From the sequence record MZ501268.1: a stretch of DNA of 64,000 nucleotides. The stretch is one strand, 5' to 3'. The translations under genes were made by a program, and so were the position numbers. Position 1 is the first letter of the stretch, and every line of letters starts with the position of its first letter. Below the pieces are notes generated by a model, which was not told the origin of the DNA, did no database searches, and worked only from the letters and a program-made list of their open reading frames with translations. Positions 1 through 64,000 of the stretch are shown here, piece after piece.

Positions 1-16
1 GTGTTGCTGTGGTCAT

Positions 17-417
17 GTTGACTTTATTACCGTACTGGTAGTCAACTGAACGTAAGTCATCGTAGTACTTTCGTACATTACTGAGCGATAATTGTGTAAG
101 GTTACCGCGTGGCATCGGTAGCTCTTTCAGTAGCCTCACCACGAGGTGTTGATTCAATATGGAATTCTCATTTGACCGCCAATGGTTGAGAGCGCGTTCC
201 ATATTGCGATACGTAATGTCTTTAAGTCGTTTGTGTAGCGGCGTCAGCATGCTACCGTAATTGGTAGTGACGTCAGAGGTAAATAGATTGAGCATACGAC
301 CTCATTGACAATATGTAAAAGTGTACATGACCCGAGTATATATTATGTAAGAGGTCACACTCTTGACTCTCTGTGTAAGCAGAGGGTCGAACTGAGGGTA
401 CTGCTGTCCAAACAGCA
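17..417. ncRNA. Candidate structured non-coding RNA or cis element upstream of chimallin
   Basis: No ORF of 60 aa or more. Hairpins read by eye: 17-23/40-46, 65-68/73-76, 103-107/116-120, 134-137/143-146, perfect 10-bp stem 155-164/197-206, 242-246/268-272 with 252-256/263-267, 365-373/380-388, 402-407/412-417. Confidence 0.4.
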
Positions 418-422
418 AATTC

Positions 423-458
423 AAAAAAATTACAGTTCTATATTACCTGAGTGTATAG
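423..458 (+). promoter_or_regulatory. phiKZ-type early (vRNAP) promoter for chimallin
   Basis: TATATTAC at 439-446 matches the phiKZ early promoter core. It has an upstream AAAATTACAG and a downstream GTGTATA, like the other copies in this window. Confidence 0.75.
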
Positions 459-517
459 AGTAATCTATGCAACATTAGCTAATGTAAACTTGCAAGTAAA
501 TTAAAAGGAATCGTAGC

Positions 518-2665
518 ATGCAAACTCCTGAAGACAAAAACAAAGGCAAAGATCAGCAGCCAACTGATCAGCAGACGCCTTCCAATTCCGCGATGGGTGA
601 TGCGTTAAGCGCGGCGCAACAGAAGCAGAGTCAGCAGCAGCCACAAGGGCAGCAAACTCCGCCTCCTACAGCGCAGCAACCGCAGCAGAATGCTCAACCA
701 GCGCAAGCAGCAACACAGCAACAGCAACACACTCCTCAATTTCATCAGACTGTAGGTAACAGCAACGTGAACAATTCTACTATTCCAAACAACGGCAACG
801 ATCAGCAGGCGCCACGTCAGTCACGTATCTACGGCATGAACGAACGCCGTGAACGTATCTTCGACGCGACCGCTCATGGCGAAAACTTCAAAGTTGCGCT
901 GGAAGCAACCAAAGAAGTGCTGGAAGGTTACGAAGATAAAGGCTTCAACAAGTCTTTCTTCCTGGTGCCGGTCACTGATGTGTCTCTGCACTGTAACGGC
1001 CTGGCGTATGTGTCTGTGTTCAACTTCGGTGGTACCACCAAAGCCATCACCTACACCCTGATGCTGGAAAACACCGGTTCTCAGCTGAAGCCTCAGCGCG
1101 GTAATGACCCGATCACCGGCGAACCGTTTGAGATCCCACGCATGACCGGTTCTCAGTACGACAACACCTACTGGTCTGTTGTACAGCGTCTGGTCGGCCA
1201 TCGCATCGGTAACAACGCAGAAGTGCTGGATGCCGGCGCTTGTGTTATCCACTCAGAAATGAAGTGGGACGACAAGTCTGCAATCAAACAGCTGCTGAAC
1301 AACGCAGAAAACGCCACCATGGCGTATGCGAACAGCCTGTCCGGTTACCGCATCGAGCATCCGTTCAACATCGCTCAGGAAGTTGATCCACAGATCGACC
1401 GTATCACTGCAGGCTTCAACTTCAACCCGCAGCCGATGTTCACTGTCGATGGTCAGCCAATCCGTAACGACGTTGAAATCAAACTGTCTGCTTACGCTGA
1501 AGGCGCTGGTCAGGTTCAGACTACCGAACCGATCACTACCGTTAACGGCTACGTGGAACTGATCGCTGCACCACAGCAGCAGATGGGCTTCCAGCAGCAG
1601 ATGATGATGGGTATGAACCCACAGCAGCAGATGCAGTTCTATCGCCGCTTCTACCCGCAGTTCACCATCACGTCAACTGGTACCGGTATCTCTAACGCAC
1701 AGGGTCCTGAGTTCCAGCTGCTGGCGCTGTTCGCTGCTTCACTGATTGGTGAAAACAGCAACTGGCATCACGCGTTTGCGCCGAAGATGGTAAACGGTGT
1801 CGATATCAACGATATCGGTGCGATCAACTACGAACTGAAAATGGGTCTGGAAAGCCCAGATGACCGTCCGAAGAAGATCATCACCAAAGACCACAGCTTC
1901 AACACGCAGTCTCTGCATCAGCTGCTGTACACCGCATGCCATGAATCCATGTCAATCGCGCTGGACATCGAAGAAACTGGTACCCGTACCTGGGTGAACT
2001 CCATGCTGCTTCTGGCAGGTGGTCAGCCAAGCGGTAACGCTGCACAACTGAGCCCACAAGGTCAGCTGGCGCACAAAGCAATCATCCAGGCTGCGAACAA
2101 CCTGACCAACGGTGAGTTCAGCAAGCACTTCACTGACCAGAACCAGCTGATCGCGGTTCGTGACGGTACCCGTATTCAGGGTGGTTACTACGTCTCTAAA
2201 GACAACCATCAGAAAATGGACATCCGTAACGTCGACCTGCTGGCGGTTCTGAACTTCGTCGGTGAAACTGATCCACGCATCGTGGAAGAGTGGAAGATGA
2301 TCACCAGCTCTACGTCTGGTATGTCTACTCCGAAACGTGTTGCACTGCGTCAGCAGAAACTGCAGCAGCTGCTGGGTGAGTCTTTCGTACTGAAAGCTTA
2401 CTACGAGCGTGTAGTGATCAACTGGGCATTTACCGATGCGCTGCGTAAAGCAGTAGTAGCGGCTGGCCTGGTAGTGCGTCCGGAAAATACCAACATGCAG
2501 TACAACGTGCAGAGCTACGGTACGCCAATGGCGCAGCTGTACGGTATGCCTACTAACATCGCAAGTTCCCTGCAGCAGGGTTCTTTCGCAACTGATAACC
2601 AGGGTCGTGTTGTTAACCTGGCTCAGTTCCGTACTGGCGGTGCATTCGGCGTGTTCGGCGGCTAA
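518..2665 (+). CDS. chmA: Chimallin (phage nuclear shell protein, phiKZ gp54-like) with Q-rich N-terminal extension
   Basis: 715 aa, strong codon bias, early promoter, and position directly upstream of the gp55-like RNAP subunit as in phiKZ. Assignment rests on synteny and size. Confidence 0.8.
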   Translation: MQTPEDKNKGKDQQPTDQQTPSNSAMGDALSAAQQKQSQQQPQGQQTPPPTAQQPQQNAQPAQAATQQQQHTPQFHQTVGNSNVNNSTIPNNGNDQQAPRQSRIYGMNERRERIFDATAHGENFKVALEATKEVLEGYEDKGFNKSFFLVPVTDVSLHCNGLAYVSVFNFGGTTKAITYTLMLENTGSQLKPQRGNDPITGEPFEIPRMTGSQYDNTYWSVVQRLVGHRIGNNAEVLDAGACVIHSEMKWDDKSAIKQLLNNAENATMAYANSLSGYRIEHPFNIAQEVDPQIDRITAGFNFNPQPMFTVDGQPIRNDVEIKLSAYAEGAGQVQTTEPITTVNGYVELIAAPQQQMGFQQQMMMGMNPQQQMQFYRRFYPQFTITSTGTGISNAQGPEFQLLALFAASLIGENSNWHHAFAPKMVNGVDINDIGAINYELKMGLESPDDRPKKIITKDHSFNTQSLHQLLYTACHESMSIALDIEETGTRTWVNSMLLLAGGQPSGNAAQLSPQGQLAHKAIIQAANNLTNGEFSKHFTDQNQLIAVRDGTRIQGGYYVSKDNHQKMDIRNVDLLAVLNFVGETDPRIVEEWKMITSSTSGMSTPKRVALRQQKLQQLLGESFVLKAYYERVVINWAFTDALRKAVVAAGLVVRPENTNMQYNVQSYGTPMAQLYGMPTNIASSLQQGSFATDNQGRVVNLAQFRTGGAFGVFGG

Positions 2666-2697
2666 GCAGTAGTCGTATCCAAGTTGTAACATAGACG

Positions 2698-2731
2698 GGT
2701 AGGCGGGAAACCGCCTACCTTGTTTATGCCC
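2698..2731 (+). terminator. Hairpin followed by TTATGCCC
   Basis: GGTAGGCGG-GAAA-CCGCCTACC, then TTGTTTATGCCC and a T-rich tract. Confidence 0.8.
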
Positions 2732-2751
2732 ACTTTATTTTTTAGTATGCC

Positions 2752-4260
2752 ATGTTAAAAGGATACCCGGTAATGATGCACGAACTCCAAGCAGCACAAC
2801 CGGCACTGGTGCAAGAAGGTGGCTTAACAGCAGTGGTGGGGAATCATGACCAGCACTTCTTTATGTTATCTCGACCACCGATCATTGCAAACGATTATGA
2901 CTTATCTATTGAAGCTGATCGTCAAGCACTGAATAACCATCTGCGTGTGAGTTATGATACGGACATGTTCAGCGTTAAGCCGAAGTGTCAGTGTGGTCAC
3001 ACCAACGGTGGGGATAAGGTTGGTAAGCTGTGTGTGAAGTGCGGTACGAAAGTCACTACCGTAACAGAAGAAGAGATTGAATCTCAACTTTGGTTACGTA
3101 AGCCGGAAGGCGTGAAAGGTTTTATTAACCCACAGTTATGGTTGTTGTTCTTCGAACCGTTTAATATCAAAGGGTTCAATCCAATGGAATGGTTCGCTGA
3201 CCGTTCTTACACCCCAGCCAAGGGAGGAATGGATTACAAGAACAAAGAGATCTATAAAGTTTGTACGGACATGAAAATTGAACGCGGCATTAACTCGCTG
3301 ATTGACAATTTTGATGCCATTGTAACCAATCTACTTAACTCCCCTGTGGTACGTGATCAGGTGACTTCTCAAGAGGTATTGAGACAGCGCTCTGAACTGT
3401 ACATTAAGTATCGTGACCGTTTCTTCTGTGAACATTTACCGATGCCATCCAAGCTGATGTTTGTGGTGGAATCCAATGCAACGGGTCGTTATGCAGCCCC
3501 TGAGATGAAACTGGCTCTGGATGCAGCATTAACCGTCTGTTCTGCAAAGCGGGATCTGCACACTGTGCGTGATGTTCGTTTTAATGAAAGCATTGCGATC
3601 AAGGTTGTCCGTCAGATCTCGAAGTTCTATTCGACCCATGACAGTGATAACTTTGCGGGTAAGTTGGGTTTACTGCGTAAGAACATTGCGGGGGCCAAAC
3701 ATCCGTGGACAGGTCGTTGTGTAATCACATCGCATACCGGTGACCATGACATGGATGAGGTTATCCTTCCGCGGTGTTTAGCGATACCGATGTTGAAGTT
3801 CCATATCCTCAACAAGCTACGCAAACGTAAGTTCACCCCATCACAAGCCCTCAAATTGATCCAGGCTGGTATTAAACAAACCATCCCAGTGATTGATGAG
3901 GTGTTGGATGAACTCCTCGCAGAAAGCCCTACAGCAAGTATTCGGGTATATGTACAACGAAACCCAACCCTGCGTTGGTTATCGAATCGCCGGTTCCATT
4001 GCCGTACGATCAACCGTGATCCAAACGACATCAGTATTCGTATCAGTACCTTGTCAATCAAATCCTCGAATGCGGACTTTGATGGTGATGAATTGAACGT
4101 GATGCTGCAGCTCGATAATGTCTCTGCGAACTATGCAGAAGCGTTTGGTTCTCACAACTGTGTACTGGACATGAACACACCACTGAAGATCTCTGGTGAT
4201 GTGGGTTTGCCAGGTACATTGATCTCGACAATGAACCGTTGGATGTACAGTAACGATTAA
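2752..4260 (+). CDS. Non-virion RNA polymerase beta' N-terminal subunit (phiKZ gp55-like)
   Basis: Catalytic NADFDGDE motif, N-terminal Zn finger CQC..CVKC, RNPTL motif. Confidence 0.92.
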   Translation: MLKGYPVMMHELQAAQPALVQEGGLTAVVGNHDQHFFMLSRPPIIANDYDLSIEADRQALNNHLRVSYDTDMFSVKPKCQCGHTNGGDKVGKLCVKCGTKVTTVTEEEIESQLWLRKPEGVKGFINPQLWLLFFEPFNIKGFNPMEWFADRSYTPAKGGMDYKNKEIYKVCTDMKIERGINSLIDNFDAIVTNLLNSPVVRDQVTSQEVLRQRSELYIKYRDRFFCEHLPMPSKLMFVVESNATGRYAAPEMKLALDAALTVCSAKRDLHTVRDVRFNESIAIKVVRQISKFYSTHDSDNFAGKLGLLRKNIAGAKHPWTGRCVITSHTGDHDMDEVILPRCLAIPMLKFHILNKLRKRKFTPSQALKLIQAGIKQTIPVIDEVLDELLAESPTASIRVYVQRNPTLRWLSNRRFHCRTINRDPNDISIRISTLSIKSSNADFDGDELNVMLQLDNVSANYAEAFGSHNCVLDMNTPLKISGDVGLPGTLISTMNRWMYSND

Positions 4261-4265
4261 TCATA

Positions 4266-4291
4266 AAGGCCAGGGGTGATTCCCTGGCCTT
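4266..4291 (+). terminator. Intrinsic terminator-like hairpin
   Basis: AAGGCCAGGG...CCCTGGCCTT immediately after the stop codon. Confidence 0.7.
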
Positions 4292-4313
4292 ATAACCGAC
4301 GAGTACATTTTTT

Positions 4314-4961
4314 ATGAGTGAATTAGTCGCTAGAGGTAAATTCATCCTCGCTAATTGTTCGGGTCTTATGGCCCCTTATCCATTCAATATCGCATTCGTT
4401 ACGACATCAGATGACTGGGATGCGGTAGTGGCTTACTTACACACAACTGACCCAGAAGAAGGATTGACGAAATACTTAGGTCACTTTGAGGAAAACCGAC
4501 AGTATGTCAGTTTTACCTGTGAAGACCAGCACTGGTATTTGGTTGGCTGTAAGATAGTAGACATTCCATACAACCACTATTATACCGGGGTGGTATTGGG
4601 TGCCGCTATGGATGTCTCTCACGATGTGATCATGAACATCAATGAACGCATTGGTAACGACCCAACAGTTGCGTCGACGACTTCTGCTATCATGCATGAC
4701 TGGTTTTTATTTAACTGGCGTGCGTCCATCGCGAATGTTCACGATACCTCCCTGGTATTTATGCCTGATGAAGATTGCGGTTATATTAGAAATAACCCAG
4801 GCGTCTTAAATCAAATCATGGCAGCCCAAGATCAACTGGGGTCTTCATTGGCGGTGACCTGCGCATTGCAACGTGAATGTCAGCGTTTGCTACACACCCA
4901 AGTAACGGCACACAACGATCACTGGAGTGCGGTGACGTATTTATCAGGAGCGATCTCATGA
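4314..4961 (+). CDS. Hypothetical protein, paralog 1 of tandem triplet (HExxH lost)
   Basis: PYPFNIAFVTTSDDWDAVV aligns with PYPRQFIFVTSAADFDEVV of 5632-6258, and the C-terminal RE...TY pattern is shared. Confidence 0.75.
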   Translation: MSELVARGKFILANCSGLMAPYPFNIAFVTTSDDWDAVVAYLHTTDPEEGLTKYLGHFEENRQYVSFTCEDQHWYLVGCKIVDIPYNHYYTGVVLGAAMDVSHDVIMNINERIGNDPTVASTTSAIMHDWFLFNWRASIANVHDTSLVFMPDEDCGYIRNNPGVLNQIMAAQDQLGSSLAVTCALQRECQRLLHTQVTAHNDHWSAVTYLSGAIS

Positions 4962-5635
4962 CCCCAGGTGAGGCACGCGAATACCTTTTCAATCATGCCA
5001 AAGATGGCGGAATCTATAGACAACGATTCCTGTTTGTCTTCAGTACAGAAGAATATGAAAAAACCATTGCAATACTTGAGATAGCGGATGGGGGTAAAGG
5101 GGCCTGGGCACGCAATAGTGGTGAATTCAAAGGTGCTGGCGTAACCGCCTATGGTCCTGTCTCAGGATTGATTGATGGGTATATTGTCGTCGGGGTAGTT
5201 GTACGTCCTGAGAATATGTTCAGTCCAGGTTATCTACAGCATGTCCTGAATACGGTCGCACATGAACTTGTCCATGCAGCGCAGTTTTCCATTAAGATAC
5301 AGAGTTACCATGATACGCTGGAATCGGTAGAGCCGATGGCTTATATGGTGGGATGGTTAATGGAAAAGTGGATCTACGCCTTGTTTGAAAAATACCGGAC
5401 TACCTTGATCATGGCACCTGCCCCGGCATTGGGCACGGGAATGGCTTACAATCTGGTATTCAAAAAGCTTTATACGTATGCCAATCAGCGGCTAATGACA
5501 CTGGCTAATGGATTAACGCCTAATCAGATGTATCATGCCTTGGCACGGGAAACCATCAACAGTTTAAACACAACGGTGGAGGTGGAGGTGGAATCTTGGT
5601 CAGCAACTACCTATTTTCAGGGAAACCATAAATGA
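4958..5635 (+). CDS. HExxH zincin-like protein, paralog 2
   Basis: Start moved to ATG 4958 (AGGAG SD, ATGA overlap). Contains HELVH followed by EPMAY. Confidence 0.75.
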   Translation: MTPGEAREYLFNHAKDGGIYRQRFLFVFSTEEYEKTIAILEIADGGKGAWARNSGEFKGAGVTAYGPVSGLIDGYIVVGVVVRPENMFSPGYLQHVLNTVAHELVHAAQFSIKIQSYHDTLESVEPMAYMVGWLMEKWIYALFEKYRTTLIMAPAPALGTGMAYNLVFKKLYTYANQRLMTLANGLTPNQMYHALARETINSLNTTVEVEVESWSATTYFQGNHK

Positions 5636-6258
5636 AGATGCCGGTTAGACAGTATGTGGATAAGTTCTTAGTAAGGCTGTCACCTTACCCTCGCCAGTTT
5701 ATCTTTGTGACTAGCGCTGCTGATTTTGATGAGGTAGTCACTGAGCTTGGTCGTCGACAAACTGAAGACGGCGTGTTCAATAAGTGGCTGACTTATAAAG
5801 GCCAGTTTCGTGGAGCGGGTATTTGTGCATCGGGTAATGGCATCTGTGTCTTGGCCGCACGGTATGATCCCAATCGTCAGTTTGATGTTAACCAAACGGT
5901 CAGTTTAATTGGTACGATGCAGCATGAGATTCAGCACATGCTACTGCATACATGCACACAGATCGGTTATAATCCGATGCGTGAACACGAACCTTTCACC
6001 TATCTGACCAAATGGGTATTTGAAATGTTCATTGGGTTTATGCACCACTACCACAATGTTCGTTTCACTAACGTTCCGTCAAGCACCGGTAAATCATTAG
6101 GTAGGTTGTACGAAGGTAATGTGTTGGTTGCATTAAATACATTGCCGGTTGATAATGCCAGAGATTCATTAGCTCGTGAATTTCGTGCAATATTGGGTAA
6201 CTCAGTCAGGATCACCGACATGGGTAATTCAACATCGATTACCTATTTCGAATCTTAA
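5632..6258 (+). CDS. HExxH zincin-like protein, paralog 3
   Basis: HEIQH followed by EPFTY; GQFRGAG matches GEFKGAG of paralog 2. Confidence 0.75.
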   Translation: MKMPVRQYVDKFLVRLSPYPRQFIFVTSAADFDEVVTELGRRQTEDGVFNKWLTYKGQFRGAGICASGNGICVLAARYDPNRQFDVNQTVSLIGTMQHEIQHMLLHTCTQIGYNPMREHEPFTYLTKWVFEMFIGFMHHYHNVRFTNVPSSTGKSLGRLYEGNVLVALNTLPVDNARDSLAREFRAILGNSVRITDMGNSTSITYFES

Positions 6259-6265
6259 TTAACCC

Positions 6266-6293
6266 GGCCAGGGAAACCTGGCCTTTTATGTCG
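6266..6293 (+). terminator. Hairpin followed by TTATGTCG
   Basis: GGCCAGG-GAAA-CCTGGCC-TTTTATGTCG. Confidence 0.7.
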
Positions 6294-6306
6294 AGAGGTT
6301 TTTATC

Positions 6307-7011
6307 ATGGGTATGTACACCGGTATTTCGTTTCGTTTAAAAGTCAGAAAGAATGCGCCATTACCCGTATTAGAATTCATGGATAAGTTTTTTATTGAAG
6401 GCGAAACGCTACAAGCAGTGAAAGACCTACAGAAAGAAACGGGCATCCAGTTCCAGTCCAAAGCCATTGCGTTGCAGGGTGATCAATTTCATTATGATGA
6501 AATAGAAGATATGTCCATGATGGTGCGTGGCCACTCTTCCAGTTTTAAAAGCTGGTACTGGCACGTTAAAGAAGATAACGGTGATTACTGGCTTTATGAA
6601 ACCCGTGCTAGTACCAAACGCCCTCACTCAGATCTCGCAACTAGTCTTATTCAAGCGTTACTGCCTTGTCTTGTTATTGAGGAAGGTGATGTGGTGATGC
6701 GTTCGATCTATGAAGAATCAGAATGTGAATGGGTCTTGGCGTTGGTCAACGGGAAAATCGTAGGGGAGAAAGGTTATCAGTACGGTGATTGGGATTCTGA
6801 TAATCCAAATATGGCGGTCGCCTCCATTGAGTATACCACTGGTAATTTCGGTGCAATTTCGCACATCCGCGTCACGGAAGAAGAAGAGTTCACACCACCG
6901 TGGACTTTACAGGAACTGCGTGCTGGTGAGGAAAAGGCAAGGTTAGAGAAAGAAGCTGAACACGACCGGATTCGGGCAGAGGGTGGTGGTTTTGGATTTG
7001 GCGGCTGGTAA
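6307..7011 (+). CDS. Hypothetical protein
   Basis: 234-aa ORF with GAGG SD, co-oriented with neighbours. Confidence 0.75.
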   Translation: MGMYTGISFRLKVRKNAPLPVLEFMDKFFIEGETLQAVKDLQKETGIQFQSKAIALQGDQFHYDEIEDMSMMVRGHSSSFKSWYWHVKEDNGDYWLYETRASTKRPHSDLATSLIQALLPCLVIEEGDVVMRSIYEESECEWVLALVNGKIVGEKGYQYGDWDSDNPNMAVASIEYTTGNFGAISHIRVTEEEEFTPPWTLQELRAGEEKARLEKEAEHDRIRAEGGGFGFGGW

Positions 7012-7040
7012 GTAACAATCAATTTAATCTGAGGTAGAGC

Positions 7041-8081
7041 ATGAAACGTTTGGAAGAGCCAGAATTCTTGAAAAGAGAATTAAAGAATGTGAATTATGTT
7101 GCTGACCTGAAAAAGGTGAATTGGTTAACTCGGTTAAATCGTGCCTTGACGGAAAAACAAGGTAAGATCATTCCTTATAAGTTCTTGTTATCTAGTGACC
7201 TGGTTGATATGTTCGACGGCGTTAAAATTAATAAATCAGACGCTACTCGTAAAGCATTCGCTGACCTTATGGAAGATCGTACTCAGGCAGCATACTACAT
7301 GTCAGTTATGTTGATCATGTGGATGTGGGGCATTAACCGTGTTGTGCATCGCATACCGGTTGAGGTTTTCAAAGCCGCTAATCAGGACTATGATCTGGCG
7401 TCGGTTCCAATCGAACCATTGTTGAAACTCCCACAGTGGACAACATGTATTGCAATGGATTGGGAAGGGGTGCGCAAGGATGACGACGGCTATAATCAAT
7501 GCCAACGCTTCATGATGTACGCACTAGTAATGCTCAACGGAAAAGAGTATCTGCAGATCGAAGTATATACAACCCGCCCCGATCATGAGATTGTACAGGG
7601 AACACGTGACCATGTCACATACTCAATTCTCATTGATACATCTATGGATAACGTTAAGGCTGGGTTCGACCAAGCATTAATAGATATCCCCAAAAACCAC
7701 GCACCTGATATTTCACAGAACATCCGTGTCGATGATAATGATGAAATGCTGTATGACCTGATCACGATGATCTCTTTGGTCAACGGCGAGCATCGTAAGG
7801 CTGAGCTCGGTAAGACCAATGTGAAATGGCCGGGCTATCAAGTCCAGGGGACATCTGGTTACAAGATCCGTCCTCGCCTGAAAGCTGTTGAGTTTATGGT
7901 CGGTGAAGAATACGTACCACAGTTGCGTCAGATGGGTGTGTCTGGTGAACGTACGCAGCGTAAGAGCCATATCCGTTGTGGACATTGGCATACCTACTGG
8001 TTGGGTCCTCGTAGTGGACCACGTACACAAGAGCGCTACTGGTTAATGCCAATTGTTGTTTCCGGTAAAGTGTCAGAATAA
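7041..8081 (+). CDS. Hypothetical protein with C-terminal HIRxGHWHxYW motif
   Basis: 346-aa ORF with GAGG SD; C-terminal RKSHIRCGHWHTYWLG...W..PIVV motif. Confidence 0.8.
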   Translation: MKRLEEPEFLKRELKNVNYVADLKKVNWLTRLNRALTEKQGKIIPYKFLLSSDLVDMFDGVKINKSDATRKAFADLMEDRTQAAYYMSVMLIMWMWGINRVVHRIPVEVFKAANQDYDLASVPIEPLLKLPQWTTCIAMDWEGVRKDDDGYNQCQRFMMYALVMLNGKEYLQIEVYTTRPDHEIVQGTRDHVTYSILIDTSMDNVKAGFDQALIDIPKNHAPDISQNIRVDDNDEMLYDLITMISLVNGEHRKAELGKTNVKWPGYQVQGTSGYKIRPRLKAVEFMVGEEYVPQLRQMGVSGERTQRKSHIRCGHWHTYWLGPRSGPRTQERYWLMPIVVSGKVSE

Positions 8082-8106
8082 TCTAATTTAAATAAAAGGG
8101 TGCAAG

Positions 8107-8814
8107 ATGAACAATATGAAAATGATGGTCGGGTCAATGTCTCTGGGTAACATGTTTGGTAATAATCACTCAGACGTGGGTTCTTTCAATCCAGCCCCGC
8201 ATGTTGATCGATTCCGTTCTGTGGGCGGGTATATTGCTGACGCCGCACTTGAAGACCGTGGCATCTTGGTTTCTGCAGACGGGATTATCGCTACCGTACG
8301 TGCAAAGAAGATCTCGTTCCAGGAAGCAGCTAACGCACGCAATGCGGCACCCGGTATGTATGCACTTATGTTTCCGGTGACTGGCGGTAAAGATACCGCT
8401 GATGCTGTTTTGATCACCACTACCAGTCAGGATGTATTGTTTAGCTTACTGGCAGTGAAAGATCTTCCTGATGAACTGATCATTCAAATGGGTCTGGGGG
8501 TAAGTACCAAAGTGGTGAAAGCCATGACCGATGGGAGTAATGACCATATTCGTGTGCTGGTTAATGCCGGCGGGATTGCCCCTGGTAACAATGCCCCGTC
8601 ACATTTAATTGTGGATAAGCAACGCAACCTGATCATCGGCCACATCGTGAAAGATGGTGATGGAGATGTATCCGGTTTTGAGATCTTCTCGAATGCACGT
8701 AAATCCAAAACATCACAAGACTACATTATCAACGTGAGTACCGAAGATAGTAATATCATCAAGCATATCGTCCTTGATGTGATGAAAGAAGTTGCATTGG
8801 GAGCGGTCGTCTAG
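8107..8814 (+). CDS. Hypothetical protein
   Basis: 235-aa ORF with AAGGG SD. Confidence 0.75.
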   Translation: MNNMKMMVGSMSLGNMFGNNHSDVGSFNPAPHVDRFRSVGGYIADAALEDRGILVSADGIIATVRAKKISFQEAANARNAAPGMYALMFPVTGGKDTADAVLITTTSQDVLFSLLAVKDLPDELIIQMGLGVSTKVVKAMTDGSNDHIRVLVNAGGIAPGNNAPSHLIVDKQRNLIIGHIVKDGDGDVSGFEIFSNARKSKTSQDYIINVSTEDSNIIKHIVLDVMKEVALGAVV

Positions 8815-8872
8815 TTTGTAATTGCAGACAAAACCGACGGATAGTATAGCACCAGCAAATAAGGATTAACCC

Positions 8873-9520
8873 ATGTCAGTTATGTCAGGCGGCTTTGGAG
8901 CCGTTAACGCACTTATGTCCTCAGGGCGTCCTACACAAGGCGCAATGGAGTACTTTAATAATCAGTATCAGGGGATGTTGCAAGCAGCACAAAACGTGGG
9001 CAGTGTGGCGATGCAGCAGATCTATCAGATCGCTACCAACACCTACGAGAACCTGATGCAGACGCGTCCATGGGAACTCGCAGAAGCTGCATTGCGTCAA
9101 ACAGTGCACATGTTTGACCCAAACACAGTTCGTCAGTTGCTGAACATCTCTGACCTGCAGACAGCAAAACCCGTCATGCAGCGTTGGGTAATGGCGCAGC
9201 CTGAGATCCGTGAGTTGTATCAGCAGCAGCGTATCGATGGTTACAGCGAAACCTATGAAGATGCGCAGCCAGGTCGGGTCGGTGCCGATCATTACGATTA
9301 CCGTCGTGCTACCAACAGCATGGTGCAGTTCAATGGTAGTGAAGAAGCGCCGATGGAATCCTGGCAGGCCGTGACCCATTACGAACGTCTGGTGGGAAGT
9401 GACCAGGAGTTGTCCTTCTATGAGAAGCGTGATATCCAGGTTACCTGGGATGCGTGTCTCAATCTGATGGCAACACAAGCGTATGATCCGACTTCTATCT
9501 TTAACATGAAGTTGGCATAA
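8873..9520 (+). CDS. Hypothetical protein, probably conserved in phiKZ-like phages
   Basis: 215-aa ORF with AAGGA SD and core-gene-like codon usage. Confidence 0.75.
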   Translation: MSVMSGGFGAVNALMSSGRPTQGAMEYFNNQYQGMLQAAQNVGSVAMQQIYQIATNTYENLMQTRPWELAEAALRQTVHMFDPNTVRQLLNISDLQTAKPVMQRWVMAQPEIRELYQQQRIDGYSETYEDAQPGRVGADHYDYRRATNSMVQFNGSEEAPMESWQAVTHYERLVGSDQELSFYEKRDIQVTWDACLNLMATQAYDPTSIFNMKLA

Positions 9521-9555
9521 ACCTATAGAGGAGGGTAACACCTCCTCTTATGCTG
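9514..9555. terminator. Hairpin flanked by GGCATAA and TTATGCTG
   Basis: AGAGGAGG-GTAACA-CCTCCTCT with the motif on both sides. Confidence 0.7.
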
Positions 9556-9569
9556 ATCAAGGATTCAAT

Positions 9570-9794
9570 ATGGCTTGGGCCAAACGCCGTGCAAAGAAAC
9601 GCTTCATCCATCTACGTGGTTTTCCTTGTCGTCTTGAGTCACGTAGCATCGTAATCTGGGAACAGCATCGCGAACAACAATCTCATCTTCTTGGGTCCGG
9701 TATCGGACTGTTTATGTTACTCGACCCTGGAACTGGTAACCCAATAGGAGCCGCCCGTGGCCTTAAGCAAAACAAAAATAAAGCGTCGTACTAA
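9570..9794 (+). CDS. Small basic hypothetical protein
   Basis: AAGGA SD; 74 aa with an R/K-rich N-terminus. Confidence 0.55.
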   Translation: MAWAKRRAKKRFIHLRGFPCRLESRSIVIWEQHREQQSHLLGSGIGLFMLLDPGTGNPIGAARGLKQNKNKASY

Positions 9795-10041
9795 CGCTTA
9801 CCATAACTACAAAACACTGGTTGCCGGTATCAGTCGTAAATGTGTTATGTTACAGATTGATATTACCAAGTTAAAAATCCGGCTCAATGCGAGTAAAGCA
9901 ACTCTTAAAGAAGGTGAGTATATCCCTGCCATCAGCGAGAGACAGGGTTTAAAGCGTGAGCTCAGACGCCTGCGTGGTGTTCAGGGTCGTCGACGCATTG
10001 TGAACGCCGGTAAGATCAAAGCGGCAATCAGTCAGTATTAA
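9757..10041 (+). CDS. Small basic coiled-coil hypothetical protein
   Basis: 94 aa, GTG start with upstream AGGAG, ends at a terminator. Confidence 0.6.
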   Translation: MALSKTKIKRRTNAYHNYKTLVAGISRKCVMLQIDITKLKIRLNASKATLKEGEYIPAISERQGLKRELRRLRGVQGRRRIVNAGKIKAAISQY

Positions 10042-10044
10042 TAG

Positions 10045-10072
10045 AAGGGACTTCGGTCCCTTTATTTTTTTT
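10045..10072 (+). terminator. Intrinsic terminator
   Basis: AAGGGAC-TTCG-GTCCCTT followed by a T tract. Confidence 0.85.
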
Positions 10073-10081
10073 GTCAGGGAT

Positions 10082-10576
10082 TTGATCATGCTCAACGTAA
10101 TTCAAGATGTTCCCAGTTCAAAAGTACTGCTACACACGATGCACACGACTCCCTGGATGCGCAGCCTTTATCGTGTCAGTGAAACCCGTGTAGATGCCCT
10201 GAACCTCATTACTAAGTTCCTGACCTCATTACAGGAGTTAGGTTGCTCAAAGGAAACTGAATCATTTAGATGCTGTACAAGAGGGCAGTTGAGCGAACAA
10301 CGAGTAATCCAAGCAATGCGCGCTTGTGCTGAGAAACACATCAGTGAATCATTAGGTACGTTGTCTACACTAGCATCGTATACCCATCGTCAACCCATTG
10401 GTCCTGTGATGGTTACTATTGGCTTAACCGGCATGATAATTACCATTGCCACGGTTTGCGGTGTCTATCAACAGTTCTTACAGTCAGAATGTTTTTATGA
10501 CCTTATGACGTTGTGTGAAGACCTGATCCATCACACCGATGAATTAAATCGCATCTATAAAGTAATGAAAACTTAG
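10082..10576 (+). CDS. Hypothetical protein
   Basis: 164-aa ORF. Confidence 0.6.
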   Translation: MIMLNVIQDVPSSKVLLHTMHTTPWMRSLYRVSETRVDALNLITKFLTSLQELGCSKETESFRCCTRGQLSEQRVIQAMRACAEKHISESLGTLSTLASYTHRQPIGPVMVTIGLTGMIITIATVCGVYQQFLQSECFYDLMTLCEDLIHHTDELNRIYKVMKT

Positions 10577-10581
10577 GCTGC

Positions 10582-10616
10582 AGAAAATCTCAGACCTATA
10601 TTAGTGTCGTGTATAA
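10582..10616 (+). promoter_or_regulatory. Early promoter
   Basis: AGAAAATCTCAGACCTATATTAG...GTGTATA; 20 nt identical to 11190-11209. Confidence 0.75.
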
Positions 10617-10646
10617 GGAAACTTAAATCTAATCACTGAGGTTATC

Positions 10647-11177
10647 ATGAGCGCCAACACCTACTTGATCGAAGCGTTACAACGCACCATTAAAGAACTG
10701 AGCGTCGCCACTCTGAATACTGCCGATAAAACCGTGTTGGCTAATTTGGCAAAGACGGATACTTTCGTTAAGTTGTTTAGTCTGCCAGAAGAACCGAGCA
10801 CACAACTGACAGAACGCCAGTTATCTGAACTGACTAACTATCAGTTTAACACCGTAGCTGTTGCCCGTAAGATTATGGAAGCCTACGGACATTGGGGTGT
10901 CACCACCGATGGTTCCACTTATTCAAAAGCTTGGCATATAAGCGGACACCGCCTTCTTCCACCCCGGGATGTTGTGGTGTTCAGGCTGATTGATAAAGGC
11001 AGTGAGCTCCGTTCAACTGAAACTCACCTAGCCATTTTCAAACTGGTTAATCAAGATACCAAGGAAGTCTACACAGTGAACTTTGAAGTTGCGGACACCC
11101 TAACCGGTAGCGATCTGTTTGACATTATTAAAAGCATGTTACCAAAGCAGTTTGATATTACAGTTAAATCTATGTAA
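10647..11177 (+). CDS. Early hypothetical protein
   Basis: 176 aa, GAGG SD, downstream of an early promoter. Confidence 0.75.
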   Translation: MSANTYLIEALQRTIKELSVATLNTADKTVLANLAKTDTFVKLFSLPEEPSTQLTERQLSELTNYQFNTVAVARKIMEAYGHWGVTTDGSTYSKAWHISGHRLLPPRDVVVFRLIDKGSELRSTETHLAIFKLVNQDTKEVYTVNFEVADTLTGSDLFDIIKSMLPKQFDITVKSM

Positions 11178-11189
11178 AAAGTTGAATGT

Positions 11190-11223
11190 AGAAAATCTCA
11201 GACCTATATGACCTAGGTGATAA
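11190..11223 (+). promoter_or_regulatory. Early promoter
   Basis: AGAAAATCTCAGACCTATATGAC...GTGATA. Confidence 0.75.
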
Positions 11224-11268
11224 AGAGTAGTAAATACTCTTACCCTCATTCTACTTAGGAGTTTACTC

Positions 11269-11565
11269 ATGAGCACTGTCTTCGAATACCGCAACATTAT
11301 TAAAGATGCTCGTGCTAAAATTGCTGAGCTTGAAGAAAAAATCGTGAAGCTTCGTAAAAAGCAAACGCGAGTGGATAATAAATACGGTAGTTGTAAGAGC
11401 TTTACTGAACTTTCTGCAAACCTGCAAAAGTCTATCCAGTTTGACAAAGCGATCGCTAAGATAAAAACTGAAATCGATGAAACTGATAACTTAGTTTATC
11501 GTACTGATAAACTACTAACCGCTGCGTACAATGTGTCTGATGATTGGCACCCAGTAGGCTGGTGA
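11269..11565 (+). CDS. Early coiled-coil hypothetical protein
   Basis: 98 aa, AGGAG SD. Confidence 0.75.
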   Translation: MSTVFEYRNIIKDARAKIAELEEKIVKLRKKQTRVDNKYGSCKSFTELSANLQKSIQFDKAIAKIKTEIDETDNLVYRTDKLLTAAYNVSDDWHPVGW

Positions 11566-11575
11566 GGAAAGATTC

Positions 11576-11632
11576 ATGAGCAAAGAAAAGGTAATTATTA
11601 TTGAAATTAGCACTAAACTCGCCACCCTGTAA
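11576..11632 (+). CDS. 18-aa micro-ORF MSKEKVIIIEISTKLATL (not in ORF track)
   Basis: GAGG SD at 11564-11567, ATG at 11576, TAA at 11630-11632; fills the gap between early genes. Confidence 0.35.
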   Translation: MSKEKVIIIEISTKLATL

Positions 11633-11677
11633 TACAACACGCATCAATTTAATTTAACCTATTGTAAGATCACCATC

Positions 11678-11968
11678 ATGACTATGACTTATACTGAACA
11701 GTTCCAGGCACTCGAAACTGTCAATGCAATGCAGGAAAAAGCAAAAGAACTCCAGGTTGAAACTAAAGCACATTTCGATGCATTAGAAACCATGGCCAAA
11801 GAATTGAACATGATCACTGATCCTGTGAAGTTCAACAAAGCGTATGCCGTTTACTGCACTCGTCTTGAAGAAGCAGACATCAGTGCTGACGCCACCCGCC
11901 TGGCTTATGCCATGGCTGAAGTTGCATTAGCCGGCGTCGTCGGCAGTGCCAATCAAACCTTCCATTAA
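11678..11968 (+). CDS. Early helical hypothetical protein
   Basis: 96-aa ORF in the early cluster. Confidence 0.7.
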   Translation: MTMTYTEQFQALETVNAMQEKAKELQVETKAHFDALETMAKELNMITDPVKFNKAYAVYCTRLEEADISADATRLAYAMAEVALAGVVGSANQTFH

Positions 11969-12002
11969 CAGTTTAGTACCCATCGCCACTTAGGAGAATC
12001 CC

Positions 12003-12155
12003 ATGAGCGAATTTATCATCAACATCGGTTACATCGCTCTCACAGTTTCTGTAGTGGCGATGATTATCAAAACTGTACGTAAAGACAATGCTGAGATGAA
12101 AGCCCTAGAAGCTGAGATCACTGCATTAGAAAAAATGGTTGCCAACATTAAATAA
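12003..12155 (+). CDS. 50-aa membrane-anchored coiled-coil protein (not in ORF track)
   Basis: AGGAG SD; MSEFIINIGYIALTVSVVAMIIKTVRKDNAEMKALEAEITALEKMVANIK. Confidence 0.7.
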   Translation: MSEFIINIGYIALTVSVVAMIIKTVRKDNAEMKALEAEITALEKMVANIK

Positions 12156-12182
12156 CTTAACCTTTTGTAAGGATTACTGATT

Positions 12183-12635
12183 ATGTCAAATTCAATGTTC
12201 ATCTGTCTGTCTCTGCTCGCCCTGTTCACTGCTGTTGGGATTGTTGCCTTTATGAAGAGCCTGTCCCCACGCCACGCATTCATGACTGCTTTCGCTTATA
12301 TGCGGGAGCAGTTAGAAGGCAAAGAGTTCTCCTACGAGAACCGTGCCATGATGCTGTGTCTGAACAACATGCGTCATCAAGTTACCTTAACTACCGGTAA
12401 TGCGTTTGAGCGTGCAAAGCAGAAACAAGCATGGTTAGTTAAAGAAGCGGTAGAGTTAGAGCTGACCCCACGTCAACAACTGGCACTGCTGAACTCACTG
12501 TTAGACATTAACACGAATGTACATCAGGCAAAGAAAATCACCAAAGTACGTTCTGTGAAAGAGATTGTTGAACTCGCCGTACAGTACGCTGCAGATAACC
12601 GTAAGGTAGAAGCACCACTGGCGTTGTTCCGTTAA
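12183..12635 (+). CDS. Early membrane-anchored hypothetical protein
   Basis: N-terminal hydrophobic helix; AAGGA SD. Confidence 0.75.
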   Translation: MSNSMFICLSLLALFTAVGIVAFMKSLSPRHAFMTAFAYMREQLEGKEFSYENRAMMLCLNNMRHQVTLTTGNAFERAKQKQAWLVKEAVELELTPRQQLALLNSLLDINTNVHQAKKITKVRSVKEIVELAVQYAADNRKVEAPLALFR

Positions 12636-12670
12636 TGTAAGCTGTAGTGTTATTGGTCAGGTCATGACCG

Positions 12671-12701
12671 GAGCTCACCTTTGTGGTGGGCTCTTTTTTT
12701 T
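12671..12701 (+). terminator. Intrinsic terminator
   Basis: GAGCTCACC-TTTGT-GGTGGGCTC followed by a T tract. Confidence 0.85.
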
Positions 12702-12759
12702 GTCTTCTTTTTTTTTGTTCAGGGATTATATGTAGTCCATGTACACCTAAGAGGACATT

Positions 12760-13164
12760 ATGGCAGAGCGTGTAGTTCCAACCATGTCCGCAGTCGGATA
12801 CGTCACCGGAGTGACTGAAACCATTGACCGTATGTTTGCCTATTGGCTAACGGCACAATACTCCCAGACGTATCTGGCCCGTGGCAACATCCACTCGCTT
12901 CAATATCTTATTCAGAAATACGACGGTAACCCAGAGCGCCTGTGTGAGGCAGTCAACAAAGATTTAAAAGCCTACTTCACCGGGATCTTCGATGCAGTCA
13001 ATGTGACCTGTAATCCTCGTTATGCCACTACTGAGCGTAATGAGAAGTTCTACATGTTAGAGATTGATATCAAGGTCTCTAACGGAAGCATTGGTTATAA
13101 CGTGGGTCGTCGTCTGTTGGAGATTGAAGACGGTATTTTTAAACGTATTGTAGGTAGCTTGTAA
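12760..13164 (+). CDS. Hypothetical protein at start of the conserved core block
   Basis: 134 aa, GAGG SD, first gene of a translationally coupled run. Confidence 0.75.
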   Translation: MAERVVPTMSAVGYVTGVTETIDRMFAYWLTAQYSQTYLARGNIHSLQYLIQKYDGNPERLCEAVNKDLKAYFTGIFDAVNVTCNPRYATTERNEKFYMLEIDIKVSNGSIGYNVGRRLLEIEDGIFKRIVGSL

Positions 13165-13766
13165 TGGCACAAACACAACACGATAAAATGATGCACAAGC
13201 GTGCAGGGTCTATTGAACAACGTTTAGCGGATGCGGCTAAACATGAACGTAATCCCCAGATCCAGGAAGCAGAGTTCACCCGTGTGTTCCTGCCGATGTT
13301 TGTGGGTGGCGGTGAATACATTAACCAAGATGCCTGGGTAGCTATTGCGGGTTCGGTTAATAATGAAGTGGATGTGTTCCGCGGTCATGAGTATCTCTAC
13401 ACCCTTCCTTCATTAGCCATTCCTATTCGTTCGGATATCTCTACACGCCGTCGTGAAGGGATGATGGGTGATAACTGGATGGGTACTGGCCTTAATGCTG
13501 CTGACGAACCAGGCTCCGTAGACAGCATCATGGACATCGATGCAAAAGGTAAGAACGTTCATGTGGCGGTAAGCCCTGAGTCTCACCTGAAGCGCTGGAA
13601 CGAGGTATTTGAGCGTTATGGGATCGATTACCTGGTGGTGCGTGCAGAGCTCCACGAAAGGAAGACTGGAGAGAAAGTTAATCCTGACATTATCAGTAAA
13701 TCAGATAAGGCACTAACTGGTAAACAGGTTGAACTCGATGACAACGGTGAGTACGAAGAGTACTAA
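13164..13766 (+). CDS. Hypothetical protein (core block)
   Basis: 200 aa, TAATG overlap with the upstream gene. Confidence 0.75.
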   Translation: MAQTQHDKMMHKRAGSIEQRLADAAKHERNPQIQEAEFTRVFLPMFVGGGEYINQDAWVAIAGSVNNEVDVFRGHEYLYTLPSLAIPIRSDISTRRREGMMGDNWMGTGLNAADEPGSVDSIMDIDAKGKNVHVAVSPESHLKRWNEVFERYGIDYLVVRAELHERKTGEKVNPDIISKSDKALTGKQVELDDNGEYEEY

Positions 13767-14883
13767 GAAACCCGGTGAAATACGGATCATTCAGACAGGG
13801 GATATCCACCTCTGTCAGAAGCGCACTCCCACAGCGAATATCATCCGTACACTGAACTATATTTTTTATGAAAAAGAAAATCTGGCTGAGGTTGACCTGG
13901 TCATTATTGCAGGGGATGTGTGGGATACTCTGGTAACAATGCCAAATGATGATGCCTTATTGGGTCGTCAATGGATCCGTCGCTTCGTGCAGGATTGTGA
14001 ACGTCATGGTGTTATTCTGGATGTGCTGGAAGGTACACCGGATCACGATTGGGAACAATCCTCAGAGTTCGTGGCTTTCGAAACGGGGTGTGATGTAAGA
14101 CACATCAAAACCTTGCAAATCGTCCGTCACGAGTCTTTGGATTTAAATATCCTTTATGTGCCCGATGAATGGCGACCGACCATTGAAGCCATCTGGGAAG
14201 ACGTCTGTGTGGCAATGGCAGAGTCAGGTCTGGATCGTGTTGACTTGGCGGTGGTGCACGGGGGATTTGATTTCAACTTTCCGCCAGAGTACAACATCAA
14301 AGGCCATAGCGCTGAGCGATTCAGTGGGATTGTCAAACATGCGGTGTTTGCTAACCACATCCATAAAGCCCAGAGCTATCTGAAGGTTCACGGTCCAGGC
14401 TCACCTGATCGCCTTGCACAAGGTGAAGAAGGAGATAAAGGATATCACCGTGTGGTTATTGATCAGAAAACCGAACAGATCCGTATCCAATGGATTAAGA
14501 ACCCCCATGCTTGGACACACATGGCGATTAACGTCGCCGGTATGTCTGTAGAAGAAATCGTTGCCAAGGTCAAAGCACTTGCAGCACCACTAAGAGCCGG
14601 CAGTTATCTGCGTTTAGATAACGGTGATCCCTTAGTAGTGAAAGCAGTATTGATTGCGCTGCGCATGGATGTTAAGCACGTTATCCTGGAATACAAAAAT
14701 AAGAAGCAGGCGGGGATTACCCAAACCCATCAGACTTATTCCAAGAAGTTCAGTGGAACGCACATCAACCGCAACAATGCTGCGGACTCCGTTGTGGGTT
14801 GGTTACAAGGCAAAGGTCTGGCGGATGCTTCTCAAGCGCAATTCTTAGGAGACACCTTAAAGCGTGCCATGGCGTTGAAATAA
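13729..14883 (+). CDS. sbcD: SbcD/Mre11-like metallophosphoesterase nuclease
   Basis: GDIH, GDVWD, GTPDHD and NHIH calcineurin-like motifs. Start codon uncertain. Confidence 0.85.
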   Translation: MNSMTTVSTKSTKKPGEIRIIQTGDIHLCQKRTPTANIIRTLNYIFYEKENLAEVDLVIIAGDVWDTLVTMPNDDALLGRQWIRRFVQDCERHGVILDVLEGTPDHDWEQSSEFVAFETGCDVRHIKTLQIVRHESLDLNILYVPDEWRPTIEAIWEDVCVAMAESGLDRVDLAVVHGGFDFNFPPEYNIKGHSAERFSGIVKHAVFANHIHKAQSYLKVHGPGSPDRLAQGEEGDKGYHRVVIDQKTEQIRIQWIKNPHAWTHMAINVAGMSVEEIVAKVKALAAPLRAGSYLRLDNGDPLVVKAVLIALRMDVKHVILEYKNKKQAGITQTHQTYSKKFSGTHINRNNAADSVVGWLQGKGLADASQAQFLGDTLKRAMALK

Positions 14884-14893
14884 AGAGGCTGTT

Positions 14894-15706
14894 ATGGCGG
14901 ACAGAACGATTGGCCTATTCCCCATGTCAGTGGGGACATCTCTGGCCTTTGAGGCATTATTAGCAAGACCTGTTAAACCAAATGATGCACCGATTGAAAC
15001 ATTGGTGTTAAATGTAGGGACGGTCTTTCGTAATGCCTATCAGGCTTATGATACAGAAGATCGGGATCGGTTAGGGATTGATAAGTTGCATGACGATGTT
15101 ATTGCGGATATGTCCGCTGTGTATGACATCCTCAAAGATCTCAATAAAACCGGTGCACCTGACTATAAACTGTATCACGGTAAATATGAGCGCATGGTTT
15201 CAAGCTTCCCATTGGGAAAGATCTGGGAGCCAACCTCAGAGATTCAAAAACGATATGCCTTGCTTGAACGCAATGTTATCGAAAAGGTTATTCGCACCAT
15301 GCGGGGGTTAGTGCAAGTTGTTGATCACACACTCCCTACATCGGTGAAGAATACCTATGTAATGACACACCACATCGTAGACCTGGTTGTGCCGTCTGGT
15401 TACGGGGATATTACTTTGGTGGAGTCCCATACCGGGGCATTAAAGCAGAAGTCGTTATGGTATACCAAACTCACAAATGGGAAGACGTTAACCCGTATCC
15501 CGTTTAATCGCATGACCTTGCAGGTGTTCGGGGATAACTCGGTTAACTTCAAAGCCAACAGCTTTAAATACAAAGCGGCACTGATGAAGTTGGCAGAGGA
15601 AAACAAATGGACACCAATGACGTCTCACGATCGTATTAAACTTGGCATTGAAAGTTTGAAAGACGCACAGCTGAAAGCGGACTTGTCAAAAATGCTCAGT
15701 GTATAA
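14894..15706 (+). CDS. Conserved phiKZ gp66-like protein, possibly nuclease-fold
   Basis: 270 aa, between the SbcD-like and ChmC-like genes. Function is inferred only weakly. Confidence 0.7.
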   Translation: MADRTIGLFPMSVGTSLAFEALLARPVKPNDAPIETLVLNVGTVFRNAYQAYDTEDRDRLGIDKLHDDVIADMSAVYDILKDLNKTGAPDYKLYHGKYERMVSSFPLGKIWEPTSEIQKRYALLERNVIEKVIRTMRGLVQVVDHTLPTSVKNTYVMTHHIVDLVVPSGYGDITLVESHTGALKQKSLWYTKLTNGKTLTRIPFNRMTLQVFGDNSVNFKANSFKYKAALMKLAEENKWTPMTSHDRIKLGIESLKDAQLKADLSKMLSV

Positions 15707-15771
15707 TCAAACATAACTGCCTTTAATCTATAGAGCAGTATAACCAAATCGTCCTAGAAAGGAGCAACACA

Positions 15772-16542
15772 ATGGCTGGTCCACAGCGTCAATTTAAAGC
15801 TCGTGAGAAATCATACCTGAGCGAGTATTCCATGAACCTCCAAGGTCCGGTACAGCAAGGTGCTCAGTTCCCTGCTGAATTCCGTATGGCCTTTGCAGCC
15901 AATAAAGTGGCCATCCAGGTTGAAACCAAAAACCGCGATAACAAAAACAACGGTCGCTTTGAAATCGTTGTTCCTTATCTGGGCGCAATCGGTGTTCTGA
16001 ACACGATCGACAAACTGCTTAAGGACAAGAGCCGTAGCAAACTGCAGTATAAAGTGAAAGACTTCGTTTACTTCGGTAAAGGTAACAAGTCTGACAGCCC
16101 AATGATCAAAGGCACTCTGACTGTGGGTCGTGATAACGACGGTTGTCTGTACATCGGCATGTCCGGTAAAGACATCACCCCAATCAAGTTCGTGTTCGCC
16201 CTGCCGGCGCATGATGAACTGTGTGACGATCAAGGCCAGCGTCTGCCTGATTCTGAGCACTCTGAATTTGCAGCGAAGAACTTCGTTGTAGGTTACCTGG
16301 GTCTGCTGCCTGTAATCATGGGTATCCACTATACTCCACCTGAGCCTAAGAACCCAGAAGGCGGTAATGGTGGCGGTGGTGGCAACGGTGGTGGCTGGGG
16401 CGGTAACAACGGTGGTGGAAACCGTGGCGGTAATGGCGGGGGAAACAACCAAAGCCAAGGAAACAATCAGGGCGGCGGGAACGGCTCTGGTTCTGGTAGT
16501 TCCAGCGGCGGTAATAACTTCGACGATGATCTTCCGTTTTAA
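15772..16542 (+). CDS. chmC: ChmC-like nucleus-associated nucleic-acid-binding protein with G/N-rich tail
   Basis: Syntenic position just before the gp68-like gene; globular domain plus a Gly/Asn low-complexity tail ending NNFDDDLPF. Confidence 0.65.
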   Translation: MAGPQRQFKAREKSYLSEYSMNLQGPVQQGAQFPAEFRMAFAANKVAIQVETKNRDNKNNGRFEIVVPYLGAIGVLNTIDKLLKDKSRSKLQYKVKDFVYFGKGNKSDSPMIKGTLTVGRDNDGCLYIGMSGKDITPIKFVFALPAHDELCDDQGQRLPDSEHSEFAAKNFVVGYLGLLPVIMGIHYTPPEPKNPEGGNGGGGGNGGGWGGNNGGGNRGGNGGGNNQSQGNNQGGGNGSGSGSSSGGNNFDDDLPF

Positions 16543-16570
16543 CGGCGGGGACGATGAATTCACCGTAAGT

Positions 16571-16624
16571 CATTGCGTTGATTCATCCGCAATGGAGGAG
16601 GGTTCTCACCCTCCTCTTGTGCCG
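16571..16624 (+). terminator. Twin hairpins followed by TTGTGCCG
   Basis: CATTGCG..CGCAATG (16571-16594) abutting GAGGAGGG..CCCTCCTC (16595-16616). Confidence 0.65.
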
Positions 16625-16699
16625 TCCAAGGATTGGAATTTAGACCATGCTTACTCTAAAGGGTATGGGCGATTCAAACGCCGTCATTTCAGGAAGAAT

Positions 16700-16942
16700 G
16701 TGCGCAAGCGACCAGTGCGTCAGTGTAAGAATAAAAGTAAGTTGGTAAAGGTAGCCCAGAGTAAGTTGGGTTATGCACTTATGACAGGCAGGGTAGTAAG
16801 GCAGGATGTGTGTGATGAGTGTGAGGCGGATGATCGTATCGAGCCACTGCAAGTCAACTATGCTAAGCCTTATATACTGCTGTGGCTTTGTCCACGTTGT
16901 CATGCTGACTGGTATCTTACAAATGAGCCAGAGTACACCTGA
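16700..16942 (+). pseudogene. Degenerate HNH-like Zn-finger protein (may still be expressed)
   Basis: CDEC...EPLQVNYAKPYILLWLCPRCH resembles the phage HNH pattern CxxC..EAHHxDYxKPLxVxWLCxxCH but lacks the HH. A GTG start at 16700 with AGGA SD is my choice. Confidence 0.5.
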
Positions 16943-16959
16943 GGGCTCAGGCCCTCTTT

Positions 16960-17358
16960 ATGGCGATGAGAGGTAATATGTACGCTGAACCTGTGCACGT
17001 CGGGTATGCATTAATTACACGCCCTTGTGATGATGAGAAGGTAATCCTCACTCCGGTCGACTCGTTAGTCACCGCTGTCAGGCAACAGAAATACCGTGAC
17101 TTGATCGTTGGGTTGGTTGTTTCACCCGGAGCTAGTGATAATGTGATTGATGTTAATATGCATTTCTTAGGCCGGTCAATGACAGCCGGTGTTGAAGATC
17201 AGGTATTGTTGCTTTCCTCATTCGAACCTGTTGATAATGAATGGATTGTTCATCATGTCACAGGTAGTATGATAGACACTTTTGATGCAGCAGCACACAC
17301 CTACATCAAAAGCAAACTATCCGAATGGACAAGGCAGCTGAGTTTTGAAGAAGCATGA
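16960..17358 (+). CDS. Hypothetical protein
   Basis: 132-aa ORF; likely start is ATG 16978 after GAGG. Confidence 0.65.
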   Translation: MAMRGNMYAEPVHVGYALITRPCDDEKVILTPVDSLVTAVRQQKYRDLIVGLVVSPGASDNVIDVNMHFLGRSMTAGVEDQVLLLSSFEPVDNEWIVHHVTGSMIDTFDAAAHTYIKSKLSEWTRQLSFEEA

Positions 17359-17368
17359 ATCTGGGACT

Positions 17369-17404
17369 GCTGGAGCGGGTAATACCACTCCAGCCCTTAT
17401 GCCG
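17369..17404 (+). terminator. Hairpin followed by TTATGCCG
   Basis: GCTGGAG..CTCCAGC, then CCTTATGCCG. Confidence 0.7.
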
Positions 17405-17464
17405 CCTGTAAGATCGTACATTAATCTACTATCTATTAGGGAACAAAATATTTGAAATAATTAT

Positions 17465-17490
17465 AAACCTACATTATCAATGTGTAATTG
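17465..17490 (+). promoter_or_regulatory. Promoter variant AAACCTACATTATC
   Basis: 14-mer identical to 39913-39926, in an AT-rich intergenic gap. Confidence 0.55.
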
Positions 17491-17535
17491 CAGTATGTGA
17501 TTTAACCAACGTGTATTTGTCAGGAGCAGCCAACA

Positions 17536-19080
17536 ATGATGTTTAACTATACCGTGAAAGCCACCTCTGAAAAGGTCTGGCTAAACACAATCCTGGTCGT
17601 CAGTCGTCATGGCGAAGAAATTGTGTTTAACGAAAACAACTTTTTCAAGTCAGAGGAGAAGGACCATAAAGGAACCTTCGATGAGCTGAATGCTTACCTG
17701 GCCCGTTGCTTGAGTCCTGAGCAGCGTGACCGCATGTTTGAGATGTACAAGCAGATCAGCTATGTACTGAAGACAGAAATGTCGGTGCCCAAAGTTCTGT
17801 TACCGAAGCTGCAGCCTTTGGTAAAAAGCATTTACGATCTGGTGAGCTTAAGTGATCTGAACGTGTTCATGTTTGAGAACCGTCTGACACATATCCCAAA
17901 CAGCATCCCCGATACCATCCCGTCATCGAAAGAATACCCAACGATGACCACTTACGTGAAACCGGATTACATCAAGCTGGTTAACCTGTCAGTGTTACTG
18001 CACCTGATGGCGCCGATCATTGCGGACTATGTCAGCAAGGTCAGTGAGTCGACCGGCAAGCAGTTTAAAGAACATGCAGCATTACCTTTATTAGAGCACA
18101 CGAATATCATGTACTCTGATGAGATGACGAAGCTGCGTAACTTTGTTACTGCTAACTGCAGCAAAAAACCAGTGCCATTGTCGGCAACCTTAGAAGGGAT
18201 GTCTGAAGAGTCATTCCCGGATTGGATGCTGGCATCAGTGATTGCCCGTAAGCTTTGTATCAACCATGTACGTCGTGGTGATGAGAACGGTCATCTGGTA
18301 GCCGCGGTGTATGCGTACATCAACTACAACATCAAACTGGATGGGAAGTTTGGTGGCGGTGTCATGCCAAAGAAAGAACGACGGGGTCTGGGTGAAGATG
18401 AACGCGAGAAAGCGGTTATCGACAACTGGAAGATGAAAGAAGATATTGACAAGACGGATATTCTGGCCTGTGCAGTAGGTTACGATGATCCGGTATCAGC
18501 AGCATTGGTGATTGAGCCTGAGATTGATCCGAACTTGGTGGTGCGTTGTTTAAACGCGATTCCTCAAGCCTGGAACTTTAGCATGACTCGACATCAGTCA
18601 ACATTGATTCAGTGGGTGACTGGTGAAATACTTCCGCATCTGCAGGATACGTATACACCACCGTTGGCGACTGAGTATTACGACTACGATGTGTGTACCA
18701 AGTTGGTTGCGGTAACACAAGCGATCCTCTGGCATCGTGGTTATGCAAAGCTTGCTGCATTTGCAGGCACGTATCCGTCTGAAGTTGATCCAGGTGGAAT
18801 GCCAAATGCAATCATGCCGTTAGAGCTTAAGGTGATGGCTGAGCTCGAAGGGTATTACAGTAACATTCGTCTGGGTAAACGCCAAGATACCAGCGACGGC
18901 CTGGTACACAAAACCATCAACAGTTTCGTTACGTCATTGTTGGAAGACGATTATCAGGTCATTGGTCCTGATGATTTGTTAGCAGAATCCGGGGTAGTCG
19001 ATTTCGAACGTCGAATCGTTATTCCTGAAAGCCTATATTACGATATTGCTGGCTACATCCGTTTCGTTGCCACTCGTTAA
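17536..19080 (+). CDS. nvRNAP promoter-specificity subunit (phiKZ gp68-like)
   Basis: 514 aa; syntenic position between the ChmC-like and PicA-like genes. Confidence 0.65.
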   Translation: MMFNYTVKATSEKVWLNTILVVSRHGEEIVFNENNFFKSEEKDHKGTFDELNAYLARCLSPEQRDRMFEMYKQISYVLKTEMSVPKVLLPKLQPLVKSIYDLVSLSDLNVFMFENRLTHIPNSIPDTIPSSKEYPTMTTYVKPDYIKLVNLSVLLHLMAPIIADYVSKVSESTGKQFKEHAALPLLEHTNIMYSDEMTKLRNFVTANCSKKPVPLSATLEGMSEESFPDWMLASVIARKLCINHVRRGDENGHLVAAVYAYINYNIKLDGKFGGGVMPKKERRGLGEDEREKAVIDNWKMKEDIDKTDILACAVGYDDPVSAALVIEPEIDPNLVVRCLNAIPQAWNFSMTRHQSTLIQWVTGEILPHLQDTYTPPLATEYYDYDVCTKLVAVTQAILWHRGYAKLAAFAGTYPSEVDPGGMPNAIMPLELKVMAELEGYYSNIRLGKRQDTSDGLVHKTINSFVTSLLEDDYQVIGPDDLLAESGVVDFERRIVIPESLYYDIAGYIRFVATR

Positions 19081-19110
19081 TTTAATCTACACCGTTAGGA
19101 GTTACCCAAG

Positions 19111-20631
19111 ATGTTACCAACCAACAACACCAACTTTGAAGCATATGTTGAGAAAGCTGTCATCTGTCGTACACCAGCTTACCAAGATATGTACCGTCGT
19201 CCGTACAACATGAACATTGGTAACGACACCTCACAGATCATCGGTAACATGAGTGCCGGTGTGGATTTCTCTCGTGAGCGTTTAGCGCCAATTGCCGCAT
19301 CAGTGATTGCACCGCAGACTCATGTTGAGAACATCTGCGCCATGCCATCTGGTTGGGGTAACGAACGCTGCCTGTTCATTCTGAAGATTGTTCACGGTAA
19401 TCCAAACAATGTGGGTGTGAGCAAACGTTGTCAGTATCTCACTGGTTACACTGACCGGATGGGTATGTTGATGTCTAACAACACCATCAACGATGTCTTG
19501 CTGGATCCGCAGATGCGTCTGTTCTTTAATACCAGCATGATCTTTAACGAAACCACGCACATCGATGGTTACGGCCAAAAGCAAGTAACAGCACAGCCGC
19601 TGATGGCCAGTCAGTTGGTAATGGGTCAGTTTGGTGGGGTTCATGGTCAGAACGACCGTACGTTGCGACCTGAAGATGTTTATTCAGCAATCAACGTTGG
19701 TCTGATGATTCAGAACAACAACCAGTACGATCAAGCCAATGGCGGTGGTAGCGGTCAGATCAGTCAGCTGTATGATGGTCGTACTGCATTCCAGCCAGGC
19801 CAGCCGTATAAGCTTTCTCAGCTGAACAACCTGATTCCATCGAACTATTTGAGTAAGGTGATTCAGAGTGCGGCAACCGAGCAGATCACACTGGGCGGCC
19901 ATCCAACTAATCCAGTAGATACCAGCAATCAGATTGCAACACATCTGAACGAAGGTTATCTGTCTAACGACATGACGCTGCAGCATGTGCTGGAACGTAC
20001 GGGTCTGCGTGAAAACAACTCTATCACGTATCACGAACTGAAAACGCTGTTACCTAACATCGAATATCCTGGTGTGATGATCAAAGCCGGTATGGAAGGC
20101 ATCAACACCGGTGTGGTTGAAGGTGCAGTCGGCGGTGCAGGTTCTGAGTACCATAATGGTGCGAACTACAAATCTGTTATTGCGGCTATGTTGAACAACG
20201 TAGTTACTGCACTGATGATGGATTTGATGGTTGGGTCTGTGTACATGACGGGCAACAACATGACCGTTGCTGACCACACCACTGGGATGATGAGCGGTCA
20301 GTTCAGTTTGCAGACTCCGTTTGCGACCTCGTTTGTTGATGGTCGTGACGCCATGCAGCTGTGCGAATCCTTGAAGATTCGTTTGATCCGTGAATTCCTG
20401 ACAAGCTTCACAGGACATAACCACGTCCCGTTAGGATTCACCATCCAGGCAAGTCTCATGGCTGAGACTGTCATCGATGTATCGTACAACAACGAACCAA
20501 AGACGCGCTTTGTATTCCCTGTGTTTGCAAATGCGTCTTATACCCCAATTGTGACTGGCGATCAGAATCACCTGAATAACATCGCTGTTCATACCCGTGC
20601 CCTGGTTGGTCAGCTGACCAATATTCTTTAA
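19111..20631 (+). CDS. picA: PicA/Imp1-like phage nucleus protein import factor (phiKZ gp69-like)
   Basis: 506 aa, follows the gp68-like gene; based on synteny only. Confidence 0.6.
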
Positions 20632-20645
20632 AGGAAAGACAAAAC

Positions 20646-22163
20646 ATGACGACTCCATTACTTGCTTACTACAACGGCTTCCTGGAATCAGTAGGCGGTG
20701 TCATTGATCCGTCTACGGGCGTGGTAAGTTATGAACGCAGTACTGGCTTGAAGCCGATACTGATCGACGGTAAAGAACTGACATTACCGACTGAAGCATT
20801 CCAACGTAATCCGGACTGGACTCGCTTCGTGCCATTCCATCCTCTGTCTGAATCAATCGCCCGTGGCGAATCTGAAGTGCTGCAGAAAGTCAAAGAGCTG
20901 ATTGGTCTGCGTCTGTTCTTCAAATACAGCGAACTGTGTGAAGCGCTGCTGATGCTGGGTGCGAACTCTGAGTCACAATCTAAACTGACCCCAACCCAGA
21001 TGAAGTTCCTGGAAGGTCTGGGTGATGCAGATGAGAAGACCGTTGAGAACTTCTCAAAGATCCTGGCGAAAGCAAAGATCACGTTTGAAGGTGGTGAGAA
21101 CCGTTGTCTGATCTCTCTGTTCCTGAAACGTGGTGGTACACTCAATGGGCAGAAGTTTGCTCGTCTGTGTGTGGTGGCGTTCCCGTATTACGAAGCGCTG
21201 TGTAAGATCGAAAACGAACCGGCTGATAAGCGTCAGGTGTTTGGTGTGCCATTGCGTGCAAAAGACATCAAAGTGCTGAAGCGTCTGCATGAAGTGATCG
21301 TGCCGAACAGTGATGATGGTATCTATTCTCTGGGTACCAACACACAGACTGCGCCGTACTGGGGTGCGTTGATGATGACGTACACCAACCTGGCCAATCA
21401 GTTCAACAGCATCATCAAGCCGTTCTCTAAAGTGATCAAATCACTGAAGACCATCGACACGTCCTGGGATGTGGGTGATGAGCTGCAACAGTTCCGTTCT
21501 GAAATCCCACCGATGCCGTATAACGAAGGTGCAGATTCCAGTAAACCAACTGAACCCGCGCAGACTCAGCAGCAACCTCAGGTAACTCAGCCGCAGACTA
21601 TCCCGCAGCCAACGGGTAATCTGGTACAGCAGCCAGCAACGGTGCAGCAGGCGCCTTCATTCAGTCCAAACCAGAACGCGGTCCATCCGCCAGCCCAAGC
21701 TGTTAAACCGTCCAACGGTAGCGGTCTGAGCTTTAACGATGCCATGAACAAATCGGGTATGGGTATGATGCAGCAGCCACAGATGCAGATGCCGGGCATG
21801 ATGTTCCCACAACAGCAGATGCCAATGTATCCGCAGCAACAACAGATGTACCCTCAGATGCAAATGCAAATGCCGATGCAGCAGTTACCAATGCCGCCAG
21901 TCTCTCAACCAGCTGGTCAGCAGGGTTACCCGCAACAGCAGCAAATGTATTTCAACGGCCAGCTCCCAATGCCACCTGTGTCTCAGCAGCAACCACAGGG
22001 TTATCCGCAGCAGGGCTATCCACAGATGCAGATGCCAATGTATCCGCAACAGCAACAGCAGATGTATCCAGGTATGATGCCTCAGATGCAAATGCCGGGT
22101 ATGATGCCGCAGGGTTATCCGCAACAGCAACAACAGCCGATGTTCCAGTTCCAACCGCGTTAA
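20646..22163 (+). CDS. phiKZ gp70-like protein with Q/P/M-rich C-terminal domain
   Basis: Globular N-terminal ~295 aa followed by ~200 aa of low complexity; synteny. Confidence 0.7.
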
Positions 22164-22175
22164 CCAACATCTGAT

Positions 22176-22208
22176 CGGCATAAGGAGAGGCTACGGCCTC
22201 TCCTCTTT
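22176..22208. terminator. Bidirectional hairpin between convergent genes
   Basis: CGGCATAA-GGAGAGGC-TACG-GCCTCTCCT-CTTT. Confidence 0.75.
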
Positions 22209-22213
22209 CAGTG

Positions 22214-22549
22214 TCATTTTTTATTTGAGTTGTAGAGATCCCTAATAGATGAAAGCAATGCAGAATTCTCATCTATTAGTTTTACACTCGTTGTGATCAA
22301 GTCCCATCTGAATGGATCGATGATGTTGTTGATCCGCATAGTTAACCAATGCATGTGATAAGGAACACCAAATTCCAATAACAACATGCGAAAGTCACCG
22401 CGTTCTTCATACTGTTCAAGAGGTGTGGGTGGGGTAAAATCAGTAGCATTGGCCCGAAGAAAATCGAGATGATGTACCAGGACCTGACGAAAGCCGACAT
22501 CTTGAAACAGGCTATCAGTTGGGTGTTTGATTTCATTGCTGACTTGCAT
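22214..22549 (-). CDS. Small antisense hypothetical protein inside the core block
   Basis: 111 aa, fills the gap exactly, ends at the bidirectional terminator, AGGT upstream. Confidence 0.7.
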   Translation of the reverse strand: MQVSNEIKHPTDSLFQDVGFRQVLVHHLDFLRANATDFTPPTPLEQYEERGDFRMLLLEFGVPYHMHWLTMRINNIIDPFRWDLITTSVKLIDENSALLSSIRDLYNSNKK

Positions 22550-22573
22550 ATGCGCGAATACCTATACTTGTTT

Positions 22574-22590
22574 AAGCCTATATTATCTCT
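22574..22590 (+). promoter_or_regulatory. Putative promoter CCTATATTAT upstream of the nvRNAP beta gene
   Basis: TATATTAT at 22579-22586, preceded by CC as in the other copies. Confidence 0.5.
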
Positions 22591-22616
22591 TGGCAGTTAG
22601 GTTGATAAAAGGAATC

Positions 22617-24725
22617 ATGATGAGTCATATTACCGAAGCCAGTGAACTCTCTGCAGAGCTACTTGGCAGTGTGTTATGTTTGAACCCAACCGTACATGGC
22701 GATAGCAGCCCACGTTCTGCTATGTTCGGTGGTCATGCAGGACAGGCAGTTACCATTGAAGGTAGCACGCCACGGATGTTGAAAACCGGTGTTGAGTATG
22801 AATACGGTAAGCGCACCTTCAAAATTGAAGCGCCGTGTAACATGCTTGTGATCGGTGTGATTAACCGCTTTGTAACTAACCAGGTAGGCGCAGGGGGTGT
22901 GAAAGAGAACCCTGAGAAGTATGTAGTCTATCAGAATCTGAGTGTGACCAACGGCACACCAACTTTCGGTATTCTGTGTATCCCAACGTACCATACCCGC
23001 AACCATGCGTTAGGGTTTAAGTATGTCATGGACAGTAAGAACTTAAGCCGTCTGTATACGACGGACAAGATCTATATCGATAAAGGCGCGGTGTTTGCCC
23101 GTTCTCCGAACTTAACCAACGGCGGGGATTATAAGTACGGTCGTGAAACCAACGTGGCCTTCATGTCATTACCGGAAGTCGAGCAGGACGGAATGGTGGT
23201 GACAGAAACCTTTGCACAGGCGATGGCGTGTACAAAGATTGAAAGCCGTATTGCACAATGGGGCGATGACTATGTGTTGTTGAACCTGTATGGCGATGAC
23301 CAGAACTATAAAGCCTTCCCGGATATCGGTGATAAGATCCGACCTGATGGGATGTTGTTTGCTATTCGCCGTATTATGCCGGGCACAGGTATCGTTAACC
23401 TGACACCAAAAGCCCTGCGGATCTTTGACTCCACCTTTGATGACCCAACGTATGCCGAAGCCGGCGCAACGGTAATCAACATCCAGGTGAACTCTGACCG
23501 TATGCGTACAGGTCGTACTGAAGTTCAGTTCTACGATAAGCAGACTGAACGTTATGAACGCGCTGCACGTGAGTTCTCCAAATCCCTGCGTAAGATCTAC
23601 GATGATCTCTATCGTCAGTATGGCATGGGGATGACACTGGAACCTGAACTGAACCGTATGGTAACTGATGCGATATCGGATACCGGGGGAATGGATCGTA
23701 AGATCAACAACCAAGGTCAGATCACCAGTGTGGATAAAGGCACTCAGGTTTACAACAAAGTGCCAATCGGCGACTGGCGTGTGAAGATCACCTTCGTGAA
23801 ACGTATCGAAGCCGGTGTACGCTTTAAGATCACCGATACTCATGGCGGGAAAGGCGTTATTGTTAATGTGATTCCGGATGTAGATGCGCCGGTTGATGAT
23901 TACGGCGTACGTGCTGACGTCATTATGGATGATGTGTCTATCACCAAACGTATGAACCTGGGTAAGCCAGCTGAGCAGTACATCAACGGGGCATCGGTGT
24001 ATGCAACGAAGGTTGCTCGTCAGTTTGCACAGTCTGGTGATATGGATGGTGCGTGGAATCACCTGATGAGTTATTATCAGGCAGCGGCGTATGAGCAATG
24101 GGAGCTGATGCAAACACCAACGTATCAGGACAAACCTAATCGCGATCATCATGTGCGTTGGGTGTGTGACCATGGCGTTGAACTGTTTGCACCAACGAAT
24201 CGCCGTTACTTCGGTGCTGAGCAGATTCGTCGTATCATGAAGGATCATGACTTCCCAGTCAGCCCAGTGACGTATCGCGCACCAGATGGCCGTATGGTTC
24301 GTACCCGTGACCCGGTAGTGATTGCACCAATTTACATTATCCTGCTGGAGAAGATGGGTGAGTATTGGGCGTCTTGTGCGATTCCAAAGCTGACACACTT
24401 CGGGACGCTGTCCTCGTTGACGCAGTCGGATAAGTTCTCTCTGCCATGGCGTAACACACCGACACGATTCGGTGAGTCTGAGCTGCGTCTGTTCTTAGCA
24501 GCCTGTCGTGGGTATTATGCTAACCGTCTGCAAAGCATGGCGAACACGCCAGCAATGCAAAAGGAAGCCGCATTGATGTTCTTGCGTCATGAGACACCGA
24601 TGAATATCCCGAACGTTATTAATGAAGAGATAACTCCGCTGGGTCGTGCGCGTCCATTACAGATGTACAAGCACAATCAGGGTTGTCGTGGTATTGAATT
24701 TGAAACAACGGTCTTAGCACAATAA
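22617..24725 (+). CDS. nvRNAP beta C-terminal subunit (phiKZ gp71-73-like), uninterrupted
   Basis: KITDTHGGKG, KRMNLG and RFGESE match beta-subunit motifs. Start moved to ATG 22617 (AAGGA SD). Confidence 0.9.
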   Translation: MMSHITEASELSAELLGSVLCLNPTVHGDSSPRSAMFGGHAGQAVTIEGSTPRMLKTGVEYEYGKRTFKIEAPCNMLVIGVINRFVTNQVGAGGVKENPEKYVVYQNLSVTNGTPTFGILCIPTYHTRNHALGFKYVMDSKNLSRLYTTDKIYIDKGAVFARSPNLTNGGDYKYGRETNVAFMSLPEVEQDGMVVTETFAQAMACTKIESRIAQWGDDYVLLNLYGDDQNYKAFPDIGDKIRPDGMLFAIRRIMPGTGIVNLTPKALRIFDSTFDDPTYAEAGATVINIQVNSDRMRTGRTEVQFYDKQTERYERAAREFSKSLRKIYDDLYRQYGMGMTLEPELNRMVTDAISDTGGMDRKINNQGQITSVDKGTQVYNKVPIGDWRVKITFVKRIEAGVRFKITDTHGGKGVIVNVIPDVDAPVDDYGVRADVIMDDVSITKRMNLGKPAEQYINGASVYATKVARQFAQSGDMDGAWNHLMSYYQAAAYEQWELMQTPTYQDKPNRDHHVRWVCDHGVELFAPTNRRYFGAEQIRRIMKDHDFPVSPVTYRAPDGRMVRTRDPVVIAPIYIILLEKMGEYWASCAIPKLTHFGTLSSLTQSDKFSLPWRNTPTRFGESELRLFLAACRGYYANRLQSMANTPAMQKEAALMFLRHETPMNIPNVINEEITPLGRARPLQMYKHNQGCRGIEFETTVLAQ

Positions 24726-24735
24726 GGGGTGTGGA

Positions 24736-26703
24736 ATGCAAAGCTATCATTGGCGAGATCTTCTGGTCATGTCTGAGGAACAGATCTGGCAATTAGATCC
24801 AGCAATCAACAACCCAATGGTTGAAGTGGTAACAGAGGATGCTACCCTTCAACTTCCTGTGCGACAAGTTATTGGTAGTTGGTACTGTTGGCCGTTCCAA
24901 AAGCTCTATCGTGAGATGGTGTTGTGCAAGCGTCATTTCATTACGGCGTTTCGTCTCTCCAACAAAAGCATCCTGGGGATCATGACTCACGGCTATCGTG
25001 ATTACGATGCAATGCGTCAGGGAACAGTTCTGGATGTGGTTGCACTGAATAGCATCATTGCAAAAACAGTCAACCGTATTAACAATGCGTTCGTTACTCG
25101 CATTCCAGAATACGTCACGACCTCCGGTATGAAGCAATATATCGAGATCGTTGATGATCCTGAGTTCAAAGCAATCCGTGATGCGATGGAACCTAACCAG
25201 AACTCCATTCGTGATGGCTATGATCAATCTCTGAGCTTATTGATGAATCCGAAGAAGTATATCGGTAATCAGGTAGCGGAGTATGTTAAGCAGGGTTCTG
25301 CCTCTGCTGGTCAGGCCTTACAATGTTTGGTGGTGCGTGGTTATCTGACGGACCATAACTCCCGTATCTTCGTCAAACCAGTAATGGGCAACTATGTCGA
25401 AGGTTTGGGTAAGTTCTACGATTCTTTCGTAGAGTCACGTTCTGCAACCAAAGCAGCGTTGTTCACCAAGAAACCGCTGGAAGATTCCGAATGGTTTAAC
25501 CGTAAAATGCAGCTGGTTGCACAAGCGGTTCAGAAGATCCATTTGGGTGAAGACTGTGGTTCGACCGTAACTGTCCCTATTGTTATGCGTCGTGGCTGGG
25601 CAGCTGCAATGGCCGGGAAGTATTATCTTGATGACGATGGTCAATACAAGATGATCTCTGAAGATGATAAACAGCTAGAGAACCGACTGCTTCATATCCG
25701 TTCTCCGATGTATTGTAATCATCCAGACCGTACCGGCATTTGTGAGCGTTGTTATGGTAAGTTAGCGGTGTCGATTCCCTACTTTAACGTAGAAGGGAAG
25801 ATTGGGGATAACCAGGTTATTGCAGGTCATGTCAGTGCAACAGAAATCGGTGAGGATCTCTCACAGAAAATGTTGTCGACGAAACACCTCGATACCTCCT
25901 CAACGGTGGATCCTTTTATCATCCGTCGTGCTGATATGTTGTACGTGAAGCCAGGTCGGCGTGAAAACGCCATTCGTCTGAATCCACGTCTGCGTAACGA
26001 CAAGGTGATCATGAAGGTAAGTTTCGACAAAACTACCGCATTATCTGATATCGCAGTTGCCGAAAACTTAGATGAAGTAGCAACGCGTGTTTCTGGTTTC
26101 AACGAGATCGTGCTGGAGTTTGAGCGTGAAGATGGGGGTAAAGAATCTATCCCGGTTAACACCACTCAGGGTTCTCGTCAGGGTCAGTTTACTGTCGAGT
26201 TCCTGCGTTACTTACAGCGCGTAAGCTGGACGAGTGCGGATAAAGATTATATCGCTATCCGTTTGGATCAGTTTGACTATGATTGCGATGTGGTTGAATT
26301 GCCGTTAGTGCATGAAGACATGATGGCGTATCAGAAGCAGATTGAATCCTACATTCGTTTCAGTAAAGAATCGGCGAACTGGAAGAACAAGTTTGTCACG
26401 CCAGATGAAGTGGGTGTGGTGCTGGATCAGTTCTATTCATTATTACGTCAGCGTCTTGGTGTGAACATTGTTCATGCGGAAATGATGTTGTACTCGGTAA
26501 TGACCATGGATCCATCGAAAGGCGATTACCGTCTACCACGGGCACACGAAACACGCCAGTTCTCTTCGTATCACGAATGTATTGAGTATCGTTCTTTATC
26601 GGTACAGCTCGTGTATCAGGAACAGGCTGCCGTGATGCTGAAACCATCCACCTTCTTAAATGACAAACGACAACCGCACCCGATGGATGAAATCTTCAAA
26701 TAA
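24736..26703 (+). CDS. nvRNAP beta' C-terminal subunit (phiKZ gp74-like)
   Basis: EDCG, RSPMYC and GICERCYG Zn site; LSQKMLSTKH. Confidence 0.9.
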   Translation: MQSYHWRDLLVMSEEQIWQLDPAINNPMVEVVTEDATLQLPVRQVIGSWYCWPFQKLYREMVLCKRHFITAFRLSNKSILGIMTHGYRDYDAMRQGTVLDVVALNSIIAKTVNRINNAFVTRIPEYVTTSGMKQYIEIVDDPEFKAIRDAMEPNQNSIRDGYDQSLSLLMNPKKYIGNQVAEYVKQGSASAGQALQCLVVRGYLTDHNSRIFVKPVMGNYVEGLGKFYDSFVESRSATKAALFTKKPLEDSEWFNRKMQLVAQAVQKIHLGEDCGSTVTVPIVMRRGWAAAMAGKYYLDDDGQYKMISEDDKQLENRLLHIRSPMYCNHPDRTGICERCYGKLAVSIPYFNVEGKIGDNQVIAGHVSATEIGEDLSQKMLSTKHLDTSSTVDPFIIRRADMLYVKPGRRENAIRLNPRLRNDKVIMKVSFDKTTALSDIAVAENLDEVATRVSGFNEIVLEFEREDGGKESIPVNTTQGSRQGQFTVEFLRYLQRVSWTSADKDYIAIRLDQFDYDCDVVELPLVHEDMMAYQKQIESYIRFSKESANWKNKFVTPDEVGVVLDQFYSLLRQRLGVNIVHAEMMLYSVMTMDPSKGDYRLPRAHETRQFSSYHECIEYRSLSVQLVYQEQAAVMLKPSTFLNDKRQPHPMDEIFK

Positions 26704-26711
26704 GTAAGAGG

Positions 26712-28265
26712 TTGGCGATGCGCAATACTGCGACAATCACCCTTAACAGCCATGGGTTTACTGTGTCTGATTATAATGGTGAGTTTTACGATAAGTTGAA
26801 GTTGTATTGCGCTCGTTTTGTCAAAACAAAAATGGTCTCTAAGGTTGTCCACGGACGGAGAATCTTGGCTAAAGAAAATGACCGTGTTTTTGCGAGCGCT
26901 TTAAACAACCGACGAGAGATCCGCTTTCACATCAACTGCTATGAGGACTTCAAACGCCACATGCAGCAGTGGGGATTTAACGTCTCCCGCTTTAAGGAAG
27001 TGCGAACTGAAATCCCTGAGGGCAAGAATGCCCAATTTGAATTCAAGTTCGAAGGTGTAGGTCCGCGTGATCACCAAACGGAATGGCTGGAGTACCAGTT
27101 AAATAAAGACCAGGGTGAAGTCACAACGAAGATCAATACCCTTCAAACAGGGAAAGGAAAATCGTTCTGTGGCATTTACAACATGGTCAAGCTGGGAAAG
27201 GTAACAGTCATTGTCATCATGCCAAAATACATCAATGGATGGATTATTGCACTGAACGACTTTGTGAAGTTATCTGAAGGCGATATCATGGTGGTGCAAG
27301 GGTCAGGTGAACTCAACGGCTGCATGAAGTTAGCTGAACAGGGTAAACTGACCTCGCGTATCATTATCGTGAGTCTTCCTACCTTCCAGTATTACATGTC
27401 GGAGTATGAAGATAACAACGGCGTGATGACCCACTACAACTACACACCTGATCAATTCTGGAAACTGATTAATCCCGGCTTCCTAATCGTCGATGAAGGC
27501 CATGAGTCTATTCATGCGCTCTTTAAATTTGATCTCTACACCAACGTCAGAAACAAACTGGTATTATCCGCAACACTTGAGGCCGATGATCAGTTTGTGA
27601 ATGACATGTACTTTGTTATCTACCCGAATAAGATCCGGTTCAGGGGAGGTGAATACGACAAGTACATTGAAGCTGTGGCATTACTCTACGGCTTGGTGAA
27701 CGGAAAGAAAGTCAAGACCAAAGGGTTTGGCGGCACTTACAACCATGTGAAGTTTGAGCAGAGTATTATCAAGGACAAAGCGCTATTAAAGACTTACCTT
27801 GGTTTAATCAACAAAGTGTTCTGTTACTTCTTTGTTAATAAGAAGGAAGCAAATCAACGATGTCTGATTTACTGTGCGACGGTTGAGATGTGCTTGTACG
27901 TGACGGACTATCTGAATCAGATTCATGATACGATGATTATCCGTAAGTACACCCAAGAAGATCCGAAGGAGACGTTGTATGAGTCTGACGTGAGTGTTTC
28001 GACACTGAAGTCAGCCGGTACTGGTGTGGACATTCCTGGTCTGCGCACCTGTATCATGACGATCGCTATCGGTTCTAGACAAGCGAATGACCAGGCATTG
28101 GGTCGACTGCGTAGATTGAAAGACTATCCAGACACCGTCCCGACGTTTGTGTACTTTGCCTGTACGGGTATCGAATCCCACATGAAGTACCATGCCAAAA
28201 AGCAAGAACTGTTCCCGATCAAGACGTTAAGTCTGCGTGAGGTCAGTAGCGGTATCTCGTTGTAA
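26712..28265 (+). CDS. SF2 DExH helicase (phiKZ gp75-like)
   Basis: TGKGKS, DEGH, SAT, GTGVDIPG and GRLRR motifs. Confidence 0.9.
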   Translation: MAMRNTATITLNSHGFTVSDYNGEFYDKLKLYCARFVKTKMVSKVVHGRRILAKENDRVFASALNNRREIRFHINCYEDFKRHMQQWGFNVSRFKEVRTEIPEGKNAQFEFKFEGVGPRDHQTEWLEYQLNKDQGEVTTKINTLQTGKGKSFCGIYNMVKLGKVTVIVIMPKYINGWIIALNDFVKLSEGDIMVVQGSGELNGCMKLAEQGKLTSRIIIVSLPTFQYYMSEYEDNNGVMTHYNYTPDQFWKLINPGFLIVDEGHESIHALFKFDLYTNVRNKLVLSATLEADDQFVNDMYFVIYPNKIRFRGGEYDKYIEAVALLYGLVNGKKVKTKGFGGTYNHVKFEQSIIKDKALLKTYLGLINKVFCYFFVNKKEANQRCLIYCATVEMCLYVTDYLNQIHDTMIIRKYTQEDPKETLYESDVSVSTLKSAGTGVDIPGLRTCIMTIAIGSRQANDQALGRLRRLKDYPDTVPTFVYFACTGIESHMKYHAKKQELFPIKTLSLREVSSGISL

Positions 28266-28275
28266 TAAACTGATT

Positions 28276-28333
28276 GTGTAAAAGACCGGGGTTCGTCCTT
28301 GGTCTTTTACACATCTTTTTCCTTTTCTTTTTT
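28276..28333 (+). terminator. Long hairpin terminator
   Basis: GTGTAAAAGACC...GGTCTTTTACAC (12 bp) followed by T tracts. Confidence 0.8.
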
Positions 28334-28351
28334 GTTGAGGATACACGGCTT

Positions 28352-28678
28352 ATGACTAGAAAGATTTTGGTAATGGGGTGTAGAGACATGGTTGGCTCTG
28401 CGCTGCTTGCTCGTTTGATGGAGATGGAGGGTGTTGAAATCACAACCACTGAGGAACTTCATCGTCGCTGGTCAAGTGAGCGGGGGATTGCTAATCTGGA
28501 AGATATTGCTCGTCGGCTTGAGAAAGCAACCGAGGATAATCGCTTAATGGCTGGACTGCCAAGCTATTGGGATAACTTCATCGAGATGCGTGATCAACAA
28601 ATCTATCACCAAACCCGTATCCCACCGAAGAAAGCCGTATGCAGCTCTCGTCATAAAGGTCGGAGGTTTAAAGGATGA
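28352..28678 (+). CDS. Hypothetical protein with basic C-terminus
   Basis: Start moved to ATG 28352 (GAGG SD). Confidence 0.65.
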   Translation: MTRKILVMGCRDMVGSALLARLMEMEGVEITTTEELHRRWSSERGIANLEDIARRLEKATEDNRLMAGLPSYWDNFIEMRDQQIYHQTRIPPKKAVCSSRHKGRRFKG

Positions 28679-28992
28679 GTAATAATCGTGCATTGAAGTA
28701 TTGCTTGACCAAAGTCAGTCGACGCGTGCGTGACGGCGATGCCCGAAATGCATCCCGTTGTTTGTGTCGTTATATCGAAGAGCAAGTGGCCATCAGAGAC
28801 ATGAGCGCCATTGATCGTCTTTTAGTTCAGTGCCGCGATAAAAAGGTACCCCTAAAAGAGATCAACAAAGTGTCACTGCTGCGCAGCTGTTTTCGTCTGC
28901 GTGAAAGCTTACGTGAATATCAGTCGTGCTTGGACCTGTGGCGTCAGGATCTAAAAGCGGCGGGTATGGATAACCTATTGATAGGATTGTAA
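28675..28992 (+). CDS. Hypothetical protein
   Basis: ATGA coupling with the upstream gene. Confidence 0.65.
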   Translation: MSNNRALKYCLTKVSRRVRDGDARNASRCLCRYIEEQVAIRDMSAIDRLLVQCRDKKVPLKEINKVSLLRSCFRLRESLREYQSCLDLWRQDLKAAGMDNLLIGL

Positions 28993-28993
28993 C

Positions 28994-29356
28994 ATGTCCG
29001 ATTACAGTACCGATATTTTTAAGGCCATCAGTTGTAAGACCCCGACTAAGGGCAGCGAGCTTTACATTGATGACTTTGGTGATTTGTGGATGCTGATTCC
29101 TCGCATCAACCGTTTTGGTGAGCAATCTGTGTACCGTCAGTATGCTGGTAACCTGACCCTTGCCAGCGCACCGAGTGCCATGTACCAGGGGCAGATGTAT
29201 GTCTGTGAGTTACTCCCAGGGTACCATTTGATTTTGGTTAACCAGACAGCCCTTGTTAACCAGTATACCCTGGTCCAGTATGTGCGTACGCGTTCTGCAA
29301 AAGTAGAGGCGCGTTATCGTAGGAAACCCAAGGCGTTAGGAAGGCCGTATGCTTAA
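28994..29356 (+). CDS. Hypothetical protein
   Basis: 120 aa, co-oriented operon. Confidence 0.7.
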   Translation: MSDYSTDIFKAISCKTPTKGSELYIDDFGDLWMLIPRINRFGEQSVYRQYAGNLTLASAPSAMYQGQMYVCELLPGYHLILVNQTALVNQYTLVQYVRTRSAKVEARYRRKPKALGRPYA

Positions 29357-29702
29357 GTTACTTAAACGACTCTTTAACAGGAAGAAAGCAGAACCGGCGC
29401 GTGTTGAACCGGCGGTGTTTGAGAAACGCCTCAAAGAGATTCCTGTTCGTCAACCGGTCAGGGCGGTTAGACCGACTGTAACACACCGTCCTATCAGTAA
29501 ATGTAACGACGAGAGTCAGTTGACTGCGTTGTTTGCAGCACAGCAGTTCTACGACCTGCCAGACCCCACCCCTTCATCTTATCACGCCAGACAGGATCAT
29601 CATGCCACGCCCCATCATACTAGCCATCGTGACGATAGCCATAACGACACTGGCGCTAGTGACTACAGCAGTGGATCTGATAGCAGCAGTCCATCTGATT
29701 GA
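29349..29702 (+). CDS. Hypothetical protein with His/Ser/Asp-rich tail
   Basis: Amphipathic N-terminus MLKLLKRLF and low-complexity C-terminus. Confidence 0.65.
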   Translation: MLKLLKRLFNRKKAEPARVEPAVFEKRLKEIPVRQPVRAVRPTVTHRPISKCNDESQLTALFAAQQFYDLPDPTPSSYHARQDHHATPHHTSHRDDSHNDTGASDYSSGSDSSSPSD

Positions 29703-29741
29703 TCAACTAACTTAATCTTAGGTAATAAAAGGAAGAATAAC

Positions 29742-30533
29742 ATGTCACAGAAGAAAGGTGTCTCAGAAATTAAATTAACCGGGATCATGGGCAGCGATGG
29801 TTATTACCATATTGTATCAGGTGATACAACGTCACTAAACGCCAATGGTCGACATTACAACCCGGTAGTATTGCAGTATATGGTTAACGGCGATCGTTTA
29901 AACAGACGTGCTTTCAATACCGATGTTGAGCATCCGGTTTCACGTAAAACCCTGTTCCAGAAATACCTGGGTCTGGTGCCTGACGATGATCACTATCGCG
30001 GTACGCCTGCTCAGCGCCATCCGTTCATGCGTGCGATGGCTTTACGCTTTAGTGTAGCAATGGAGTCGGCGAGAATCAGTTCCTATCGCCAGACAGCTGG
30101 CGGTGACCGGATACACTATCTTCTACAGCAGTTCCACAACCATTACTTAAATGAAATGGCGGAAATAAAGGCAAGCCGACCTATTCCGATCGATTTAACC
30201 CGCTATGCAAGGCTGTTGAAGTGGGAAGCTGTAAAGACAGAAAGGCCAGTTGTAGGCATGTGGGATAGCGAGTTTGCCGGACTCTATTTCCAACCGTATC
30301 GGGCGGGTGTTGGTAAGTCAATGTTCTACAGCATGTTACCGGGCATCAAATTGCACCTGGGTGGTATTCACGCGACCATTGGAGGTCGTCCGTGGATCTA
30401 TGAAAGCAGTTGCATGGGTCCCGCTGGCTTCTGGCCTACCACGATTGAAGACGGTATGGCGCACGACGGACCGGCTATCACCGCTCAGTTCAATCGTGAG
30501 CGTATGGCGAAACCTAAGAAGGGGCGTGTATAA
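29742..30533 (+). CDS. Hypothetical protein
   Basis: 263 aa, AAGGA SD. Confidence 0.75.
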   Translation: MSQKKGVSEIKLTGIMGSDGYYHIVSGDTTSLNANGRHYNPVVLQYMVNGDRLNRRAFNTDVEHPVSRKTLFQKYLGLVPDDDHYRGTPAQRHPFMRAMALRFSVAMESARISSYRQTAGGDRIHYLLQQFHNHYLNEMAEIKASRPIPIDLTRYARLLKWEAVKTERPVVGMWDSEFAGLYFQPYRAGVGKSMFYSMLPGIKLHLGGIHATIGGRPWIYESSCMGPAGFWPTTIEDGMAHDGPAITAQFNRERMAKPKKGRV

Positions 30534-31597
30534 TGGCATTAGACCAAGAGTATTATGAAAAGGCACTGGGTGTCTTACTGCTCAAAGGTTTCTCTGATAC
30601 GGAAGCTGAACAGATCGCTCGCACACTCTCTGTACTGATCCCTATGCGTTTTATTACTGCAAAGGAATGGGATGCATTGCCAGCAGACCAGCGCCTGGTA
30701 AACGAGCAGGTAGAGAAGAATCTGACGTGGTTAGATCGCATCCCCGAACTGCAGAAGCCGGTGATCTACCAAATGCCGACTAACTTCACGTATACCACCT
30801 ACGGTCAGGAGTACGTACCCGGTACAGACTCACCGACGTTTAAAACTGGGCCGGACGGTTACACCCATCATCCGGTTGGTTGGGAAAGTGGGATTCGTGG
30901 TATGCCGGGAACAATAGGTGCTGAGGGGATTTCCTTTGCTGGTCACGGGTTTGTGCATAATGAGTTTAAATATGTACCGACTGTAGAACCACTCACTAAA
31001 CGGATAATGGTCCGTGTGGTTGACGGCGGTCGTAGTTCCGATTTGACGCTGAATGAGTTTATCGAGCGTATTGGTGGTTATGGCAAATTACCCATGTCCG
31101 TGCGTCAGGTCATTGATGACCTCTGTGCTGCTGAGGAGAACGGTATGAATTTCTTTGATGATTTACCAGCATTACCAGGCGGTGTTTCTAAAAAACGTGC
31201 TGCTGAACTTAAGCTTGATAATCTCGCTGACCTCGATGGGATCAAGCGCGCCTACCCGGATATCAATGACGCGGATGCGAACACGATCTCTAACGCCCAC
31301 CGTTTAGTTGATCAACACCTGGGTCGTGCCAAACGCGAACACGGTTTCTCGCCAAAGGTGCGTGATGCGATATCTGATGTGTTAATCAGTCTCAACGGAC
31401 CTAGGAAAACACAGCCAGAGGCATCAGGTGATGTGAAAATCAAAACCCACTTCACGCGTAACTTCGGTTGTGGCTTGTCCTTTAATGAACCGTTGTTTGG
31501 CCAGAGCTTCAAATACCCTACCGGACCACAAACCATGCCAGGGTTAGAGCGGGGACCGGACGGGAAACGCAAGCGCAGAAAGAAGGGTAAGCGATGA
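30533..31597 (+). CDS. Hypothetical protein with KRKRRKKGKR tail
   Basis: 354 aa, TAATG coupling. Confidence 0.75.
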   Translation: MALDQEYYEKALGVLLLKGFSDTEAEQIARTLSVLIPMRFITAKEWDALPADQRLVNEQVEKNLTWLDRIPELQKPVIYQMPTNFTYTTYGQEYVPGTDSPTFKTGPDGYTHHPVGWESGIRGMPGTIGAEGISFAGHGFVHNEFKYVPTVEPLTKRIMVRVVDGGRSSDLTLNEFIERIGGYGKLPMSVRQVIDDLCAAEENGMNFFDDLPALPGGVSKKRAAELKLDNLADLDGIKRAYPDINDADANTISNAHRLVDQHLGRAKREHGFSPKVRDAISDVLISLNGPRKTQPEASGDVKIKTHFTRNFGCGLSFNEPLFGQSFKYPTGPQTMPGLERGPDGKRKRRKKGKR

Positions 31598-32385
31598 GCC
31601 AGTCAAGCTGGGAAAGGTTATTTACTCGCTGGGTTGATGAGTACCCGGAGTTTAAAGAACAAGATAAACCTGTGGTCATGATCATCGTCGATTATGAAAC
31701 CGGTGCTGAGCAGAAAGCTTTTGATAAGATTGCCGCCACACAGACGAAGTTCCCGAATGTTATCCCACGTTTAATCAAGGCAAAAGACTTCACGCCTAGT
31801 TTTGTTAAACAATTGTACCAAGATAATATATCGTGGCACTACATCCATACTTCTGGCTCTTGCTATTACCCCGGCCACGGCAAGTACATCGATGGCGATG
31901 GTGAGTTATATGCACACCATGGTGGTGCTGGTGATCGGGGCTGTGTTATCCCTAACAATGGCTGGGTTGTTTATCAGGGTGATCCTGCTAACCCGCAGAT
32001 GCGCGGCAGTGGCAAGCGGTCGTTAGAAGAGGTTATAACGAAAGGCAGTCCTTACGACTACCCGTCAGTCATCCGAGTGGTCGGTGACGTCAGTCAGCCT
32101 GAAACGGTTAAACTGGCGCATACCGTAGCGAAAATTGTTCAGGGTAAGAACATCATGGTAGAGATCGTTGCCTATAAGGAACTGATCTATTGTGGAGACG
32201 GCGGTAATGAGCTCAACATCTCTTTACCTGAATACCAGGCAGAACACGAAGCCATTTGGGATAATATCCCTAAGCCCGACTACGACCATTGCCGTAATGG
32301 TGTGAAAGGCGAAAGAGGTGAACCAGGACCTTCTGGACCCCTGGCCTCTGTATTAGCAACACGACGCAGGAAGCGCACGTATTAA
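31594..32385 (+). CDS. Hypothetical protein with short Gly-X-Y stretch and basic tail
   Basis: 263 aa, ATGA coupling; GVKGERGEPGPSGP. Confidence 0.75.
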   Translation: MSQSSWERLFTRWVDEYPEFKEQDKPVVMIIVDYETGAEQKAFDKIAATQTKFPNVIPRLIKAKDFTPSFVKQLYQDNISWHYIHTSGSCYYPGHGKYIDGDGELYAHHGGAGDRGCVIPNNGWVVYQGDPANPQMRGSGKRSLEEVITKGSPYDYPSVIRVVGDVSQPETVKLAHTVAKIVQGKNIMVEIVAYKELIYCGDGGNELNISLPEYQAEHEAIWDNIPKPDYDHCRNGVKGERGEPGPSGPLASVLATRRRKRTY

Positions 32386-32416
32386 AACAAGTAACCCTTC
32401 TAAGGAGAAGTGACTT

Positions 32417-32749
32417 ATGTGTAACATGCGATCGGATTGGTTCGTTGAACGCGCACCAGGTTGTATTGATGAAGACCCGCATCTTGACCATCCGAAGATG
32501 CACGACCTGCTTTCACGTATCCGTGATTTTGTGAAAGAGAACGATGTCAAAGTCATCACGGCCAAGAGCCTGCTTGATGAGAATGGTGAGTTGTTGGTTA
32601 AACCAGAAACCGAACAGAACTTCATGTCTTATCTGTCTCCGCTGCCAGCTGATTATCAGGTGATGATCAACCGCGTGGCTAATGACAGCGAGCAAGAAGT
32701 TGGCGTGCGTATCCTGAAAGGACGTAAGCGTGACCCAAGACCTCGTTGA
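32417..32749 (+). CDS. Hypothetical protein
   Basis: 110 aa, AAGGAG SD. Confidence 0.7.
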   Translation: MCNMRSDWFVERAPGCIDEDPHLDHPKMHDLLSRIRDFVKENDVKVITAKSLLDENGELLVKPETEQNFMSYLSPLPADYQVMINRVANDSEQEVGVRILKGRKRDPRPR

Positions 32750-32960
32750 GCAACACGTCGAGCAGGCCAATCGTTATGAGGGGTCTACCGATGAATTGGT
32801 CCAACAGGTAAAAGATCGCATTGCACGGGGTGAGATTGTCTTCACTACCGGCGATGTGATTGAACCTGGTATTTGGACACCTGAGAAAATCGAAGAGTTG
32901 AAGTCTGTGCTTCGACATATTCGTGACTCAGAACAACGCATCAAAGGTGGCCAGGGGTGA
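32730..32960 (+). CDS. Hypothetical protein
   Basis: 76 aa, GTG start, coupled to the next gene. Confidence 0.6.
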   Translation: MTQDLVEQHVEQANRYEGSTDELVQQVKDRIARGEIVFTTGDVIEPGIWTPEKIEELKSVLRHIRDSEQRIKGGQG

Positions 32961-33454
32961 CGCCCTGGCTGTTATGCCAGTTAATTAGGAAAGGTAGCAT
33001 GGGAACATGTAGTATGATTACATTGGCATTATTATTCCTGGCGGGGATTCTAGGCGCAAGTTGTTGGTTCTTACGAATCGTGCAGTATGAAGCAAACCGT
33101 TACGCGATTGAAAGTGACAAAGCGTTTAAGCGGTTTTCTAACAAACTCCACAATGCCCTGGATATTCCCAAGGAACAACCACCGTTTGTGAGTAACATCA
33201 ATCAGGTTGAAGACGCACTACAGGCAACGGTTATACTTGTTGAAGAGATCTCAAATAAAATAAAAGATGAGACCTCACGTATTAAAGTTGAAAGCACCTT
33301 TATGATTGTTAGAGGTATGCAGACGGACATGCCGGTTAGAATCTGTGTAGGTAACACGGTTTTCAATTTATCTGAACACAACCACAACCACGTGGCGGTG
33401 ATCAAAACAATTGATGACCTTAACAACACATTGCGTAAAATCAATGAAAGTTAA
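32957..33454 (+). CDS. Membrane-anchored coiled-coil protein
   Basis: TM helix ITLALLFLAGILGASCWFL; start may be at 32999. Confidence 0.65.
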   Translation: MTPWLLCQLIRKGSMGTCSMITLALLFLAGILGASCWFLRIVQYEANRYAIESDKAFKRFSNKLHNALDIPKEQPPFVSNINQVEDALQATVILVEEISNKIKDETSRIKVESTFMIVRGMQTDMPVRICVGNTVFNLSEHNHNHVAVIKTIDDLNNTLRKINES

Positions 33455-33459
33455 CCGCA

Positions 33460-33492
33460 GATAGTTTCAGACCTATATAACCACCGTGATAG
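33460..33492 (+). promoter_or_regulatory. Early promoter
   Basis: GATAGTTTCAGACCTATATAAC...GTGATA. Confidence 0.7.
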
Positions 33493-33530
33493 ACCCCTCA
33501 ACCCAATTAACCTAACTGTAAGGATTCATC

Positions 33531-33971
33531 ATGAAATACGTTTACGCTACAATTATTGTCTTTGGTTTGTTCTTTGCATTTACTGTACAGGCTGAAGATC
33601 AGACGAGAGAAGTGGATGGTTGGTATGCGGAATACAATACAGCATCGGTGCATTATTCTGCGGCCAATAAGAAGGAACAAGAACTCACCATGGAGTGCTC
33701 GCTGGGTGACTGGACCTTTGCCTATGCAGACAAGATGGGAGAGGAAGTGAATTCAGTGGATGACAACATGACAATCCTCGTCGACGGTACAGCGTTTGCT
33801 GTGCCGAAGACAAAGGAGTCACGTGAGAAGCTTTATGCCGCGATTCAGCATGCCCGCCAAGGCATTCAGTTTAAGACACATCAGTACGGCGACTCTGATG
33901 TCTTCCCAGTCAAAGGCTTGACGGTAATGTTCAAAGACTTGCCGTTTGAAGTCAGTCCGTGCATGAGCTGA
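33531..33971 (+). CDS. Early exported (signal peptide) protein
   Basis: MKYVYATIIVFGLFFAFTVQA is a Sec signal with a VQA cleavage site; AAGGA SD. Confidence 0.75.
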   Translation: MKYVYATIIVFGLFFAFTVQAEDQTREVDGWYAEYNTASVHYSAANKKEQELTMECSLGDWTFAYADKMGEEVNSVDDNMTILVDGTAFAVPKTKESREKLYAAIQHARQGIQFKTHQYGDSDVFPVKGLTVMFKDLPFEVSPCMS

Positions 33972-34136
33972 AATTAACCCATCGGTTTATTAAGAGAAAT
34001 TAACCATGATCACCATTTACTGACCATGACATCACCATTGTTAAAGAGTATCGTGAATCTGCGTCTCATGGTATGCGAGACTTAGATCAACTTGCTCGTG
34101 AGCTATACGAGAAACACTTTGCAAAATGAGGTTAGT

Positions 34137-34538
34137 ATGGGCAATGCATATTGTAAGGTAGTCGCGATACACAGCATCTACGTACACAGCGCTGCGATGG
34201 AACTCGTCTCAGCAAAATACAAGAACTGTTTTCGTCTTGCCTATAACTTCCTGAATGCAACACAGCTCGCTCGTGAGTTACGTCTTGCATCCAAGAATAG
34301 CGAGATCCTGATTGTGGATACCAGTGAGTTTACCCGTAGAACACTGAACACACTCGGGGAGCAGTTTTACTGTATCTATCCTGGATCGGAGCAGGCAACT
34401 GACATCTCCATGAAACATCAGCGCAGTTGTCGTATGACGCCCAACTGTATGCATATCGAAATCCGCGATATAAAGGATTTTGAGAGCCTTAATTGGGAAA
34501 TACGACCTGATGCCGGGATAAGACTATCACACCGTTAG
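34137..34538 (+). CDS. Hypothetical protein
   Basis: Start moved to ATG 34137 (GAGG SD). Confidence 0.6.
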   Translation: MGNAYCKVVAIHSIYVHSAAMELVSAKYKNCFRLAYNFLNATQLARELRLASKNSEILIVDTSEFTRRTLNTLGEQFYCIYPGSEQATDISMKHQRSCRMTPNCMHIEIRDIKDFESLNWEIRPDAGIRLSHR

Positions 34539-34540
34539 AA

Positions 34541-34595
34541 CGGCATATAGGTCCTCCATTACGGAGGACCTTTTATGACACTTCTTTTTTTTTTT
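34541..34595. terminator. Bidirectional terminator
   Basis: CGGCATAT-AGGTCCTCC..GGAGGACCT-TTTATGAC plus a long T tract, between convergent genes. Confidence 0.75.
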
Positions 34596-34974
34596 ACTGC
34601 ACCAACCCCTGAGTGAGCTGGGAACTATATTGAATAGCATGATAGTTCGCAGATTTATCAAGTTGTTCGGTACAGCGATACACAGGAGTCTTCATAAAAG
34701 GGCAGCCTGCGTTGGTTAACGTTTCGCGGTTCTCGTGAGTCTCGTCAACCCGGATAACAACATCGGTGACTTGAAAGCCAAAGACTTCACGCTTGGTGGC
34801 GGTGTAACTCGCATCCAATACCACGATCTTACCGTTGAGCACGAGTTTGATTGCCACAGGGTACTTTGAGACAAACTGCGACCCTAAGCCTGACAGCGCA
34901 ACCTTTATCATGAACTTCTTAAAGGATTGCATCAACTGACTTTCACTAGCCCAACTTTTTACAATCTGCAGCAT
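34594..34974 (-). CDS. Hypothetical protein
   Basis: 126 aa, ends at the bidirectional terminator. Confidence 0.6.
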   Translation of the reverse strand: MLQIVKSWASESQLMQSFKKFMIKVALSGLGSQFVSKYPVAIKLVLNGKIVVLDASYTATKREVFGFQVTDVVIRVDETHENRETLTNAGCPFMKTPVYRCTEQLDKSANYHAIQYSSQLTQGLVQ

Positions 34975-35052
34975 GTGTGTATTTCCACTAATAAAAGGGA
35001 AGTTAAGAAAAGCAACCTGAGGAGTTATTCCATTGACTCCTCATAATGTATA

Positions 35053-35521
35053 CTACATGGATTCTATTTGCTTTTGAAGTTGCTTCAGTTGTTTGGCGTT
35101 ATCTGGCATCTCTGCATCAAAATCACGCAATGCTTCGATCATTGACTTACGCCTACAATAAGTATACTTCATCCATTTATCAAATGACAAACCGTATTTT
35201 TCAAGAATACCCGCACGCAGGTACTCCATCTCATATTTTCGCAACCCAACTAATGCCAACGGATCTTCTTGTTCCGTTTGTAAGATTAACGACAGCGGCG
35301 ACGGTTCCGTATTGTGATCAATGATCCCGTACGTATCATCGTAAAGCTCTGTTAATCGAATTAGTGGGTACTCCCAGTTCCCGGTGAGAAACTTAGGATC
35401 CTCTAATGCGACGTCCCATGCATCAGACCGGTCATCTGGGCTCAGGCCGAAGTCATAATGGATTAGATGTCGGCTTGCTCGAACGTCTGATTCAACGTAT
35501 TCGTCATTAGGGTAAAAAAAA
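35053..35521 (-). CDS. Start-less -1 frame extension of the 35463-37106 gene (gpT-like portion)
   Basis: The frame is open from the U8 tract (35521-35514) to TAA at 35053, with no ATG/GTG/TTG until TTG 35259. It encodes ...YLRAGILEKYGLSFDKWMKYTYCRRKSMIEAL. Confidence 0.65.
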
Positions 35522-37106
35522 CCCGACCGACGTTCAGCGGCGTATAGGCTGGGAACATCTTACTGATCAGCGGTTGTTTTTTACCACAGTGCGGACAAGT
35601 CCAGCGAGGGACAGCGACCACACCAATGGTTACGCGGTTGATGAACTCGTTCAGCTTTTCAAAGAACGGCTTACGCATTTCTTCTTTTGCACTGAACTGC
35701 TTCAGCAGCATTGCGATATCATCGCCTGAATCAACAAAGCTGCCGTCTTCAAACTCGATGCGCGTGATCCAGTGTGCGTAACCACGCATAGAGGACAGGG
35801 CCGCTTGTTTGTTGATGTGCTGCTCACGCTGCTCACGGGTCATGCTGTCATTGAACGAGTCAGTGATCGCTTGCTGAATGCCATTGATCCAGGCGTAACC
35901 TGCCAGGTTCTTATCTTCCAGCGATGGCACACGCAGGTAGAACTTCACCGCACCCACTTCGATGACGTTGTCTTTCATCACTTCAAACGCCGCTTGATAA
36001 GCCAGCACTTGTTCGACGGTACGTCCACTGAAGTTACTCATGTGTGAACGCTGTGTTGCAGACAGGCGTGAGTTATCAATGATCATCAGGCGAGAGATGT
36101 TCACTTTAGCTGCTTCAACATGAACACAGGTCTTCGGATCAGCAGCACAGGCCGTTACCAGGTTGTAACCTGATTTGAAGCGCGCACCCAAGTAGGCGTT
36201 AGCGATCAGATCCAGATCCTGTTCTTTGATCAGCGGCAGCAGGGTTTTCTTATCAGATACCCCAAGTGAGCTGTCAGTCACCATTCCCAGCAGGAAGTCG
36301 GACATGTGTTTACGCACAACCACATCGAGGTTGTTAAACACCATGCCATTGGTACGACGACCGAGTACACCCTTCTCAGCCATGATCCCGGTCTGCATGT
36401 CGACGAATTCATCATCGCCAGCTACCAGCATGGTTAACCAGATACCAGAGTGGGGTAAAGGAATGTGGATGTAGTCACCCATGTTCATGACCGCACGTGC
36501 ACGCATCACAGCCTGCGGGCCTGTCAGCAACTTAGTACCTTCGCTACTGGTCTTCACCGGTGGACGTGACACACCCTGCACTTTATCGCCGAGCAGAATA
36601 CCCTGCAACCATTGCGCACCATCTTGACGAATGGTCAGGTTGATACCCGCACGGTATGACAGGTTGTTGATGGCGTTGCTTGCCAGGGAGAGCCAGAGCA
36701 GTGCACGTTCCGCACCGTACAGACTGATGATCTCTTTCAAGATCTTCTTGTCATCGGTGTTGCTGTCGATCTCATTGATCAGCGCAGCAAAGGCGTCGAA
36801 CTCTTCATGCACGATAGACATGACATCACCGCCACCCATCGCTTCGATGCTTTTCAGCTTCTCGATGAATGGGTCTTTATAAAGCGCATCGATTGGTTGC
36901 TCAACCGCGTCTTCCTCTTCTGCTGGTTGTTCTTCAGCAGGATCAGCAGGAGTCTCGGGATCAGTACCTGCCGGCGGCGTTTCTTTGACTGGTGTTGGTG
37001 CAGGAACAGCAGCGCGACCTTTGGATGGATCGACTTCAGGAATAGCGCTGTGTGCGTTATCGTCTTCAGTGGCCACATTAGCAACAGTTGGGTTCTCGTT
37101 GGACAT
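35463..37106 (-). CDS. Putative tail/baseplate assembly chaperone-like protein with Zn finger (T4 gp26/gp51-like pattern)
   Basis: 547 aa; acidic N-tail, internal Cys cluster, C-terminal CPHC and ...VFF at a slippery site. Confidence 0.6.
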   Translation of the reverse strand: MSNENPTVANVATEDDNAHSAIPEVDPSKGRAAVPAPTPVKETPPAGTDPETPADPAEEQPAEEEDAVEQPIDALYKDPFIEKLKSIEAMGGGDVMSIVHEEFDAFAALINEIDSNTDDKKILKEIISLYGAERALLWLSLASNAINNLSYRAGINLTIRQDGAQWLQGILLGDKVQGVSRPPVKTSSEGTKLLTGPQAVMRARAVMNMGDYIHIPLPHSGIWLTMLVAGDDEFVDMQTGIMAEKGVLGRRTNGMVFNNLDVVVRKHMSDFLLGMVTDSSLGVSDKKTLLPLIKEQDLDLIANAYLGARFKSGYNLVTACAADPKTCVHVEAAKVNISRLMIIDNSRLSATQRSHMSNFSGRTVEQVLAYQAAFEVMKDNVIEVGAVKFYLRVPSLEDKNLAGYAWINGIQQAITDSFNDSMTREQREQHINKQAALSSMRGYAHWITRIEFEDGSFVDSGDDIAMLLKQFSAKEEMRKPFFEKLNEFINRVTIGVVAVPRWTCPHCGKKQPLISKMFPAYTPLNVGRVFFTLMTNTLNQTFEQADI

Positions 37107-37123
37107 TATGTTTTATCCTTACC

Positions 37124-37591
37124 TTACTCTTTTGTTGGATCGACCTGAACTGGGTCATTGACGGTGTTCTTGGCAGCGGTAGCAACAGCATTTGCGTGAG
37201 CACTGTCAGACATCGCGAGAATAGCGGCCCCGTGGAAAGCCATGGCATCGAGCAATTTGCTCTGCAAGATAACGTACTGCTCATTCACGCCCAGGAAGTC
37301 AGCGATGCAATCATCTTTCATTGCAAACCCGGTCTTGCCTTCGTGTTGTGCTTGAATGGCTGGGAGTTGTTTATCGAACTCTTCGACAATGGCGAGTGCT
37401 GCTTCCAGGTGTTGGTTCAGCGCCGGCACGTTTGGTTGGAAGCGAACGATGTTGGTGTTAACAGCCAGCAAACAAGTGTTTGACAGCTCGTTGCGCAAAT
37501 TAATCGTATAACTTGCGACAGAATTCAGGTATTCCCAGAACTGGTCCGGTTGATGGACCTCCGGGGCCAGAGGCGGCTTGGTGTTTGACAT
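37124..37591 (-). CDS. Helical hypothetical protein
   Basis: Start moved to ATG 37591 (AGGA SD). Confidence 0.7.
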   Translation of the reverse strand: MSNTKPPLAPEVHQPDQFWEYLNSVASYTINLRNELSNTCLLAVNTNIVRFQPNVPALNQHLEAALAIVEEFDKQLPAIQAQHEGKTGFAMKDDCIADFLGVNEQYVILQSKLLDAMAFHGAAILAMSDSAHANAVATAAKNTVNDPVQVDPTKE

Positions 37592-37684
37592 AATGGGTCC
37601 TATGAGGTGATTTATCTTGTGGCCTACATATATTGACACTACTAATGTCAATAATTACAACGTATTCGATTAAAAGGTATTGTC

Positions 37685-38596
37685 ATGAGTGAACTGACTG
37701 ACTTAACGAAACTGCAGGTTGATTTACCCCAGAACATCAATCGGGTTGATGAAAACGATGACGTGGGTGACTTCAGCGATTTGAATGATTACCTCATGAC
37801 AATCATCCCGGATATCCGTCGTGAGAAACTGATTTCCATTTGCCAGAACTTAGCCGCGTTACAATACCATCAAGTGCAGCCAGATGTTGATCGCTTGATG
37901 ATGATGGCTAACGAAGGGGAAGCCCCGTCTGTTGTGGATGACTTAACCCGGTTGTTATTTGAACACGCTTATGATCTGACCAAGAACATGGGCTTTAACT
38001 GGGCTGATGATATCGAGTTCCCACAGCTGCTGTTATTAGGTGATGTCATTGAAGGCGCCATGCTGATTGACGGGATGGAAGACTACGGTGATTTAACCGC
38101 AATCCTTGATGGCGATGATTCGGTAGAAGAGAAGGTTGTGGACATCTGGACCTTGGTGCTGGATAAAGACATGCACCATCTCTTTGACTTCATTGAGTCT
38201 ATCGAGCCCGCAGTGATCACAGGTATCAAGCAGGTCACCACACGCCCGTATGCGGCAGATGAGTACGAAGATGTCCAACGCCCGTTAGACTTCGTGGTGC
38301 AGCGTCTGGTTGCGTATCGACCCCACATGAAAGAAGACGGGATTGCTTACCAACACGTCGTACTGGGTGGCGCACTGGGCGTTGATTTGGAATCACTGAT
38401 CACCTTATATACTCCACAGTTGAATGAGGTCACTGATCACATCGAGTTGGCTGATCTGCTGTTGGCCTTTACCTTGATCAGTAATACCCCAGACGGGCTG
38501 GTGAAGTCAGAAGCCATGAAGCTTGCAGAAAAATGGATTGATGATATTGAGTTCATCAATATGGTTGGGACTCACATCGATAAGGCGCCTGTGTGA
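37685..38596 (+). CDS. Acidic protein, probably virion-associated (phiKZ gp79-like)
   Basis: 303 aa, coupled to the vRNAP subunit; synteny. Confidence 0.65.
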   Translation: MSELTDLTKLQVDLPQNINRVDENDDVGDFSDLNDYLMTIIPDIRREKLISICQNLAALQYHQVQPDVDRLMMMANEGEAPSVVDDLTRLLFEHAYDLTKNMGFNWADDIEFPQLLLLGDVIEGAMLIDGMEDYGDLTAILDGDDSVEEKVVDIWTLVLDKDMHHLFDFIESIEPAVITGIKQVTTRPYAADEYEDVQRPLDFVVQRLVAYRPHMKEDGIAYQHVVLGGALGVDLESLITLYTPQLNEVTDHIELADLLLAFTLISNTPDGLVKSEAMKLAEKWIDDIEFINMVGTHIDKAPV

Positions 38597-39903
38597 ATAT
38601 TCGTGATTATTTAATCATGGCCTTTAGGGCCGGGGCGTACAAGCAACGCCAATGGGTATTGAGTGTCATGAGTATCACCACGACTCCTGATGGGAAGTCC
38701 GTGGCAGACTCTATGATCCCTTACCAGGTTCACCGCATTGCCCAAGGTAGTGTCGTTGAGTGGTGCTACTGGGATGATTTTAATAAGACCTTTGTCCCAA
38801 TAGAAGGCGTGGATGTAAACTTCCCTCTGGTGCGTCCCGAGGATGAGTTTGCATTACACCCCGGAGACTTCGCCAATGTCGTGGAAGAAATTGTTACTAC
38901 TTTCGGTCGTATCCTGGCTAATCACTATTATTTTATTGATGTGGTTGGTGAACGTATTCCTTTCCAGAACGTAGAGTTCAACCGGGGAATGCTGGAGAAG
39001 ATCTACAAGGCTCGTGTGCTGGAAGATCCACAAGACTTGCGTCGCTCTGATCCGTTCTACATTACGGTAGAAGAGTTCAAGCGGTCTGTGGACAACGGCT
39101 ATGCGCTGGGTGGTCTGTCTAAACTCTGTGTGCCGACAGCTTGTCCAGAAACCATGTATCCGCCGAAGTTTATCATCGAGATGCGTGACCGTCTGTTTGA
39201 AGAACATAAAGACGAGCTCAACAACCCGGTGGTGATGGGGCGTATTCAGGATGAGTTGCTAAAGCACTACCGTGACTTCCTGATGTCGACGCCTTCTGCG
39301 AAGTTCTTCGTGATTAAGAAGACCATCGACCAGGCCTTCAACAACATGTTCCTGACCGGTGGTATCGCAGGCGCCTTTGGCGGCAACACAGTCATCACCA
39401 ACTCGCTGTATGAAGGCTGGAACCTGAAGAACTTCCCGGCATTAGTAAACGGCTCGATAGAAGCATCATTTGACCGCGGGGCTGCAACAGCGGACGGTGG
39501 TGAGAAAGTGAAGATGCTGATCCGTGCCACACAGAACATCCGTATCACTGATGATGACTGTGGAGCGAAGATTGGTGTGCCGTGGGTAATCGAGTCAGTC
39601 GGTAAAGAACGTTTCATCAATTCCTACGTCTTGGTGAAAGGTGAATCGATTCTGCTGACCCCAGAGAACATCGACAGCTTTGTTGGCAAGCCACTGATGG
39701 CCCGCTCACCGAACTTCTGTAAGAAATCACACGGTGACTCTTGCAGGTTCTGCGCCGGCGCACACAACGCCACTAACCCACGCGGGATGTCTTCCGGTAC
39801 CTCTAAGATCGGTTCTACTCTGATGTTGTTATCGATGAAAGCAATGCATAAAGGGTCAAAGATAGACTTAATCGAATACAGCATTGACGAGGTCTTCAAT
39901 TAA
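38593..39903 (+). CDS. Virion RNA polymerase beta' subunit fragment (phiKZ gp80-like)
   Basis: RGAATADGG, DDDCG and RSPNFC..SCRFC match beta' bridge-helix and Zn-site motifs. Confidence 0.85.
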   Translation: MNIRDYLIMAFRAGAYKQRQWVLSVMSITTTPDGKSVADSMIPYQVHRIAQGSVVEWCYWDDFNKTFVPIEGVDVNFPLVRPEDEFALHPGDFANVVEEIVTTFGRILANHYYFIDVVGERIPFQNVEFNRGMLEKIYKARVLEDPQDLRRSDPFYITVEEFKRSVDNGYALGGLSKLCVPTACPETMYPPKFIIEMRDRLFEEHKDELNNPVVMGRIQDELLKHYRDFLMSTPSAKFFVIKKTIDQAFNNMFLTGGIAGAFGGNTVITNSLYEGWNLKNFPALVNGSIEASFDRGAATADGGEKVKMLIRATQNIRITDDDCGAKIGVPWVIESVGKERFINSYVLVKGESILLTPENIDSFVGKPLMARSPNFCKKSHGDSCRFCAGAHNATNPRGMSSGTSKIGSTLMLLSMKAMHKGSKIDLIEYSIDEVFN

Positions 39904-39912
39904 CTATATCTG

Positions 39913-39930
39913 AAACCTACATTATCTAAA
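39913..39930 (+). promoter_or_regulatory. Promoter variant AAACCTACATTATC
   Basis: 14-mer identical to 17465-17478. Confidence 0.5.
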
Positions 39931-39941
39931 GGTAAATCAGC

Positions 39942-40595
39942 ATGTTAGAACTATTGATGGCGAGAGGGTTATCGGGCAAGGTCACCATCCCAGAAGCCGA
40001 TGCCAACACTTTGTTTAGGATGGTTGATTTCAAAACAACCTCTGACGTCAAGGATAAAGGCCCTAACACCATTGCGGTGACGCCTTCAGGAATGAAAGTT
40101 GGTACGGACGCTTTCGCCAGTTATATGTTGTTTGATGGTGCGGGATATTTCGGCATTGCTAACACCGCCCTGTTGGCACGGAACAACGTTGAACTTAACT
40201 TCATTATTGGATCAGTGACGTATGTTACCGCGAGCTATGGTGAAGCGATCTTTGATACCCGCCCTGTTAGCTCAAACGGTGATAACCTGTATCACCTGAT
40301 GGGATTGGATGTTGCCACTGCTGATCCCGCCAGGTTTTATCTCAGCTATCCATCGAATAAGGCGGTCTACTCGCCAGTAATGAATGTTAATGATGGTCCG
40401 GTATTGATTACAATAAGGATCACCACGACAGGGTCTTACCTATATATCAACGGTAAACTGATAGGCCAGCCGTCGACTACAGTCGGTGCCCTGCGAACCA
40501 ATAATTTAAAAGTTGGGTTAGGGGCGTTTAAAAGCGCCGGTGTTCCTAACTTTAGAGGACGGATGTACTATATGGACATAAAGGCGATCGTTTAG
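39942..40595 (+). CDS. LamG/ConA-like beta-sandwich protein with MLELL N-terminus, possible tail accessory
   Basis: VLITIRI..SYLYING..LKVG..FRGRM pattern typical of ConA-like folds. Confidence 0.6.
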   Translation: MLELLMARGLSGKVTIPEADANTLFRMVDFKTTSDVKDKGPNTIAVTPSGMKVGTDAFASYMLFDGAGYFGIANTALLARNNVELNFIIGSVTYVTASYGEAIFDTRPVSSNGDNLYHLMGLDVATADPARFYLSYPSNKAVYSPVMNVNDGPVLITIRITTTGSYLYINGKLIGQPSTTVGALRTNNLKVGLGAFKSAGVPNFRGRMYYMDIKAIV

Positions 40596-40621
40596 TCATT
40601 CCTCTGTACCCGAGATAATAA

Positions 40622-40819
40622 ATGACGACAAACCCTCAGTTCGTTTTCGTGGCACAGGTTTCTGATGCTACACACAGCGTAGAGAAACTGGAAGTTGAGC
40701 GTAATACCGATGCATTGGAGAACCTGTCCGTTCTTCGCAAAGGCGCGCCGTTCGACTTCTCGTTTATCATGTCTGAAGAAGCGATTTACCAACTTCGACA
40801 GGCAGGGCACATCAACTAG
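40622..40819 (+). CDS. Small hypothetical protein
   Basis: 65-aa ORF filling the gap. Confidence 0.6.
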   Translation: MTTNPQFVFVAQVSDATHSVEKLEVERNTDALENLSVLRKGAPFDFSFIMSEEAIYQLRQAGHIN

Positions 40820-40834
40820 ACTGCTGAGGTAGTA

Positions 40835-41254
40835 ATGACTGATAAATCGGAGATCTCACACGGTGGTGGTGATCAGCCTATGGAAAAAGAGCAAAGCAAC
40901 TTATCCGTACTGGTGAATTATTCCACAGGTGTGATGGAAGGTGACCGTTTTAGTTATTCGGTTGCATTGGCGCTGTTGAAAGACGGCATCAAAATCAAGC
41001 GCGAGGAATGGAGTAATGCCTTCCTGGTGTTTGTGCCGGGTACCCAGAATGTTGAACTACCCAAAGGGTCACCGTATGAAGTCGCACTCCACGGTAAGAA
41101 GTCCGTTGCCAATATTCGTCCTCATGTAGACCTATACACTGAGTATGGGGAATTTGAAGTCGGCTGGACACCTACTCAGCCAGACCTTCATGCACAAGAC
41201 TGGATGATTGTCTTAGACAAACCATCCGTCAATGAAGACGAAGATAACTCATAA
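40835..41254 (+). CDS. tad2: DUF2829 / Tad2-like nucleotide-sponge anti-defence protein
   Basis: F.Y..AL.LLK.G.KI.R.EW...GW.PTQ.DL.A.DW.IV matches the DUF2829/SPO1 Tad2 signature as recalled. Confidence 0.7.
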   Translation: MTDKSEISHGGGDQPMEKEQSNLSVLVNYSTGVMEGDRFSYSVALALLKDGIKIKREEWSNAFLVFVPGTQNVELPKGSPYEVALHGKKSVANIRPHVDLYTEYGEFEVGWTPTQPDLHAQDWMIVLDKPSVNEDEDNS

Positions 41255-41257
41255 TTC

Positions 41258-41288
41258 AAAGGAGGGCTTCGGCTCTCCTTTTATGCCC
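41258..41288 (+). terminator. Hairpin followed by TTATGCCC
   Basis: AAAGGAGGGC-TTCG-GCTCTCCTTT-TATGCCC. Confidence 0.75.
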
Positions 41289-41303
41289 ATTAAGGAATAC
41301 GTG

Positions 41304-41660
41304 ATGAACAAAGAATTTGATATCGTACTTGACACTCGTGGTGATCTTGCTGGCATGTACCAATTACTGGTTGCCCGGATCAACACCCTATTGCGGGCTG
41401 GGGTACTCTACCACGAGGTGGCAATTACGCAATGGTCACTCTACCATAAAGGGTTGTTGGTAAAAGGGGGTGACACAATTCATGCTTCCTTGTTACGTCA
41501 CTTCTATCACGATGTGACTACTAACACATTCGGTGGCGGGTTCATGACATTCGAGATCTTCGATGACATTGAGCGCTACTATCAGGTAGATGACCTGTAT
41601 GCCGGCTACAACATGGATGATCTGGAGTTGTCAATTACCGTGACCGTTACCGCACCTTAA
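41304..41660 (+). CDS. Tandem paralog A (VxITxW family)
   Basis: Start at ATG 41304; EVAITQWSLY. Confidence 0.7.
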   Translation: MNKEFDIVLDTRGDLAGMYQLLVARINTLLRAGVLYHEVAITQWSLYHKGLLVKGGDTIHASLLRHFYHDVTTNTFGGGFMTFEIFDDIERYYQVDDLYAGYNMDDLELSITVTVTAP

Positions 41661-41669
41661 GGGATTCCC

Positions 41670-42035
41670 ATGAAAGAACTCTTTAACATGAAGTTCGATA
41701 CCCGTGATGCGTCATTTACCGATCAACTGGATTTGCTGCAATCCCGTATCAAGAGCTTCTCTAAACGTGGCACAGCGATTAAGGATGTGGCGGTTACTAG
41801 TTGGCAGCTGTTTTCAAACAACATGGCGGTGGTCGGCGATGATACCACTTACGTCACCATCATCAGCAGCTACCAGTATGATGTTGAGCAGCAGTGTGTC
41901 GTTGGTGGTTCCAGTGCGGTAGATACTCTCAGAGCGATCTGGTCGGCATATGGCCCTGACTCGACACTCCCACGTTACGGGTCTGTGCCGGGCGCTATCG
42001 ACATTCAATACACAATTACTGTCTTTACTGTATAA
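41670..42035 (+). CDS. Tandem paralog B
   Basis: DVAVTSWQLF; N-terminal FDTR matches LDTR of paralog A. Confidence 0.7.
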   Translation: MKELFNMKFDTRDASFTDQLDLLQSRIKSFSKRGTAIKDVAVTSWQLFSNNMAVVGDDTTYVTIISSYQYDVEQQCVVGGSSAVDTLRAIWSAYGPDSTLPRYGSVPGAIDIQYTITVFTV

Positions 42036-42045
42036 AGGATTTGTT

Positions 42046-42432
42046 ATGTCACTTAGAGCAAAAGATTTCTATCTCCCGTTGACGTCTGCTGAGTCATTGG
42101 ATTTTAAACTAAATAAAGATACCTGGCAGGCTGATTGCACGGATATGCATAAACGCCTTACTGACAAGATGATCAGCCGGCGTATCCAGGCGGTGTATAT
42201 TACGGCCTGGGATCTGTTTGACGAACACGGTAAGATACGGGGTAGTCAGCAGAAACTGAAGCTTGATATCACTTCTTGGTTCGTCAGCCCGAAAGGTCCG
42301 ACTAACAACACAACCATTGATCCCGTCAGTTATGCGTTCCAGATCAATCAACATCCTAGCGTTCGCACTCCTTGGGTACGGGCATTGCAAATGAACATCA
42401 AACTTATCGTGATCTTTAATAAGGGAGAGTAA
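42046..42432 (+). CDS. Tandem paralog C
   Basis: Start at ATG 42046 (AAGGA SD); AVYITAWDLF. Confidence 0.7.
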   Translation: MSLRAKDFYLPLTSAESLDFKLNKDTWQADCTDMHKRLTDKMISRRIQAVYITAWDLFDEHGKIRGSQQKLKLDITSWFVSPKGPTNNTTIDPVSYAFQINQHPSVRTPWVRALQMNIKLIVIFNKGE

Positions 42433-42779
42433 TGGAAATTGAACACACGCTGGATCTTAGCCACGGCTGGGATCCGTTTAATCGGCTTAAAGCTTCCTTC
42501 GTAGCAGGTAAACGCCCAGAGGCCATTTACATTACTGCTTGGCAAGCCTACGGTTATAAAAGCAATCTCTTGGGAGAAGATAAAGTATTAAGAGGCGAGT
42601 GTAAAGAATGCCGGGTAGATATTACTCACATCTTTTTCCCTAGCCGTCCGGAAATACTGATCGGGTTATCCAGTTTCATTAACACCATTAACCGGGATAG
42701 TCATGTGCGTGTACCGGACTGGACCGGCTCGATCACCATGTGCTTTGAATTGATCTTAGATTATACAGATAAGATTTAA
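42432..42779 (+). CDS. Tandem paralog D
   Basis: AIYITAWQAY; TAATG coupling. Confidence 0.7.
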   Translation: MEIEHTLDLSHGWDPFNRLKASFVAGKRPEAIYITAWQAYGYKSNLLGEDKVLRGECKECRVDITHIFFPSRPEILIGLSSFINTINRDSHVRVPDWTGSITMCFELILDYTDKI

Positions 42780-42890
42780 TCGGCATATATTCTTGTCTCG
42801 TTAGCGTAAGCTCGCTAAAAAACCTTATTTAAAGTTTTGTATAACAAACTATCAATTATGTTTAAATAAACAGAAAGGAAATTAACCGAA

Positions 42891-43580
42891 ATGTTGCATG
42901 AAAACTTTGAAGCGATGATCACTAACATCAGCCAGCTGATTGATCAACTACCCTCTCATCGTTTACCATCATTGGTCGTGATTAAGGACGAAGCGTTTGT
43001 TGACTATAAGGGTGATCCAACGGTCATGGCAATCGCCGCACTGTTTACTCATCTGCCAGGGAGTACGTTTGATGTAACCTTTAACCAGGAACTGATCGAT
43101 GCGTTTAAACACAACAACATCGACGTGGTTAAACTGCCTTATGAGTACATTATTGGGTTGCGATCAAAGTCGATTAACCGTGAGGCAGGGCAGGTGTTCT
43201 GGTTATGCACTGACCCATGTCGCACACTTACACCGGAGTCCGTAGCGAGCATACGACATACTGTAGCTGACCTACGTAACCACAGTTCAAACTACCCAGC
43301 ATTCAACATTCTTCTGGATGGGTTTAGTTGGGATGATTTAATCAAACACATTATGACCGGTCGTTTAGATAATCCGCGTTTTCGTCTCTCTCGTATTGCT
43401 GAGTACGATTTCAAATTGACCTCTAAGACCCGTGAGTATTATGCCAGCACCGACCTACATAGTGCTATGTGGCCATACAGTGGTACGGCGAAATTCAACC
43501 CGGATGATTTCGTTAATAAGAAAAACTGGAGTCTCGCCCCGCCTGACAGCGCCCGCCCACTCATCGAGGTCTATGTTTAA
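42891..43580 (+). CDS. Hypothetical protein
   Basis: 229 aa, AAGGA SD. Confidence 0.7.
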   Translation: MLHENFEAMITNISQLIDQLPSHRLPSLVVIKDEAFVDYKGDPTVMAIAALFTHLPGSTFDVTFNQELIDAFKHNNIDVVKLPYEYIIGLRSKSINREAGQVFWLCTDPCRTLTPESVASIRHTVADLRNHSSNYPAFNILLDGFSWDDLIKHIMTGRLDNPRFRLSRIAEYDFKLTSKTREYYASTDLHSAMWPYSGTAKFNPDDFVNKKNWSLAPPDSARPLIEVYV

Positions 43581-43637
43581 ATGGACAAGCCCTCCAGATC
43601 GTATACTTGGTAACACGACTGATCCGGAGATTCCACC

Positions 43638-43949
43638 ATGGTAGACAATGACGATGTGGTGCCGATGCACTACAACCACAATGTGGACATGAATAACCCC
43701 CTCGATGTGGATGCAGAAGACTTGAAGGTGCGGTTCGCAGCCCGCTTCTTCAGTTTCCTGGCATTGACCGATGAGCTGAATAAGGATAAGTTAACCCTAA
43801 ACGACATCAGTGAGTTTACAGTCGGGATAGTCAACCTCATCTGTGACGAGATGAAAGACAACCCTAAACGCGATCTGTACAGGAGGCAAATGGTTGAGAG
43901 GCTTGAGCCGGTTCTGTCAAAACATCTGATTAAACAGTCGGAGGAATGA
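43638..43949 (+). CDS. Hypothetical protein
   Basis: 103 aa, GGAG SD. Confidence 0.65.
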   Translation: MVDNDDVVPMHYNHNVDMNNPLDVDAEDLKVRFAARFFSFLALTDELNKDKLTLNDISEFTVGIVNLICDEMKDNPKRDLYRRQMVERLEPVLSKHLIKQSEE

Positions 43950-43986
43950 CGGAACGTAATTAACATGCAGTAAAAGGATTACCATC

Positions 43987-44766
43987 ATGACATTCGAAAA
44001 AGAAGGGGACACGTTGCACGTCGTGCGACTGAGAACCAAAAGCTGTTATCACATGACGATAACCAGCGATCCCGATGCCAGCATGGATATTGTTAATACC
44101 AACTTGCGTCAGGGTACCTTCACGGACCCACATTTCCAACACCAGTACGATATCTGTAAAAAAGAGATGGGGCAAGACCCTAATCCAAATGACATTGTTT
44201 TTCACCAGTTCGTGCTCACCAAAGACCAGACGGGCTATTTAACCGGCCACTGGATGATTCGTGATCACATCCGTCAGCACTACTCCCTGAAGTCACTGAC
44301 TAACATTGGGGATTGGCTGTCTACGCCAGCGTATCTTTACTTGGTTGATCCTGAAGATAAAGAAGGGCTTGAGAAGAAATACAAAGTAACTGATCTGGGA
44401 AAATACTTCTACCAGGAAGGGCTGTTGGATGACTTCAGCACTACCTTACCGATGTATTATCTTCCAGGCGAGGACGGCGGGGACAGTTACGACGAGCTCA
44501 TCGAGACTCATCGACTTCCACAACCGGACCATGGTTACTCTTGTGTGGCGATTAAGAACGGGACGTCATTCAGTCTGTTAACGTACAATAACTCTAAGCG
44601 GGCGCTTTCTGCAGAGGAAGAACTTGAAACAACCAAAGTACCGGTTAAAGCGGATGGGTTACTGTACAGCTCAGTCTTGGAATTGGCAATGGCGAAGAAC
44701 GCACCAGTGTGGTTTGTTTTGGATATGTTAAAGTCCGAATCTGATAAGCACTGGCATTTCGTATAG
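43987..44766 (+). CDS. Hypothetical protein
   Basis: 259 aa, AAGGA SD. Confidence 0.75.
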   Translation: MTFEKEGDTLHVVRLRTKSCYHMTITSDPDASMDIVNTNLRQGTFTDPHFQHQYDICKKEMGQDPNPNDIVFHQFVLTKDQTGYLTGHWMIRDHIRQHYSLKSLTNIGDWLSTPAYLYLVDPEDKEGLEKKYKVTDLGKYFYQEGLLDDFSTTLPMYYLPGEDGGDSYDELIETHRLPQPDHGYSCVAIKNGTSFSLLTYNNSKRALSAEEELETTKVPVKADGLLYSSVLELAMAKNAPVWFVLDMLKSESDKHWHFV

Positions 44767-44864
44767 TCGGGCGGCTGTGGGGAATCCTATGCAATTGCAA
44801 AGTAAAGTGATCACGTAGGAATTAACCACGGCCAATCGTAAGCTGTATTATAAGGAGAGAGATT

Positions 44865-46409
44865 GTGAGTGAAGAAAACAAAAACATCGTAGAGAAGTAC
44901 GATGATCTGCCGAAAAATGCAGAAGCCGGTGACAAGTACACCGTGCGTGAAGACGCGATCGTTTATGAATTCCAGGACGACGGTTCTTGGAAAGACGTAG
45001 ACATCGACGAAGAAACAGATCAGCAGAACGAAGAGCAAGCACAGGCTGATGCCGATGCCTCAGCTCCTTCAACTGAAGAACAACCGGCAGCTTCTGAGGA
45101 AACTCAGCCGGAAGACGCTCAGTCTACTGATCCTGTTGAAGAGTCTACGCCAGCGGAAGAGACCCCAGCTGACAGCGACAAACCTGCAGACGAAAAGGAG
45201 GGTGATCATGCCAATGCGGCGGAACCTGAAAATGAGACTGCGTCGGAAGATCAGACTGACGAAGCAGGACAACCTGATGATTCTGCTGACAGTACCGACC
45301 CGGAGCCGGAAAGCGATGATGGCGTTAAAACGCAAGATTCGAAAGAGCAAGCTGATGTGCCGGAAGGCGTAGATCCAGAGCAAGCTCAACCTGAGAACCA
45401 ACCACTGGCTGTTGCTGAAGTTGAGCAGCCGTATGTGGGTCAGGAAGCCGTTCCGGTTGATCCTAACGCCGAGCAGTCTACTCCGGCAGCGCGTCCCGAT
45501 GAAAAGATCGCACAAGCTGAAGAAGAGAACGCCCAGGCTGAAGATGTTGCACGTGATCAGATTGCCGACGCTGGCGCTGATGCACAGGCTGCAACAACTG
45601 CTGAACCAACCGAAGCTGGCAAAGCCGCTGATGAAGCCAATAAACAGGCTGAAGAAGAAGGTCAAGCTACCGACGGCCAGCAGCCTAACAACGGTGCAGC
45701 TGATGATGTTGCTGAGGGTAAACCTAACAACGATCAGACCTACACCGAAGACCAGACCGCTGACAACACGCCAGCGCCTGAGATCGTGCAGCAGCAGGAG
45801 AACCACACTGCCGAGCCAGATCCGGTGGTAAGCCAGGAAGAGACTGCGGTTCAAAACGCAACTGACCCTGACCAACCAACGATCATTCCTCAGGAAGCGA
45901 AGTCAGAGTCACTGGCTCATCAGCCTGCTGATCCTACCCAGGAAACGGTGTTTGTTAAACAGGATGAAAACCTGGACCCTGAAGTGCGTGTGATCCAACA
46001 GCGCATTGAAGAGTACATCGCCAACATGGGTGCGAACGGCAAGCATGATCGTCGTGATGGTGCTAAGCATCAAGCGCGTCTGTACAAAGATCTGCATTCC
46101 ATCATGTCCCTTGAGCCGACCAAGTTCAAGCAAGCGATGGATTACCTGTTGAACCGTGTGTATGAAGAGCGCTCCGGTGCTTTCTCTGACACCTATACGC
46201 GTCGTTACTTCGACCAGCTGAGCCCGTCTCATCTGCAGACGGATCGTGTGCGTGAGTTCGATAACATCCTGTCTCTGATCACCACGGTTGGCCATTCTAA
46301 GAACCGTGCGCGTTCACTGGAACATATCGACCTGCAGCGTGCCCTGAAGAACATTCAGGATGCCGGTAAGCAACAGCGCATGGCAGCATACTTTGATGCA
46401 CTGCGTTAA
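44865..46409 (+). CDS. Protein with long acidic disordered region and helical C-terminal domain
   Basis: 514 aa, GTG start with AAGGAG SD; about 330 aa rich in E/D/Q/A/P. Confidence 0.8.
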   Translation: MSEENKNIVEKYDDLPKNAEAGDKYTVREDAIVYEFQDDGSWKDVDIDEETDQQNEEQAQADADASAPSTEEQPAASEETQPEDAQSTDPVEESTPAEETPADSDKPADEKEGDHANAAEPENETASEDQTDEAGQPDDSADSTDPEPESDDGVKTQDSKEQADVPEGVDPEQAQPENQPLAVAEVEQPYVGQEAVPVDPNAEQSTPAARPDEKIAQAEEENAQAEDVARDQIADAGADAQAATTAEPTEAGKAADEANKQAEEEGQATDGQQPNNGAADDVAEGKPNNDQTYTEDQTADNTPAPEIVQQQENHTAEPDPVVSQEETAVQNATDPDQPTIIPQEAKSESLAHQPADPTQETVFVKQDENLDPEVRVIQQRIEEYIANMGANGKHDRRDGAKHQARLYKDLHSIMSLEPTKFKQAMDYLLNRVYEERSGAFSDTYTRRYFDQLSPSHLQTDRVREFDNILSLITTVGHSKNRARSLEHIDLQRALKNIQDAGKQQRMAAYFDALR

Positions 46410-46422
46410 GTGATCTTTTGAT

Positions 46423-46476
46423 CCGCATAAGGAGAGGGCATTTGCCCTCTCCTGTTTATGCCGTCTTTTTTTTTTT
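46423..46476. terminator. Mirror-symmetric bidirectional terminator
   Basis: CCGCATAA-GGAGAGGGCA-TT-TGCCCTCTCC-TGTTTATGCCG plus a T tract, between convergent genes. Confidence 0.85.
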
Positions 46477-46978
46477 ATGTCAATATTCCGTTAAATGTCA
46501 CAGGGTCATTCCCAGCAAAAGGATTCCAGCGCATTACTGATCCTATCGTGTAGTCGTAGTAGATAAAGTCCAGACATTGACAGCCTGTATAGGTTGACCA
46601 CGATTTGGATAGATACCCATTACGGTCTAGCGCAATGTACGAGGTGCGGCTAGATAGTGCCGTGAACTTCATTAATACCTGAGGTTGTTTACTAAGGTTA
46701 TTTGTAAACACATCTAATGAAGGATGAGCGTGCCGAGCGATAGTGGCAAGCCAAGAGTCGTTAGTTAGCCATTCTTTATACGGCGTACCGTACATGTTTA
46801 GATCAGTAGTAATGGCAATATTAACGTACTTACCCGCATAAACGTTCATCGCCGTCCTGGCATCGGCAACCTTCGTGTACTTGGCGGTGTTTGCAGCTAG
46901 CCACGTTTGAAAATCTGCATAACTCATCTTGGTGCCAATATCTGTTCGCGCCCTCCCACCTAACATCATTTCTAACAT
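46475..46978 (-). CDS. MLEMM-type protein, possible tail accessory
   Basis: 167 aa, AAGGG SD; N-terminus resembles those of 39942 and 48057. Confidence 0.65.
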   Translation of the reverse strand: MLEMMLGGRARTDIGTKMSYADFQTWLAANTAKYTKVADARTAMNVYAGKYVNIAITTDLNMYGTPYKEWLTNDSWLATIARHAHPSLDVFTNNLSKQPQVLMKFTALSSRTSYIALDRNGYLSKSWSTYTGCQCLDFIYYDYTIGSVMRWNPFAGNDPVTFNGILT

Positions 46979-47118
46979 AAGTACGCCCTTGAGTTATTAG
47001 TGGTGCTATAAAATTACAGTCACCCCCCCCCTGCAAACTTTGCGCCAGTTTTGGTCGGCATAAGTGGAGCAGCTAAAGGGCCGCTCCGGTCCTGGTGTAA
47101 TTTCTTCATAACGGTCGT

Positions 47119-48057
47119 TTAACGGATCACATTTTGATCCAAAGTATTTTGATCAGGGAAGCCACGACCTACTCCCCAAATTATGCGTACTGCACCATTA
47201 CCCCCGCCACCTAACCAACTGGTTCCGTCACTGCGATACTGCGTTGCACCACCGCCACCAAATCCCCCACCTGAAATAACGGCTGGGAATCCGGCACCTG
47301 ATCCAGGATTATCCTTTATCCTACCCATGGGACGAATACCGCCACCCCCACGACCTGTATACGTCGTGACCAGGTTAGCAACCGCCATGGCAACTGTTCC
47401 ACCATAACCGGCTCCTGTGTCCACAGGCATCTTCTGCGCAGTGCCATAGTTCACACCAATAGATCCATCTCCAAGGTAGCCTCCGGCTCCTCCGCCTCCT
47501 ACAGCGCGTGCTAGGAGGGTTCCTGTGGCACCTTTGCCGCCATTCCCGCCACCAATCAATGGTGCAGCAAGATCATGGACAACAGCGCCAACTGCACCAA
47601 CTGCCCCTTCGACTAATGTGGTCAGAAGATAGTCTAGTCCGGTGCCGGTAGTGCCTGATAGCTTCACACTGATATTAATGATCGAACTCAGTGAGAGATC
47701 TTCTCCCCCGCCATTGGCTCTAAGTATATAAAGCCCATTTCGGGTAATGCCAGAACTTACTCCCTTAGCGCCCGCATAGACGCCTTTAGTACCAGCAGTT
47801 AATCCATCTCCGCCTTTCCCTACAACAATTGCCAGACGTTCACCCGGCACAACCGGTATCCAGTTTCGATACCGTAAGGCCCCTCCATCACCCCCTTGGT
47901 GTTGTAACGTATTGTTACTGGCCGACTGCCCGCCTCCCACAGCCACAGCGCTCATTCTGTTGACTCCTTGCGGAACCACGAGCTCTTGTGTACCTGCTGT
48001 CGTAAACGTTTGTTGACCCACTGCATGCGGAGTTGTGTTTAAGAATAACTCAATCAT
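47119..48057 (-). CDS. Glycine-rich tail-fibre-like protein (MIELFL N-terminus)
   Basis: Start moved to ATG 48057; VAVGGG, GGDGG, GGGGAGGY and GGGGNGAVRIIWG motifs of phage Gly-rich tail domains. Confidence 0.7.
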   Translation of the reverse strand: MIELFLNTTPHAVGQQTFTTAGTQELVVPQGVNRMSAVAVGGGQSASNNTLQHQGGDGGALRYRNWIPVVPGERLAIVVGKGGDGLTAGTKGVYAGAKGVSSGITRNGLYILRANGGGEDLSLSSIINISVKLSGTTGTGLDYLLTTLVEGAVGAVGAVVHDLAAPLIGGGNGGKGATGTLLARAVGGGGAGGYLGDGSIGVNYGTAQKMPVDTGAGYGGTVAMAVANLVTTYTGRGGGGIRPMGRIKDNPGSGAGFPAVISGGGFGGGGATQYRSDGTSWLGGGGNGAVRIIWGVGRGFPDQNTLDQNVIR

Positions 48058-48116
48058 GCGATGCCCTTCTTGAATGAGTGCCATTGACAGCGTATTCGTG
48101 TCATAGGATTTCAAGA

Positions 48117-48158
48117 CGGCATAAAGGTATGGATACCCTGACTGTCGCCAAGGTATCC
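48117..48158 (-). terminator. Hairpin followed by TTATGCCG (minus strand)
   Basis: GGATACC..GGTATCC at 48131-48158, CGGCATAA at 48117-48124, after the DNA pol gene. Confidence 0.65.
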
Positions 48159-48168
48159 ACGTGGTGCG

Positions 48169-49890
48169 TCAAGCCGCAGCCATAAAGTCTATTTCGATAT
48201 GTTTTTCAACCATGAAGTCTTTCAGTAAGGTTATGGTGTCCGGTGCTTTGTACAACTTACGTGCCAGCTCACCTGCATTATTCATACCACCCGCTGCAAG
48301 GTTTACTGCCACCTGACGATACTCGGTATCATCCAATCCTTCGATCTTCGTCATTTCAATCCAGGTTGTTTGTTTACCCACATTCATAATGACAGTGCCG
48401 GTTGGGTATGCTCCTTCTACGTCAATGTCGTTCGTGCCGGTTCGTACATATGACCTGACACCCGGTAGTTCTTTAAACATCGCTTTGCCATTCAAGGCAA
48501 CCAGCTCTGTTGGGAGCATGACGATCCAACCACCCAGGCCTTGGATATGATCATCAAGATCGGTACGCATCTGATCTGATGTGGTGCCCCAGATATACCC
48601 TTCCTTCATTACATCGTAATGCATCGCCTCAGCGATACGTGTAGGCTGTGATATGAAGTTACGGTAGTCTGACACCCCGCAGAACGTTGGAACCGCTACA
48701 GAGAGGTCTGAGGTCTTCTCGTCCATCATTTCAACTACGATGCAGTCGAAGATGTTATACATCACATATTCGTACTTGTAGTTGGTCTGCATGAACTCAT
48801 GCCAGTCAGCACCATGATAACCTTCGGCTTCAGTGAACTTCATCTTGGTTACACCGAGTACTTTCTCTGCGATGTTATCCAACTTGTAGTTCAGCTCTTT
48901 ACCGTTCATGGTACGCAGATAGTAATACGTCGACATGGACTCTGCCCAGCGGAAGGAAGCCGGAGCATTGACATAGGGCCACTTCTCATAGTTAGCCAGT
49001 GAGGTCTTGGTGACTTCTTTGCCGTCGTTTTTGACTTTATGGGTTTTCCCCTCGTAGTAAAAAACGTTACGATACTCTTTCGGTACCGATGGGTCGCAAA
49101 GTACGTCAGCCGGATTGATCCCCGCATTGACTAAGGTCTGGTTCAGGATTTTGTAATCGAACTCCAACACGTTCCAGCCACTGATAAAATCAGGCATCCA
49201 CTGGTGTGCGCGTTCCATCAGTTTGACAAAGCCATCTGCAGCACTGTCAACCAGAACAAACTCAGGGGTGGTGATGTTACGGAGGGTTGCCCACTCACCC
49301 ATGTACTTGTCCCACGCCAGTTTAATTTTCTGATGAATACGCTCATCCGCTTCACCGCCAAAGTAACGACGAATCACAAACGTGAAGGTACGTTCTTTGA
49401 AGGTTAACGAAGCCATGATCGGCTCGCCCTTGTGCTTCTCATCAACCATGTCGGTTTCGATATCGAACACACTGACTTTATACGGTGTAAAGCAATCCGG
49501 GAACCGGGATTCATACATCGCCTTCACAATAGAGGAAGGTTCAATATCCGCACCGTAGACATAAGGGTTTCGACACACCCGACGCAGGTACTGGTCACTG
49601 GCACCTTTCCCCAGCATCTTAGAGATGTGGTTAGGAAGATCCCATTGTGGGCAGCTGAACTTTTGAAGTTTGGATAACTCTTCGTAGTCCTTTTTATCCT
49701 GGTGGTTCCGGTAAGCCGGTTTGGTCAGGTAGTAGTCACGCTTCATGTCTTTTATAATGCGCGTGTGTGGCGTGGAGTTCCCCGCTTCATCAATCACATT
49801 CTCTTTTACGAAGATAATGTCAGACTGACCCCTTAACGAAAGGGCATATGTCGCGTGCTTGCATTCGAAACGAAGATTCTTATTGCTCAT
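48169..49890 (-). CDS. Split family-B DNA polymerase, exonuclease-containing subunit (phiKZ gp82-like)
   Basis: ExoI FDIET, ExoII GWN..EFD, ExoIII YNIFD, PolB motif A DVEGAYPT. Confidence 0.85.
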   Translation of the reverse strand: MSNKNLRFECKHATYALSLRGQSDIIFVKENVIDEAGNSTPHTRIIKDMKRDYYLTKPAYRNHQDKKDYEELSKLQKFSCPQWDLPNHISKMLGKGASDQYLRRVCRNPYVYGADIEPSSIVKAMYESRFPDCFTPYKVSVFDIETDMVDEKHKGEPIMASLTFKERTFTFVIRRYFGGEADERIHQKIKLAWDKYMGEWATLRNITTPEFVLVDSAADGFVKLMERAHQWMPDFISGWNVLEFDYKILNQTLVNAGINPADVLCDPSVPKEYRNVFYYEGKTHKVKNDGKEVTKTSLANYEKWPYVNAPASFRWAESMSTYYYLRTMNGKELNYKLDNIAEKVLGVTKMKFTEAEGYHGADWHEFMQTNYKYEYVMYNIFDCIVVEMMDEKTSDLSVAVPTFCGVSDYRNFISQPTRIAEAMHYDVMKEGYIWGTTSDQMRTDLDDHIQGLGGWIVMLPTELVALNGKAMFKELPGVRSYVRTGTNDIDVEGAYPTGTVIMNVGKQTTWIEMTKIEGLDDTEYRQVAVNLAAGGMNNAGELARKLYKAPDTITLLKDFMVEKHIEIDFMAAA

Positions 49891-49990
49891 GTGAATGATA
49901 ATCCTATGTCAAAACACTACAATGTGCACCAGTGTTTAATACGCGTTATAACATCAGGCGTGCAACTACATTTCTACAAAAGGAGATCCC

Positions 49991-51253
49991 ATGATCCTAT
50001 CAAGCGGCATGGAAGCAATTTCATTCCAGCGTAATCCGCTTTTCTATAAACAGTTAGTGGTTGAATTCACTCGTCTGATGGAACTGGCTAAAGCCAACGG
50101 TAAAGCACGTCTTACTGAAGAGATGATGCAACAGTCTAACCTGGCAAAGATCACCATGGCGAACACCGGCATCTTGGTGTCACCTGGGGTAGATACGGGC
50201 ATGCAATGCAATGCGTATGTGCTGATCCCAAGCATTAACTCTTATCACGTCTTTAACGATCGCATGCGTCAGCTCTTTATGGGTTACGGTGAAGCCTTTG
50301 ACCTGTACCGTAAAGCCAACGATGTGTTGATCGGACTGGTTGACTTACAGAACTCTAAGGTTGGTGGTGTATTCTCCCAGGTTAATCATCGCATCTGTTT
50401 GTCGTATGACATGCTGACTGATTATGACATGACCCCGGGTGAAGTCGCTGCAATCTACATGCACGAAGTCGGCCATGCATTTACCTTCCTGGAGATGCTA
50501 CATTATACAGCGACCACCAACCTGGTGTTGACGGCCGGTGTAGAAGCGGTGATCAAAGCAGAAACTTCTCGTAAGCATGTTATCTTGTCCGATATCGAAA
50601 ACTCCTTAGGGATTAAGATTGACAACAAAGATGAACTGGTGGCTTACGACAAGTATGAAGATTATGCCGTGACGATTCTGTCAAAGTATAACCGCACGCT
50701 TGAATCTGCATTTGGCTCTCCAGCGCACGACGAGTCCATGTCAGAGCAGATGGCTGATATGTTTGCCACCCGCCATGGCGCTGGCTTGGATCTGGCCCGT
50801 GGATTGGCGAAACTGCACAAGTTCTACAAATCACAGAACCCGACCTTTGTTCGCTACTTAAATATCTTTATTGGTATTTTGGCCACCATGGGGATGAGTC
50901 TGGTAGCTGGCGTTGTCGTCAACCTTGTCGTCCTGACGGTGGGGAACTTCTTTGGTGGGACCTACGACCGTGCGAAAGACCGTTTCATCCGCATGCGTAA
51001 CGAAATCATCGTTGGCTTGAAAGATGAAGAGATCTCTGCTGCTGACCGTAAGTTACTGATTTCACATGTGGCTGAAGTCAATAAGATCATTGATCAAGCC
51101 AAGAACGAGAGTTCTTTTGTCGAGAAATTGGCATTGGTGGTACGGGCCAGTCAGCGTGAACGTTACGCGACCAAGTATCTCCAGAAAGATCTCGAAGCCT
51201 TACTTAACAACCCGCTGTACGTTAGCGCGGCTAAACTGAAAACATTGCAATAA
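49991..51253 (+). CDS. Virion head protein with M48-like metallopeptidase motifs
   Basis: HEVGH followed by EQMADMFA..HG; SGME putative maturation site; hydrophobic segment near the C-terminus. Confidence 0.7.
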   Translation: MILSSGMEAISFQRNPLFYKQLVVEFTRLMELAKANGKARLTEEMMQQSNLAKITMANTGILVSPGVDTGMQCNAYVLIPSINSYHVFNDRMRQLFMGYGEAFDLYRKANDVLIGLVDLQNSKVGGVFSQVNHRICLSYDMLTDYDMTPGEVAAIYMHEVGHAFTFLEMLHYTATTNLVLTAGVEAVIKAETSRKHVILSDIENSLGIKIDNKDELVAYDKYEDYAVTILSKYNRTLESAFGSPAHDESMSEQMADMFATRHGAGLDLARGLAKLHKFYKSQNPTFVRYLNIFIGILATMGMSLVAGVVVNLVVLTVGNFFGGTYDRAKDRFIRMRNEIIVGLKDEEISAADRKLLISHVAEVNKIIDQAKNESSFVEKLALVVRASQRERYATKYLQKDLEALLNNPLYVSAAKLKTLQ

Positions 51254-51266
51254 GGATTCATCAGAA

Positions 51267-51773
51267 ATGATTATCGATGTAGCAGAATTGAAAAAACAAG
51301 TCGTGTTGGTGCGTTCTATTGCTGAGATCCCAAGCACCCTGCGCGCCAAGCTGATTGAAACCGGTTTAGCCCGTGCTGTTGCGTATGGTGTTGATTTGCC
51401 AGCAGCGCCTGCGGGTAACCCAGTTTCTTATTTCGCAACCAATGCGACTGACGCTAAAGCGGCGCTGGCAGCGATCAACGAAACAGCGGTGATTGACATC
51501 TCCCGCATTCTGTCACTGGCCACCACGATCTGGCAGGCACGTTACACTATGGTCTTTACACCGTATTCCCGTGAAGCCCTGCAGTTAACACAGCAGGTAT
51601 TGTCAGATCAGCGTGAGTGGTTGTTCGATACAGAGCAACAGGACTTCCTGGCGTCTGCCGTAGGTGATGGCACCGTGCAGGATACCTTAAAGCTGACTCT
51701 GCTGAACTTCACCAGCCCGGCTGTGATCAGCATGAAACAGGAAGCCGTGGTCACTACGACTGGCGAGGAGTAA
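51267..51773 (+). CDS. Probable virion protein
   Basis: 168 aa within the head-gene operon. Confidence 0.7.
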   Translation: MIIDVAELKKQVVLVRSIAEIPSTLRAKLIETGLARAVAYGVDLPAAPAGNPVSYFATNATDAKAALAAINETAVIDISRILSLATTIWQARYTMVFTPYSREALQLTQQVLSDQREWLFDTEQQDFLASAVGDGTVQDTLKLTLLNFTSPAVISMKQEAVVTTTGEE

Positions 51774-51775
51774 TC

Positions 51776-53242
51776 ATGTCCATTGATTTGATTAGCTCTT
51801 TTATTGATGATAGCGGTAGCGTGCCAATGGCGGCGCTGACTGTGGTCAAGAAAGACAACGACGAGGCCAATGCCAAACTCCCTAACCAGGTGGCGGTACT
51901 CAAAGCCTCTACTGAGCGCATTGAAGAACTGCAGTCGGTATTGCAGCGGGTACGTAAAGAAGGGATGAGTCGTGAGGTTGCCCGTCAGTTATACCAGCTG
52001 GCTCCTGAAACACTCCCTATCGGTTACGGTACCGAAGGCTTCACCGAGAAGCCGTCTAAGGTCGGTCTGTCTGCAGGCCTTGAATCCATCACCGCGTATG
52101 TAATTGATGGTATCAAACGGTTGATCATCTTCCTGATCGACAAGGCCAAGAAAGCAGCGCTGTGGATTGCTGATCAGTATCGTCGTATGACCGGGATCTC
52201 TCCAACGGCGTACAAGATCGATCGTCGTGCTGCGTACCTGTCTCAGATGTCTGCACGCTTTGCTCAACACTTTGGTTCTGACCTGGCTACCTTGCTGGAG
52301 AATGAAGTCAATACCGGCATGTACGATATTGACAATGCCCGGGTAGTGTTAAGCGGTATGTTTGCAGATGCAGAAGTACTGCAGGCGGACTTGTCCAAAT
52401 ATGCTAAGCCTATTAACGCAATGTCGAAACAGATTGAAGCGTTACTGGCAGATGCCCCGGCGCGTGTGGTGCGCGTTAACGCTATTGTTAACACCATGAC
52501 CGTTGCCCGTAATGGCAATCCTGATCGCAGTGCTGAAGTGTTGCAGTTGATCGATACTCGTAACCTCGATGCATTGGTCGGTTCTCTGCGTGCCGTCAGT
52601 AAATTGCTGGCCAGCAGCCCAATGTACAAATCACCGGGCGTGGGTAAAGACGGGAAGGTTAAACAAACCATCCTGGAGCAGCTGAACAACGATGGCTTCC
52701 GTGAAATGATGTCGGGCCTGTCCATGGCTGCTAATGCCGGGATTACCCACACCATGGATCTCACGGATGCATCGGCTATCATCCGTTCTCGTAACCTGGC
52801 GCAAGCAGTAAAAGAGCTGACAGATTACGAAGAAGTGAAGAAGCGTTCGCTGGATGAGCTGAAGACAGCAACCAACTCCATCAACAGCAACAAGTACGTG
52901 CAGGCGGCTGAACAGTCTACTGGCGATGATCCAACCATGGCAGCGGTTGTGCAGTTTAACCAATACTGGGACGACATCACTACGGCGGTGAAAGTGGCGC
53001 AGGACATCACCACGTCTTATGCGGAAACCGTGTTCAAGCTGCAGTTGTTCTCTGTGCGTTGTCAGGATCTTGCTTTGGTGCAGTGGTCAACGAATAGGGC
53101 GAATGCTGGACTGGCTGAAGCCAACGCGGCAACTGAACGTTTGCAGGGTGTGATTAAACAGTACCTCGACAAGGTTGTGAAAAACACAGCCGGTGCGAAA
53201 GGTGTGCTGGATGATCTGAATAAACTGGTCAGTCAACTGTAA
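51776..53242 (+). CDS. Virion head (ejection/inner-body type) protein
   Basis: AGLE putative prohead-protease site followed by an amphipathic helix. Confidence 0.7.
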   Translation: MSIDLISSFIDDSGSVPMAALTVVKKDNDEANAKLPNQVAVLKASTERIEELQSVLQRVRKEGMSREVARQLYQLAPETLPIGYGTEGFTEKPSKVGLSAGLESITAYVIDGIKRLIIFLIDKAKKAALWIADQYRRMTGISPTAYKIDRRAAYLSQMSARFAQHFGSDLATLLENEVNTGMYDIDNARVVLSGMFADAEVLQADLSKYAKPINAMSKQIEALLADAPARVVRVNAIVNTMTVARNGNPDRSAEVLQLIDTRNLDALVGSLRAVSKLLASSPMYKSPGVGKDGKVKQTILEQLNNDGFREMMSGLSMAANAGITHTMDLTDASAIIRSRNLAQAVKELTDYEEVKKRSLDELKTATNSINSNKYVQAAEQSTGDDPTMAAVVQFNQYWDDITTAVKVAQDITTSYAETVFKLQLFSVRCQDLALVQWSTNRANAGLAEANAATERLQGVIKQYLDKVVKNTAGAKGVLDDLNKLVSQL

Positions 53243-53251
53243 GGGTATCGC

Positions 53252-54508
53252 ATGGACTCCACATTACTCGACACTGTCAGAGACACCACTGATTTGTGTG
53301 ACTCTCTGATTTCATTAGCACAACGTCTGGAAATGCTGGAACCCATTGCTGCTGAGTCCGTTAACTTCAGTAAGATCTATCACTCGATCAATCTGAAGGT
53401 GGCAAAGATTGCAGCCTCTATGGAATCAATCGGCACCGACGGCATTAACCAGCAGGCAGTGTTAGACATTAATACTGCCATGCCAGGTATCATCCCTGAC
53501 ACCATCCCGATTAATGGTTACACCAAAGCTCGTAGTAAGATGAATGTGGGCTTTGCATTAGAGGCGTTGGAAACCGGGAAAGCAGCAATGATCTCTGGGT
53601 CAGTGGCTGGCGTGATCGCAATCATTGTTAAACTGTTCCGTTGGGTGGTCATGACCATCAAGCAATACGTGAAGTCTCGTCGTGATGCCAATCGCTTAGG
53701 GATTAACGTAACGCAGGCTATCCAACGTGCAGGGTCTATCAATGAGTTTCTGTTAGAGCAGTTGGCAAAGACGCCTGAGTTGAAAGCAGCTCGCCCTGGC
53801 TTTGATTGGTTAGCCTCTATCTGGCGTCCACAAAGTGCAGTGTTTGCATTCAATGATGAAGCCCTGGTGCAATGGTGGCCAGAGCTGGTGAATGAACTGG
53901 AGTACGAGTACGACCAGATCAACACAGCGTTCGCCCATCTGCGCAAAGGCGGTGTGTTTACACCAAACATCGCTAAAGCGCATCAGTCTCCTTCGATGAA
54001 GCGTTTCTTTGAAGCACTCCCACAAGGGTGTGATCGTCAAGGTAACATCGTCGGACTTGAGCTTGCCCAGAAACAGTTTAACGAAGATCCTCAGCGTGCA
54101 TTGTTCCAGTTGGCTGAACGACTGCGTTACATGGTCAAACGTGAACCTAAGAGTAAAGGCACTGAGTTCTGTAATGAACTGATCACCATGGGTCGCTCTA
54201 TTGAAGCGTACACCAATGTTGATCGTCTGGTGTTTGATCAGTTGAACACCTATGACACCAACAACCGCTTAGGGAAGTTGGAAGAAGCCTTCTCAGGTCT
54301 GTACAAACAAGTCCAAGCAACTCGCTACACTGTTGATCAGTCAATGGTGGATGATTTCGTGTTCTTCGTGAACCGTTATTCTGAGAAGCTGAACTGTTTC
54401 GTGCAGTTGATCACCATTGTGTCTTACCTGGACAGTTGCAGTTTCCAGTTACTGGAAAACATGTCCAAAGCCACCTTGAAGTACGTAGACATTGCAGCCA
54501 GTAATTAA
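53252..54508 (+). CDS. Virion head protein
   Basis: SMES and FALE putative protease sites, then a hydrophobic helix. Confidence 0.7.
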   Translation: MDSTLLDTVRDTTDLCDSLISLAQRLEMLEPIAAESVNFSKIYHSINLKVAKIAASMESIGTDGINQQAVLDINTAMPGIIPDTIPINGYTKARSKMNVGFALEALETGKAAMISGSVAGVIAIIVKLFRWVVMTIKQYVKSRRDANRLGINVTQAIQRAGSINEFLLEQLAKTPELKAARPGFDWLASIWRPQSAVFAFNDEALVQWWPELVNELEYEYDQINTAFAHLRKGGVFTPNIAKAHQSPSMKRFFEALPQGCDRQGNIVGLELAQKQFNEDPQRALFQLAERLRYMVKREPKSKGTEFCNELITMGRSIEAYTNVDRLVFDQLNTYDTNNRLGKLEEAFSGLYKQVQATRYTVDQSMVDDFVFFVNRYSEKLNCFVQLITIVSYLDSCSFQLLENMSKATLKYVDIAASN

Positions 54509-54510
54509 AC

Positions 54511-54562
54511 CGGCATAAAGGCCTGGCCCTCCGCAAGGAAGGCCAGAGCCTTGTTTATGCCG
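54511..54562. terminator. Mirror-symmetric bidirectional terminator
   Basis: CGGCATAA-AGGCCTGGCC..GGCCAGAGCCTT-GTTTATGCCG. Confidence 0.85.
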
Positions 54563-57512
54563 TTAAGCTGGATTTTGCTGCAGTGTGTTTCAAGAAGGTG
54601 ATCGCAATATCTTCTTTCACCGTTAAGGTGTTGTCCGATGCTACGTCGACACGTTTCTTAATAGCACAACGCATGGTGTCATCAAGTGCAGTCATGACCT
54701 TGATGTCATTGTTCACACCGAGGGCTTTAAACTCGATGTCAACCACATCAGACGTGCGGTATGGTTTCAGTGCATCAACCAGATCGGTCAGGCCGTAAGT
54801 CGCCTTCGCAATCACCCCGGCAATCGCCGCGCTGACCTTGCCGGACAAGTTATCACGCAGAGACGTGTTCTTGTATCCGTTGTCAGTCATGTAGAAGGTC
54901 ACATCGAACCCGATCGCTGCAGAGATCTGACGATCCTCACGGGCGTTAGCCACAATGTTAATCAGACCAAGTGTTTGTTTCGGACGCAGGGACACTGTCG
55001 TCTTCTCAATCAACTGCGACTTCACCTGGACCATGTCTTCGGTTACCCAGTCAACCAGATCAGTAATCACCGTTGTGATGTACGACTGATCCAATGCATT
55101 ACCGGTAAAGTAATACACGCCATCCAGACCTACAATATCAATCTCACGCATGACCACACGTTCATTAAGAGGAATCGGGTTACCCTGTTCATCCGACTTA
55201 ATGTCACCGATGCGATAGCGATAGATGATGTTGTTCTCGGCGTCATACATGATGTCGCCTTTGGCATGGATGATGATAGGCTGGTTGTTGGCATCAAAGA
55301 CTAACTGGTTGGTGATTGGATCACGCTGGTAAGTCGTCTCTGCATAACGCCACGGAACATCCACATCGTACTTCTGGTATTCGATGTCAGACACCACAGA
55401 ACGTGAACGCTGGTACAGGTAGGTTAACGCTTTACCCATGACCACGTCGTACGACTGCTCAGTCACCACCACGAATTGCTGTGGTAGATAGAACGCACCC
55501 AGTTTCTTATCACTGTCACTGAACACCACATCGTTAGGTGATTTGTTCACCGCGATACAGTTTAGCAGGATGAAGTTCTTCTCAAGCACAGAACGCAGCT
55601 TAGAAGGACTGTTACCAAACTGACCAAAGGACGTCAGGATGATTTCATCTTCATCAGTGATGTCAAGGTTACTGTCGATATCAAACTGCCAGACACGCTC
55701 ACGTGTTGACGTCCGTCCGATCATTGTGCCGTTCAGGTAGCCGTAGTTGGATTCCCCTTCTGGCATGAACAGTAACTGACAAGCCACGTCGGTATCCAAC
55801 AGGTTCTTGTAGTAATCCCCTGAACTGGTCACCACAGTCGCCCGGTAGCCATTAGCCGTCTTCGTGAAGGTGAAGCTATCCGCAACCAGCTCAACCCCAA
55901 TGGAGTTGTTCTCGTAACTGAACACCCGGCTTGGTACTGATGGATTATCCAGATCATACACCCGTGTCGTGAACGCATCGTTATTGGCATCGAGTACCAT
56001 ATAGAACGGCGAGTACATAAACACGTTGTTATTGATCGTGACCGCACGCGCATCCAGACCCGACGTATTGATCACCCCAAGCTCGGCATCAGAGACCATG
56101 TTGTAAATACCGCTGGTCAGTCGATACAATGCAGTTGGGGTAAGGGTGATGCGGTTGCCGTTATCACGTACAGCCGAGTTACTCACCAACTGCGCCATAG
56201 ACGCCTGCAGTGTCACAATACCTGTGCCGGCCGGGGTGCTGATGTCAGACTTGTTAGCCTGTGCGTTCAGTGACCGTGTGGCATGGTAAATACGTTGTGT
56301 CACCGTGTCTTCCGATTTCAAGGAACCGTACCCTAAATCAGAGAGGGTCTTGGAAACCTGCGCTTCGGTGATTGGTAAGGTGGTTTGGTTCGCAGCATAA
56401 ATGACATCTTCACGCAACTGATCAATCGTCGTCCCGTTAGCACCACCGACCACACCCGAGGTGATTGACATGGTCTTCTCATTAAAGACGGTCAATGGGG
56501 TTGCGTATTTGTCCAATACCCCATCTTCGTAGTTAAAGTCACGATAGACCGCGCTGATCGACGAAGTGGTTAAGGACAAGGTCTCGATGATCAATTCACC
56601 TTTACTGGTGTAAACATCGGTACGCACCTGACGACCCACACCCAGACGGTTTGTGATATAGATCTCTGGCAACACCATCTTTACGGAGTCTTCCAATACC
56701 TGAGCCACAAAGGTCAGCTTGGCATTATCATACACCAAATCACTGTGAGTAACGTACGCTTCCTCCCAGGCATCGGTAACGTTCGCACGGGTGAAGACAC
56801 GAACATAATAGAACTGATCGCCGTTTAATGGGAAGGTGTTACGAAAACCACTGATGTTGGTAATCTGACCGTAATACGGGTTTGCATCAAACTGACGCAA
56901 GGGCACTGTAATGTAGAGAAGTTCAACGCCGTTATAGATCGCCGTCTTCCAGGTCAGCTGGTTCGTCTCAACAGTCATCAATGGCGTTGGCTGAGAAACA
57001 TCGTACACCACCACGAAACCGCCGTGCTTCATCACACGAATTTCAATCGGGTATTCCAGACTGAAGGTAACATCCATGACCGTGATCTCGGTGTTACGTG
57101 GAATCACCATCTTGGAATAGACGCTGTCGATGTCATCATTACCATCGCTGTCGAGTTGCACCGCACGAGTACGGATCTCATCAGCATTGAAGATGAAGTT
57201 GGTGGTGATGCGAGAAGGCGTACAGAAACGGTCTTTGTAATCTTCATCACTCATGTTGCGATACAGATCACTGTAAGACCGGGCCATCTTTGGATAGAAC
57301 GCCGTGTACTGGTCGGTGTGGTTCTGCATCACCGCGGCACCGGTTAGGGCCACTAACTCAAAAGCAAACATCGCCGGGTTGGTGGCATTCATGATGTCCA
57401 CGGTACCGTCCATGTTCTGGTCTAACAGATCGAGTGCATAGTCCATCATTAAAGACGGATCATTGCGCAGATCGATCATCTGTTGTTTACGTGTGTCGAT
57501 GTCGTCGCTCAT
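54555..57512 (-). CDS. Large baseplate (wedge-like) virion protein (phiKZ gp87-like)
   Basis: 985 aa; N-terminal YPKMARSYSDLY and GGANG..I patterns typical of baseplate wedge proteins; synteny. Confidence 0.65.
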   Translation of the reverse strand: MSDDIDTRKQQMIDLRNDPSLMMDYALDLLDQNMDGTVDIMNATNPAMFAFELVALTGAAVMQNHTDQYTAFYPKMARSYSDLYRNMSDEDYKDRFCTPSRITTNFIFNADEIRTRAVQLDSDGNDDIDSVYSKMVIPRNTEITVMDVTFSLEYPIEIRVMKHGGFVVVYDVSQPTPLMTVETNQLTWKTAIYNGVELLYITVPLRQFDANPYYGQITNISGFRNTFPLNGDQFYYVRVFTRANVTDAWEEAYVTHSDLVYDNAKLTFVAQVLEDSVKMVLPEIYITNRLGVGRQVRTDVYTSKGELIIETLSLTTSSISAVYRDFNYEDGVLDKYATPLTVFNEKTMSITSGVVGGANGTTIDQLREDVIYAANQTTLPITEAQVSKTLSDLGYGSLKSEDTVTQRIYHATRSLNAQANKSDISTPAGTGIVTLQASMAQLVSNSAVRDNGNRITLTPTALYRLTSGIYNMVSDAELGVINTSGLDARAVTINNNVFMYSPFYMVLDANNDAFTTRVYDLDNPSVPSRVFSYENNSIGVELVADSFTFTKTANGYRATVVTSSGDYYKNLLDTDVACQLLFMPEGESNYGYLNGTMIGRTSTRERVWQFDIDSNLDITDEDEIILTSFGQFGNSPSKLRSVLEKNFILLNCIAVNKSPNDVVFSDSDKKLGAFYLPQQFVVVTEQSYDVVMGKALTYLYQRSRSVVSDIEYQKYDVDVPWRYAETTYQRDPITNQLVFDANNQPIIIHAKGDIMYDAENNIIYRYRIGDIKSDEQGNPIPLNERVVMREIDIVGLDGVYYFTGNALDQSYITTVITDLVDWVTEDMVQVKSQLIEKTTVSLRPKQTLGLINIVANAREDRQISAAIGFDVTFYMTDNGYKNTSLRDNLSGKVSAAIAGVIAKATYGLTDLVDALKPYRTSDVVDIEFKALGVNNDIKVMTALDDTMRCAIKKRVDVASDNTLTVKEDIAITFLKHTAAKSSLTA

Positions 57513-57521
57513 CGTGGCCTC

Positions 57522-58547
57522 TTATTTTGAATCCTTCGGAACCCACCATTGGAATTCGTTAGTCATAACGTCAATGTACGGGTAACCAATAAAGTTGTAA
57601 CGTTGCATTTCTGAAGGAGAGATCTTCCGATAGAACGTATTGCGGTTGGCAGCTTTCATTTGCGGGTTGAACAGTTCAACGGTGCTGTTGAAATCAAGGA
57701 TCAACGACTGGGTATTATACCGCCAGCCCACACACTGCCAGTTACAACTGATTTGGTTGTTGTTCTTAATTAATGGCGTGTCTTTAGTCGTACCAAAGTC
57801 AAACGCATTACCAATTGGGTTCGTGGTACAGATCGCAGCATAAGGCGCACCGATCTTGGTCACGTAGCGATACGTCTGATCCAGGATGATGCGATACGGC
57901 CTGATGGTGTAATCAATATAGTTGTTAACAATGGCGTCCCAATAGGGAACCATCTCACCGAGGTACACCGACGAGCTGTATGTTTGCAGCAAATCCAGAA
58001 TCATGGTGATCGGGTCACCGGAGATATTGGTGTGTGTTGACGTCAACTGATACGGTTCATTAAACTCTGCCTGACCATCAACCATTGACCAGGTTTCTTT
58101 ACGCGCACCCGGTGGTGCAGTAAAGGTATCGATCACGATATCTGGAAAACCGGTCATGGATTCCAAGGTGTTTGATAAGATCGGCAAGAAAGCCTGTTGA
58201 TTATCAAACAGCTCAGAGTAACTATTTCGGGTCACTGTTCCGTCTCGATCGAACATGGAACGGATAGCACCAGGGATCGTATTGGCATTATTTGAGGCCA
58301 ACGATAACAGCTTTTCTTGGCGATTCAGATTATCGTATGACAGGTTAAGGATTGGGCGTGTAAAAAAGGTATACCCCATAACGTCTTTGTTGATGGGTAG
58401 AAAGGCGCTACGGTTACTAAATTTGTTTAGACCCCAATAGTTATGCGCAAGCGATGAGGTTACACTACCATACCCGGACTCCCTTGCAGCCGAGTCAATA
58501 CTCTCGGTCCACAACCCAGGAACGTAGTCGTTGTCGTTATCGGCCAT
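57522..58547 (-). CDS. Baseplate or tail-tube-fold virion protein (phiKZ gp88-like)
   Basis: 341 aa, YTFFTRPILNL motif, paired with the gp87-like gene. Confidence 0.6.
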   Translation of the reverse strand: MADNDNDYVPGLWTESIDSAARESGYGSVTSSLAHNYWGLNKFSNRSAFLPINKDVMGYTFFTRPILNLSYDNLNRQEKLLSLASNNANTIPGAIRSMFDRDGTVTRNSYSELFDNQQAFLPILSNTLESMTGFPDIVIDTFTAPPGARKETWSMVDGQAEFNEPYQLTSTHTNISGDPITMILDLLQTYSSSVYLGEMVPYWDAIVNNYIDYTIRPYRIILDQTYRYVTKIGAPYAAICTTNPIGNAFDFGTTKDTPLIKNNNQISCNWQCVGWRYNTQSLILDFNSTVELFNPQMKAANRNTFYRKISPSEMQRYNFIGYPYIDVMTNEFQWWVPKDSK

Positions 58548-58598
58548 TACTCATCACCTCTTTAAAATAGAATATCCGTTGAATCATAGGAGTGCTTT

Positions 58599-59765
58599 AT
58601 GTTACCAGTCATTACGGGGGCGATTACACTGGCCAGTTCGCTTGCTCTTGTTGCTGAGCGTATTATGGCAGCAAAGAAGACCGCTGGCGAGATTACCGGT
58701 AGTGTTGACAAGACCCTGACTACTTTAGGTCAGATGGGTACACGTGACTTGGTTACGTTTACCAAAGTTACCCGCATGGAACCTCTGGTCTTGTTAGACG
58801 ACAAATTAAAGTTTGATCCGTCTACACCGGAAATCCTGCAAGTGCTGACCAGTTTGATTGCAGGTTACTATACCCAGGCGTTTGCGTTGCTCGGTCAAAT
58901 TGACGGCATCGACGTAGTCGGTACCCTGGATAAACTGAACCCGTCTCGTACTGGTATCGGCCTGAACAACTTCGAAGGCGATCTGGAGAAAGAAGGTCTC
59001 CATAAATTTAGCAATCAGTCAAATACTTCTCTCTATAGTATCGGGATGGAAGCGATGGCTGAAGTGCAGTCTTCTGAGAACAAGCCGGTTAAAATCCAAA
59101 CAGACAAGAACGTGGTGGCAGACATTTCAGCACCCACTAACCTGGCTCTTGGTAAGATGATCAAAGTTACCCTGACCTCTAACGGTAACGTCATCGAAAT
59201 CCCAATCACCATTCGTGTGAAGCCTGTGACCACCACCAGTGAAGCTGTTACTGCTATCCTGGCGATCGGTACCTCGAAGAACACCGTGGCTGAGCGTTGG
59301 AACCGTTTCCGTGCAGGCGAGCTGACCTTCACTAACCTGGCAACCGGTGATGACGTTATTCGTCAGCACAAGAAAATCCTGATTCAGGATACCTCCGGCT
59401 TTTATGCTGAGGTGGTACGCCGTGCCCGTGGCAACGCGAAGAAAGGTGCACTCTCTGGTAACCTGTCTCTGGCAACCGACTCTAACGTGGTGATGATCTC
59501 TGCCTCCACTGCGCTGGAAGTGGGTCGTGAACTGGGTGGTGAACTGTCTAACTTCAAGATCCGTGAAGCGATGTTCTCCAAGGTCTATTCCAACATGCTG
59601 ATCATTGTTGATGACCTGCGTGGAATGGTTTCCTTCTACTACCGCGGTGAATCCCTGCCGAACGTGTTATCACTGCAGGACATCAAGCTGTATAATAAAG
59701 GCAGCGGTCCAGACATCATGTCGATCTTCAGCGCCTTTGCTGAAAACAAAATCCCTTCTCTTTAA
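58599..59765 (+). CDS. Virion head protein (phiKZ gp89-like)
   Basis: 388 aa, IGME putative cleavage site; synteny. Confidence 0.65.
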   Translation: MLPVITGAITLASSLALVAERIMAAKKTAGEITGSVDKTLTTLGQMGTRDLVTFTKVTRMEPLVLLDDKLKFDPSTPEILQVLTSLIAGYYTQAFALLGQIDGIDVVGTLDKLNPSRTGIGLNNFEGDLEKEGLHKFSNQSNTSLYSIGMEAMAEVQSSENKPVKIQTDKNVVADISAPTNLALGKMIKVTLTSNGNVIEIPITIRVKPVTTTSEAVTAILAIGTSKNTVAERWNRFRAGELTFTNLATGDDVIRQHKKILIQDTSGFYAEVVRRARGNAKKGALSGNLSLATDSNVVMISASTALEVGRELGGELSNFKIREAMFSKVYSNMLIIVDDLRGMVSFYYRGESLPNVLSLQDIKLYNKGSGPDIMSIFSAFAENKIPSL

Positions 59766-59777
59766 GGATCTCGTTCG

Positions 59778-60683
59778 ATGAACATTTTTAATTACGTCAA
59801 GAACCTGGTCGGTACTGTCGACAAGCGTGATGTCTTAGGTGAGATTGACGCGTTGAGTGATGAACTCACCCGCTTTACCATCAGCAACTTCGCAAAAGCT
59901 ATCGATGTGAACGTGAACACCGATGGTAGCAACTACTACGTGAAACAACTGAGCCGTGAATTCGCGAAAGTGAAACAGGTCGAAGGGTTGCGTGGACAGA
60001 ACCTGATTATCCAAACCTTTATTACGCTTAAGCAATTAACGCTGACACTGGAATGGATGCGCAAACAGGTTGAGCGTGAATACGGCGGCCGTATTGCTCG
60101 TGAAGCAGTTGACTTCAAACAAGCCAACTTCCTGCGCTTTATCGACTCGATCGATTTCTATCTGCGCTATGCACGCTCCATGCTGCTGGTTGTCACTACC
60201 CTGAACGCCAATCAGAACGAAGACATCACCAAAGGCTTTACCGTTCATGAAATCCGTTTCCTGACCGATACTGCGGTGCACTTCGTTTATCTGACTGCGA
60301 TGTTCGCTCAGCCGGTAAGCGTGACTGAGAAAGTGTTTGATGCCGTACCATCCGTGGTGGTGTCTGATGCTGACCAACAGGCGATCGAAGCAGTGCTCGG
60401 TGCGAAGACCGATGTGACAAAGTCTGGGTTTATCCCACTGGGTTACAATCTGTTCTTCCTGATTGGGCGCGCACGTGCTGAACGCCGTGTTAAACGTCTG
60501 CGTGCTGCTGAAGCGGCAGCCATTGCAACTGAGCTGACCTTAAGCAAGTTGCTGGACAAGCAGGCCGGTGGTAGTGACGATCCGAGTATCCAGAAACAGA
60601 TCGAGCATTACCAAAATCAGTTGAATAAACTGAACCATGAAATTGATGCGATCAATGCATCGGTTTCACCAGTGGTAGCATAA
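59778..60683 (+). CDS. Virion head protein (phiKZ gp90-like)
   Basis: 301 aa with C-terminal coiled coil; synteny. Confidence 0.65.
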   Translation: MNIFNYVKNLVGTVDKRDVLGEIDALSDELTRFTISNFAKAIDVNVNTDGSNYYVKQLSREFAKVKQVEGLRGQNLIIQTFITLKQLTLTLEWMRKQVEREYGGRIAREAVDFKQANFLRFIDSIDFYLRYARSMLLVVTTLNANQNEDITKGFTVHEIRFLTDTAVHFVYLTAMFAQPVSVTEKVFDAVPSVVVSDADQQAIEAVLGAKTDVTKSGFIPLGYNLFFLIGRARAERRVKRLRAAEAAAIATELTLSKLLDKQAGGSDDPSIQKQIEHYQNQLNKLNHEIDAINASVSPVVA

Positions 60684-60693
60684 GGAGTCCGTC

Positions 60694-61233
60694 ATGGCAG
60701 ATCGTGTTAGCACAGGTGCCGAGATTATCTACGGTACCGGCTTTACTTCCCATGGCGGGCCAGGTCAGTCTGGTGTGAAGATCAATGTGGATAACAATGT
60801 TATTGACTTGTATCAACGCATGGCCGCTAACCTGTCGCTGGTTGATAACTTTAACTTCCGTCGTGAAGTGTGTGTCACCGCCGCCCGTTTGTTATTCCCG
60901 CTACCCAATTGGCTGTTAGCCACGCGGGGTAATTACCTGCACTCAAAACATGCGCTGCTGTTTGCGCGTGACTTGGCGAAGGTGGCAATGGAGCAATCGC
61001 CGGACATGTCTATCATGACCCGCATGCGCTTGTTCTCCCCCAACGCAGTGAAGTCTAACCCGGGTGAATTGAATGCATCGAACTTTGATGCGCTTGATCT
61101 GATCCCGAACAAATTTATTGACGAGTTGCGCACTTACTCTAACGGTACGCAGCTGGCCAACCTGACCCGTGATTCACAGCGTGTCAAGGACCTGGTAACG
61201 TCATTATATGTCATGTTTGGTTCTGTTGAATAA
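60694..61233 (+). CDS. Probable virion protein
   Basis: 179 aa, AAGGAG SD. Confidence 0.7.
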   Translation: MADRVSTGAEIIYGTGFTSHGGPGQSGVKINVDNNVIDLYQRMAANLSLVDNFNFRREVCVTAARLLFPLPNWLLATRGNYLHSKHALLFARDLAKVAMEQSPDMSIMTRMRLFSPNAVKSNPGELNASNFDALDLIPNKFIDELRTYSNGTQLANLTRDSQRVKDLVTSLYVMFGSVE

Positions 61234-61270
61234 CAGGCCTCAAAATCGGAATATAGAGGACACGTAAAAA

Positions 61271-62848
61271 ATGAGTAAAGCATACCTCAATACACTGCTG
61301 AGTGCAGGTAATGAAGCGTTTGACGAAGCCGGCCAGCCTGCTCCGGTAGTGGTGGTTGATGCTCCGGTTGAAGTGCCTGTTGTTGCAGACCCAGCGCCAG
61401 TCGATCCAGTTTCACCGGAAGAGCCAGCGCCCGTTGTCGATACTCAGGATCCGACTGAACCAGATCCAGAACCTGTTTCTGTTGTGCTGGCAATCAATGA
61501 AGATGAGAAAGAACTGGTCATCGCTTCTACTGAAGCGGCTCAGGCTGAAATCTCTCTGATCGATTCTGATTGCGCGCTGGAAGAAGTTGAAGACCAGCTG
61601 GGCGAGCAGATCCAGGTTGTGGTTGAAACTGAAAACGTTGTGGCATCCATGGAATCCTTCGTGGGTTCTGCCATGACCATGCAAGACGCGGTTGCGCTGC
61701 AGCAGTGGGTGACCTCTGCAACCCGTGGTGAATACGACCAGGGTAAAGTGGTTGGCTCCCTTGAAAGCTTCGGTAACGACGTCTCTACTGATGACGCACT
61801 GAACGCGGGTCTGGAAGGTCTGGGTGAATTCCTGAAAGCAGCTCGTAACAAAGCTGCTGATCTGCGTAAAGTGATGGTTGCTCGCTGGAACTCGTTCTTC
61901 AAAGATGCCTTCGTGGGCTTTGACAAAGTAGCACGTCGTGCTGATGCACTGGCGAAGCTTGCTAAGAACACTGCCGGCGAATCCAACTCATCTACGATTC
62001 AGCTGCCGCTGGATACTGCATGGCGTCTGGTGCGTGAAGGCAAAGTCTCTGAGAACCTGCCAAAAGATCTGGGTGACCTGAGCAAGTTTGCCAAAGCAGT
62101 CTTTAAAGACAACGCCGAAGCGCTGACCATCCACCGTAAGAAACTGATCGACATCGCGGTTCGTCTGTCTACTGCAGATTACGACGATGCACTGAAGATC
62201 GGTAAAGAGCTGGTTGCTTATGAGCTGCCAGGTGTGGGTGTTTGTAAAACCAAAGTGGTTAACAACTCTAACACTGTTGATGTATTCCGTTCTGATGAAT
62301 TCCTGGGCGGCATCTCAATCTTCTTCTGCAAGCCAGTCGACAAGATCAACGCGCAGTTACCTCTGCCGCGTCAGCTGGGTGATAAGTTCAACAGCATCAT
62401 CGCCACTGACATCAGCATTGCAGAAACCGGTAAGAAAACACCGAAGCTGGATGTTTCTATCGATACCCTGCAGCCTGCTGAGATCGCGAAACTGGCTGAT
62501 GATGTTAACGCCATCCTGGGTGACATCAAACAGTACCGCACCAACTACGGTGACTGGTATGCGTCGAACACTGAGCTGGATCGTGTTATCCACATTCTGG
62601 CATCTGTTCCATGGTCTGGCGATTCCGGCACTACCGTTGTTAACGAATCCGACACCGGTACACAGGTGACCTTCTTTGGTCTGAACAACGACCTGGCTGA
62701 TGTGATTGACGGTATGAACGATACCTACAGCTACCTGACTGTTGCGCCTATCCGTGCACTGACTGCAGAGCTGATGCCAATCCTGAACCGTGCACTGGAA
62801 GTGGGTGAGCGTTCTCTGGCTACCTACAGCGACAACAACCTGGCGTAA
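61271..62848 (+). CDS. Inner-body/head paralog family protein (phiKZ gp93-like)
   Basis: Acidic propeptide with AGNE, SMES, SLES and AGLE sites, then a basic amphipathic helix. Confidence 0.75.
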   Translation: MSKAYLNTLLSAGNEAFDEAGQPAPVVVVDAPVEVPVVADPAPVDPVSPEEPAPVVDTQDPTEPDPEPVSVVLAINEDEKELVIASTEAAQAEISLIDSDCALEEVEDQLGEQIQVVVETENVVASMESFVGSAMTMQDAVALQQWVTSATRGEYDQGKVVGSLESFGNDVSTDDALNAGLEGLGEFLKAARNKAADLRKVMVARWNSFFKDAFVGFDKVARRADALAKLAKNTAGESNSSTIQLPLDTAWRLVREGKVSENLPKDLGDLSKFAKAVFKDNAEALTIHRKKLIDIAVRLSTADYDDALKIGKELVAYELPGVGVCKTKVVNNSNTVDVFRSDEFLGGISIFFCKPVDKINAQLPLPRQLGDKFNSIIATDISIAETGKKTPKLDVSIDTLQPAEIAKLADDVNAILGDIKQYRTNYGDWYASNTELDRVIHILASVPWSGDSGTTVVNESDTGTQVTFFGLNNDLADVIDGMNDTYSYLTVAPIRALTAELMPILNRALEVGERSLATYSDNNLA

Positions 62849-62866
62849 CCGTCATAAGGCAAAGAG

Positions 62867-64000
62867 ATGTCTTTACATCAAAAGCTCCTCTCTGCCGGTT
62901 TGGAGGCGTTTGACGCGCCTCCAGCACTTGCAGACGTTACACCTGCTCAGTTGAAGAATGTCTTCGGTGGAAATGACCCCACTGTACTTGACACTCCTCC
63001 ACCGGGCGTTGAAGTTGTTGAAGTCACCGCACCCAGTCCATTTGATCCAGGTTATGTAGATAGCGAAGAGCTGCTGCGTGAAGAAACTGAAGCCCGTTTA
63101 GCGATCGTGTCTATCATCGAAGCTGAACGTGAAGAAGAAGACTCGCGTGCTGCTGTTTACGAACTGCGTCGCCTGTCCGATGGTCTGGAAGGGCTGATGG
63201 TTGAAATTCAGAATGTTAACAATCCTGAAGAACCAACCGAAGATGAACTGGCTATGTTGCGTTCAACCGCAATGCAGGTGCGCAAAGAACTCCTGGAAGA
63301 TGACGAGCAACAGCTGGTGATCGACGTGGAGAACGGCGTGCTGGTCGGTTCACAAGAAGGCCTGGCAGATGCGCTCAGTAATGTGGCGAAGAAGATCGGC
63401 TTTGCATTAGGGAATGCTGCGAAAGGTTTATTGAGTAAAGGCGAGCAGGCGAAGAAGCCGTTGTCTTATAACCGTAAACTGGCAGCTGAACTGAAAGCGA
63501 AGATCGATAAGCTCGGGACTACCGAGTTTGCCTTTACCATGCCAGCTGATCTGGTGCGGCAGATTCGTGTGAGTGAATCCGGTTCGGTTGATGCGATCAA
63601 AGCAGTATCAGATTTCCCTGCAGCACTTGAAGCCTGGTATCTGACTCCTGCCGATGCAGCAATGAATCTGTTTGAGAAACACGCTAACATCCTGCAGTCT
63701 GTTGCCAGTAGCAAAAGTCGCGAAGAGTTCATCACGAACTATGCGAAACTTGGCTCTCTGGCTCCACCGCTTCCTGCTGGTGCCAAACGCCTGGATCCGA
63801 TTAACACGAAGAACTATATCTTCGACGTTAGTGAACATCACCCAACCATGGGTCATGTGGCTCGCTACTATTATGTTGCGCGTCCGGATGTGGGTAAAAC
63901 ACCTGAAGATAAAGCGCTGGACAATGTCATTGCCCTGGCACAGTACTCAACCGGGATCTATCCGTTCGATAAGATCTCTGGGCGTAAAGCCACTGACGAG
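62867..64000 (+). CDS. Second gp93-family head protein, 3' truncated by the window (not in ORF track)
   Basis: ATG 62867 MSLHQKLLSAGLEAFD matches LLSAGNEAFD of the upstream gene; acidic propeptide with GSQE site; appears open to the window end. Confidence 0.75.
   Translation, partial: MSLHQKLLSAGLEAFDAPPALADVTPAQLKNVFGGNDPTVLDTPPPGVEVVEVTAPSPFDPGYVDSEELLREETEARLAIVSIIEAEREEEDSRAAVYELRRLSDGLEGLMVEIQNVNNPEEPTEDELAMLRSTAMQVRKELLEDDEQQLVIDVENGVLVGSQEGLADALSNVAKKIGFALGNAAKGLLSKGEQAKKPLSYNRKLAAELKAKIDKLGTTEFAFTMPADLVRQIRVSESGSVDAIKAVSDFPAALEAWYLTPADAAMNLFEKHANILQSVASSKSREEFITNYAKLGSLAPPLPAGAKRLDPINTKNYIFDVSEHHPTMGHVARYYYVARPDVGKTPEDKALDNVIALAQYSTGIYPFDKISGRKATDE

What the first reader, a model, noticed from the sequence alone, without database searches (positions are those of the whole stretch)
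1..420. Hairpin-dense ~420-nt non-coding region directly upstream of the chimallin promoter
Seen in sequence: in a genome with very short intergenic gaps, 517 nt lack an ORF and at least 8 stems occur. They include a perfect 10-bp stem CAATATGGAA/TTCCATATTG (155-164/197-206) enclosing TCTCA/TGAGA, and a nested hairpin at 242-272. Two mutually exclusive pairings compete for 296-303: GTCGT 226-230 and GAGGT 276-280. The region lies upstream of the TATATTAC promoter (439), so it is not that transcript's 5' UTR; a second TATATTAT sits at 339-346. Inference: an unannotated structured RNA, regulatory switch or origin-like element linked to the nuclear shell gene.
Basis: partly seen in the sequence, partly recalled or inferred. 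Interest (0 to 1): 0.7.

Follow-up and report, generated by a model that had tools for sequence, protein, structure and literature searches.

The report
Chimallin control region beside coding sequence
Most of the supposed 420-base non-coding RNA is the start of a conserved gene on the opposite strand; what remains is the 222-base control region of the phage nuclear-shell gene, an arrangement with two candidate promoters and a conserved RNA hairpin whose outline is already known from phage phiKZ.

Summary
The window is Erwinia jumbo phage AH06. Positions 1-295 are not non-coding. They are the first 98 codons of the minus-strand gene AH06_238 (373 aa, phrog_3938, a homolog of phiKZ gp52), which runs off the window edge. 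The evidence is homologs in about 150 jumbo-phage records and substitutions of 30/16/6 at codon positions 3/1/2.

But 1-295 folds no better than other windows on the + strand (z -1.35), and the 10-bp inverted repeat is one of 8 in 64 kb.

The true intergenic region is 296-517, and there the + strand is exceptional (z -5.6, top 0.5% of windows). It holds:
- an early-type promoter, CTATATTAC-N4-GTG, at 438-453 (this motif class occurs 24 forward : 0 reverse in the genome);
- a conserved upstream TATG motif at 344-347;
- between them, a 12-bp hairpin (363-390) kept by compensatory and wobble changes on the + strand only, with unrelated stem sequences at the same place in Proteus-10-, SA002- and phiKZ-like phages.

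phiKZ chimallin has two mapped transcription start sites (early plus middle), so this looks like the same dual-promoter design with a conserved leader hairpin.

Unexplained: synonymous change is suppressed in codons 1-80 of gene 238, including a 15-mer identical in seven of ten sequences from three clades.

The parts
1..295 (-). First 98 codons of AH06_238 (373 aa; phrog_3938; homolog of phiKZ gp52, which RefSeq annotates as 'structural head protein'). The gene continues beyond the window start.
   Evidence: Open frame. GenBank CDS 185174-186295. tblastn hits in 150 phage records, many aligned from residue 1. phrog_3938, E 1.7e-114. blastp to phiKZ gp52, E 1e-14. Substitutions 30/16/6 at codon positions 3/1/2. 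dN/dS 0.15-0.38.
86..100 (-). Ultra-conserved 15-mer inside the coding sequence: CTT ACA CAA TTA TCG (L-T-Q-L-S), read on the + strand as CGATAATTGTGTAAG. Function unknown.
   Evidence: Codon-identical in 7 of 10 sequences from three clades whose synonymous sites are otherwise saturated. RAY has one synonymous change (TCT), L017 one T-to-S change (TCA), and Proteus phage 10 both. Three of the only four all-identical codons in the first 140 lie here. Unique in the AH06 genome.
155..206 (.).
   Evidence: The arms are invariant in 4 lineages, so there is no covariation to judge. The inner stem is partly broken in relatives. It is one of 8 such repeats in 64 kb.
240..274 (.). Nested hairpin within codons 8-19 of gene 238. 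It is nucleotide-invariant in the four Agricanvirus-level lineages.
   Evidence: Seven consecutive identical codons (D V T T N Y G).
296..517 (.). The true intergenic region: a divergent control region between gene 238 (-) and chimallin (+). GC is 36-42%.
   Evidence: Annotation. The same 200-220-nt divergent gap occurs in pEa_SNUABM_37, SA002 and Proteus phage 10. 91% identity to RAY, against 82% for the adjacent coding sequence. + strand z -5.6. Composition.
299..303 (-). Shine-Dalgarno sequence GAGGT of gene 238, 3 nt upstream of its ATG.
   Evidence: Read directly from the sequence. Conserved in the alignment.
324..353 (+). Candidate upstream (middle/late-type) chimallin promoter P2: TACA at 324-327 preceded by AAAA, then TATG at 344-347 followed by TAAGAG.
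   Evidence: TAT..TATGT.GAG is conserved in three clades. phiKZ and Proteus phage 10 share AATAATACT-N13-TATG. The phiKZ middle motif is TACT at about -22 and the late motif is T(-3)ATG(+1) (PMC8244752, PMC7598289). The extended motif is not enriched genome-wide.
363..390 (+). HP1: a 12-bp hairpin with a GUAA loop, dG -16.9 kcal/mol, conserved as a structure.
   Evidence: z -5.9. Three variable pairs are all kept, including U-A to C-G. Paired 12/12 on the + strand but 9/12 on the - strand in all four lineages. Unrelated stems sit at the same position in the Proteus-10, SNU37/SA002, phiKZ, Xoo-sp14 and SNU54 lineages.
401..418 (+). HP2: a small hairpin (6 bp, dG -7.0), only weakly conserved.
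   Evidence: The sequence changes in relatives and pairing is only partly retained.
420..453 (+). Early (virion RNA polymerase type) chimallin promoter P1: A-rich TTCAAAAAAATTACA, then CTATATTAC (438-446), N4, GTG (451-453).
   Evidence: Invariant CTATATTAC..GTGTA in all clades. The pattern with up to 1 mismatch occurs 24 forward: 0 reverse in the genome (controls 0/1), and this copy is one of 3 perfect matches. It matches the phiKZ and 201phi2-1 early consensus.
452..471 (+). HP3: a hairpin at the predicted 5' end of the early transcript (8 bp, GUAA loop, dG -7.6).
   Evidence: z -5.2. Other clades have different hairpins or palindromes at the same place, for example TTACCATGGTAA in the SNU37 clade.
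472..497 (.). Two perfect palindromes in the chimallin 5' UTR: ACATTAGCTAATGT (472-485) and ACTTGCAAGT (488-497).
   Evidence: As an RNA hairpin the first is only -1.5 kcal/mol. Other clades carry different perfect palindromes at the same position, including a symmetric double change (CAATCGCGATTG to CATTCGCGAATG).
518..2665 (+). Chimallin (major nuclear shell protein), AH06_239, with Shine-Dalgarno AAAAGGAA at 503-510.
   Evidence: 88% amino-acid identity to RAY 'major nuclear shell protein chimallin'.

Best explanation
The interval is two different things.

(1) Positions 1-295 are protein-coding. They are the 5' end of the minus-strand gene AH06_238, a conserved chimallivirus gene homologous to phiKZ gp52.

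(2) Positions 296-517 are the divergent control region that this gene shares with chimallin.

Chimallin is most likely transcribed from two tandem promoters:
- A downstream early promoter for the virion RNA polymerase (CTATATTAC-N4-GTG, 438-453). Its start is near 451-453 and it gives a ~66-nt leader that begins with a hairpin.
- An upstream middle/late-type promoter (A-rich + TACA, then TATG at 344-347). It gives a ~170-nt leader whose 5' part folds into the conserved 12-bp hairpin HP1 (363-390).

This would allow shell protein to be made first from injected DNA and later from replicating DNA.

Shown here: the coding status of 1-295; the promoter-class membership of P1 by motif; the conservation of the TATG motif; and the + strand-specific structural conservation of HP1.

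Inferred: that P2 actually fires, and that HP1 works as a 5' stem-loop that stabilises the longer mRNA or modulates its translation.
For: Coding status of 1-295:
- Open frame, annotation, 150 homologous records, phrog_3938.
- Codon-phase bias of substitutions, 30/16/6.

Synteny: DNA pol / gp52-like gene (-) / chimallin (+) / RNAP beta' is conserved out to phiKZ.

P1:
- Invariant across clades.
- The motif class occurs 24:0 by strand in the genome.
- It agrees with published early-promoter consensus sequences.

P2:
- The TATG-containing motif is conserved in three clades.
- phiKZ and Proteus phage 10 share identical AATAATACT-N13-TATG spacing.

Precedent:
- dRNA-seq in phiKZ found a primary start site with the early motif plus a secondary start site with the middle motif for PHIKZ054 (PMC8244752).
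- ONT-cappable-seq found PHIKZ054 in many transcription units.

HP1:
- dG -16.9, z -5.9.
- Compensatory and wobble changes keep it 12/12 paired on the + strand, against 9/12 on the - strand.
- The layout of TAT[G/A] motif, hairpin, 21-54 nt, early-type promoter and 65-94-nt UTR recurs in six lineages.

Folding: 296-517 on the + strand has z -5.6, top 0.5% of windows.
Against: - No transcript data exist for AH06 or any Agricanvirus. The public runs that hold the sequence gave only low-depth, undirected contigs, so neither start site is mapped.
- The extended P2 motif is not enriched in the genome.
- In AH06 the TAC element is TACA rather than TACT and sits 3 nt further from TATG than in phiKZ.
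- The role of HP1 is inferred from its position only.
- The promoter of gene 238 was not identified.
- The explanation does not account for the suppressed synonymous divergence in codons 1-80 of gene 238.
Confidence: 0.75

Rival explanations
1. One reading: the whole ~420-517 nt is one unannotated structured non-coding RNA, riboswitch-like switch or replication-origin-like element.
For: - Many predicted stems.
- The 1-420 + strand folds with z -3.9.
- The perfect 10-bp inverted repeat and the nested hairpin are nucleotide-invariant in four lineages.
Against: - 1-295 is a conserved protein-coding sequence.
- Alone, 1-295 has z -1.35 on the + strand.
- No Rfam hit.
- No iterons, and no skew switch beyond what the gene-strand change explains.
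- The 104-150 and inner 166-191 stems are broken in relatives.
- A strong terminator after DNA pol argues against + strand read-through.
Confidence: 0.04
2. The 5' ~240 nt of gene 238 (about window 55-295) carries a second, nucleotide-level function on top of coding. Candidates are mRNA structure controlling its own translation, an antisense or long-leader RNA, or a DNA site for a regulator of the divergent promoters. This is compatible with the best explanation and adds a layer to it.
For: - Identical-codon fraction across four lineages is 32/57 in codons 1-98, against 13/75 in codons 99-222 (Fisher p 6e-6), with equal dN.
- AH06 vs RAY pS is 0.36-0.39 in codons 1-80, 0.72-0.87 through most of the rest of the gene, and 0.52-0.85 in most neighbouring genes.
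- RNAP beta' gives a baseline identical-codon fraction of 0.34.
- The independent SA002/SNU37 clade shows peaks at codons 1-20 and 61-80.
- The 15-mer CTTACACAATTATCG is identical in seven of ten sequences from three clades, with single-base variants in RAY, L017 and Proteus phage 10.
- The - strand of 1-295 has z -2.9, 5th percentile.
Against: - Chimallin itself shows a similar identical-codon fraction (about 0.5). A shared low-divergence block with a mosaic boundary inside gene 238 is therefore not excluded for the Agricanvirus-level clade.
- Only four lineages were compared.
- There is no covariation in the coding stems.
- In clade 2, codons 21-60, which correspond to the 10-bp repeat, are not constrained.
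- The 15-mer matches no recognised motif and has no other copy in the genome.
Confidence: 0.4
3. HP1 and the UTR palindromes act at the DNA level, or as a terminator or insulator, rather than as leader RNA structure. Examples are operators for a dimeric regulator that times chimallin transcription, or a block to transcription entering P1.
For: - The UTR elements are perfect palindromes, including their centres (AGCT, CGCG, TGCA, GATC in different lineages), which an RNA hairpin does not require.
- The 14-nt palindrome is only -1.5 kcal/mol as RNA.
- HP1 lies upstream of the early start site, so early transcripts would not contain it.
Against: - HP1 tolerates G.U wobbles at different positions in every lineage, and these are A.C mismatches on the other strand. 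That points to an RNA hairpin.
- The stem sequence is unrelated between clades while the position is kept, which is hard to reconcile with a sequence-specific DNA site.
- No U-tract follows HP1 on either strand, and the terminator scan finds nothing in 1-517.
Confidence: 0.15

Closest known systems
phiKZ PHIKZ054 (chimallin) upstream region with a primary early start site and a secondary middle start site (Wicke et al. 2020, PMC8244752)
   Same: - Same gene and same neighbourhood: DNA pol, a gp52-like gene on the opposite strand, RNAP beta' downstream.
- The TATATTAC early motif lies about 80 nt before the ATG.
- An upstream A-rich/TAC(T) ... TATG motif is present.
- A stable hairpin lies between the two motifs, and there is a palindrome in the UTR.
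   Different: - phiKZ has an extra small gene (gp53) between gp52 and gp54.
- The hairpin and palindrome sequences are unrelated.
- The start sites are mapped in phiKZ but only predicted in AH06.
- The AH06 upstream element reads TACA, with 3 nt more spacing.
- The held text of the phiKZ papers I read does not mention the hairpin.
Early/late dual promoters of continuously expressed genes in phage AR9 (PMC5312081, as summarised in PMC7598289)
   Same: The logic is the same: a gene needed throughout infection carries one promoter for the virion RNA polymerase and one for the non-virion RNA polymerase.
   Different: AR9 lacks a phage nucleus, has uracil DNA, and uses different promoter motifs.
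5'-terminal stem-loops that stabilise bacterial and phage mRNAs (for example the E. coli ompA leader). This comparison rests on my own knowledge and was not tested here.
   Same: A stable hairpin lies close to the predicted 5' end of a highly expressed mRNA: HP1 for the long transcript and HP3 for the short one.
   Different: No decay or RNase data exist here. HP1 begins about 16 nt from the predicted start rather than at the very end.
Rho-independent terminators
   Same: HP1 is a G+C-containing hairpin in an intergenic region.
   Different: No U-tract follows on either strand, no + strand gene lies upstream to terminate, and the terminator scan is negative.

Membership tests
Protein-coding sequence (for window 1-295) | An uninterrupted reading frame with a start codon and a ribosome-binding site | tested here: met
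   The minus frame is open from the ATG at 295-293 to beyond position 1. GAGGT lies 3 nt upstream.
Protein-coding sequence (for window 1-295) | Homologous proteins in other genomes, aligned over this part | tested here: met
   150 phage records, many aligned from residue 1. phrog_3938 covers residues 1-368.
Protein-coding sequence (for window 1-295) | Substitutions concentrated at third codon positions, with dN/dS below 1 | tested here: met
   30/16/6 at positions 3/1/2. dN/dS is 0.15-0.38.
phiKZ-type early (virion RNA polymerase) promoter | A conserved AT-rich ~10-nt motif (TATATTAC in phiKZ) centred near -10, with an A/T-rich stretch upstream | tested here: met
   CTATATTAC at 438-446, preceded by TTCAAAAAAATTACA. 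It is invariant across clades and agrees with the published consensus.
phiKZ-type early (virion RNA polymerase) promoter | The motif recurs across the genome in one orientation, upstream of genes | tested here: met
   24 forward and 0 reverse matches, controls 0/1. Copies within the window lie 35-80 nt before start codons.
phiKZ-type early (virion RNA polymerase) promoter | A primary 5' end mapped just downstream, early in infection and independent of protein synthesis | not testable with these tools
   No RNA data are available for this phage.
phiKZ-type middle/late (non-virion RNA polymerase) promoter | T(-3)ATG(+1) at the start site (late), or TACT at about -22 preceded by an A-rich run (middle) | tested here: inconclusive
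   TATG at 344-347 is conserved in three clades and in phiKZ. AH06 has AAAA + TACA at -23 to -20 rather than TACT at -20 to -17 as in phiKZ and Proteus phage 10.
phiKZ-type middle/late (non-virion RNA polymerase) promoter | A recurrent motif class in the genome | tested here: not met
   The extended motif TATDTTATGTRRGAG with up to 2 mismatches gives 1 forward and 3 reverse matches, against controls of 3/2. The 4-nt core is too short to test.
Rho-independent terminator (for HP1) | A hairpin followed directly by a U-tract | tested here: not met
   GAACUGAGGG follows on the + strand and AAGAGUGUGA on the - strand. The scan finds no terminator in 1-517.
Curated RNA family or riboswitch (Rfam 15) | A covariance-model match at or near the gathering score | tested here: not met
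   The only match is a chance-level isrG hit (12 bits against a gathering score of 100) inside chimallin.
Replication origin | Iterons or repeated binding sites next to an AT-rich unwinding element | tested here: not met
   Only two-copy repeats of 9-12 nt, which are expected by chance. GC falls to 36%, as is usual for promoters.
Conserved structured RNA element (for HP1) | Base pairs maintained by compensatory changes, with a strand preference | tested here: met
   Three variable pairs are kept, one by a double change. Pairing is 12/12 on the + strand and 9/12 on the - strand. Unrelated stems occupy the same position in other clades. The sample is small: four lineages per clade.

The most novel reading that the evidence does not exclude
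The 5' ~240 nt of the gp52-like gene and the 222-nt intergenic region together form one cis-acting module of about 460 nt, under nucleotide-level selection, that governs chimallin and/or gp52-like expression. It would include an embedded 15-mer that is near-invariant across three clades, a conserved leader hairpin, and lineage-specific perfect palindromes that could be operators for an unknown dimeric regulator of nuclear-shell synthesis.
Probability: 0.15. Interest if true: 0.6.

Novelty: new member of a known kind. Interest (0 to 1): 0.3.

Why it matters
Chimallin builds the phage nucleus, the structure that shields jumbo-phage DNA from CRISPR and restriction. How its synthesis is handed from the injected virion polymerase to the later non-virion polymerase is only sketched, and only for phiKZ.

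This analysis shows that the layout of upstream TATG motif, structured leader, early promoter and palindromic UTR is conserved from Erwinia to Pseudomonas phages. It gives concrete elements to mutate: HP1, the palindromes and the 15-mer.

For the scan, the practical lesson is that an ORF running off a window edge can make coding sequence look like a long non-coding gap.

Tried and rejected
- Rfam search of 1-1000: nothing.
- RNA-seq: two run searches and one read-laying gave only low-depth, undirected contigs of near-identical phage, with no 5' ends.
- IMG/VR search with the gene 238 protein: no close relatives. The chimallin alignment search did give 25 loci.
- Overlapping small + strand ORF at 159-260 (33 aa): rejected, because a stop codon interrupts it in L017.
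- Host sigma-70 promoters and intrinsic terminators in 1-700: at chance level.
- Early-promoter-like TACATTAC at 74-81: 5 mismatches to the genome-wide pattern, so rejected.
- Genome-wide copies of the 15-mer: none. The IMG/VR exact scan gave 46 hits, mostly at chance level apart from the known homologs.
- A recombination tract as the sole cause of low dS in the 5' end of gene 238: not excluded, but dN is unchanged while dS falls at least 4-fold, and clade 2 shows only local peaks.
- Supplementary start-site tables for phiKZ and 201phi2-1, and Ceyssens 2014: not held.
- The promoter of gene 238 could not be identified.

Full report
**Identity of the window.** Megablast places window 1-2700 at 186001-188700 of Erwinia phage AH06 (MZ501268.1, genus Agricanvirus) at 100% identity. 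Sixteen E. amylovora Agricanvirus records match at about 87.5%. The ORF at 518-2665 is chimallin: it shares 88% amino-acid identity with RAY's annotated 'major nuclear shell protein chimallin'.

**Checking the observation.** The central premise, '517 nt lack an ORF', is wrong.
- A minus-strand frame is open from the ATG at 295-293, preceded by GAGGT, to beyond position 1.
- The ORF listing does not report it because it runs off the window edge.
- GenBank annotates it as AH06_238, 373 aa.

It is a real gene:
- tblastn finds it in 150 jumbo-phage records, many aligned from residue 1.
- It matches phrog_3938 end to end, E 1.7e-114.
- It is homologous to phiKZ gp52, which RefSeq annotates as 'structural head protein'.
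- AH06-versus-RAY substitutions in 1-295 fall 30/16/6 on codon positions 3/1/2.

The gene order DNA pol (+), gp52-like gene (-), chimallin (+), RNAP beta' (+) is conserved from Agricanvirus through pEa_SNUABM_37, SA002, Proteus phage 10, Eowyn and Xoo-sp14 to phiKZ. The true intergenic gap is 222 nt (296-517), and it is a divergent one.

**Is the folding more than chance?** The 1-420 + strand gives z -3.9. I ranked the pieces against 580 windows of 220 nt tiled over the 64-kb window on both strands.

| Piece | Strand | z | Rank among background windows |
|---|---|---|---|
| 1-295 | + | -1.35 | 25th percentile |
| 1-295 | - | -2.9 | 5th percentile |
| 296-517 | + | -5.6 | top 0.5% |
| 296-517 | - | -1.2 | unremarkable |

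The signal therefore belongs to the + strand of the true intergenic region.
- The perfect 10-bp inverted repeat is one of eight such repeats in the window, against two expected.
- In relatives its arms are invariant, so they give no covariation information.
- The enclosed TCTCA/TGAGA stem and the 104-150 stem are broken by codon-spaced substitutions.

**What 296-517 contains.** I aligned AH06 with RAY, two intermediate IMG/VR relatives (L017, L020), the SNU37/SA002/L018/L019 clade and Proteus phage 10. The alignment shows the following.

(a) An early-type promoter.
- CTATATTAC-N4/5-GTGTA (438-455) is invariant, preceded by an A/T-rich TTCAAA...TTACA.
- In the AH06 genome, CTATATTAYNNNNGTG with up to one mismatch occurs 24 times forward and never reverse (controls 0 and 1). 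The chimallin copy is one of three perfect matches.
- This matches the published early virion-RNA-polymerase promoter consensus of phiKZ (TATATTAC) and 201phi2-1.

(b) A second conserved motif upstream.
- It reads TATATTATGTAAGAG (339-353) in AH06, TATAGTATGTGGAG in the SNU37 clade, and TTATTATATGTAGAG in Proteus phage 10.
- All forms contain TATG, the core of phiKZ late promoters, T(-3)ATG(+1).
- phiKZ itself has AAATAATACTCAGATTGTAATAATATGTAG upstream of gp54. Proteus phage 10 shares the same AATAATACT-N13-TATG spacing.
- This fits the published phiKZ middle motif, TACT at about -22 after an A-rich run.

(c) A hairpin, HP1, between the two motifs.
- In AH06 it is 363-390: 12 bp, GUAA loop, -16.9 kcal/mol, z -5.9.
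- Among the four Agricanvirus-level lineages, three pairs vary and all stay paired: U.G to U-A, U-A to C-G, and C-G to U.G.
- On the + strand it is paired 12/12 in every lineage. On the - strand it always has three A.C mismatches.
- In the second clade, L018 differs from SNU37 by two changes that both give + strand wobbles.
- Proteus phage 10 (GACTCCTC/GAGGAGTC), the SNU37 clade (CATCTAGG/CCTAGATG), phiKZ (a nested hairpin), the Xoo-sp14 group (CGGCAGC-UUCG-GCUGCUG) and the SNU54 group carry unrelated stems at the same place, 21-54 nt upstream of the early-type motif.

(d) Structure in the early transcript's leader.
- Downstream of the predicted early start there is a 5'-proximal hairpin (452-471, -7.6 kcal/mol).
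- Two perfect palindromes follow: ACATTAGCTAATGT at 472-485 and ACTTGCAAGT at 488-497.

**Precedent.** Wicke et al. (PMC8244752) mapped two start sites for PHIKZ054. The primary site carries the early motif and the secondary site the middle motif. They concluded that the gene is expressed in both the early and the middle phase. Putzeys et al. report PHIKZ054 in many transcription units. AR9 genes that are expressed continuously likewise carry both early and late promoters.

The AH06 region is therefore best read as the Agricanvirus version of a dual-promoter chimallin control region. HP1 would lie near the 5' end of the longer transcript. I found no mention of this hairpin or of the UTR palindromes in the held text of those papers. 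Their supplementary start-site tables were not available.

**What is not shown.**
- No RNA data exist for this phage. The public runs that hold it gave only low-depth, undirected contigs.
- The extended upstream motif is not enriched genome-wide, so the case for P2 rests on cross-clade conservation and the phiKZ precedent.
- HP1 is not a terminator: no U-tract follows, and the terminator scan finds nothing in 1-517.
- No Rfam family matches, and there are no iterons or other origin features.
- A strong bidirectional terminator between DNA pol and gene 238 makes + strand read-through across 1-295 unlikely.
- The promoter of gene 238 was not identified.

**An unexpected residue.** Although 1-295 is coding, its synonymous sites are unusually conserved.
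- Across four lineages, 32 of 57 amino-acid-conserved codons are identical in codons 1-98, against 13 of 75 in codons 99-222 (Fisher p 6e-6).
- Pairwise dS is 0.54-0.74 in the 5' part and saturated in the 3' part, while dN is unchanged.
- For AH06 versus RAY, pS is 0.36-0.39 in codons 1-80, 0.72-0.87 through most of the rest of the gene (0.56 in codons 201-240), and 0.52-0.85 in most neighbouring genes.
- The identical-codon fraction for RNAP beta' is 0.34.

Chimallin itself shows about 0.5 throughout, in both clades. That is expected for a very highly expressed gene, but it also means a shared low-divergence block with a boundary inside gene 238 cannot be excluded for this clade.

In the independent SNU37/SA002 clade, only codons 1-20 and 61-80 stand out. 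Within codons 61-80 lies a 15-mer, CTT ACA CAA TTA TCG (window 86-100).
- It is identical in seven of ten sequences from three clades. RAY has one synonymous change (TCT), L017 one T-to-S change (TCA), and Proteus phage 10 both.
- Three of the only four all-identical codons in the first 140 lie in it.
- It is unique in the genome.
- It is absent, as a 7-codon gap, from Eowyn, SNU54 and phiKZ gp52.

I could not assign it a function. A + strand ORF at 159-260 is interrupted in L017.

**Verdict.** The finding as written is mostly an artefact of a gene that runs off the window edge. The part that survives is a compact, well-conserved control region for the nuclear-shell gene, of a kind already outlined for phiKZ. 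It comes with a newly noticed conserved leader hairpin and some unexplained nucleotide-level conservation nearby.

Noticed in passing
window 86-100 (minus-strand codons ~66-70 of AH06_238): The 15-mer CTTACACAATTATCG (L-T-Q-L-S) is identical in seven of ten sequences from three clades whose synonymous sites are otherwise saturated. Single-base variants occur in RAY, L017 and Proteus phage 10. It is unique in the genome and is missing, as a 7-codon gap, from the Eowyn, SNU54 and phiKZ homologs. Its function is unknown.
   Followed up: partly
window ~55-295 (codons 1-80 of AH06_238): Synonymous divergence is at least 4-fold lower than in the rest of the gene, with unchanged dN. This points either to an overlapping nucleotide-level function or to a mosaic boundary of a low-divergence block that includes chimallin.
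   Followed up: partly
window 472-485 and 488-497; equivalent positions in L003, L004, L013, L015, L018: The chimallin 5' UTR carries perfect palindromes whose sequence differs by lineage: ACATTAGCTAATGT, CAATCGCGATTG / CATTCGCGAATG, AAACATTGCAATGTTT and TTCTTGATCAAGAA. Their centres are also self-complementary, and the AH06 one is only -1.5 kcal/mol as an RNA hairpin, so it may be a DNA operator. None of the six other early-type promoter sites in the window is followed by a palindrome longer than 8 nt.
   Followed up: partly
window 312-321 and 344-353: A tandem near-duplicate, TATGTAAAAG / TATGTAAGAG, 32 nt apart. Only the second copy is conserved outside the Agricanvirus-level clade.
   Followed up: no
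L001 3126-3180 (AH06 record ~185126-185180, just upstream of the window): A strong hairpin, CTCTTAGCGGG-ATAA-CCCGCTAAGAG, followed by a T-run, lies between the convergent DNA polymerase and AH06_238 genes. It is probably a bidirectional terminator.
   Followed up: no
window 518-2665 compared with neighbouring genes: Chimallin has markedly lower synonymous divergence than its neighbours in two independent clades (pS 0.31, against 0.52-0.85 in most neighbouring genes). This is consistent with strong codon selection in a very highly expressed gene.
   Followed up: partly
window 1321-1540 (-), 32781 (+), 34541 (-), 46421 (-), 54341 (both strands): These 220-nt windows have folding z-scores at or below -5.4 in the background scan, comparable to the chimallin control region. 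I did not examine them. The one near 34541 is close to the frameshift site that other notes report.
   Followed up: no

Follow-up and report, generated by a model that had tools for sequence, protein, structure and literature searches.

What is the function of the GC-rich hairpins that recur behind genes in this DNA, each followed by a short box resembling TTATGCCG? The window, i.e. the whole 64,000-nucleotide stretch analysed, corresponds to positions 186001-250000 of record MZ501268.1, the genome of Erwinia phage AH06 (Agricanvirus). The genome carrying these elements is that of a phiKZ-like phage with split multisubunit RNA polymerases, and its beta' gene matches the nvRNAP subunits of the phiKZ group. 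All genome-wide counts were made on the 275,293-bp AH06 genome, put together from the GenBank record, with our own gene calls (333 genes versus 334 annotated, with a few disagreements).

The window contains 10 copies of TTATGCCG on the two strands, compared with 1.62 expected from shuffled sequences (maximum of 5 in 100 shuffles), and 18 copies of TTATGCC, compared with 6.6 expected. A stable hairpin followed by TTATGCCG or a close variant was found at 19 sites in the window and at approximately 65 sites genome-wide. When the 42 nt upstream of the box were folded with ViennaRNA, all 19 sites in the window, which are intergenic, gave hairpins with dG values of -12 to -26.5 kcal/mol and z-scores of -2.1 to -6.7, whereas no such hairpin was present at the three intragenic exact copies of the box (23374, 33833, and 50662; dG -2.7 to -6.4, z approximately +0.5). 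The gap between stem and box in the window is 0-4 nt, with a single exception of 6 nt. The recurrence proposed in a preliminary description of this DNA is thus borne out, and the boxes that it had placed at 2724, 9548, 17397, 41281, 46456, and 54555 on the plus strand and at 22176, 47056, and 48117 on the minus strand are exact or nearly so; those at 6286 and 16617 are variants (TTATGTCG and TTGTGCCG, respectively). The elements of the window are as follows (dG in kcal/mol).

2697..2731, plus strand: element with a 10-bp stem, GAAA loop, tgt, and TTATGCCC (dG -20.7, z -5.0), 3' of a chimallin-like gene (518-2665) and 5' of the nvRNAP beta' gene
4266..4297, plus strand: variant element 3' of gene 240, 11-bp stem, TTATAACC (dG -20.5, z -5.4)
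6266..6293, plus strand: element 3' of gene 243, 7-bp stem, GAAA loop, TTATGTCG (dG -15.8)
9528..9555, plus strand: element 3' of gene 247, 7-bp stem, TTATGCTG (dG -13.1)
9513..9548, minus strand: weak mirror copy at the same tandem junction, TTATGCCA after the 6-nt gap (dG -13.8); gene 247 takes its stop codon, TAA, from the reverse complement of this copy
16595..16624, plus strand: variant element, 9-bp stem, TTGTGCCG (dG -17.7), 53 nt past the stop codon of gene 260 and within the annotated 5' part of AH06_261
16941..16965, plus strand: weak candidate at the end of AH06_261, 6-bp stem, TTATGGCG (dG -12.0, z -2.1), the least certain member of the set
17369..17404, plus strand: element 3' of gene 262, 10-bp stem, TTATGCCG (dG -17.0)
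22176..22203, minus strand: element 3' of gene 266 (minus strand) at the convergent junction of genes 265 and 266, 8-bp stem, TTATGCCG (dG -14.6, z -5.0)
32948..32979, plus strand: element at the end of gene 278, 9-bp stem, TTATGCCA
34541..34580, both strands: bidirectional element between convergent genes 281 (plus) and 282 (minus), with a stem, TTATGACA, and a T11 run on the plus strand and a stem and ATATGCCG on the minus strand (dG -20.5 and -16.7)
41259..41288, plus strand: element 3' of gene 290, 9-bp stem, UUCG loop, TTATGCCC
46423..46463, both strands: bidirectional element between convergent genes 298 (plus) and 299 (minus), arranged as CCGCATAA-stem-loop-stem-gt-TTATGCCG and then a T11 run on the plus strand (dG -20.9 and -18.4)
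47056..47087, minus strand: element 3' of gene 300 (minus strand), 8-bp stem, TTATGCCG
48117..48160, minus strand: element 3' of the DNA polymerase gene 301 (minus strand), 14-bp stem, acct, TTATGCCG (dG -22.9, z -6.4)
54511..54562, both strands: bidirectional element between convergent genes 305 (plus) and 306 (minus), arranged as CGGCATAA-long stem-TTATGCCG, the plus-strand box overlapping the stop codon of gene 306 (dG -25.2 and -26.5)

The association of box and hairpin extends to the entire AH06 genome. In total, 61 of 176 TTATGC copies lie in non-coding DNA, which makes up 7.5% of the genome, and a hairpin adjoins 55 of these 61. TTATGC follows 49 of 129 intergenic hairpins but only 2 of 122 hairpins within genes (Fisher test, 2.6e-14). 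The top non-homopolymer 8-mer in the sense 3' flanks is TTATGCCG itself (31 of its 46 genomic copies, 23-fold). It is also the commonest box, being present in 31 of the 65 elements, and position 8, which was left unconstrained in the search, is G in 47 of 65. The GC-rich stems are 7-16 bp in length (mode, 9), most of the loops are tetraloops (UUCG, 9; GAAA, 9; GUUU, 7; and AAAC, 5), and the box follows the stem without any gap in 40 of the 65 elements and within 3 nt in the remainder. Some stems recur, e.g. the GGAGAGGGC/GCCCTCTCC pair, which occurs approximately 10 times in AH06.

These elements share with canonical intrinsic (Rho-independent) terminators a stable GC-rich hairpin located directly 3' of a gene, RNA ends (predicted for AH06) a few nucleotides past the stem, and the bidirectional use of palindromic hairpins. 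The canonical signal, however, contains a U-tract of 7-9 nt, whereas the AH06 element has a specific box in which only UUAU precedes GCCG. Among the 91 sense intergenic hairpins, 56 are followed by the box, 6 by a U-tract, and 29 by other sequences; the box thus occurs in place of a plain U-tract, as had been noted, and canonical U-tract terminators were rejected as an identification of the elements.

The placement of the elements relative to genes is asymmetric. An element is present at 15 of 20 convergent junctions, often with the box on both strands, and at 0 of 20 divergent junctions (Fisher test, 7.7e-7), and tandem junctions contain 37 sense and 5 antisense elements. The mirrored arrangement that had been described for convergent junctions (CGGCATAA-stem-TTATGCCG) is present at 34541-34580, 46423-46463, and 54511-54562. 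The region 9513-9555, which had been included with them, lies between two plus-strand genes and is a tandem junction, where the mirror copy is weak and separated from its stem by 6 nt.

Because the box contains TATG, as does the phiKZ late promoter (Yakunina 2015; Chen 2026), it had also been suggested that the element could be a terminator coupled to a late start site. In such a reading, the G of TATG would be +1, and the non-virion polymerase would restart exactly at the end of the preceding transcript. In phiKZ, late promoters indeed have the consensus TATG with G as +1 (PMC4666361), and the beta-like subunit gp123 has a pocket that reads this motif as single-stranded non-template DNA (PMC12809450); 7 of the 14 listed side-chain contact residues of gp123 are retained in the AH06 homologue, AH06_2 (26% overall identity). 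Many boxes are located 12-25 nt before the next start codon, and the phiKZ late start sites P049 and P075 are located at a second CTATG 5-9 nt past a terminator box. However, all 20 divergent gaps, which must hold promoters, lack the element, whereas 15 of 20 convergent junctions have it despite offering no gene to promote. The distance between the box and the next start codon varies widely (median, 44.5 nt; interquartile range, 25-89), whereas the hairpin follows the stop codon at a narrow range of distances (median, 10.5 nt; interquartile range, 7-24). The phiKZ late promoter, which is found upstream of late genes, divergent gaps included, lacks a hairpin, and the sequence past its TATG is not conserved (PMC4666361), in contrast to the conserved CCG at box positions 6-8. 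In addition, none of the 119 phiKZ start sites inspected (P008-P126) falls on a hairpin-adjacent TTATG, and AH06 contains separate early-promoter-like cTATATTACc sites. A coupled start site is therefore very improbable, and this part of the preliminary description was not upheld.

Several features indicate that the hairpin acts at the RNA level. Of 634 stem positions, 625 are paired, and in the 41 unidirectional stems, G-T wobbles outnumber A-C mismatches by 20 to 1 when both are scored symmetrically; this excess of G-U over A-C argues that the hairpin acts as RNA. Comparison with phage RAY (approximately 81% DNA identity to AH06) yielded 10 positional pairs of elements, in which the box differs at 2 of 80 positions, compared with a background divergence of approximately 19%, while the stems contain substitutions that compensate each other, an indel that is paired, and, in one case, an entirely different stem. 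The RAY ortholog of 32948..32979 has TTATGCCG as its box and an A-U pair in place of a G-U pair, that of 41259..41288 has an identical box and again A-U for G-U, and that of 34541..34580 contains a compensatory T-A to C-G change. At 46423..46463, RAY lacks one G-C pair, lost from both arms, and keeps the box; at the place equivalent to 47056..47087, it has a different, unalignable stem followed by the same TTATGCCG; and at 54511..54562, the box is kept. This pattern points to selection on the box while the stems covary. A DNA-level element, i.e. a palindrome bound by a protein or a selfish repeat of the REP or MITE type spread through intergenic regions, would fit the recurrence of stems such as GGAGAGGGC/GCCCTCTCC (approximately 10 times) and the copies that are perfect palindromes with mirrored boxes, but most elements are unidirectional and strand-specific relative to the upstream gene. 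The 20-to-1 ratio of G-U to A-C would not arise from recognition of double-stranded DNA, the stem sequences vary widely and, at fixed positions, change in a coordinated manner from AH06 to RAY, and no divergent gap (0/20) contains an element. This explanation is already disfavoured, and we regard it as scarcely credible.

Corresponding elements have been mapped in two related phages. A consensus of 5'-BCCYCCCCHWWDGGGRRGGBYTTATKYYGT-3' was derived from 61 phiKZ terminators by ONT-cappable-seq (Putzeys et al. 2024, microLife, PMC10914365), and 'motif A' of the 201phi2-1 terminators (n=59) 'strongly resembles' it (PMC11512511). The motifs of phiKZ, 201phi2-1, and AH06 all consist of a GC-rich, short-loop hairpin directly followed by TTAT-K-Y-Y-G(T), occur in similar copy numbers (61, 59, and approximately 65, respectively), include bidirectional versions at convergent genes, and belong to one phage lineage with two multisubunit RNA polymerases. 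AH06 differs in host and genus (Erwinia and Agricanvirus). In its elements, the 5' arm is rich in purines (GGAGAGGGC) and the 3' arm in pyrimidines, opposite to the phiKZ consensus, and box position 9 is unconserved, unlike in TTATKYYGT. When the published termination coordinates were placed on the phiKZ genome, the 3' ends of all 13 hairpin-plus-TTAT terminators in the first 48 kb fell at box positions 2-8 (median, 6). Terminator T025 (TTS 47888) lies at the junction of gp54 (nuclear shell) and gp55, which is the same junction as that of the AH06 element at 2697-2731.

The anatomy of the AH06 elements, their position after genes, their orientation, RNA-level pairing, and conservation are established, and by homology with phiKZ and 201phi2-1, AH06 RNAs probably end within the element. 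We thus consider, with a probability of roughly 85%, that this phiKZ-like jumbo phage uses the elements as transcription terminators, i.e. as signals that form RNA 3' ends, with the box replacing the U-tract. The sequence-specific termination signal postulated earlier agrees with the anchoring of the elements at sense 3' ends and with the presence of the same motif at mapped phiKZ and 201phi2-1 3' ends, but its proposed specificity for the phage's own polymerases may not hold. Selected 201phi2-1 terminators are also active without infection, as a terminator trap showed in Pseudomonas cells whose only polymerase is that of the host, a result that favours termination as such.

The nanopore 3'-end maps have a resolution of a few nucleotides and register termination and processing or trimming to a hairpin alike, which leaves room for a processing or 3'-end protection signal. 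Read-through RNA might be cleaved or shortened as far as the hairpin, or a phage protein might bind the hairpin and UUAUGC to stabilize the RNA or to export it from the phage nucleus. The sequence specificity of the box and its conservation across host genera would be compatible with a reader encoded by the phage, and mRNA export is obligatory in nucleus-forming phages (PMC11077065). An RNA tag should be kept whole, however, and with phiKZ 3' ends at box positions 2-8, the conserved C7-G8 is mostly missing from the RNA, which counts against a tag. ChmC, an RNA-binding protein associated with the nucleus, binds close to start codons, and a binding motif for it was not found (PMC11077065). Furthermore, the selected 201phi2-1 terminators block expression of a downstream reporter in uninfected cells. 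We therefore judge a processing or tag function quite improbable.

In the terminator model, a hairpin, usually with a UUCG- or GNRA-type tetraloop, would fold in the RNA emerging from the gene, and transcription would stop inside the 8-nt box TTATGCCG. Between convergent genes, one palindromic hairpin with the box on both strands would halt traffic from either side. UUAU would provide a short weak-hybrid segment, and the conserved C6-C7-G8, most of which lies past the mapped 3' ends, would be recognized by the polymerase in the DNA; instead of being a part of the RNA, it may cause pausing in the manner of pyrimidine(-1)/G(+1) signals. The class II pause/termination signal of T7 RNA polymerase offers a parallel, as there too a short specific sequence, beyond a U-run, helps to stop a phage polymerase. 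That signal is not known to require a hairpin, acts on a single-subunit polymerase, and has no known sequence similarity to the AH06 box.

A more specific version of the model, tentative and fairly unlikely, is that the phage polymerase itself would read the box as DNA: the beta-lobe pocket that captures non-template TATG at late promoters would also catch TTATG during elongation, with CCG as a downstream pause signal. If so, a device for promoter recognition would serve a second time, to stop transcription at a specific sequence. Such reuse would explain how a short box can stand in for a U-tract, why positions past the mapped RNA 3' ends are conserved, why the box is found only in some chimallivirus lineages (phiKZ, 201phi2-1, Agricanvirus, Goslar, and Proteus phage 10), and why SPN3US, EL, and Moabite keep U-tracts.

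The distribution of the box among jumbo phages was surveyed in 42-kb samples. The hairpin and box are enriched in Proteus phage 10, Goslar, and KTN4 (phiKZ species), i.e. in phages of different hosts with genome GC contents of 37-50%. The box was absent from the samples of SPN3US, Moabite, EL, and Listeria LPJP1, which contain mostly U-tracts, and is thus not required by every phage with these polymerases. The same 8-nt box is retained by phages that infect Pseudomonas, Erwinia, Escherichia, and Proteus, across that range of GC content, and because it is missing in other two-polymerase phages, it offers a good handle on how the non-canonical RNA polymerases of jumbo phages terminate. The AH06 pattern is genuine but largely known, the basic finding having already been published for phiKZ and 201phi2-1. 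For AH06 and other Agricanvirus phages, the approximately 65 elements provide a sequence-only map of transcription unit ends and could yield compact terminators for Erwinia engineering; they also reveal small annotation problems.

MZ501268.1 is the 275,293-bp genome of Erwinia phage AH06 (genus Agricanvirus; host, Erwinia billingiae), whose nearest other phages are RAY, Simmy50, Special G, Deimos-Minion and others, at ~81% identity. The window corresponds to record positions 186001-250000, a 6-kb slice of it being 100% identical to the record. As in phiKZ, multisubunit RNA polymerases with split beta and beta' subunits are encoded. For the genome-wide counts, the record was assembled from six annotated GenBank slices; genes were called by our own heuristic (333 genes, taking up 92.5% of the genome, vs 334 annotated), and hairpins were located with a heuristic finder, also our own.

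Within the window, GC-rich hairpins adjoining an 8-nt box (TTATGCCG or a close variant) had been described as recurring after genes, and this observation is borne out. The window contains 10 copies of TTATGCCG (1.6 expected) and 18 of TTATGCC (6.6 expected), and a stable hairpin lies 0-4 nt from 7 of the 10 exact copies and from a dozen close variants, the exception being a weak mirror copy at 6 nt. At 19 window sites, the 42 nt upstream of the box have folding energies of -12 to -26.5 kcal/mol (z, -2.1 to -6.7), and folding gave no hairpin at any of the three intragenic exact copies (23374, 33833, and 50662). All coordinates in the preliminary description were verified; two of its boxes are variants (6286 reads TTATGTCG and 16617 reads TTGTGCCG), and the junction at 9513-9555, which it took to be convergent, is in fact tandem. 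At 54555-54557 (gene 306, - strand) and 9518-9520 (gene 247, + strand), the TAA stop codon of the adjoining gene is part of a mirrored arm, CGGCATAA, such that stop codon and terminator overlap at both sites. The hairpin and TTGTGCCG at 16595-16624 lie 53 nt past the stop of gene 260 and inside the annotated 5' part of AH06_261 (16526-16942, annotated as a restriction endonuclease), the real start of which may be further downstream than annotated.

Counted genome-wide against hairpins, gene 3' ends and orientation, the motif is enriched after hairpins and in sense 3' flanks. The non-coding 7.5% of the genome holds 61 of the 176 TTATGC copies, 55 of which adjoin a hairpin, and TTATGC follows 49 of 129 intergenic hairpins vs 2 of 122 intragenic ones (Fisher 2.6e-14). 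Because stems take up the first T's of the box and thus blur a hairpin-anchored 5-mer count, this count was replaced by a windowed test. In an unbiased count, TTATGCCG was the top non-homopolymer 8-mer of sense 3' flanks (31 of 46 genomic copies, 23-fold enriched). With a relaxed box definition, 65 intergenic elements were identified; their stems are 7-16 bp long (mode, 9) with mainly UUCG- or GNRA-like tetraloops, the gap between stem and box is 0 nt in 40, and TTATGCCG is the commonest box (31/65). The box does stand in place of a plain U-tract, as had been proposed: sense-oriented intergenic hairpins carry it in 56 cases and a U-tract in only 6.

Divergent and convergent gene pairs were used as a test because a promoter and a terminator predict opposite patterns there. 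Elements are present at 15 of 20 convergent junctions, on both strands in 7, and at 0 of 20 divergent ones (Fisher 7.7e-7), although the divergent gaps are the longer; tandem junctions carry 37 sense and 5 antisense elements. Measured from the upstream stop codon, the hairpin begins after a median of 10.5 nt (interquartile range, 7-24); from the box to the following start codon the distance varies widely (median, 44.5 nt; interquartile range, 25-89). The ATG of the box was rejected as a start codon signal, since only in 5 of 36 tandem cases does it share the frame of the next gene with no stop codon in between.

The preliminary description had also suggested that the TATG in the box could be a late start site coupled to the terminator. 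This was a reasonable thought, since late transcription in phiKZ begins at the G (+1) of a TATG promoter (PMC4666361), which a pocket of gp123 binds as a non-template single strand (PMC12809450), but several results speak against it. The junction pattern is the opposite of what a promoter predicts; conservation extends over box positions 6-8, whereas phiKZ late promoters show none downstream of TATG; and none of the 119 phiKZ start sites inspected (P008-P126) lies on a hairpin-adjacent TTATG. At P049 and P075, transcription starts at a second CTATG located 5-9 nt past the terminator box, and a few of these 119 sites are 25-30 nt downstream of a terminator. The coupled start site is therefore not upheld. 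Early-promoter-like sites, moreover, exist separately in AH06, as five intergenic + strand copies of cTATATTACc, a match to the core of the phiKZ early promoter, TATATTAC; of the five, one is ~30 nt past a terminator element.

Intergenic cTATATTACc copies in AH06
Window 439-446 (record 186439), + strand, upstream of the chimallin-like gene (518-2665)
Record 58033, 67831, 141715, 165347, + strand, four other intergenic copies

The AH06 homologue of phiKZ gp123, a beta-like subunit, is AH06_2 (L002:1042-2730; 26% identical overall); AH06_171 was considered and rejected, being beta'-like instead. Among the 14 listed side-chain contact residues of gp123, 7 are identical in AH06_2 (Phe151, Lys158, Lys190, His331, Ser144, Ser334, and Gln466), His185 is replaced by Tyr, and the region of Tyr399/Tyr406 aligns ambiguously. 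These identities are suggestive, but not conclusive, of retained TATG reading by AH06_2.

The terminator reading is also favoured by mapped RNA 3' ends in relatives. In the ONT-cappable-seq map of phiKZ (Putzeys et al. 2024, microLife, PMC10914365), the terminator box TTATKYYGT encompasses TTATGCCGT. When termination coordinates from the preprint Table S4 were set onto the first 48 kb of the phiKZ genome, the reported 3' end fell at box positions 2-8 (median, 6) in all 13 terminators with a hairpin and TTAT. The phiKZ T025 junction, between nuclear-shell gp54 and polymerase gp55, corresponds to that held by the AH06 element 2697-2731. In phage 201phi2-1, terminator motif A (n=59) 'strongly resembles' the phiKZ motif, and a second motif often co-occurs with it, lengthening the stem (PMC11512511); we interpret the two motifs together as the bidirectional, mirrored form that occurs in AH06. 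Assayed by terminator trap in uninfected Pseudomonas chlororaphis, eight selected 201phi2-1 terminators were functional, most of them equalling or beating the lambda T0 control, and phage factors are therefore unnecessary for termination there. Stem polarity differs: the 5' arms in AH06 are purine-rich and Shine-Dalgarno-like (GGAGAGGGC, AGGAGG) and the 3' arms pyrimidine-rich, the reverse of the phiKZ consensus CCYCCCC...GGGRRGG. By sequence comparison, the AH06 hairpin and box is a known motif of the phiKZ/201phi2-1 type. A text search for the box sequence matched only primers and unrelated items, one of the primers coming from the paper on the Klebsiella jumbo phage Miami. A search of sequencing runs for AH06 matched DNA-type datasets only, probably those behind the source assemblies.

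With mismatches scored symmetrically, unidirectional stems contain 20 G-T and 1 A-C, and bidirectional stems 3 of each; this asymmetry is expected of an RNA or sense single-strand hairpin, unlike duplex DNA recognition. Conservation was assessed on 10 positional pairs of elements between AH06 and a 46.6-kb syntenic slice of RAY. Only 2 of 80 box positions have changed against a background divergence of ~19% (our own estimate, P ~1e-5), while the stems differ by G-U to A-U changes, by a compensatory change from T-A to C-G at 34549-34580, by the paired deletion of a G-C pair, affecting both arms, at 46430-46463, and, at 47056-47087, by complete replacement with the box retained. The mismatch counts and this comparison argue that the hairpin works as RNA and that the box is under selection. 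At the 3' end of the helicase gene, the RAY hairpin is followed by TTATGCTT (L007:2530-2566); the orthologous AH06 hairpin (28275-28313, 17-bp stem) has TTTACACA, a degenerate form, together with a T-rich stretch behind it, an apparent case of decay or turnover of the box.

We thus consider it highly probable (roughly 85%) that the elements are transcription terminators of AH06, the RNA 3' ends of which would lie at them. We are far less sure of the precise sub-mechanism. UUAU may form a short, weak RNA-DNA hybrid beside the hairpin. C6-C7-G8 lie mostly beyond the 3' ends mapped in relatives, so the polymerase probably reads them in the DNA, where they might act, for instance, as a pause signal of the pyrimidine(-1)/G(+1) type. 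ChmC was rejected as a reader of the box; it binds near start codons and has no known binding motif. T runs of 9-11, mostly after TC, start ~2-7 nt past some boxes (e.g. 34581-34591 and 46466-46476), following, on the + strand, 7 of 10 convergent and 4 of 36 tandem elements, and 0 of 19 - strand elements. Genome-wide, the + strand carries all 22 runs of at least nine T's. Such a run after the box is also visible in RAY and phiKZ, and at phiKZ T019, the only T-run terminator checked there, the mapped RNA end precedes the run.

Other jumbo phages were surveyed in a ~42-kb sample per phage around the non-virion RNA polymerase beta' gene.

Hairpins followed by TTAT[GA] in ~42-kb samples, observed and expected by chance (L-numbers, sequences compared)
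AH06: 15 observed, 1.9 expected
RAY: 10 observed, 1.7 expected
Proteus phage 10 (L008): 14 observed, 2.5 expected
Goslar (L009): 9 observed, 1.9 expected
KTN4, phiKZ species (L010): 10 observed, 1.9 expected
Vibrio Aphrodite1: 9 observed, 1.4 expected
Ralstonia FLC4-11C: 5 observed, 1.7 expected
Salmonella SPN3US (L011): 1 observed, 1.8 expected

The Aphrodite1 matches are mostly TTATA or TTATT forms, and those in FLC4-11C include two clean TTATGCCGT copies. The box signal was absent from the samples of SPN3US, Serratia Moabite (L012), Pseudomonas EL (L014), and Listeria LPJP1 (L016), in which mostly U-runs, or no clear signal, follow hairpins. Being present in some of the sampled phages and absent in others, the box is lineage-specific within jumbo phages carrying two multisubunit polymerases. 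In the Moabite sample, TCTAT, CTATT, and CTATG were seen after hairpins.

What the first reader, a model, noticed from the sequence alone, without database searches (positions are those of the whole stretch)
35053..35560. Candidate programmed -1 ribosomal frameshift (lambda G/GT-like) in a jumbo phage chaperone-like gene
Seen in sequence: on the minus strand the 547-aa gene reads CGG GTT TTT TTT ACC (R-V-F-F-T; U8 at 35521-35514), 16 codons before its stop. The -1 frame from there is open for 153 codons (YPNDEYVESDVRASRHLIHYDFG...LEKYGLSFDKWMKYTYCRRKSMIEAL...) with no ATG/GTG/TTG until 35259, and it is closed upstream by a TAA about 14 codons before the tract. U UUU UUU fits the X XXY YYZ slippery rule and predicts a ~684-aa fusion. 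Established: tail assembly chaperones of long-tailed phages use such frameshifts. Inference: this is the unrecognized, genomically displaced tail chaperone pair of this phage group. I do not know of a description in phiKZ-like phages.
Basis: partly seen in the sequence, partly recalled or inferred. Interest (0 to 1): 0.82.

Follow-up and report, generated by a model that had tools for sequence, protein, structure and literature searches.

The report
Conserved frameshift in jumbo-phage core gene
A core gene of the nucleus-forming (phiKZ-like) jumbo phages is read in two frames at a conserved run of U over two Phe codons. It yields a 547-aa protein and a form about 684 aa long, which genome annotations currently split into two unrelated "hypothetical" genes.

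Summary
The window is Erwinia phage AH06. On the minus strand, gene AH06_284 (547 aa) carries GTT TTT TTT ACC sixteen codons before its stop. From that point the -1 frame is open for 153 codons with no usable start.

The layout is not a sequencing error. It recurs in every relative examined (about 66 readable loci: isolates from phiKZ, 201phi2-1, SPN3US, Goslar and PCH45 to Vibrio phages at 17-20% identity, plus IMG/VR, JGI and Logan metagenome contigs). Each has an in-phase U-rich site on an invariant Phe-Phe, a short 0-frame tail and a 151-181 codon -1 ORF encoding a conserved domain. None is fused, and none of 148 further 50%-identity cluster representatives has the extension.

Programmed -1 ribosomal frameshifting is the best explanation. 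Transcriptional slippage is the main rival, weakened by lineages with only five or six U.

The "lambda G/GT tail chaperone" reading is only partly supported. The protein is not a tail assembly chaperone by sequence, size or gene position. Its predicted fold does resemble T4 gp26/gp51 baseplate-hub assembly proteins, though sequence profiles do not confirm that.

I found no published description. I rate it a new member of a known kind.

The parts
35463..37106 (-). 0-frame ORF, AH06_284 (547 aa, stop included). Homologue of phiKZ gp77, 201phi2-1 gp136, SPN3US gp39 and Goslar gp081.
36627..37106 (-). N-terminal region of about 160 residues, acidic and Pro-rich, predicted disordered and poorly conserved.
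   Evidence: AF2 pLDDT below 50 for residues 1-127 and 139-160; alignment A1
35463..36626 (-). Conserved globular core (residues about 161-547), confidently modelled. Its fold resembles T4 gp26/gp51-type proteins (PF12322).
36126..36149 (-). Cys320 and Cys327, first half of a putative four-Cys metal site. Invariant in the 10-phage alignment.
35586..35597 (-). Cys504-x2-Cys507 (CPxC), second half of the putative metal site. Invariant in the 10-phage alignment.
35514..35521 (-). T8 tract. The in-phase slippery heptamer U UUU UUU occupies 35520-35514 over the invariant Phe530-Phe531.
35560..35562 (-). TAA that closes the -1 frame upstream, the 5' limit of the shift window.
35466..35513 (-). 16-codon 0-frame tail, which overlaps the first 16 codons of the -1 reading. 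It is part of a predicted C-terminal helix. Tail length is conserved, mostly 13-16 codons across the family.
35053..35514 (-). -1 frame reading after the heptamer: 153 codons plus TAG. It encodes a conserved domain of unknown fold.
35053..35259 (-). AH06_283 as annotated (68 aa from a TTG). This is a truncated call of the -1 ORF that omits most of the conserved domain.
37124..37591 (-). Upstream co-oriented neighbour AH06_285 (phiKZ gp78 homologue). It is syntenic with the recoded gene across the family.
37685..39903 (+). Divergent neighbours AH06_286 (phiKZ gp79-like head protein) and AH06_287 (virion RNA polymerase beta' subunit). This is context that argues against a tail-gene module.

Best explanation
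AH06_284 and the start-less ORF behind it form one recoded gene.

Most ribosomes read the 0 frame and terminate 16 codons after the Phe-Phe pair, giving a 547-aa protein. A fraction slip back one nucleotide while tRNA-Phe occupies the UUU UUU codons of the U UUU UUU heptamer. Those ribosomes continue in the -1 frame for 153 codons, giving a form of about 684 aa with the same core and a different, larger C-terminal domain. The site therefore fixes a ratio between a short and a long isoform.

Shown here: the site, its codon phase, the absence of an independent start, and family-wide conservation of both the 0-frame tail and the -1 domain.

Inferred: that the shift is ribosomal; that its efficiency is modest, because the AH06 clade has no stimulatory RNA structure; and that the protein is a non-virion assembly factor related in fold to T4 gp26/gp51 (baseplate-hub assembly), with the added domain changing what it binds.
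For: 1. Anatomy in the window is as described.

2. Conservation. Of 59 readable loci (10 isolates and 49 IMG/VR contigs), 51 carry a codon-aligned U UUU UUY, 5 carry G UUU UUU and 3 carry G UUU UUC. All have a -1 ORF of 151-181 codons and a 0-frame tail of 8-44 codons, mostly 13-16. Four more relatives of the AH06 clade and three further isolates (phiEaH2 and two Vibrio phages, the latter at 17-20% identity) show the same layout.

3. No fused forms. A HMMER profile search of 1.84 billion cluster representatives gave 1674 hits. Among the 148 new representatives in the top 150, lengths are 403-645 aa and the match ends at the C-terminus. 142 of the 148 end 7-34 residues after FF.

4. No independent start. 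42 of 52 unique loci have no ATG, GTG or TTG in the -1 frame from its upstream stop to 22 codons past the site, and no candidate has a Shine-Dalgarno-like motif. In four relatives the -1 frame is closed only 1-2 codons before the heptamer, and in 201phi2-1 the 0 frame stops 8 codons after it. The shift window therefore essentially contains only the U tract.

5. The -1 ORF encodes a real domain, with conserved motifs across 34 diverse loci.

6. Ribosomal rather than transcriptional. 13 of 52 unique loci have only T5-T6, yet all keep at least the in-phase U UUY tetramer (motif rules from PMC4066793). One metagenomic clade has a 10-bp hairpin starting 7 nt after the heptamer, with 2 compensatory pairs.

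7. Fold. Foldseek against BFVD matches T4-like baseplate hub assembly proteins at E 1.8e-6 to 1e-3, TM (target-normalised) 0.47-0.57.
Against: There is no direct protein evidence. The RAY and Deimos-Minion lysate mass-spectrometry table does not list gp266 or gp267.

No stimulatory structure is predicted in the AH06 clade, where the 50 nt after the site are less structured than almost any other window of the gene.

U_UUU_UUU is a weaker shifter than A_AAA_AAG in E. coli (PMC5009743).

T7-T9 tracts, present in 39 of 52 loci, could also support RNA-polymerase slippage.

The functional assignment rests on predicted-structure similarity only. Pfam, NCBIfam, PHROGs and hhalign give no significant link to PF12322. 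The model of the -1 domain is poor (pLDDT 50). The Churi homologue is reported as early-expressed.
Confidence: 0.7

Rival explanations
1. Transcriptional slippage. The phage (or host) RNA polymerase stutters on the T tract, so a fraction of mRNAs carry a U run of altered length that puts the downstream domain in register. The ribosome then reads normally.
For: AH06 has T8, and 39 of 52 unique loci have T7-T9. Homopolymeric U and A heptamers are known slippage-prone sequences (PMC4066793 and PMC5009743). The lack of a stimulatory RNA structure in most clades fits this mechanism. These phages use their own divergent multisubunit RNA polymerases, encoded by neighbouring genes.
Against: 13 of 52 loci have only T5-T6, including three with G UUU UUC, which is shorter than tracts known to slip efficiently. 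The feature common to all loci is the codon phase of UUU UUY, not tract length. One clade has a correctly spaced hairpin typical of ribosomal frameshift stimulators.
Confidence: 0.2
2. Two separate genes. The downstream ORF is translated on its own from a non-canonical start or by termination-reinitiation after the 0-frame stop.
For: Database annotators treat it as a separate gene, using CTG in Ea35-70, an upstream TTG in RAY, and internal ATG or TTG starts in Special G and AH06.
Against: No start codon is conserved, and 42 of 52 loci have none in the relevant stretch. No Shine-Dalgarno-like motif is present. Protein conservation in the -1 frame begins at the heptamer, and the nearly invariant H..FG motif lies at or just after the 0-frame stop. 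The annotated starts disagree with one another and cut off conserved residues.
Confidence: 0.06
3. Artefact or decay: a homopolymer sequencing error, or a recently broken gene in AH06.
For: Homopolymer runs are classic sites of sequencing error.
Against: The same layout appears in independently sequenced isolates from Canada, the USA, the UK, Korea, Egypt, New Zealand and Viet Nam, among other places, and in dozens of metagenome assemblies. No fused ORF is seen anywhere. Both reading frames are under protein-level conservation.
Confidence: 0.01

Closest known systems
Lambda G/GT-type tail assembly chaperone frameshift (also P2 E/E', Mu gp41/42)
   Same: A -1 shift near the 3' end of a phage morphogenesis-type gene. 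It produces a short form and a C-terminally extended form in a ratio set by the site, often without a strong stimulatory structure.
   Different: There is no sequence or fold relationship to TAC families. The protein is about four times larger. The heptamer is U UUU UUY rather than G GGA AAG. The gene is not located between tail tube and tape measure. The short form has its own conserved tail that the extension replaces.
T4 gp26 / gp51 (Pfam PF12322 T4_baseplate; NCBI name 'gp26 family baseplate hub assembly chaperone')
   Same: The predicted fold of the core matches BFVD models of this family. Both families carry conserved Cys including a CPxC. T4 has a core-only paralogue (gp26) and a paralogue with an extra C-terminal domain (gp51). 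That is formally parallel to the short and long products here.
   Different: No significant sequence or profile similarity: hhalign probability is 9-47% over 12 columns, and there is no Pfam hit in 61 members. The jumbo-phage protein is twice as long. T4 uses two genes, plus an internal start in gene 26, and no frameshift. The -1 domain shows no similarity to the gp51 C-terminus.
E. coli dnaX tau/gamma and IS-element -1 frameshifts
   Same: A homopolymer-type X XXY YYZ heptamer is decoded by a single tRNA species in both sites, and two products come from one gene.
   Different: Those use A AAA AAG with strong stimulators (an upstream SD-like element and a downstream hairpin). In dnaX the shift truncates the protein rather than extending it.
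Transcriptional slippage recoding (IS elements, Thermus dnaX, endosymbiont genes)
   Same: A homopolymeric A or T tract lies at the frame junction.
   Different: Tracts here can be as short as five U and are held in a fixed codon phase.

Membership tests
Programmed -1 ribosomal frameshift (X_XXY_YYZ / Z_ZZN type) | Slippery heptamer or tetramer in the correct phase of the 0 frame | tested here: met
   U UUU UUU at 35520-35514 over Phe530-Phe531. Across 52 unique loci there are 44 with U UUU UUY and 8 with G UUU UUY, all containing an in-phase U_UUY tetramer.
Programmed -1 ribosomal frameshift (X_XXY_YYZ / Z_ZZN type) | Overlapping -1 ORF with no initiation signal of its own, closed shortly upstream | tested here: met
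Programmed -1 ribosomal frameshift (X_XXY_YYZ / Z_ZZN type) | Site and trans-frame ORF conserved in divergent relatives, with no fused forms | tested here: met
   About 66 readable loci and 148 further cluster representatives.
Programmed -1 ribosomal frameshift (X_XXY_YYZ / Z_ZZN type) | Stimulatory element (downstream hairpin or pseudoknot, or upstream SD-like sequence) | tested here: inconclusive
   None in the AH06 clade. One metagenomic clade has a 10-bp hairpin 7 nt downstream with 2 compensatory pairs. Such an element is not obligatory; from my own knowledge, lambda G/GT lacks one.
Programmed -1 ribosomal frameshift (X_XXY_YYZ / Z_ZZN type) | Trans-frame protein product observed | not testable with these tools
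   The only proteomic table read (RAY and Deimos-Minion lysates) does not list either ORF.
Tail assembly chaperone G/GT family | Sequence or fold homology to known TAC families | tested here: not met
   No Pfam, PHROG, NCBIfam or PDB hit. TAC-annotated BFVD models match only at E of 0.9 or worse.
Tail assembly chaperone G/GT family | Gene lies between the tail tube and tape measure genes | tested here: not met
   The neighbours are gp78-like, gp79-like head protein, a virion RNAP beta' subunit and small ORFs, in all phages inspected.
Tail assembly chaperone G/GT family | Small short form (about 100-150 aa) with an extension of similar size | tested here: not met
   The short form is 547 aa and the extension is a net 137 aa.
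T4 gp26/gp51 baseplate hub assembly family (PF12322) | Match to the family HMM above its threshold | tested here: not met
   No PF12322 hit at E up to 5 in 10 + 51 family members. T4 gp26 and gp51 themselves hit at 1e-52 to 1e-64.
T4 gp26/gp51 baseplate hub assembly family (PF12322) | Profile-profile similarity | tested here: inconclusive
   hhalign probability is 9-47%, and only the CPxC stretch aligns.
T4 gp26/gp51 baseplate hub assembly family (PF12322) | Shared fold | tested here: met
   Foldseek against BFVD gives probability 1.00, E 1.8e-6 to 1e-3 and TM (target) 0.47-0.57 to several 'baseplate hub assembly protein, T4-like' models. Both sides are predicted models, and PDB holds no member.
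T4 gp26/gp51 baseplate hub assembly family (PF12322) | Non-virion assembly factor encoded with the hub genes | tested here: inconclusive
   201phi2-1 gp136 carries no virion mass-spectrometry flag, although its neighbours do. It is not mentioned in the Goslar virion structure paper. The gene is not next to recognisable hub genes, and the Churi homologue is listed as early-expressed.
Transcriptional slippage site | Homopolymer long enough for efficient polymerase slippage (about 7-9 or more) | tested here: inconclusive
   Met in AH06 (T8) and in 39 of 52 loci. Not met in 13 of 52 (T5-T6).

The most novel reading that the evidence does not exclude
An ancient recoding signal, universal in the nucleus-forming jumbo phages and their metagenomic relatives (over 1000 protein clusters at 50% identity), makes one gene do what T4 does with two paralogues, gp26 (core only) and gp51 (core plus C-terminal domain). 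It would be a baseplate-hub counterpart of the G/GT rule, in which a fixed short-to-long ratio of an assembly factor is set by tRNA-Phe slippage without a stimulatory RNA structure.
Probability: 0.25. Interest if true: 0.8.

Novelty: new member of a known kind. Interest (0 to 1): 0.68.

Why it matters
The gene is a core gene of a heavily studied phage family (phiKZ, 201phi2-1, PhiPA3, Goslar, SPN3US, RAY), and its function is unknown.

If the two ORFs are one recoded gene, hundreds of genome annotations carry a wrongly started or truncated "hypothetical protein". Proteomic searches that rely on those annotations cannot see the long isoform, and knock-down or transposon data for the two ORFs need to be read together.

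It would add a deeply conserved, structure-independent U UUU UUY frameshift to the short list of phage recoding events outside tail assembly chaperones. It also gives a concrete handle, two isoforms in a fixed ratio, on a protein whose predicted fold points to the poorly understood T4 gp26/gp51 hub-assembly factors.

Tried and rejected
Sequencing error or a fused ORF in relatives: rejected.

Independent start or reinitiation: no conserved start and no SD-like motif.

A universal downstream stimulatory structure: not found. The median MFE percentile of the 50 nt after the site is 0.72 relative to the rest of the gene, and the AH06 clade gives no consensus structure. Rfam has no relevant hit; the only match, snoU61 at E 0.51, is far below its gathering score.

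Named families for either piece: Pfam, PHROGs (only unknown-function families 4585, 8054, 13274 and 12109), NCBIfam, and PDB by sequence and by profile all gave nothing. Foldseek of the core against PDB gave nothing.

Structure of the -1 domain: the AF2 model is poor (pLDDT 50) and its Foldseek search was uninformative.

Similarity of the -1 domain to the gp51 C-terminal domain or to the core itself: none.

Literature: ten full-text searches and several papers read turned up no description of a frameshift in this gene. Subscription-only papers are outside that library.

Disclosure of a slip: I fetched the phage T4 record with an accession recalled from memory rather than one shown by a tool or paper. 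A follow-up paper search pairing that accession with 'gp51' found no paper. The tool's own record header identified it as Escherichia phage T4. The two pieces were always handled separately.
Full report
**Identity of the window.** The region is 100% identical to Erwinia phage AH06 (MZ501268.1, genus Agricanvirus, 275 kb, host Erwinia billingiae). On the minus strand, the 547-aa ORF 37106..35463 is AH06_284, annotated "baseplate protein". The next annotated gene, AH06_283, is a 68-aa call starting at a TTG at 35259.

**Checking the observation.**
- The minus strand reads CGG GTT TTT TTT ACC, with T8 at 35521-35514, and the 0 frame stops 16 codons later.
- The -1 frame is closed by a TAA at 35562-35560, 13 codons upstream of the heptamer.
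- It is then open for 153 codons to 35053, with no ATG, GTG or TTG before 35259.

I treat the tract as a recoding signal of an intact gene in a viable lytic phage, not as a lesion. No sequence joining the two frames was built at any point. The two pieces were always searched separately.

**Is it an error or an accident? No.**
- *Close relatives.* The sixteen other matching records, all from the Ea35-70 group (about 80% nucleotide identity, sequenced by other laboratories), keep T8, the 16-codon tail and the -1 ORF.
- *Moderately distant relatives.* Salmonella phage SA002, Erwinia phage pEa_SNUABM_37 and Proteus phage 10 share only 44-50% identity in the downstream piece. They keep U UUU UUU in the same phase, and their homology to the AH06 -1 piece starts at its first residue.
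- *The whole family.* The upstream protein is the homologue of phiKZ gp77, 201phi2-1 gp136, SPN3US gp39, Goslar gp081 and a PCH45 protein, and tblastn finds it in 224 phage records. All of these loci have a T7-T8 run over an invariant Phe-Phe and a long open -1 frame.
- *Metagenome contigs.* A scan of IMG/VR returned 50 more loci.
- *Tally.* Of 59 readable loci, 51 have a codon-aligned U UUU UUY, five have G UUU UUU and three (Noxifer-like) have G UUU UUC. In every one the -1 frame is open for 151-181 codons, while the +1 frame usually closes within a dozen codons.
- *Additional loci.* Four more relatives of the AH06 clade from JGI and Logan assemblies, plus phiEaH2 and two Vibrio phages (the latter at 17-20% protein identity), behave the same way. 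The 686-aa length of the phiEaH2 protein comes from an N-terminal extension, not a fusion.
- *Protein-level survey.* A HMMER profile search of 1.84 billion cluster representatives found 1674 family members, 1127 of them at E of 1e-30 or better. Among the 148 new representatives in the top 150, lengths are 403-645 aa, the match always runs to the C-terminus, and 142 end 7-34 residues after FF, most often 13-16.
- *Outcome.* No fused form was seen anywhere.

**Why the downstream ORF is not a gene of its own.**
- In 42 of 52 unique junctions there is no ATG, GTG or TTG in the -1 frame between its upstream stop and 22 codons past the site. The few candidates that exist lack a Shine-Dalgarno-like motif.
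- Annotators have chosen incompatible starts: CTG in Ea35-70, an upstream TTG overlapping gp267 by 136 nt in RAY, and internal starts in Special G and AH06.
- The -1 pieces of 34 diverse loci align into a conserved domain. A nearly invariant Phe within an H..FG motif lies about 22 residues after the shift, and further motifs follow downstream. Internal starts would delete these.
- The shift window is very narrow. In four relatives the -1 frame is closed 1-2 codons before the heptamer, and in 201phi2-1 the 0 frame ends 8 codons after it.

**Mechanism.** The feature common to all loci is not tract length (T5 in 3, T6 in 10, T7 in 14, T8 in 21, T9 in 4) but the in-phase UUU UUY pair. That pair always provides at least the U_UUY tetramer and usually the full heptamer. 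Both are accepted -1 frameshift motifs in bacteria (PMC4066793). This favours slippage of tRNA-Phe on the ribosome.

Polymerase slippage remains a real alternative for the T7-T9 tracts, but it fits the T5-T6 lineages poorly.

A stimulatory structure is not general. In AH06 and many other clades the 50 nt after the site are among the least structured windows of the gene, and the AH06 clade has no consensus fold. One metagenomic clade does have a 10-bp hairpin beginning 7 nt after the heptamer. Two of its pairs show compensatory changes, and the 0-frame stop lies inside its 3' arm.

U_UUU_UUU is a modest shifter in E. coli (PMC5009743), so I expect the long form to be the minor product. That is inference.

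**What the protein is.**
- Neither piece matches a named family in Pfam, NCBIfam or PDB by sequence or profile. PHROGs places them only in unknown-function families.
- AlphaFold2 with an 18-sequence alignment gives a disordered N-terminal region of about 160 residues and a confident core (pLDDT 70-94 over most of residues 210-540). The Phe-Phe pair and the 0-frame tail sit inside a C-terminal helix.
- Four cysteines are invariant in the ten-phage alignment (C320, C327, C504, C507; the last two form a CPxC), which suggests a metal site.
- Foldseek finds nothing in PDB.
- In BFVD, after the protein's own family, Foldseek matches several 250-310-aa models named "baseplate hub assembly protein, bacteriophage T4-like", "baseplate hub assembly chaperone" or "baseplate hub subunit" (E 1.8e-6 to 1e-3, target-normalised TM 0.47-0.57).
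- T4 gp26 and gp51 both belong to Pfam PF12322 and phrog_150 and are paralogues of each other (hhalign 97%). gp51-type proteins carry an extra C-terminal domain.
- Profile-profile comparison between the jumbo-phage family and deep gp26/gp51 alignments is not significant. Probability is 9-47%, and only the CPxC stretch aligns.
- The relationship is therefore a fold-level lead, not an established membership. The AH06 label "baseplate protein" may reflect the same weak link.

**Context.**
- The gene is syntenic with a gp78-like gene and lies divergent from a gp79-like head-protein gene and a virion RNA polymerase beta' subunit gene, not with tail genes.
- 201phi2-1 gp136 carries no virion mass-spectrometry flag, although its neighbours do.
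- The Goslar virion structure paper does not mention the homologue.
- The Churi homologue of phiKZ gp077 is listed among early-expressed proteins (PMC11849849).
- These facts fit a non-virion factor. They do not specifically support a tail chaperone.

**Comparison with known systems.** In logic this works like lambda G/GT: a 3'-proximal -1 shift giving a short and a C-terminally extended form in a ratio set by the site. It is not a member of that family by homology, size or gene position. The closest protein relatives by fold are T4 gp26/gp51. The formal parallel with T4's core-only and core-plus-domain paralogues is suggestive but untested, and the -1 domain shows no similarity to the gp51 C-terminus.

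**Literature.** Ten full-text searches and the papers read yielded no description of recoding in this gene. These included the 2016 review of frameshifting and slippage (the first 300,000 of its 449,034 characters, which is all the library holds), the core-genome paper on nucleus-forming phages, the RAY family paper, and the Goslar and SPN3US papers. Subscription-only literature could not be searched, so prior description cannot be excluded.

**Verdict.** Programmed -1 ribosomal frameshifting is the best explanation (0.7), with transcriptional slippage as the rival (0.2). The tail-assembly-chaperone identification is not supported as membership. A T4 gp26/gp51-like assembly role is plausible at about 0.4. 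I class this as a new member of a known kind, of clear practical value for annotating and studying the phiKZ-like phages.

Noticed in passing
window 35053-35259; L002 4344-4739; L003 4479-4739; L087 2985-3533: The same downstream ORF is annotated with four incompatible starts in closely related phages: TTG (68 aa) in AH06, CTG in Ea35-70, a short internal start in Special G, and an upstream TTG overlapping the previous gene by 136 nt in RAY (protein record version 2).
   Followed up: yes
window 35463-35513 and the equivalent region in L002, L004, L005, L062-L065 (alignment A8): About 15 nt around the 0-frame stop are almost invariant at the nucleotide level between phages whose proteins are only about 40% identical. 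This is presumably double coding constraint from the 0-frame tail end and the -1 frame motif. No RNA structure explains it.
   Followed up: partly
window 35461-35510 and the equivalent region in about 20 of 52 loci: The 50 nt following the heptamer are less structured than 96-100% of other 50-nt windows of the same gene in AH06 and many other clades. This is the opposite of what a stimulatory hairpin would give, and it is unexplained.
   Followed up: partly
L028, L030, L031, L032, L034, L038 (alignment A7): One metagenomic clade has a 10-bp hairpin starting 7 nt after the heptamer. The 0-frame stop codon lies inside its 3' arm, and two outer pairs show compensatory changes.
   Followed up: partly
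window 34975-35052 (minus strand); L002 4740-4814: Directly after the -1 ORF stop there is an 8-bp hairpin (not significant against shuffles) followed by a T-rich stretch. That stretch is nearly identical in AH06 and Ea35-70 and lies upstream of the next gene, so it may be a terminator and/or a phage promoter.
   Followed up: partly
window 10065-10072, 12694-12701, 12708-12716, 34585-34595, 46466-46476 (+ strand), 423-429 (- strand): These are other T7-T11 runs in the window, 20 overlapping T7 matches against 11 expected. Their positions relative to genes were not checked, except that 34585-34595 lies just outside AH06_282.
   Followed up: no
L066 5803-7229 (phage T4 genes 26 and 51): T4 gp26 and gp51 are clear paralogues (hhalign 97%, both in PF12322) with four invariant Cys positions including a CxxC. 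gp51-type proteins carry an additional C-terminal domain (precomputed Pfam PF28602).
   Followed up: partly
proteins P0025, P0147, P0148, P0152, P0160, P0166: Six of 148 family representatives lack the Phe-Phe pair and have F-L, F-I or F-S instead. Their DNA could not be fetched, so it is unknown whether they use another slippery motif or lack the -1 ORF. P0025 seems to end at the site.
   Followed up: no
window 36627-37106: The N-terminal region of about 160 residues is acidic, Pro-rich, predicted disordered, and highly variable in length across the family (SPN3US and phiEaH2 have more than 100 extra residues).
   Followed up: partly
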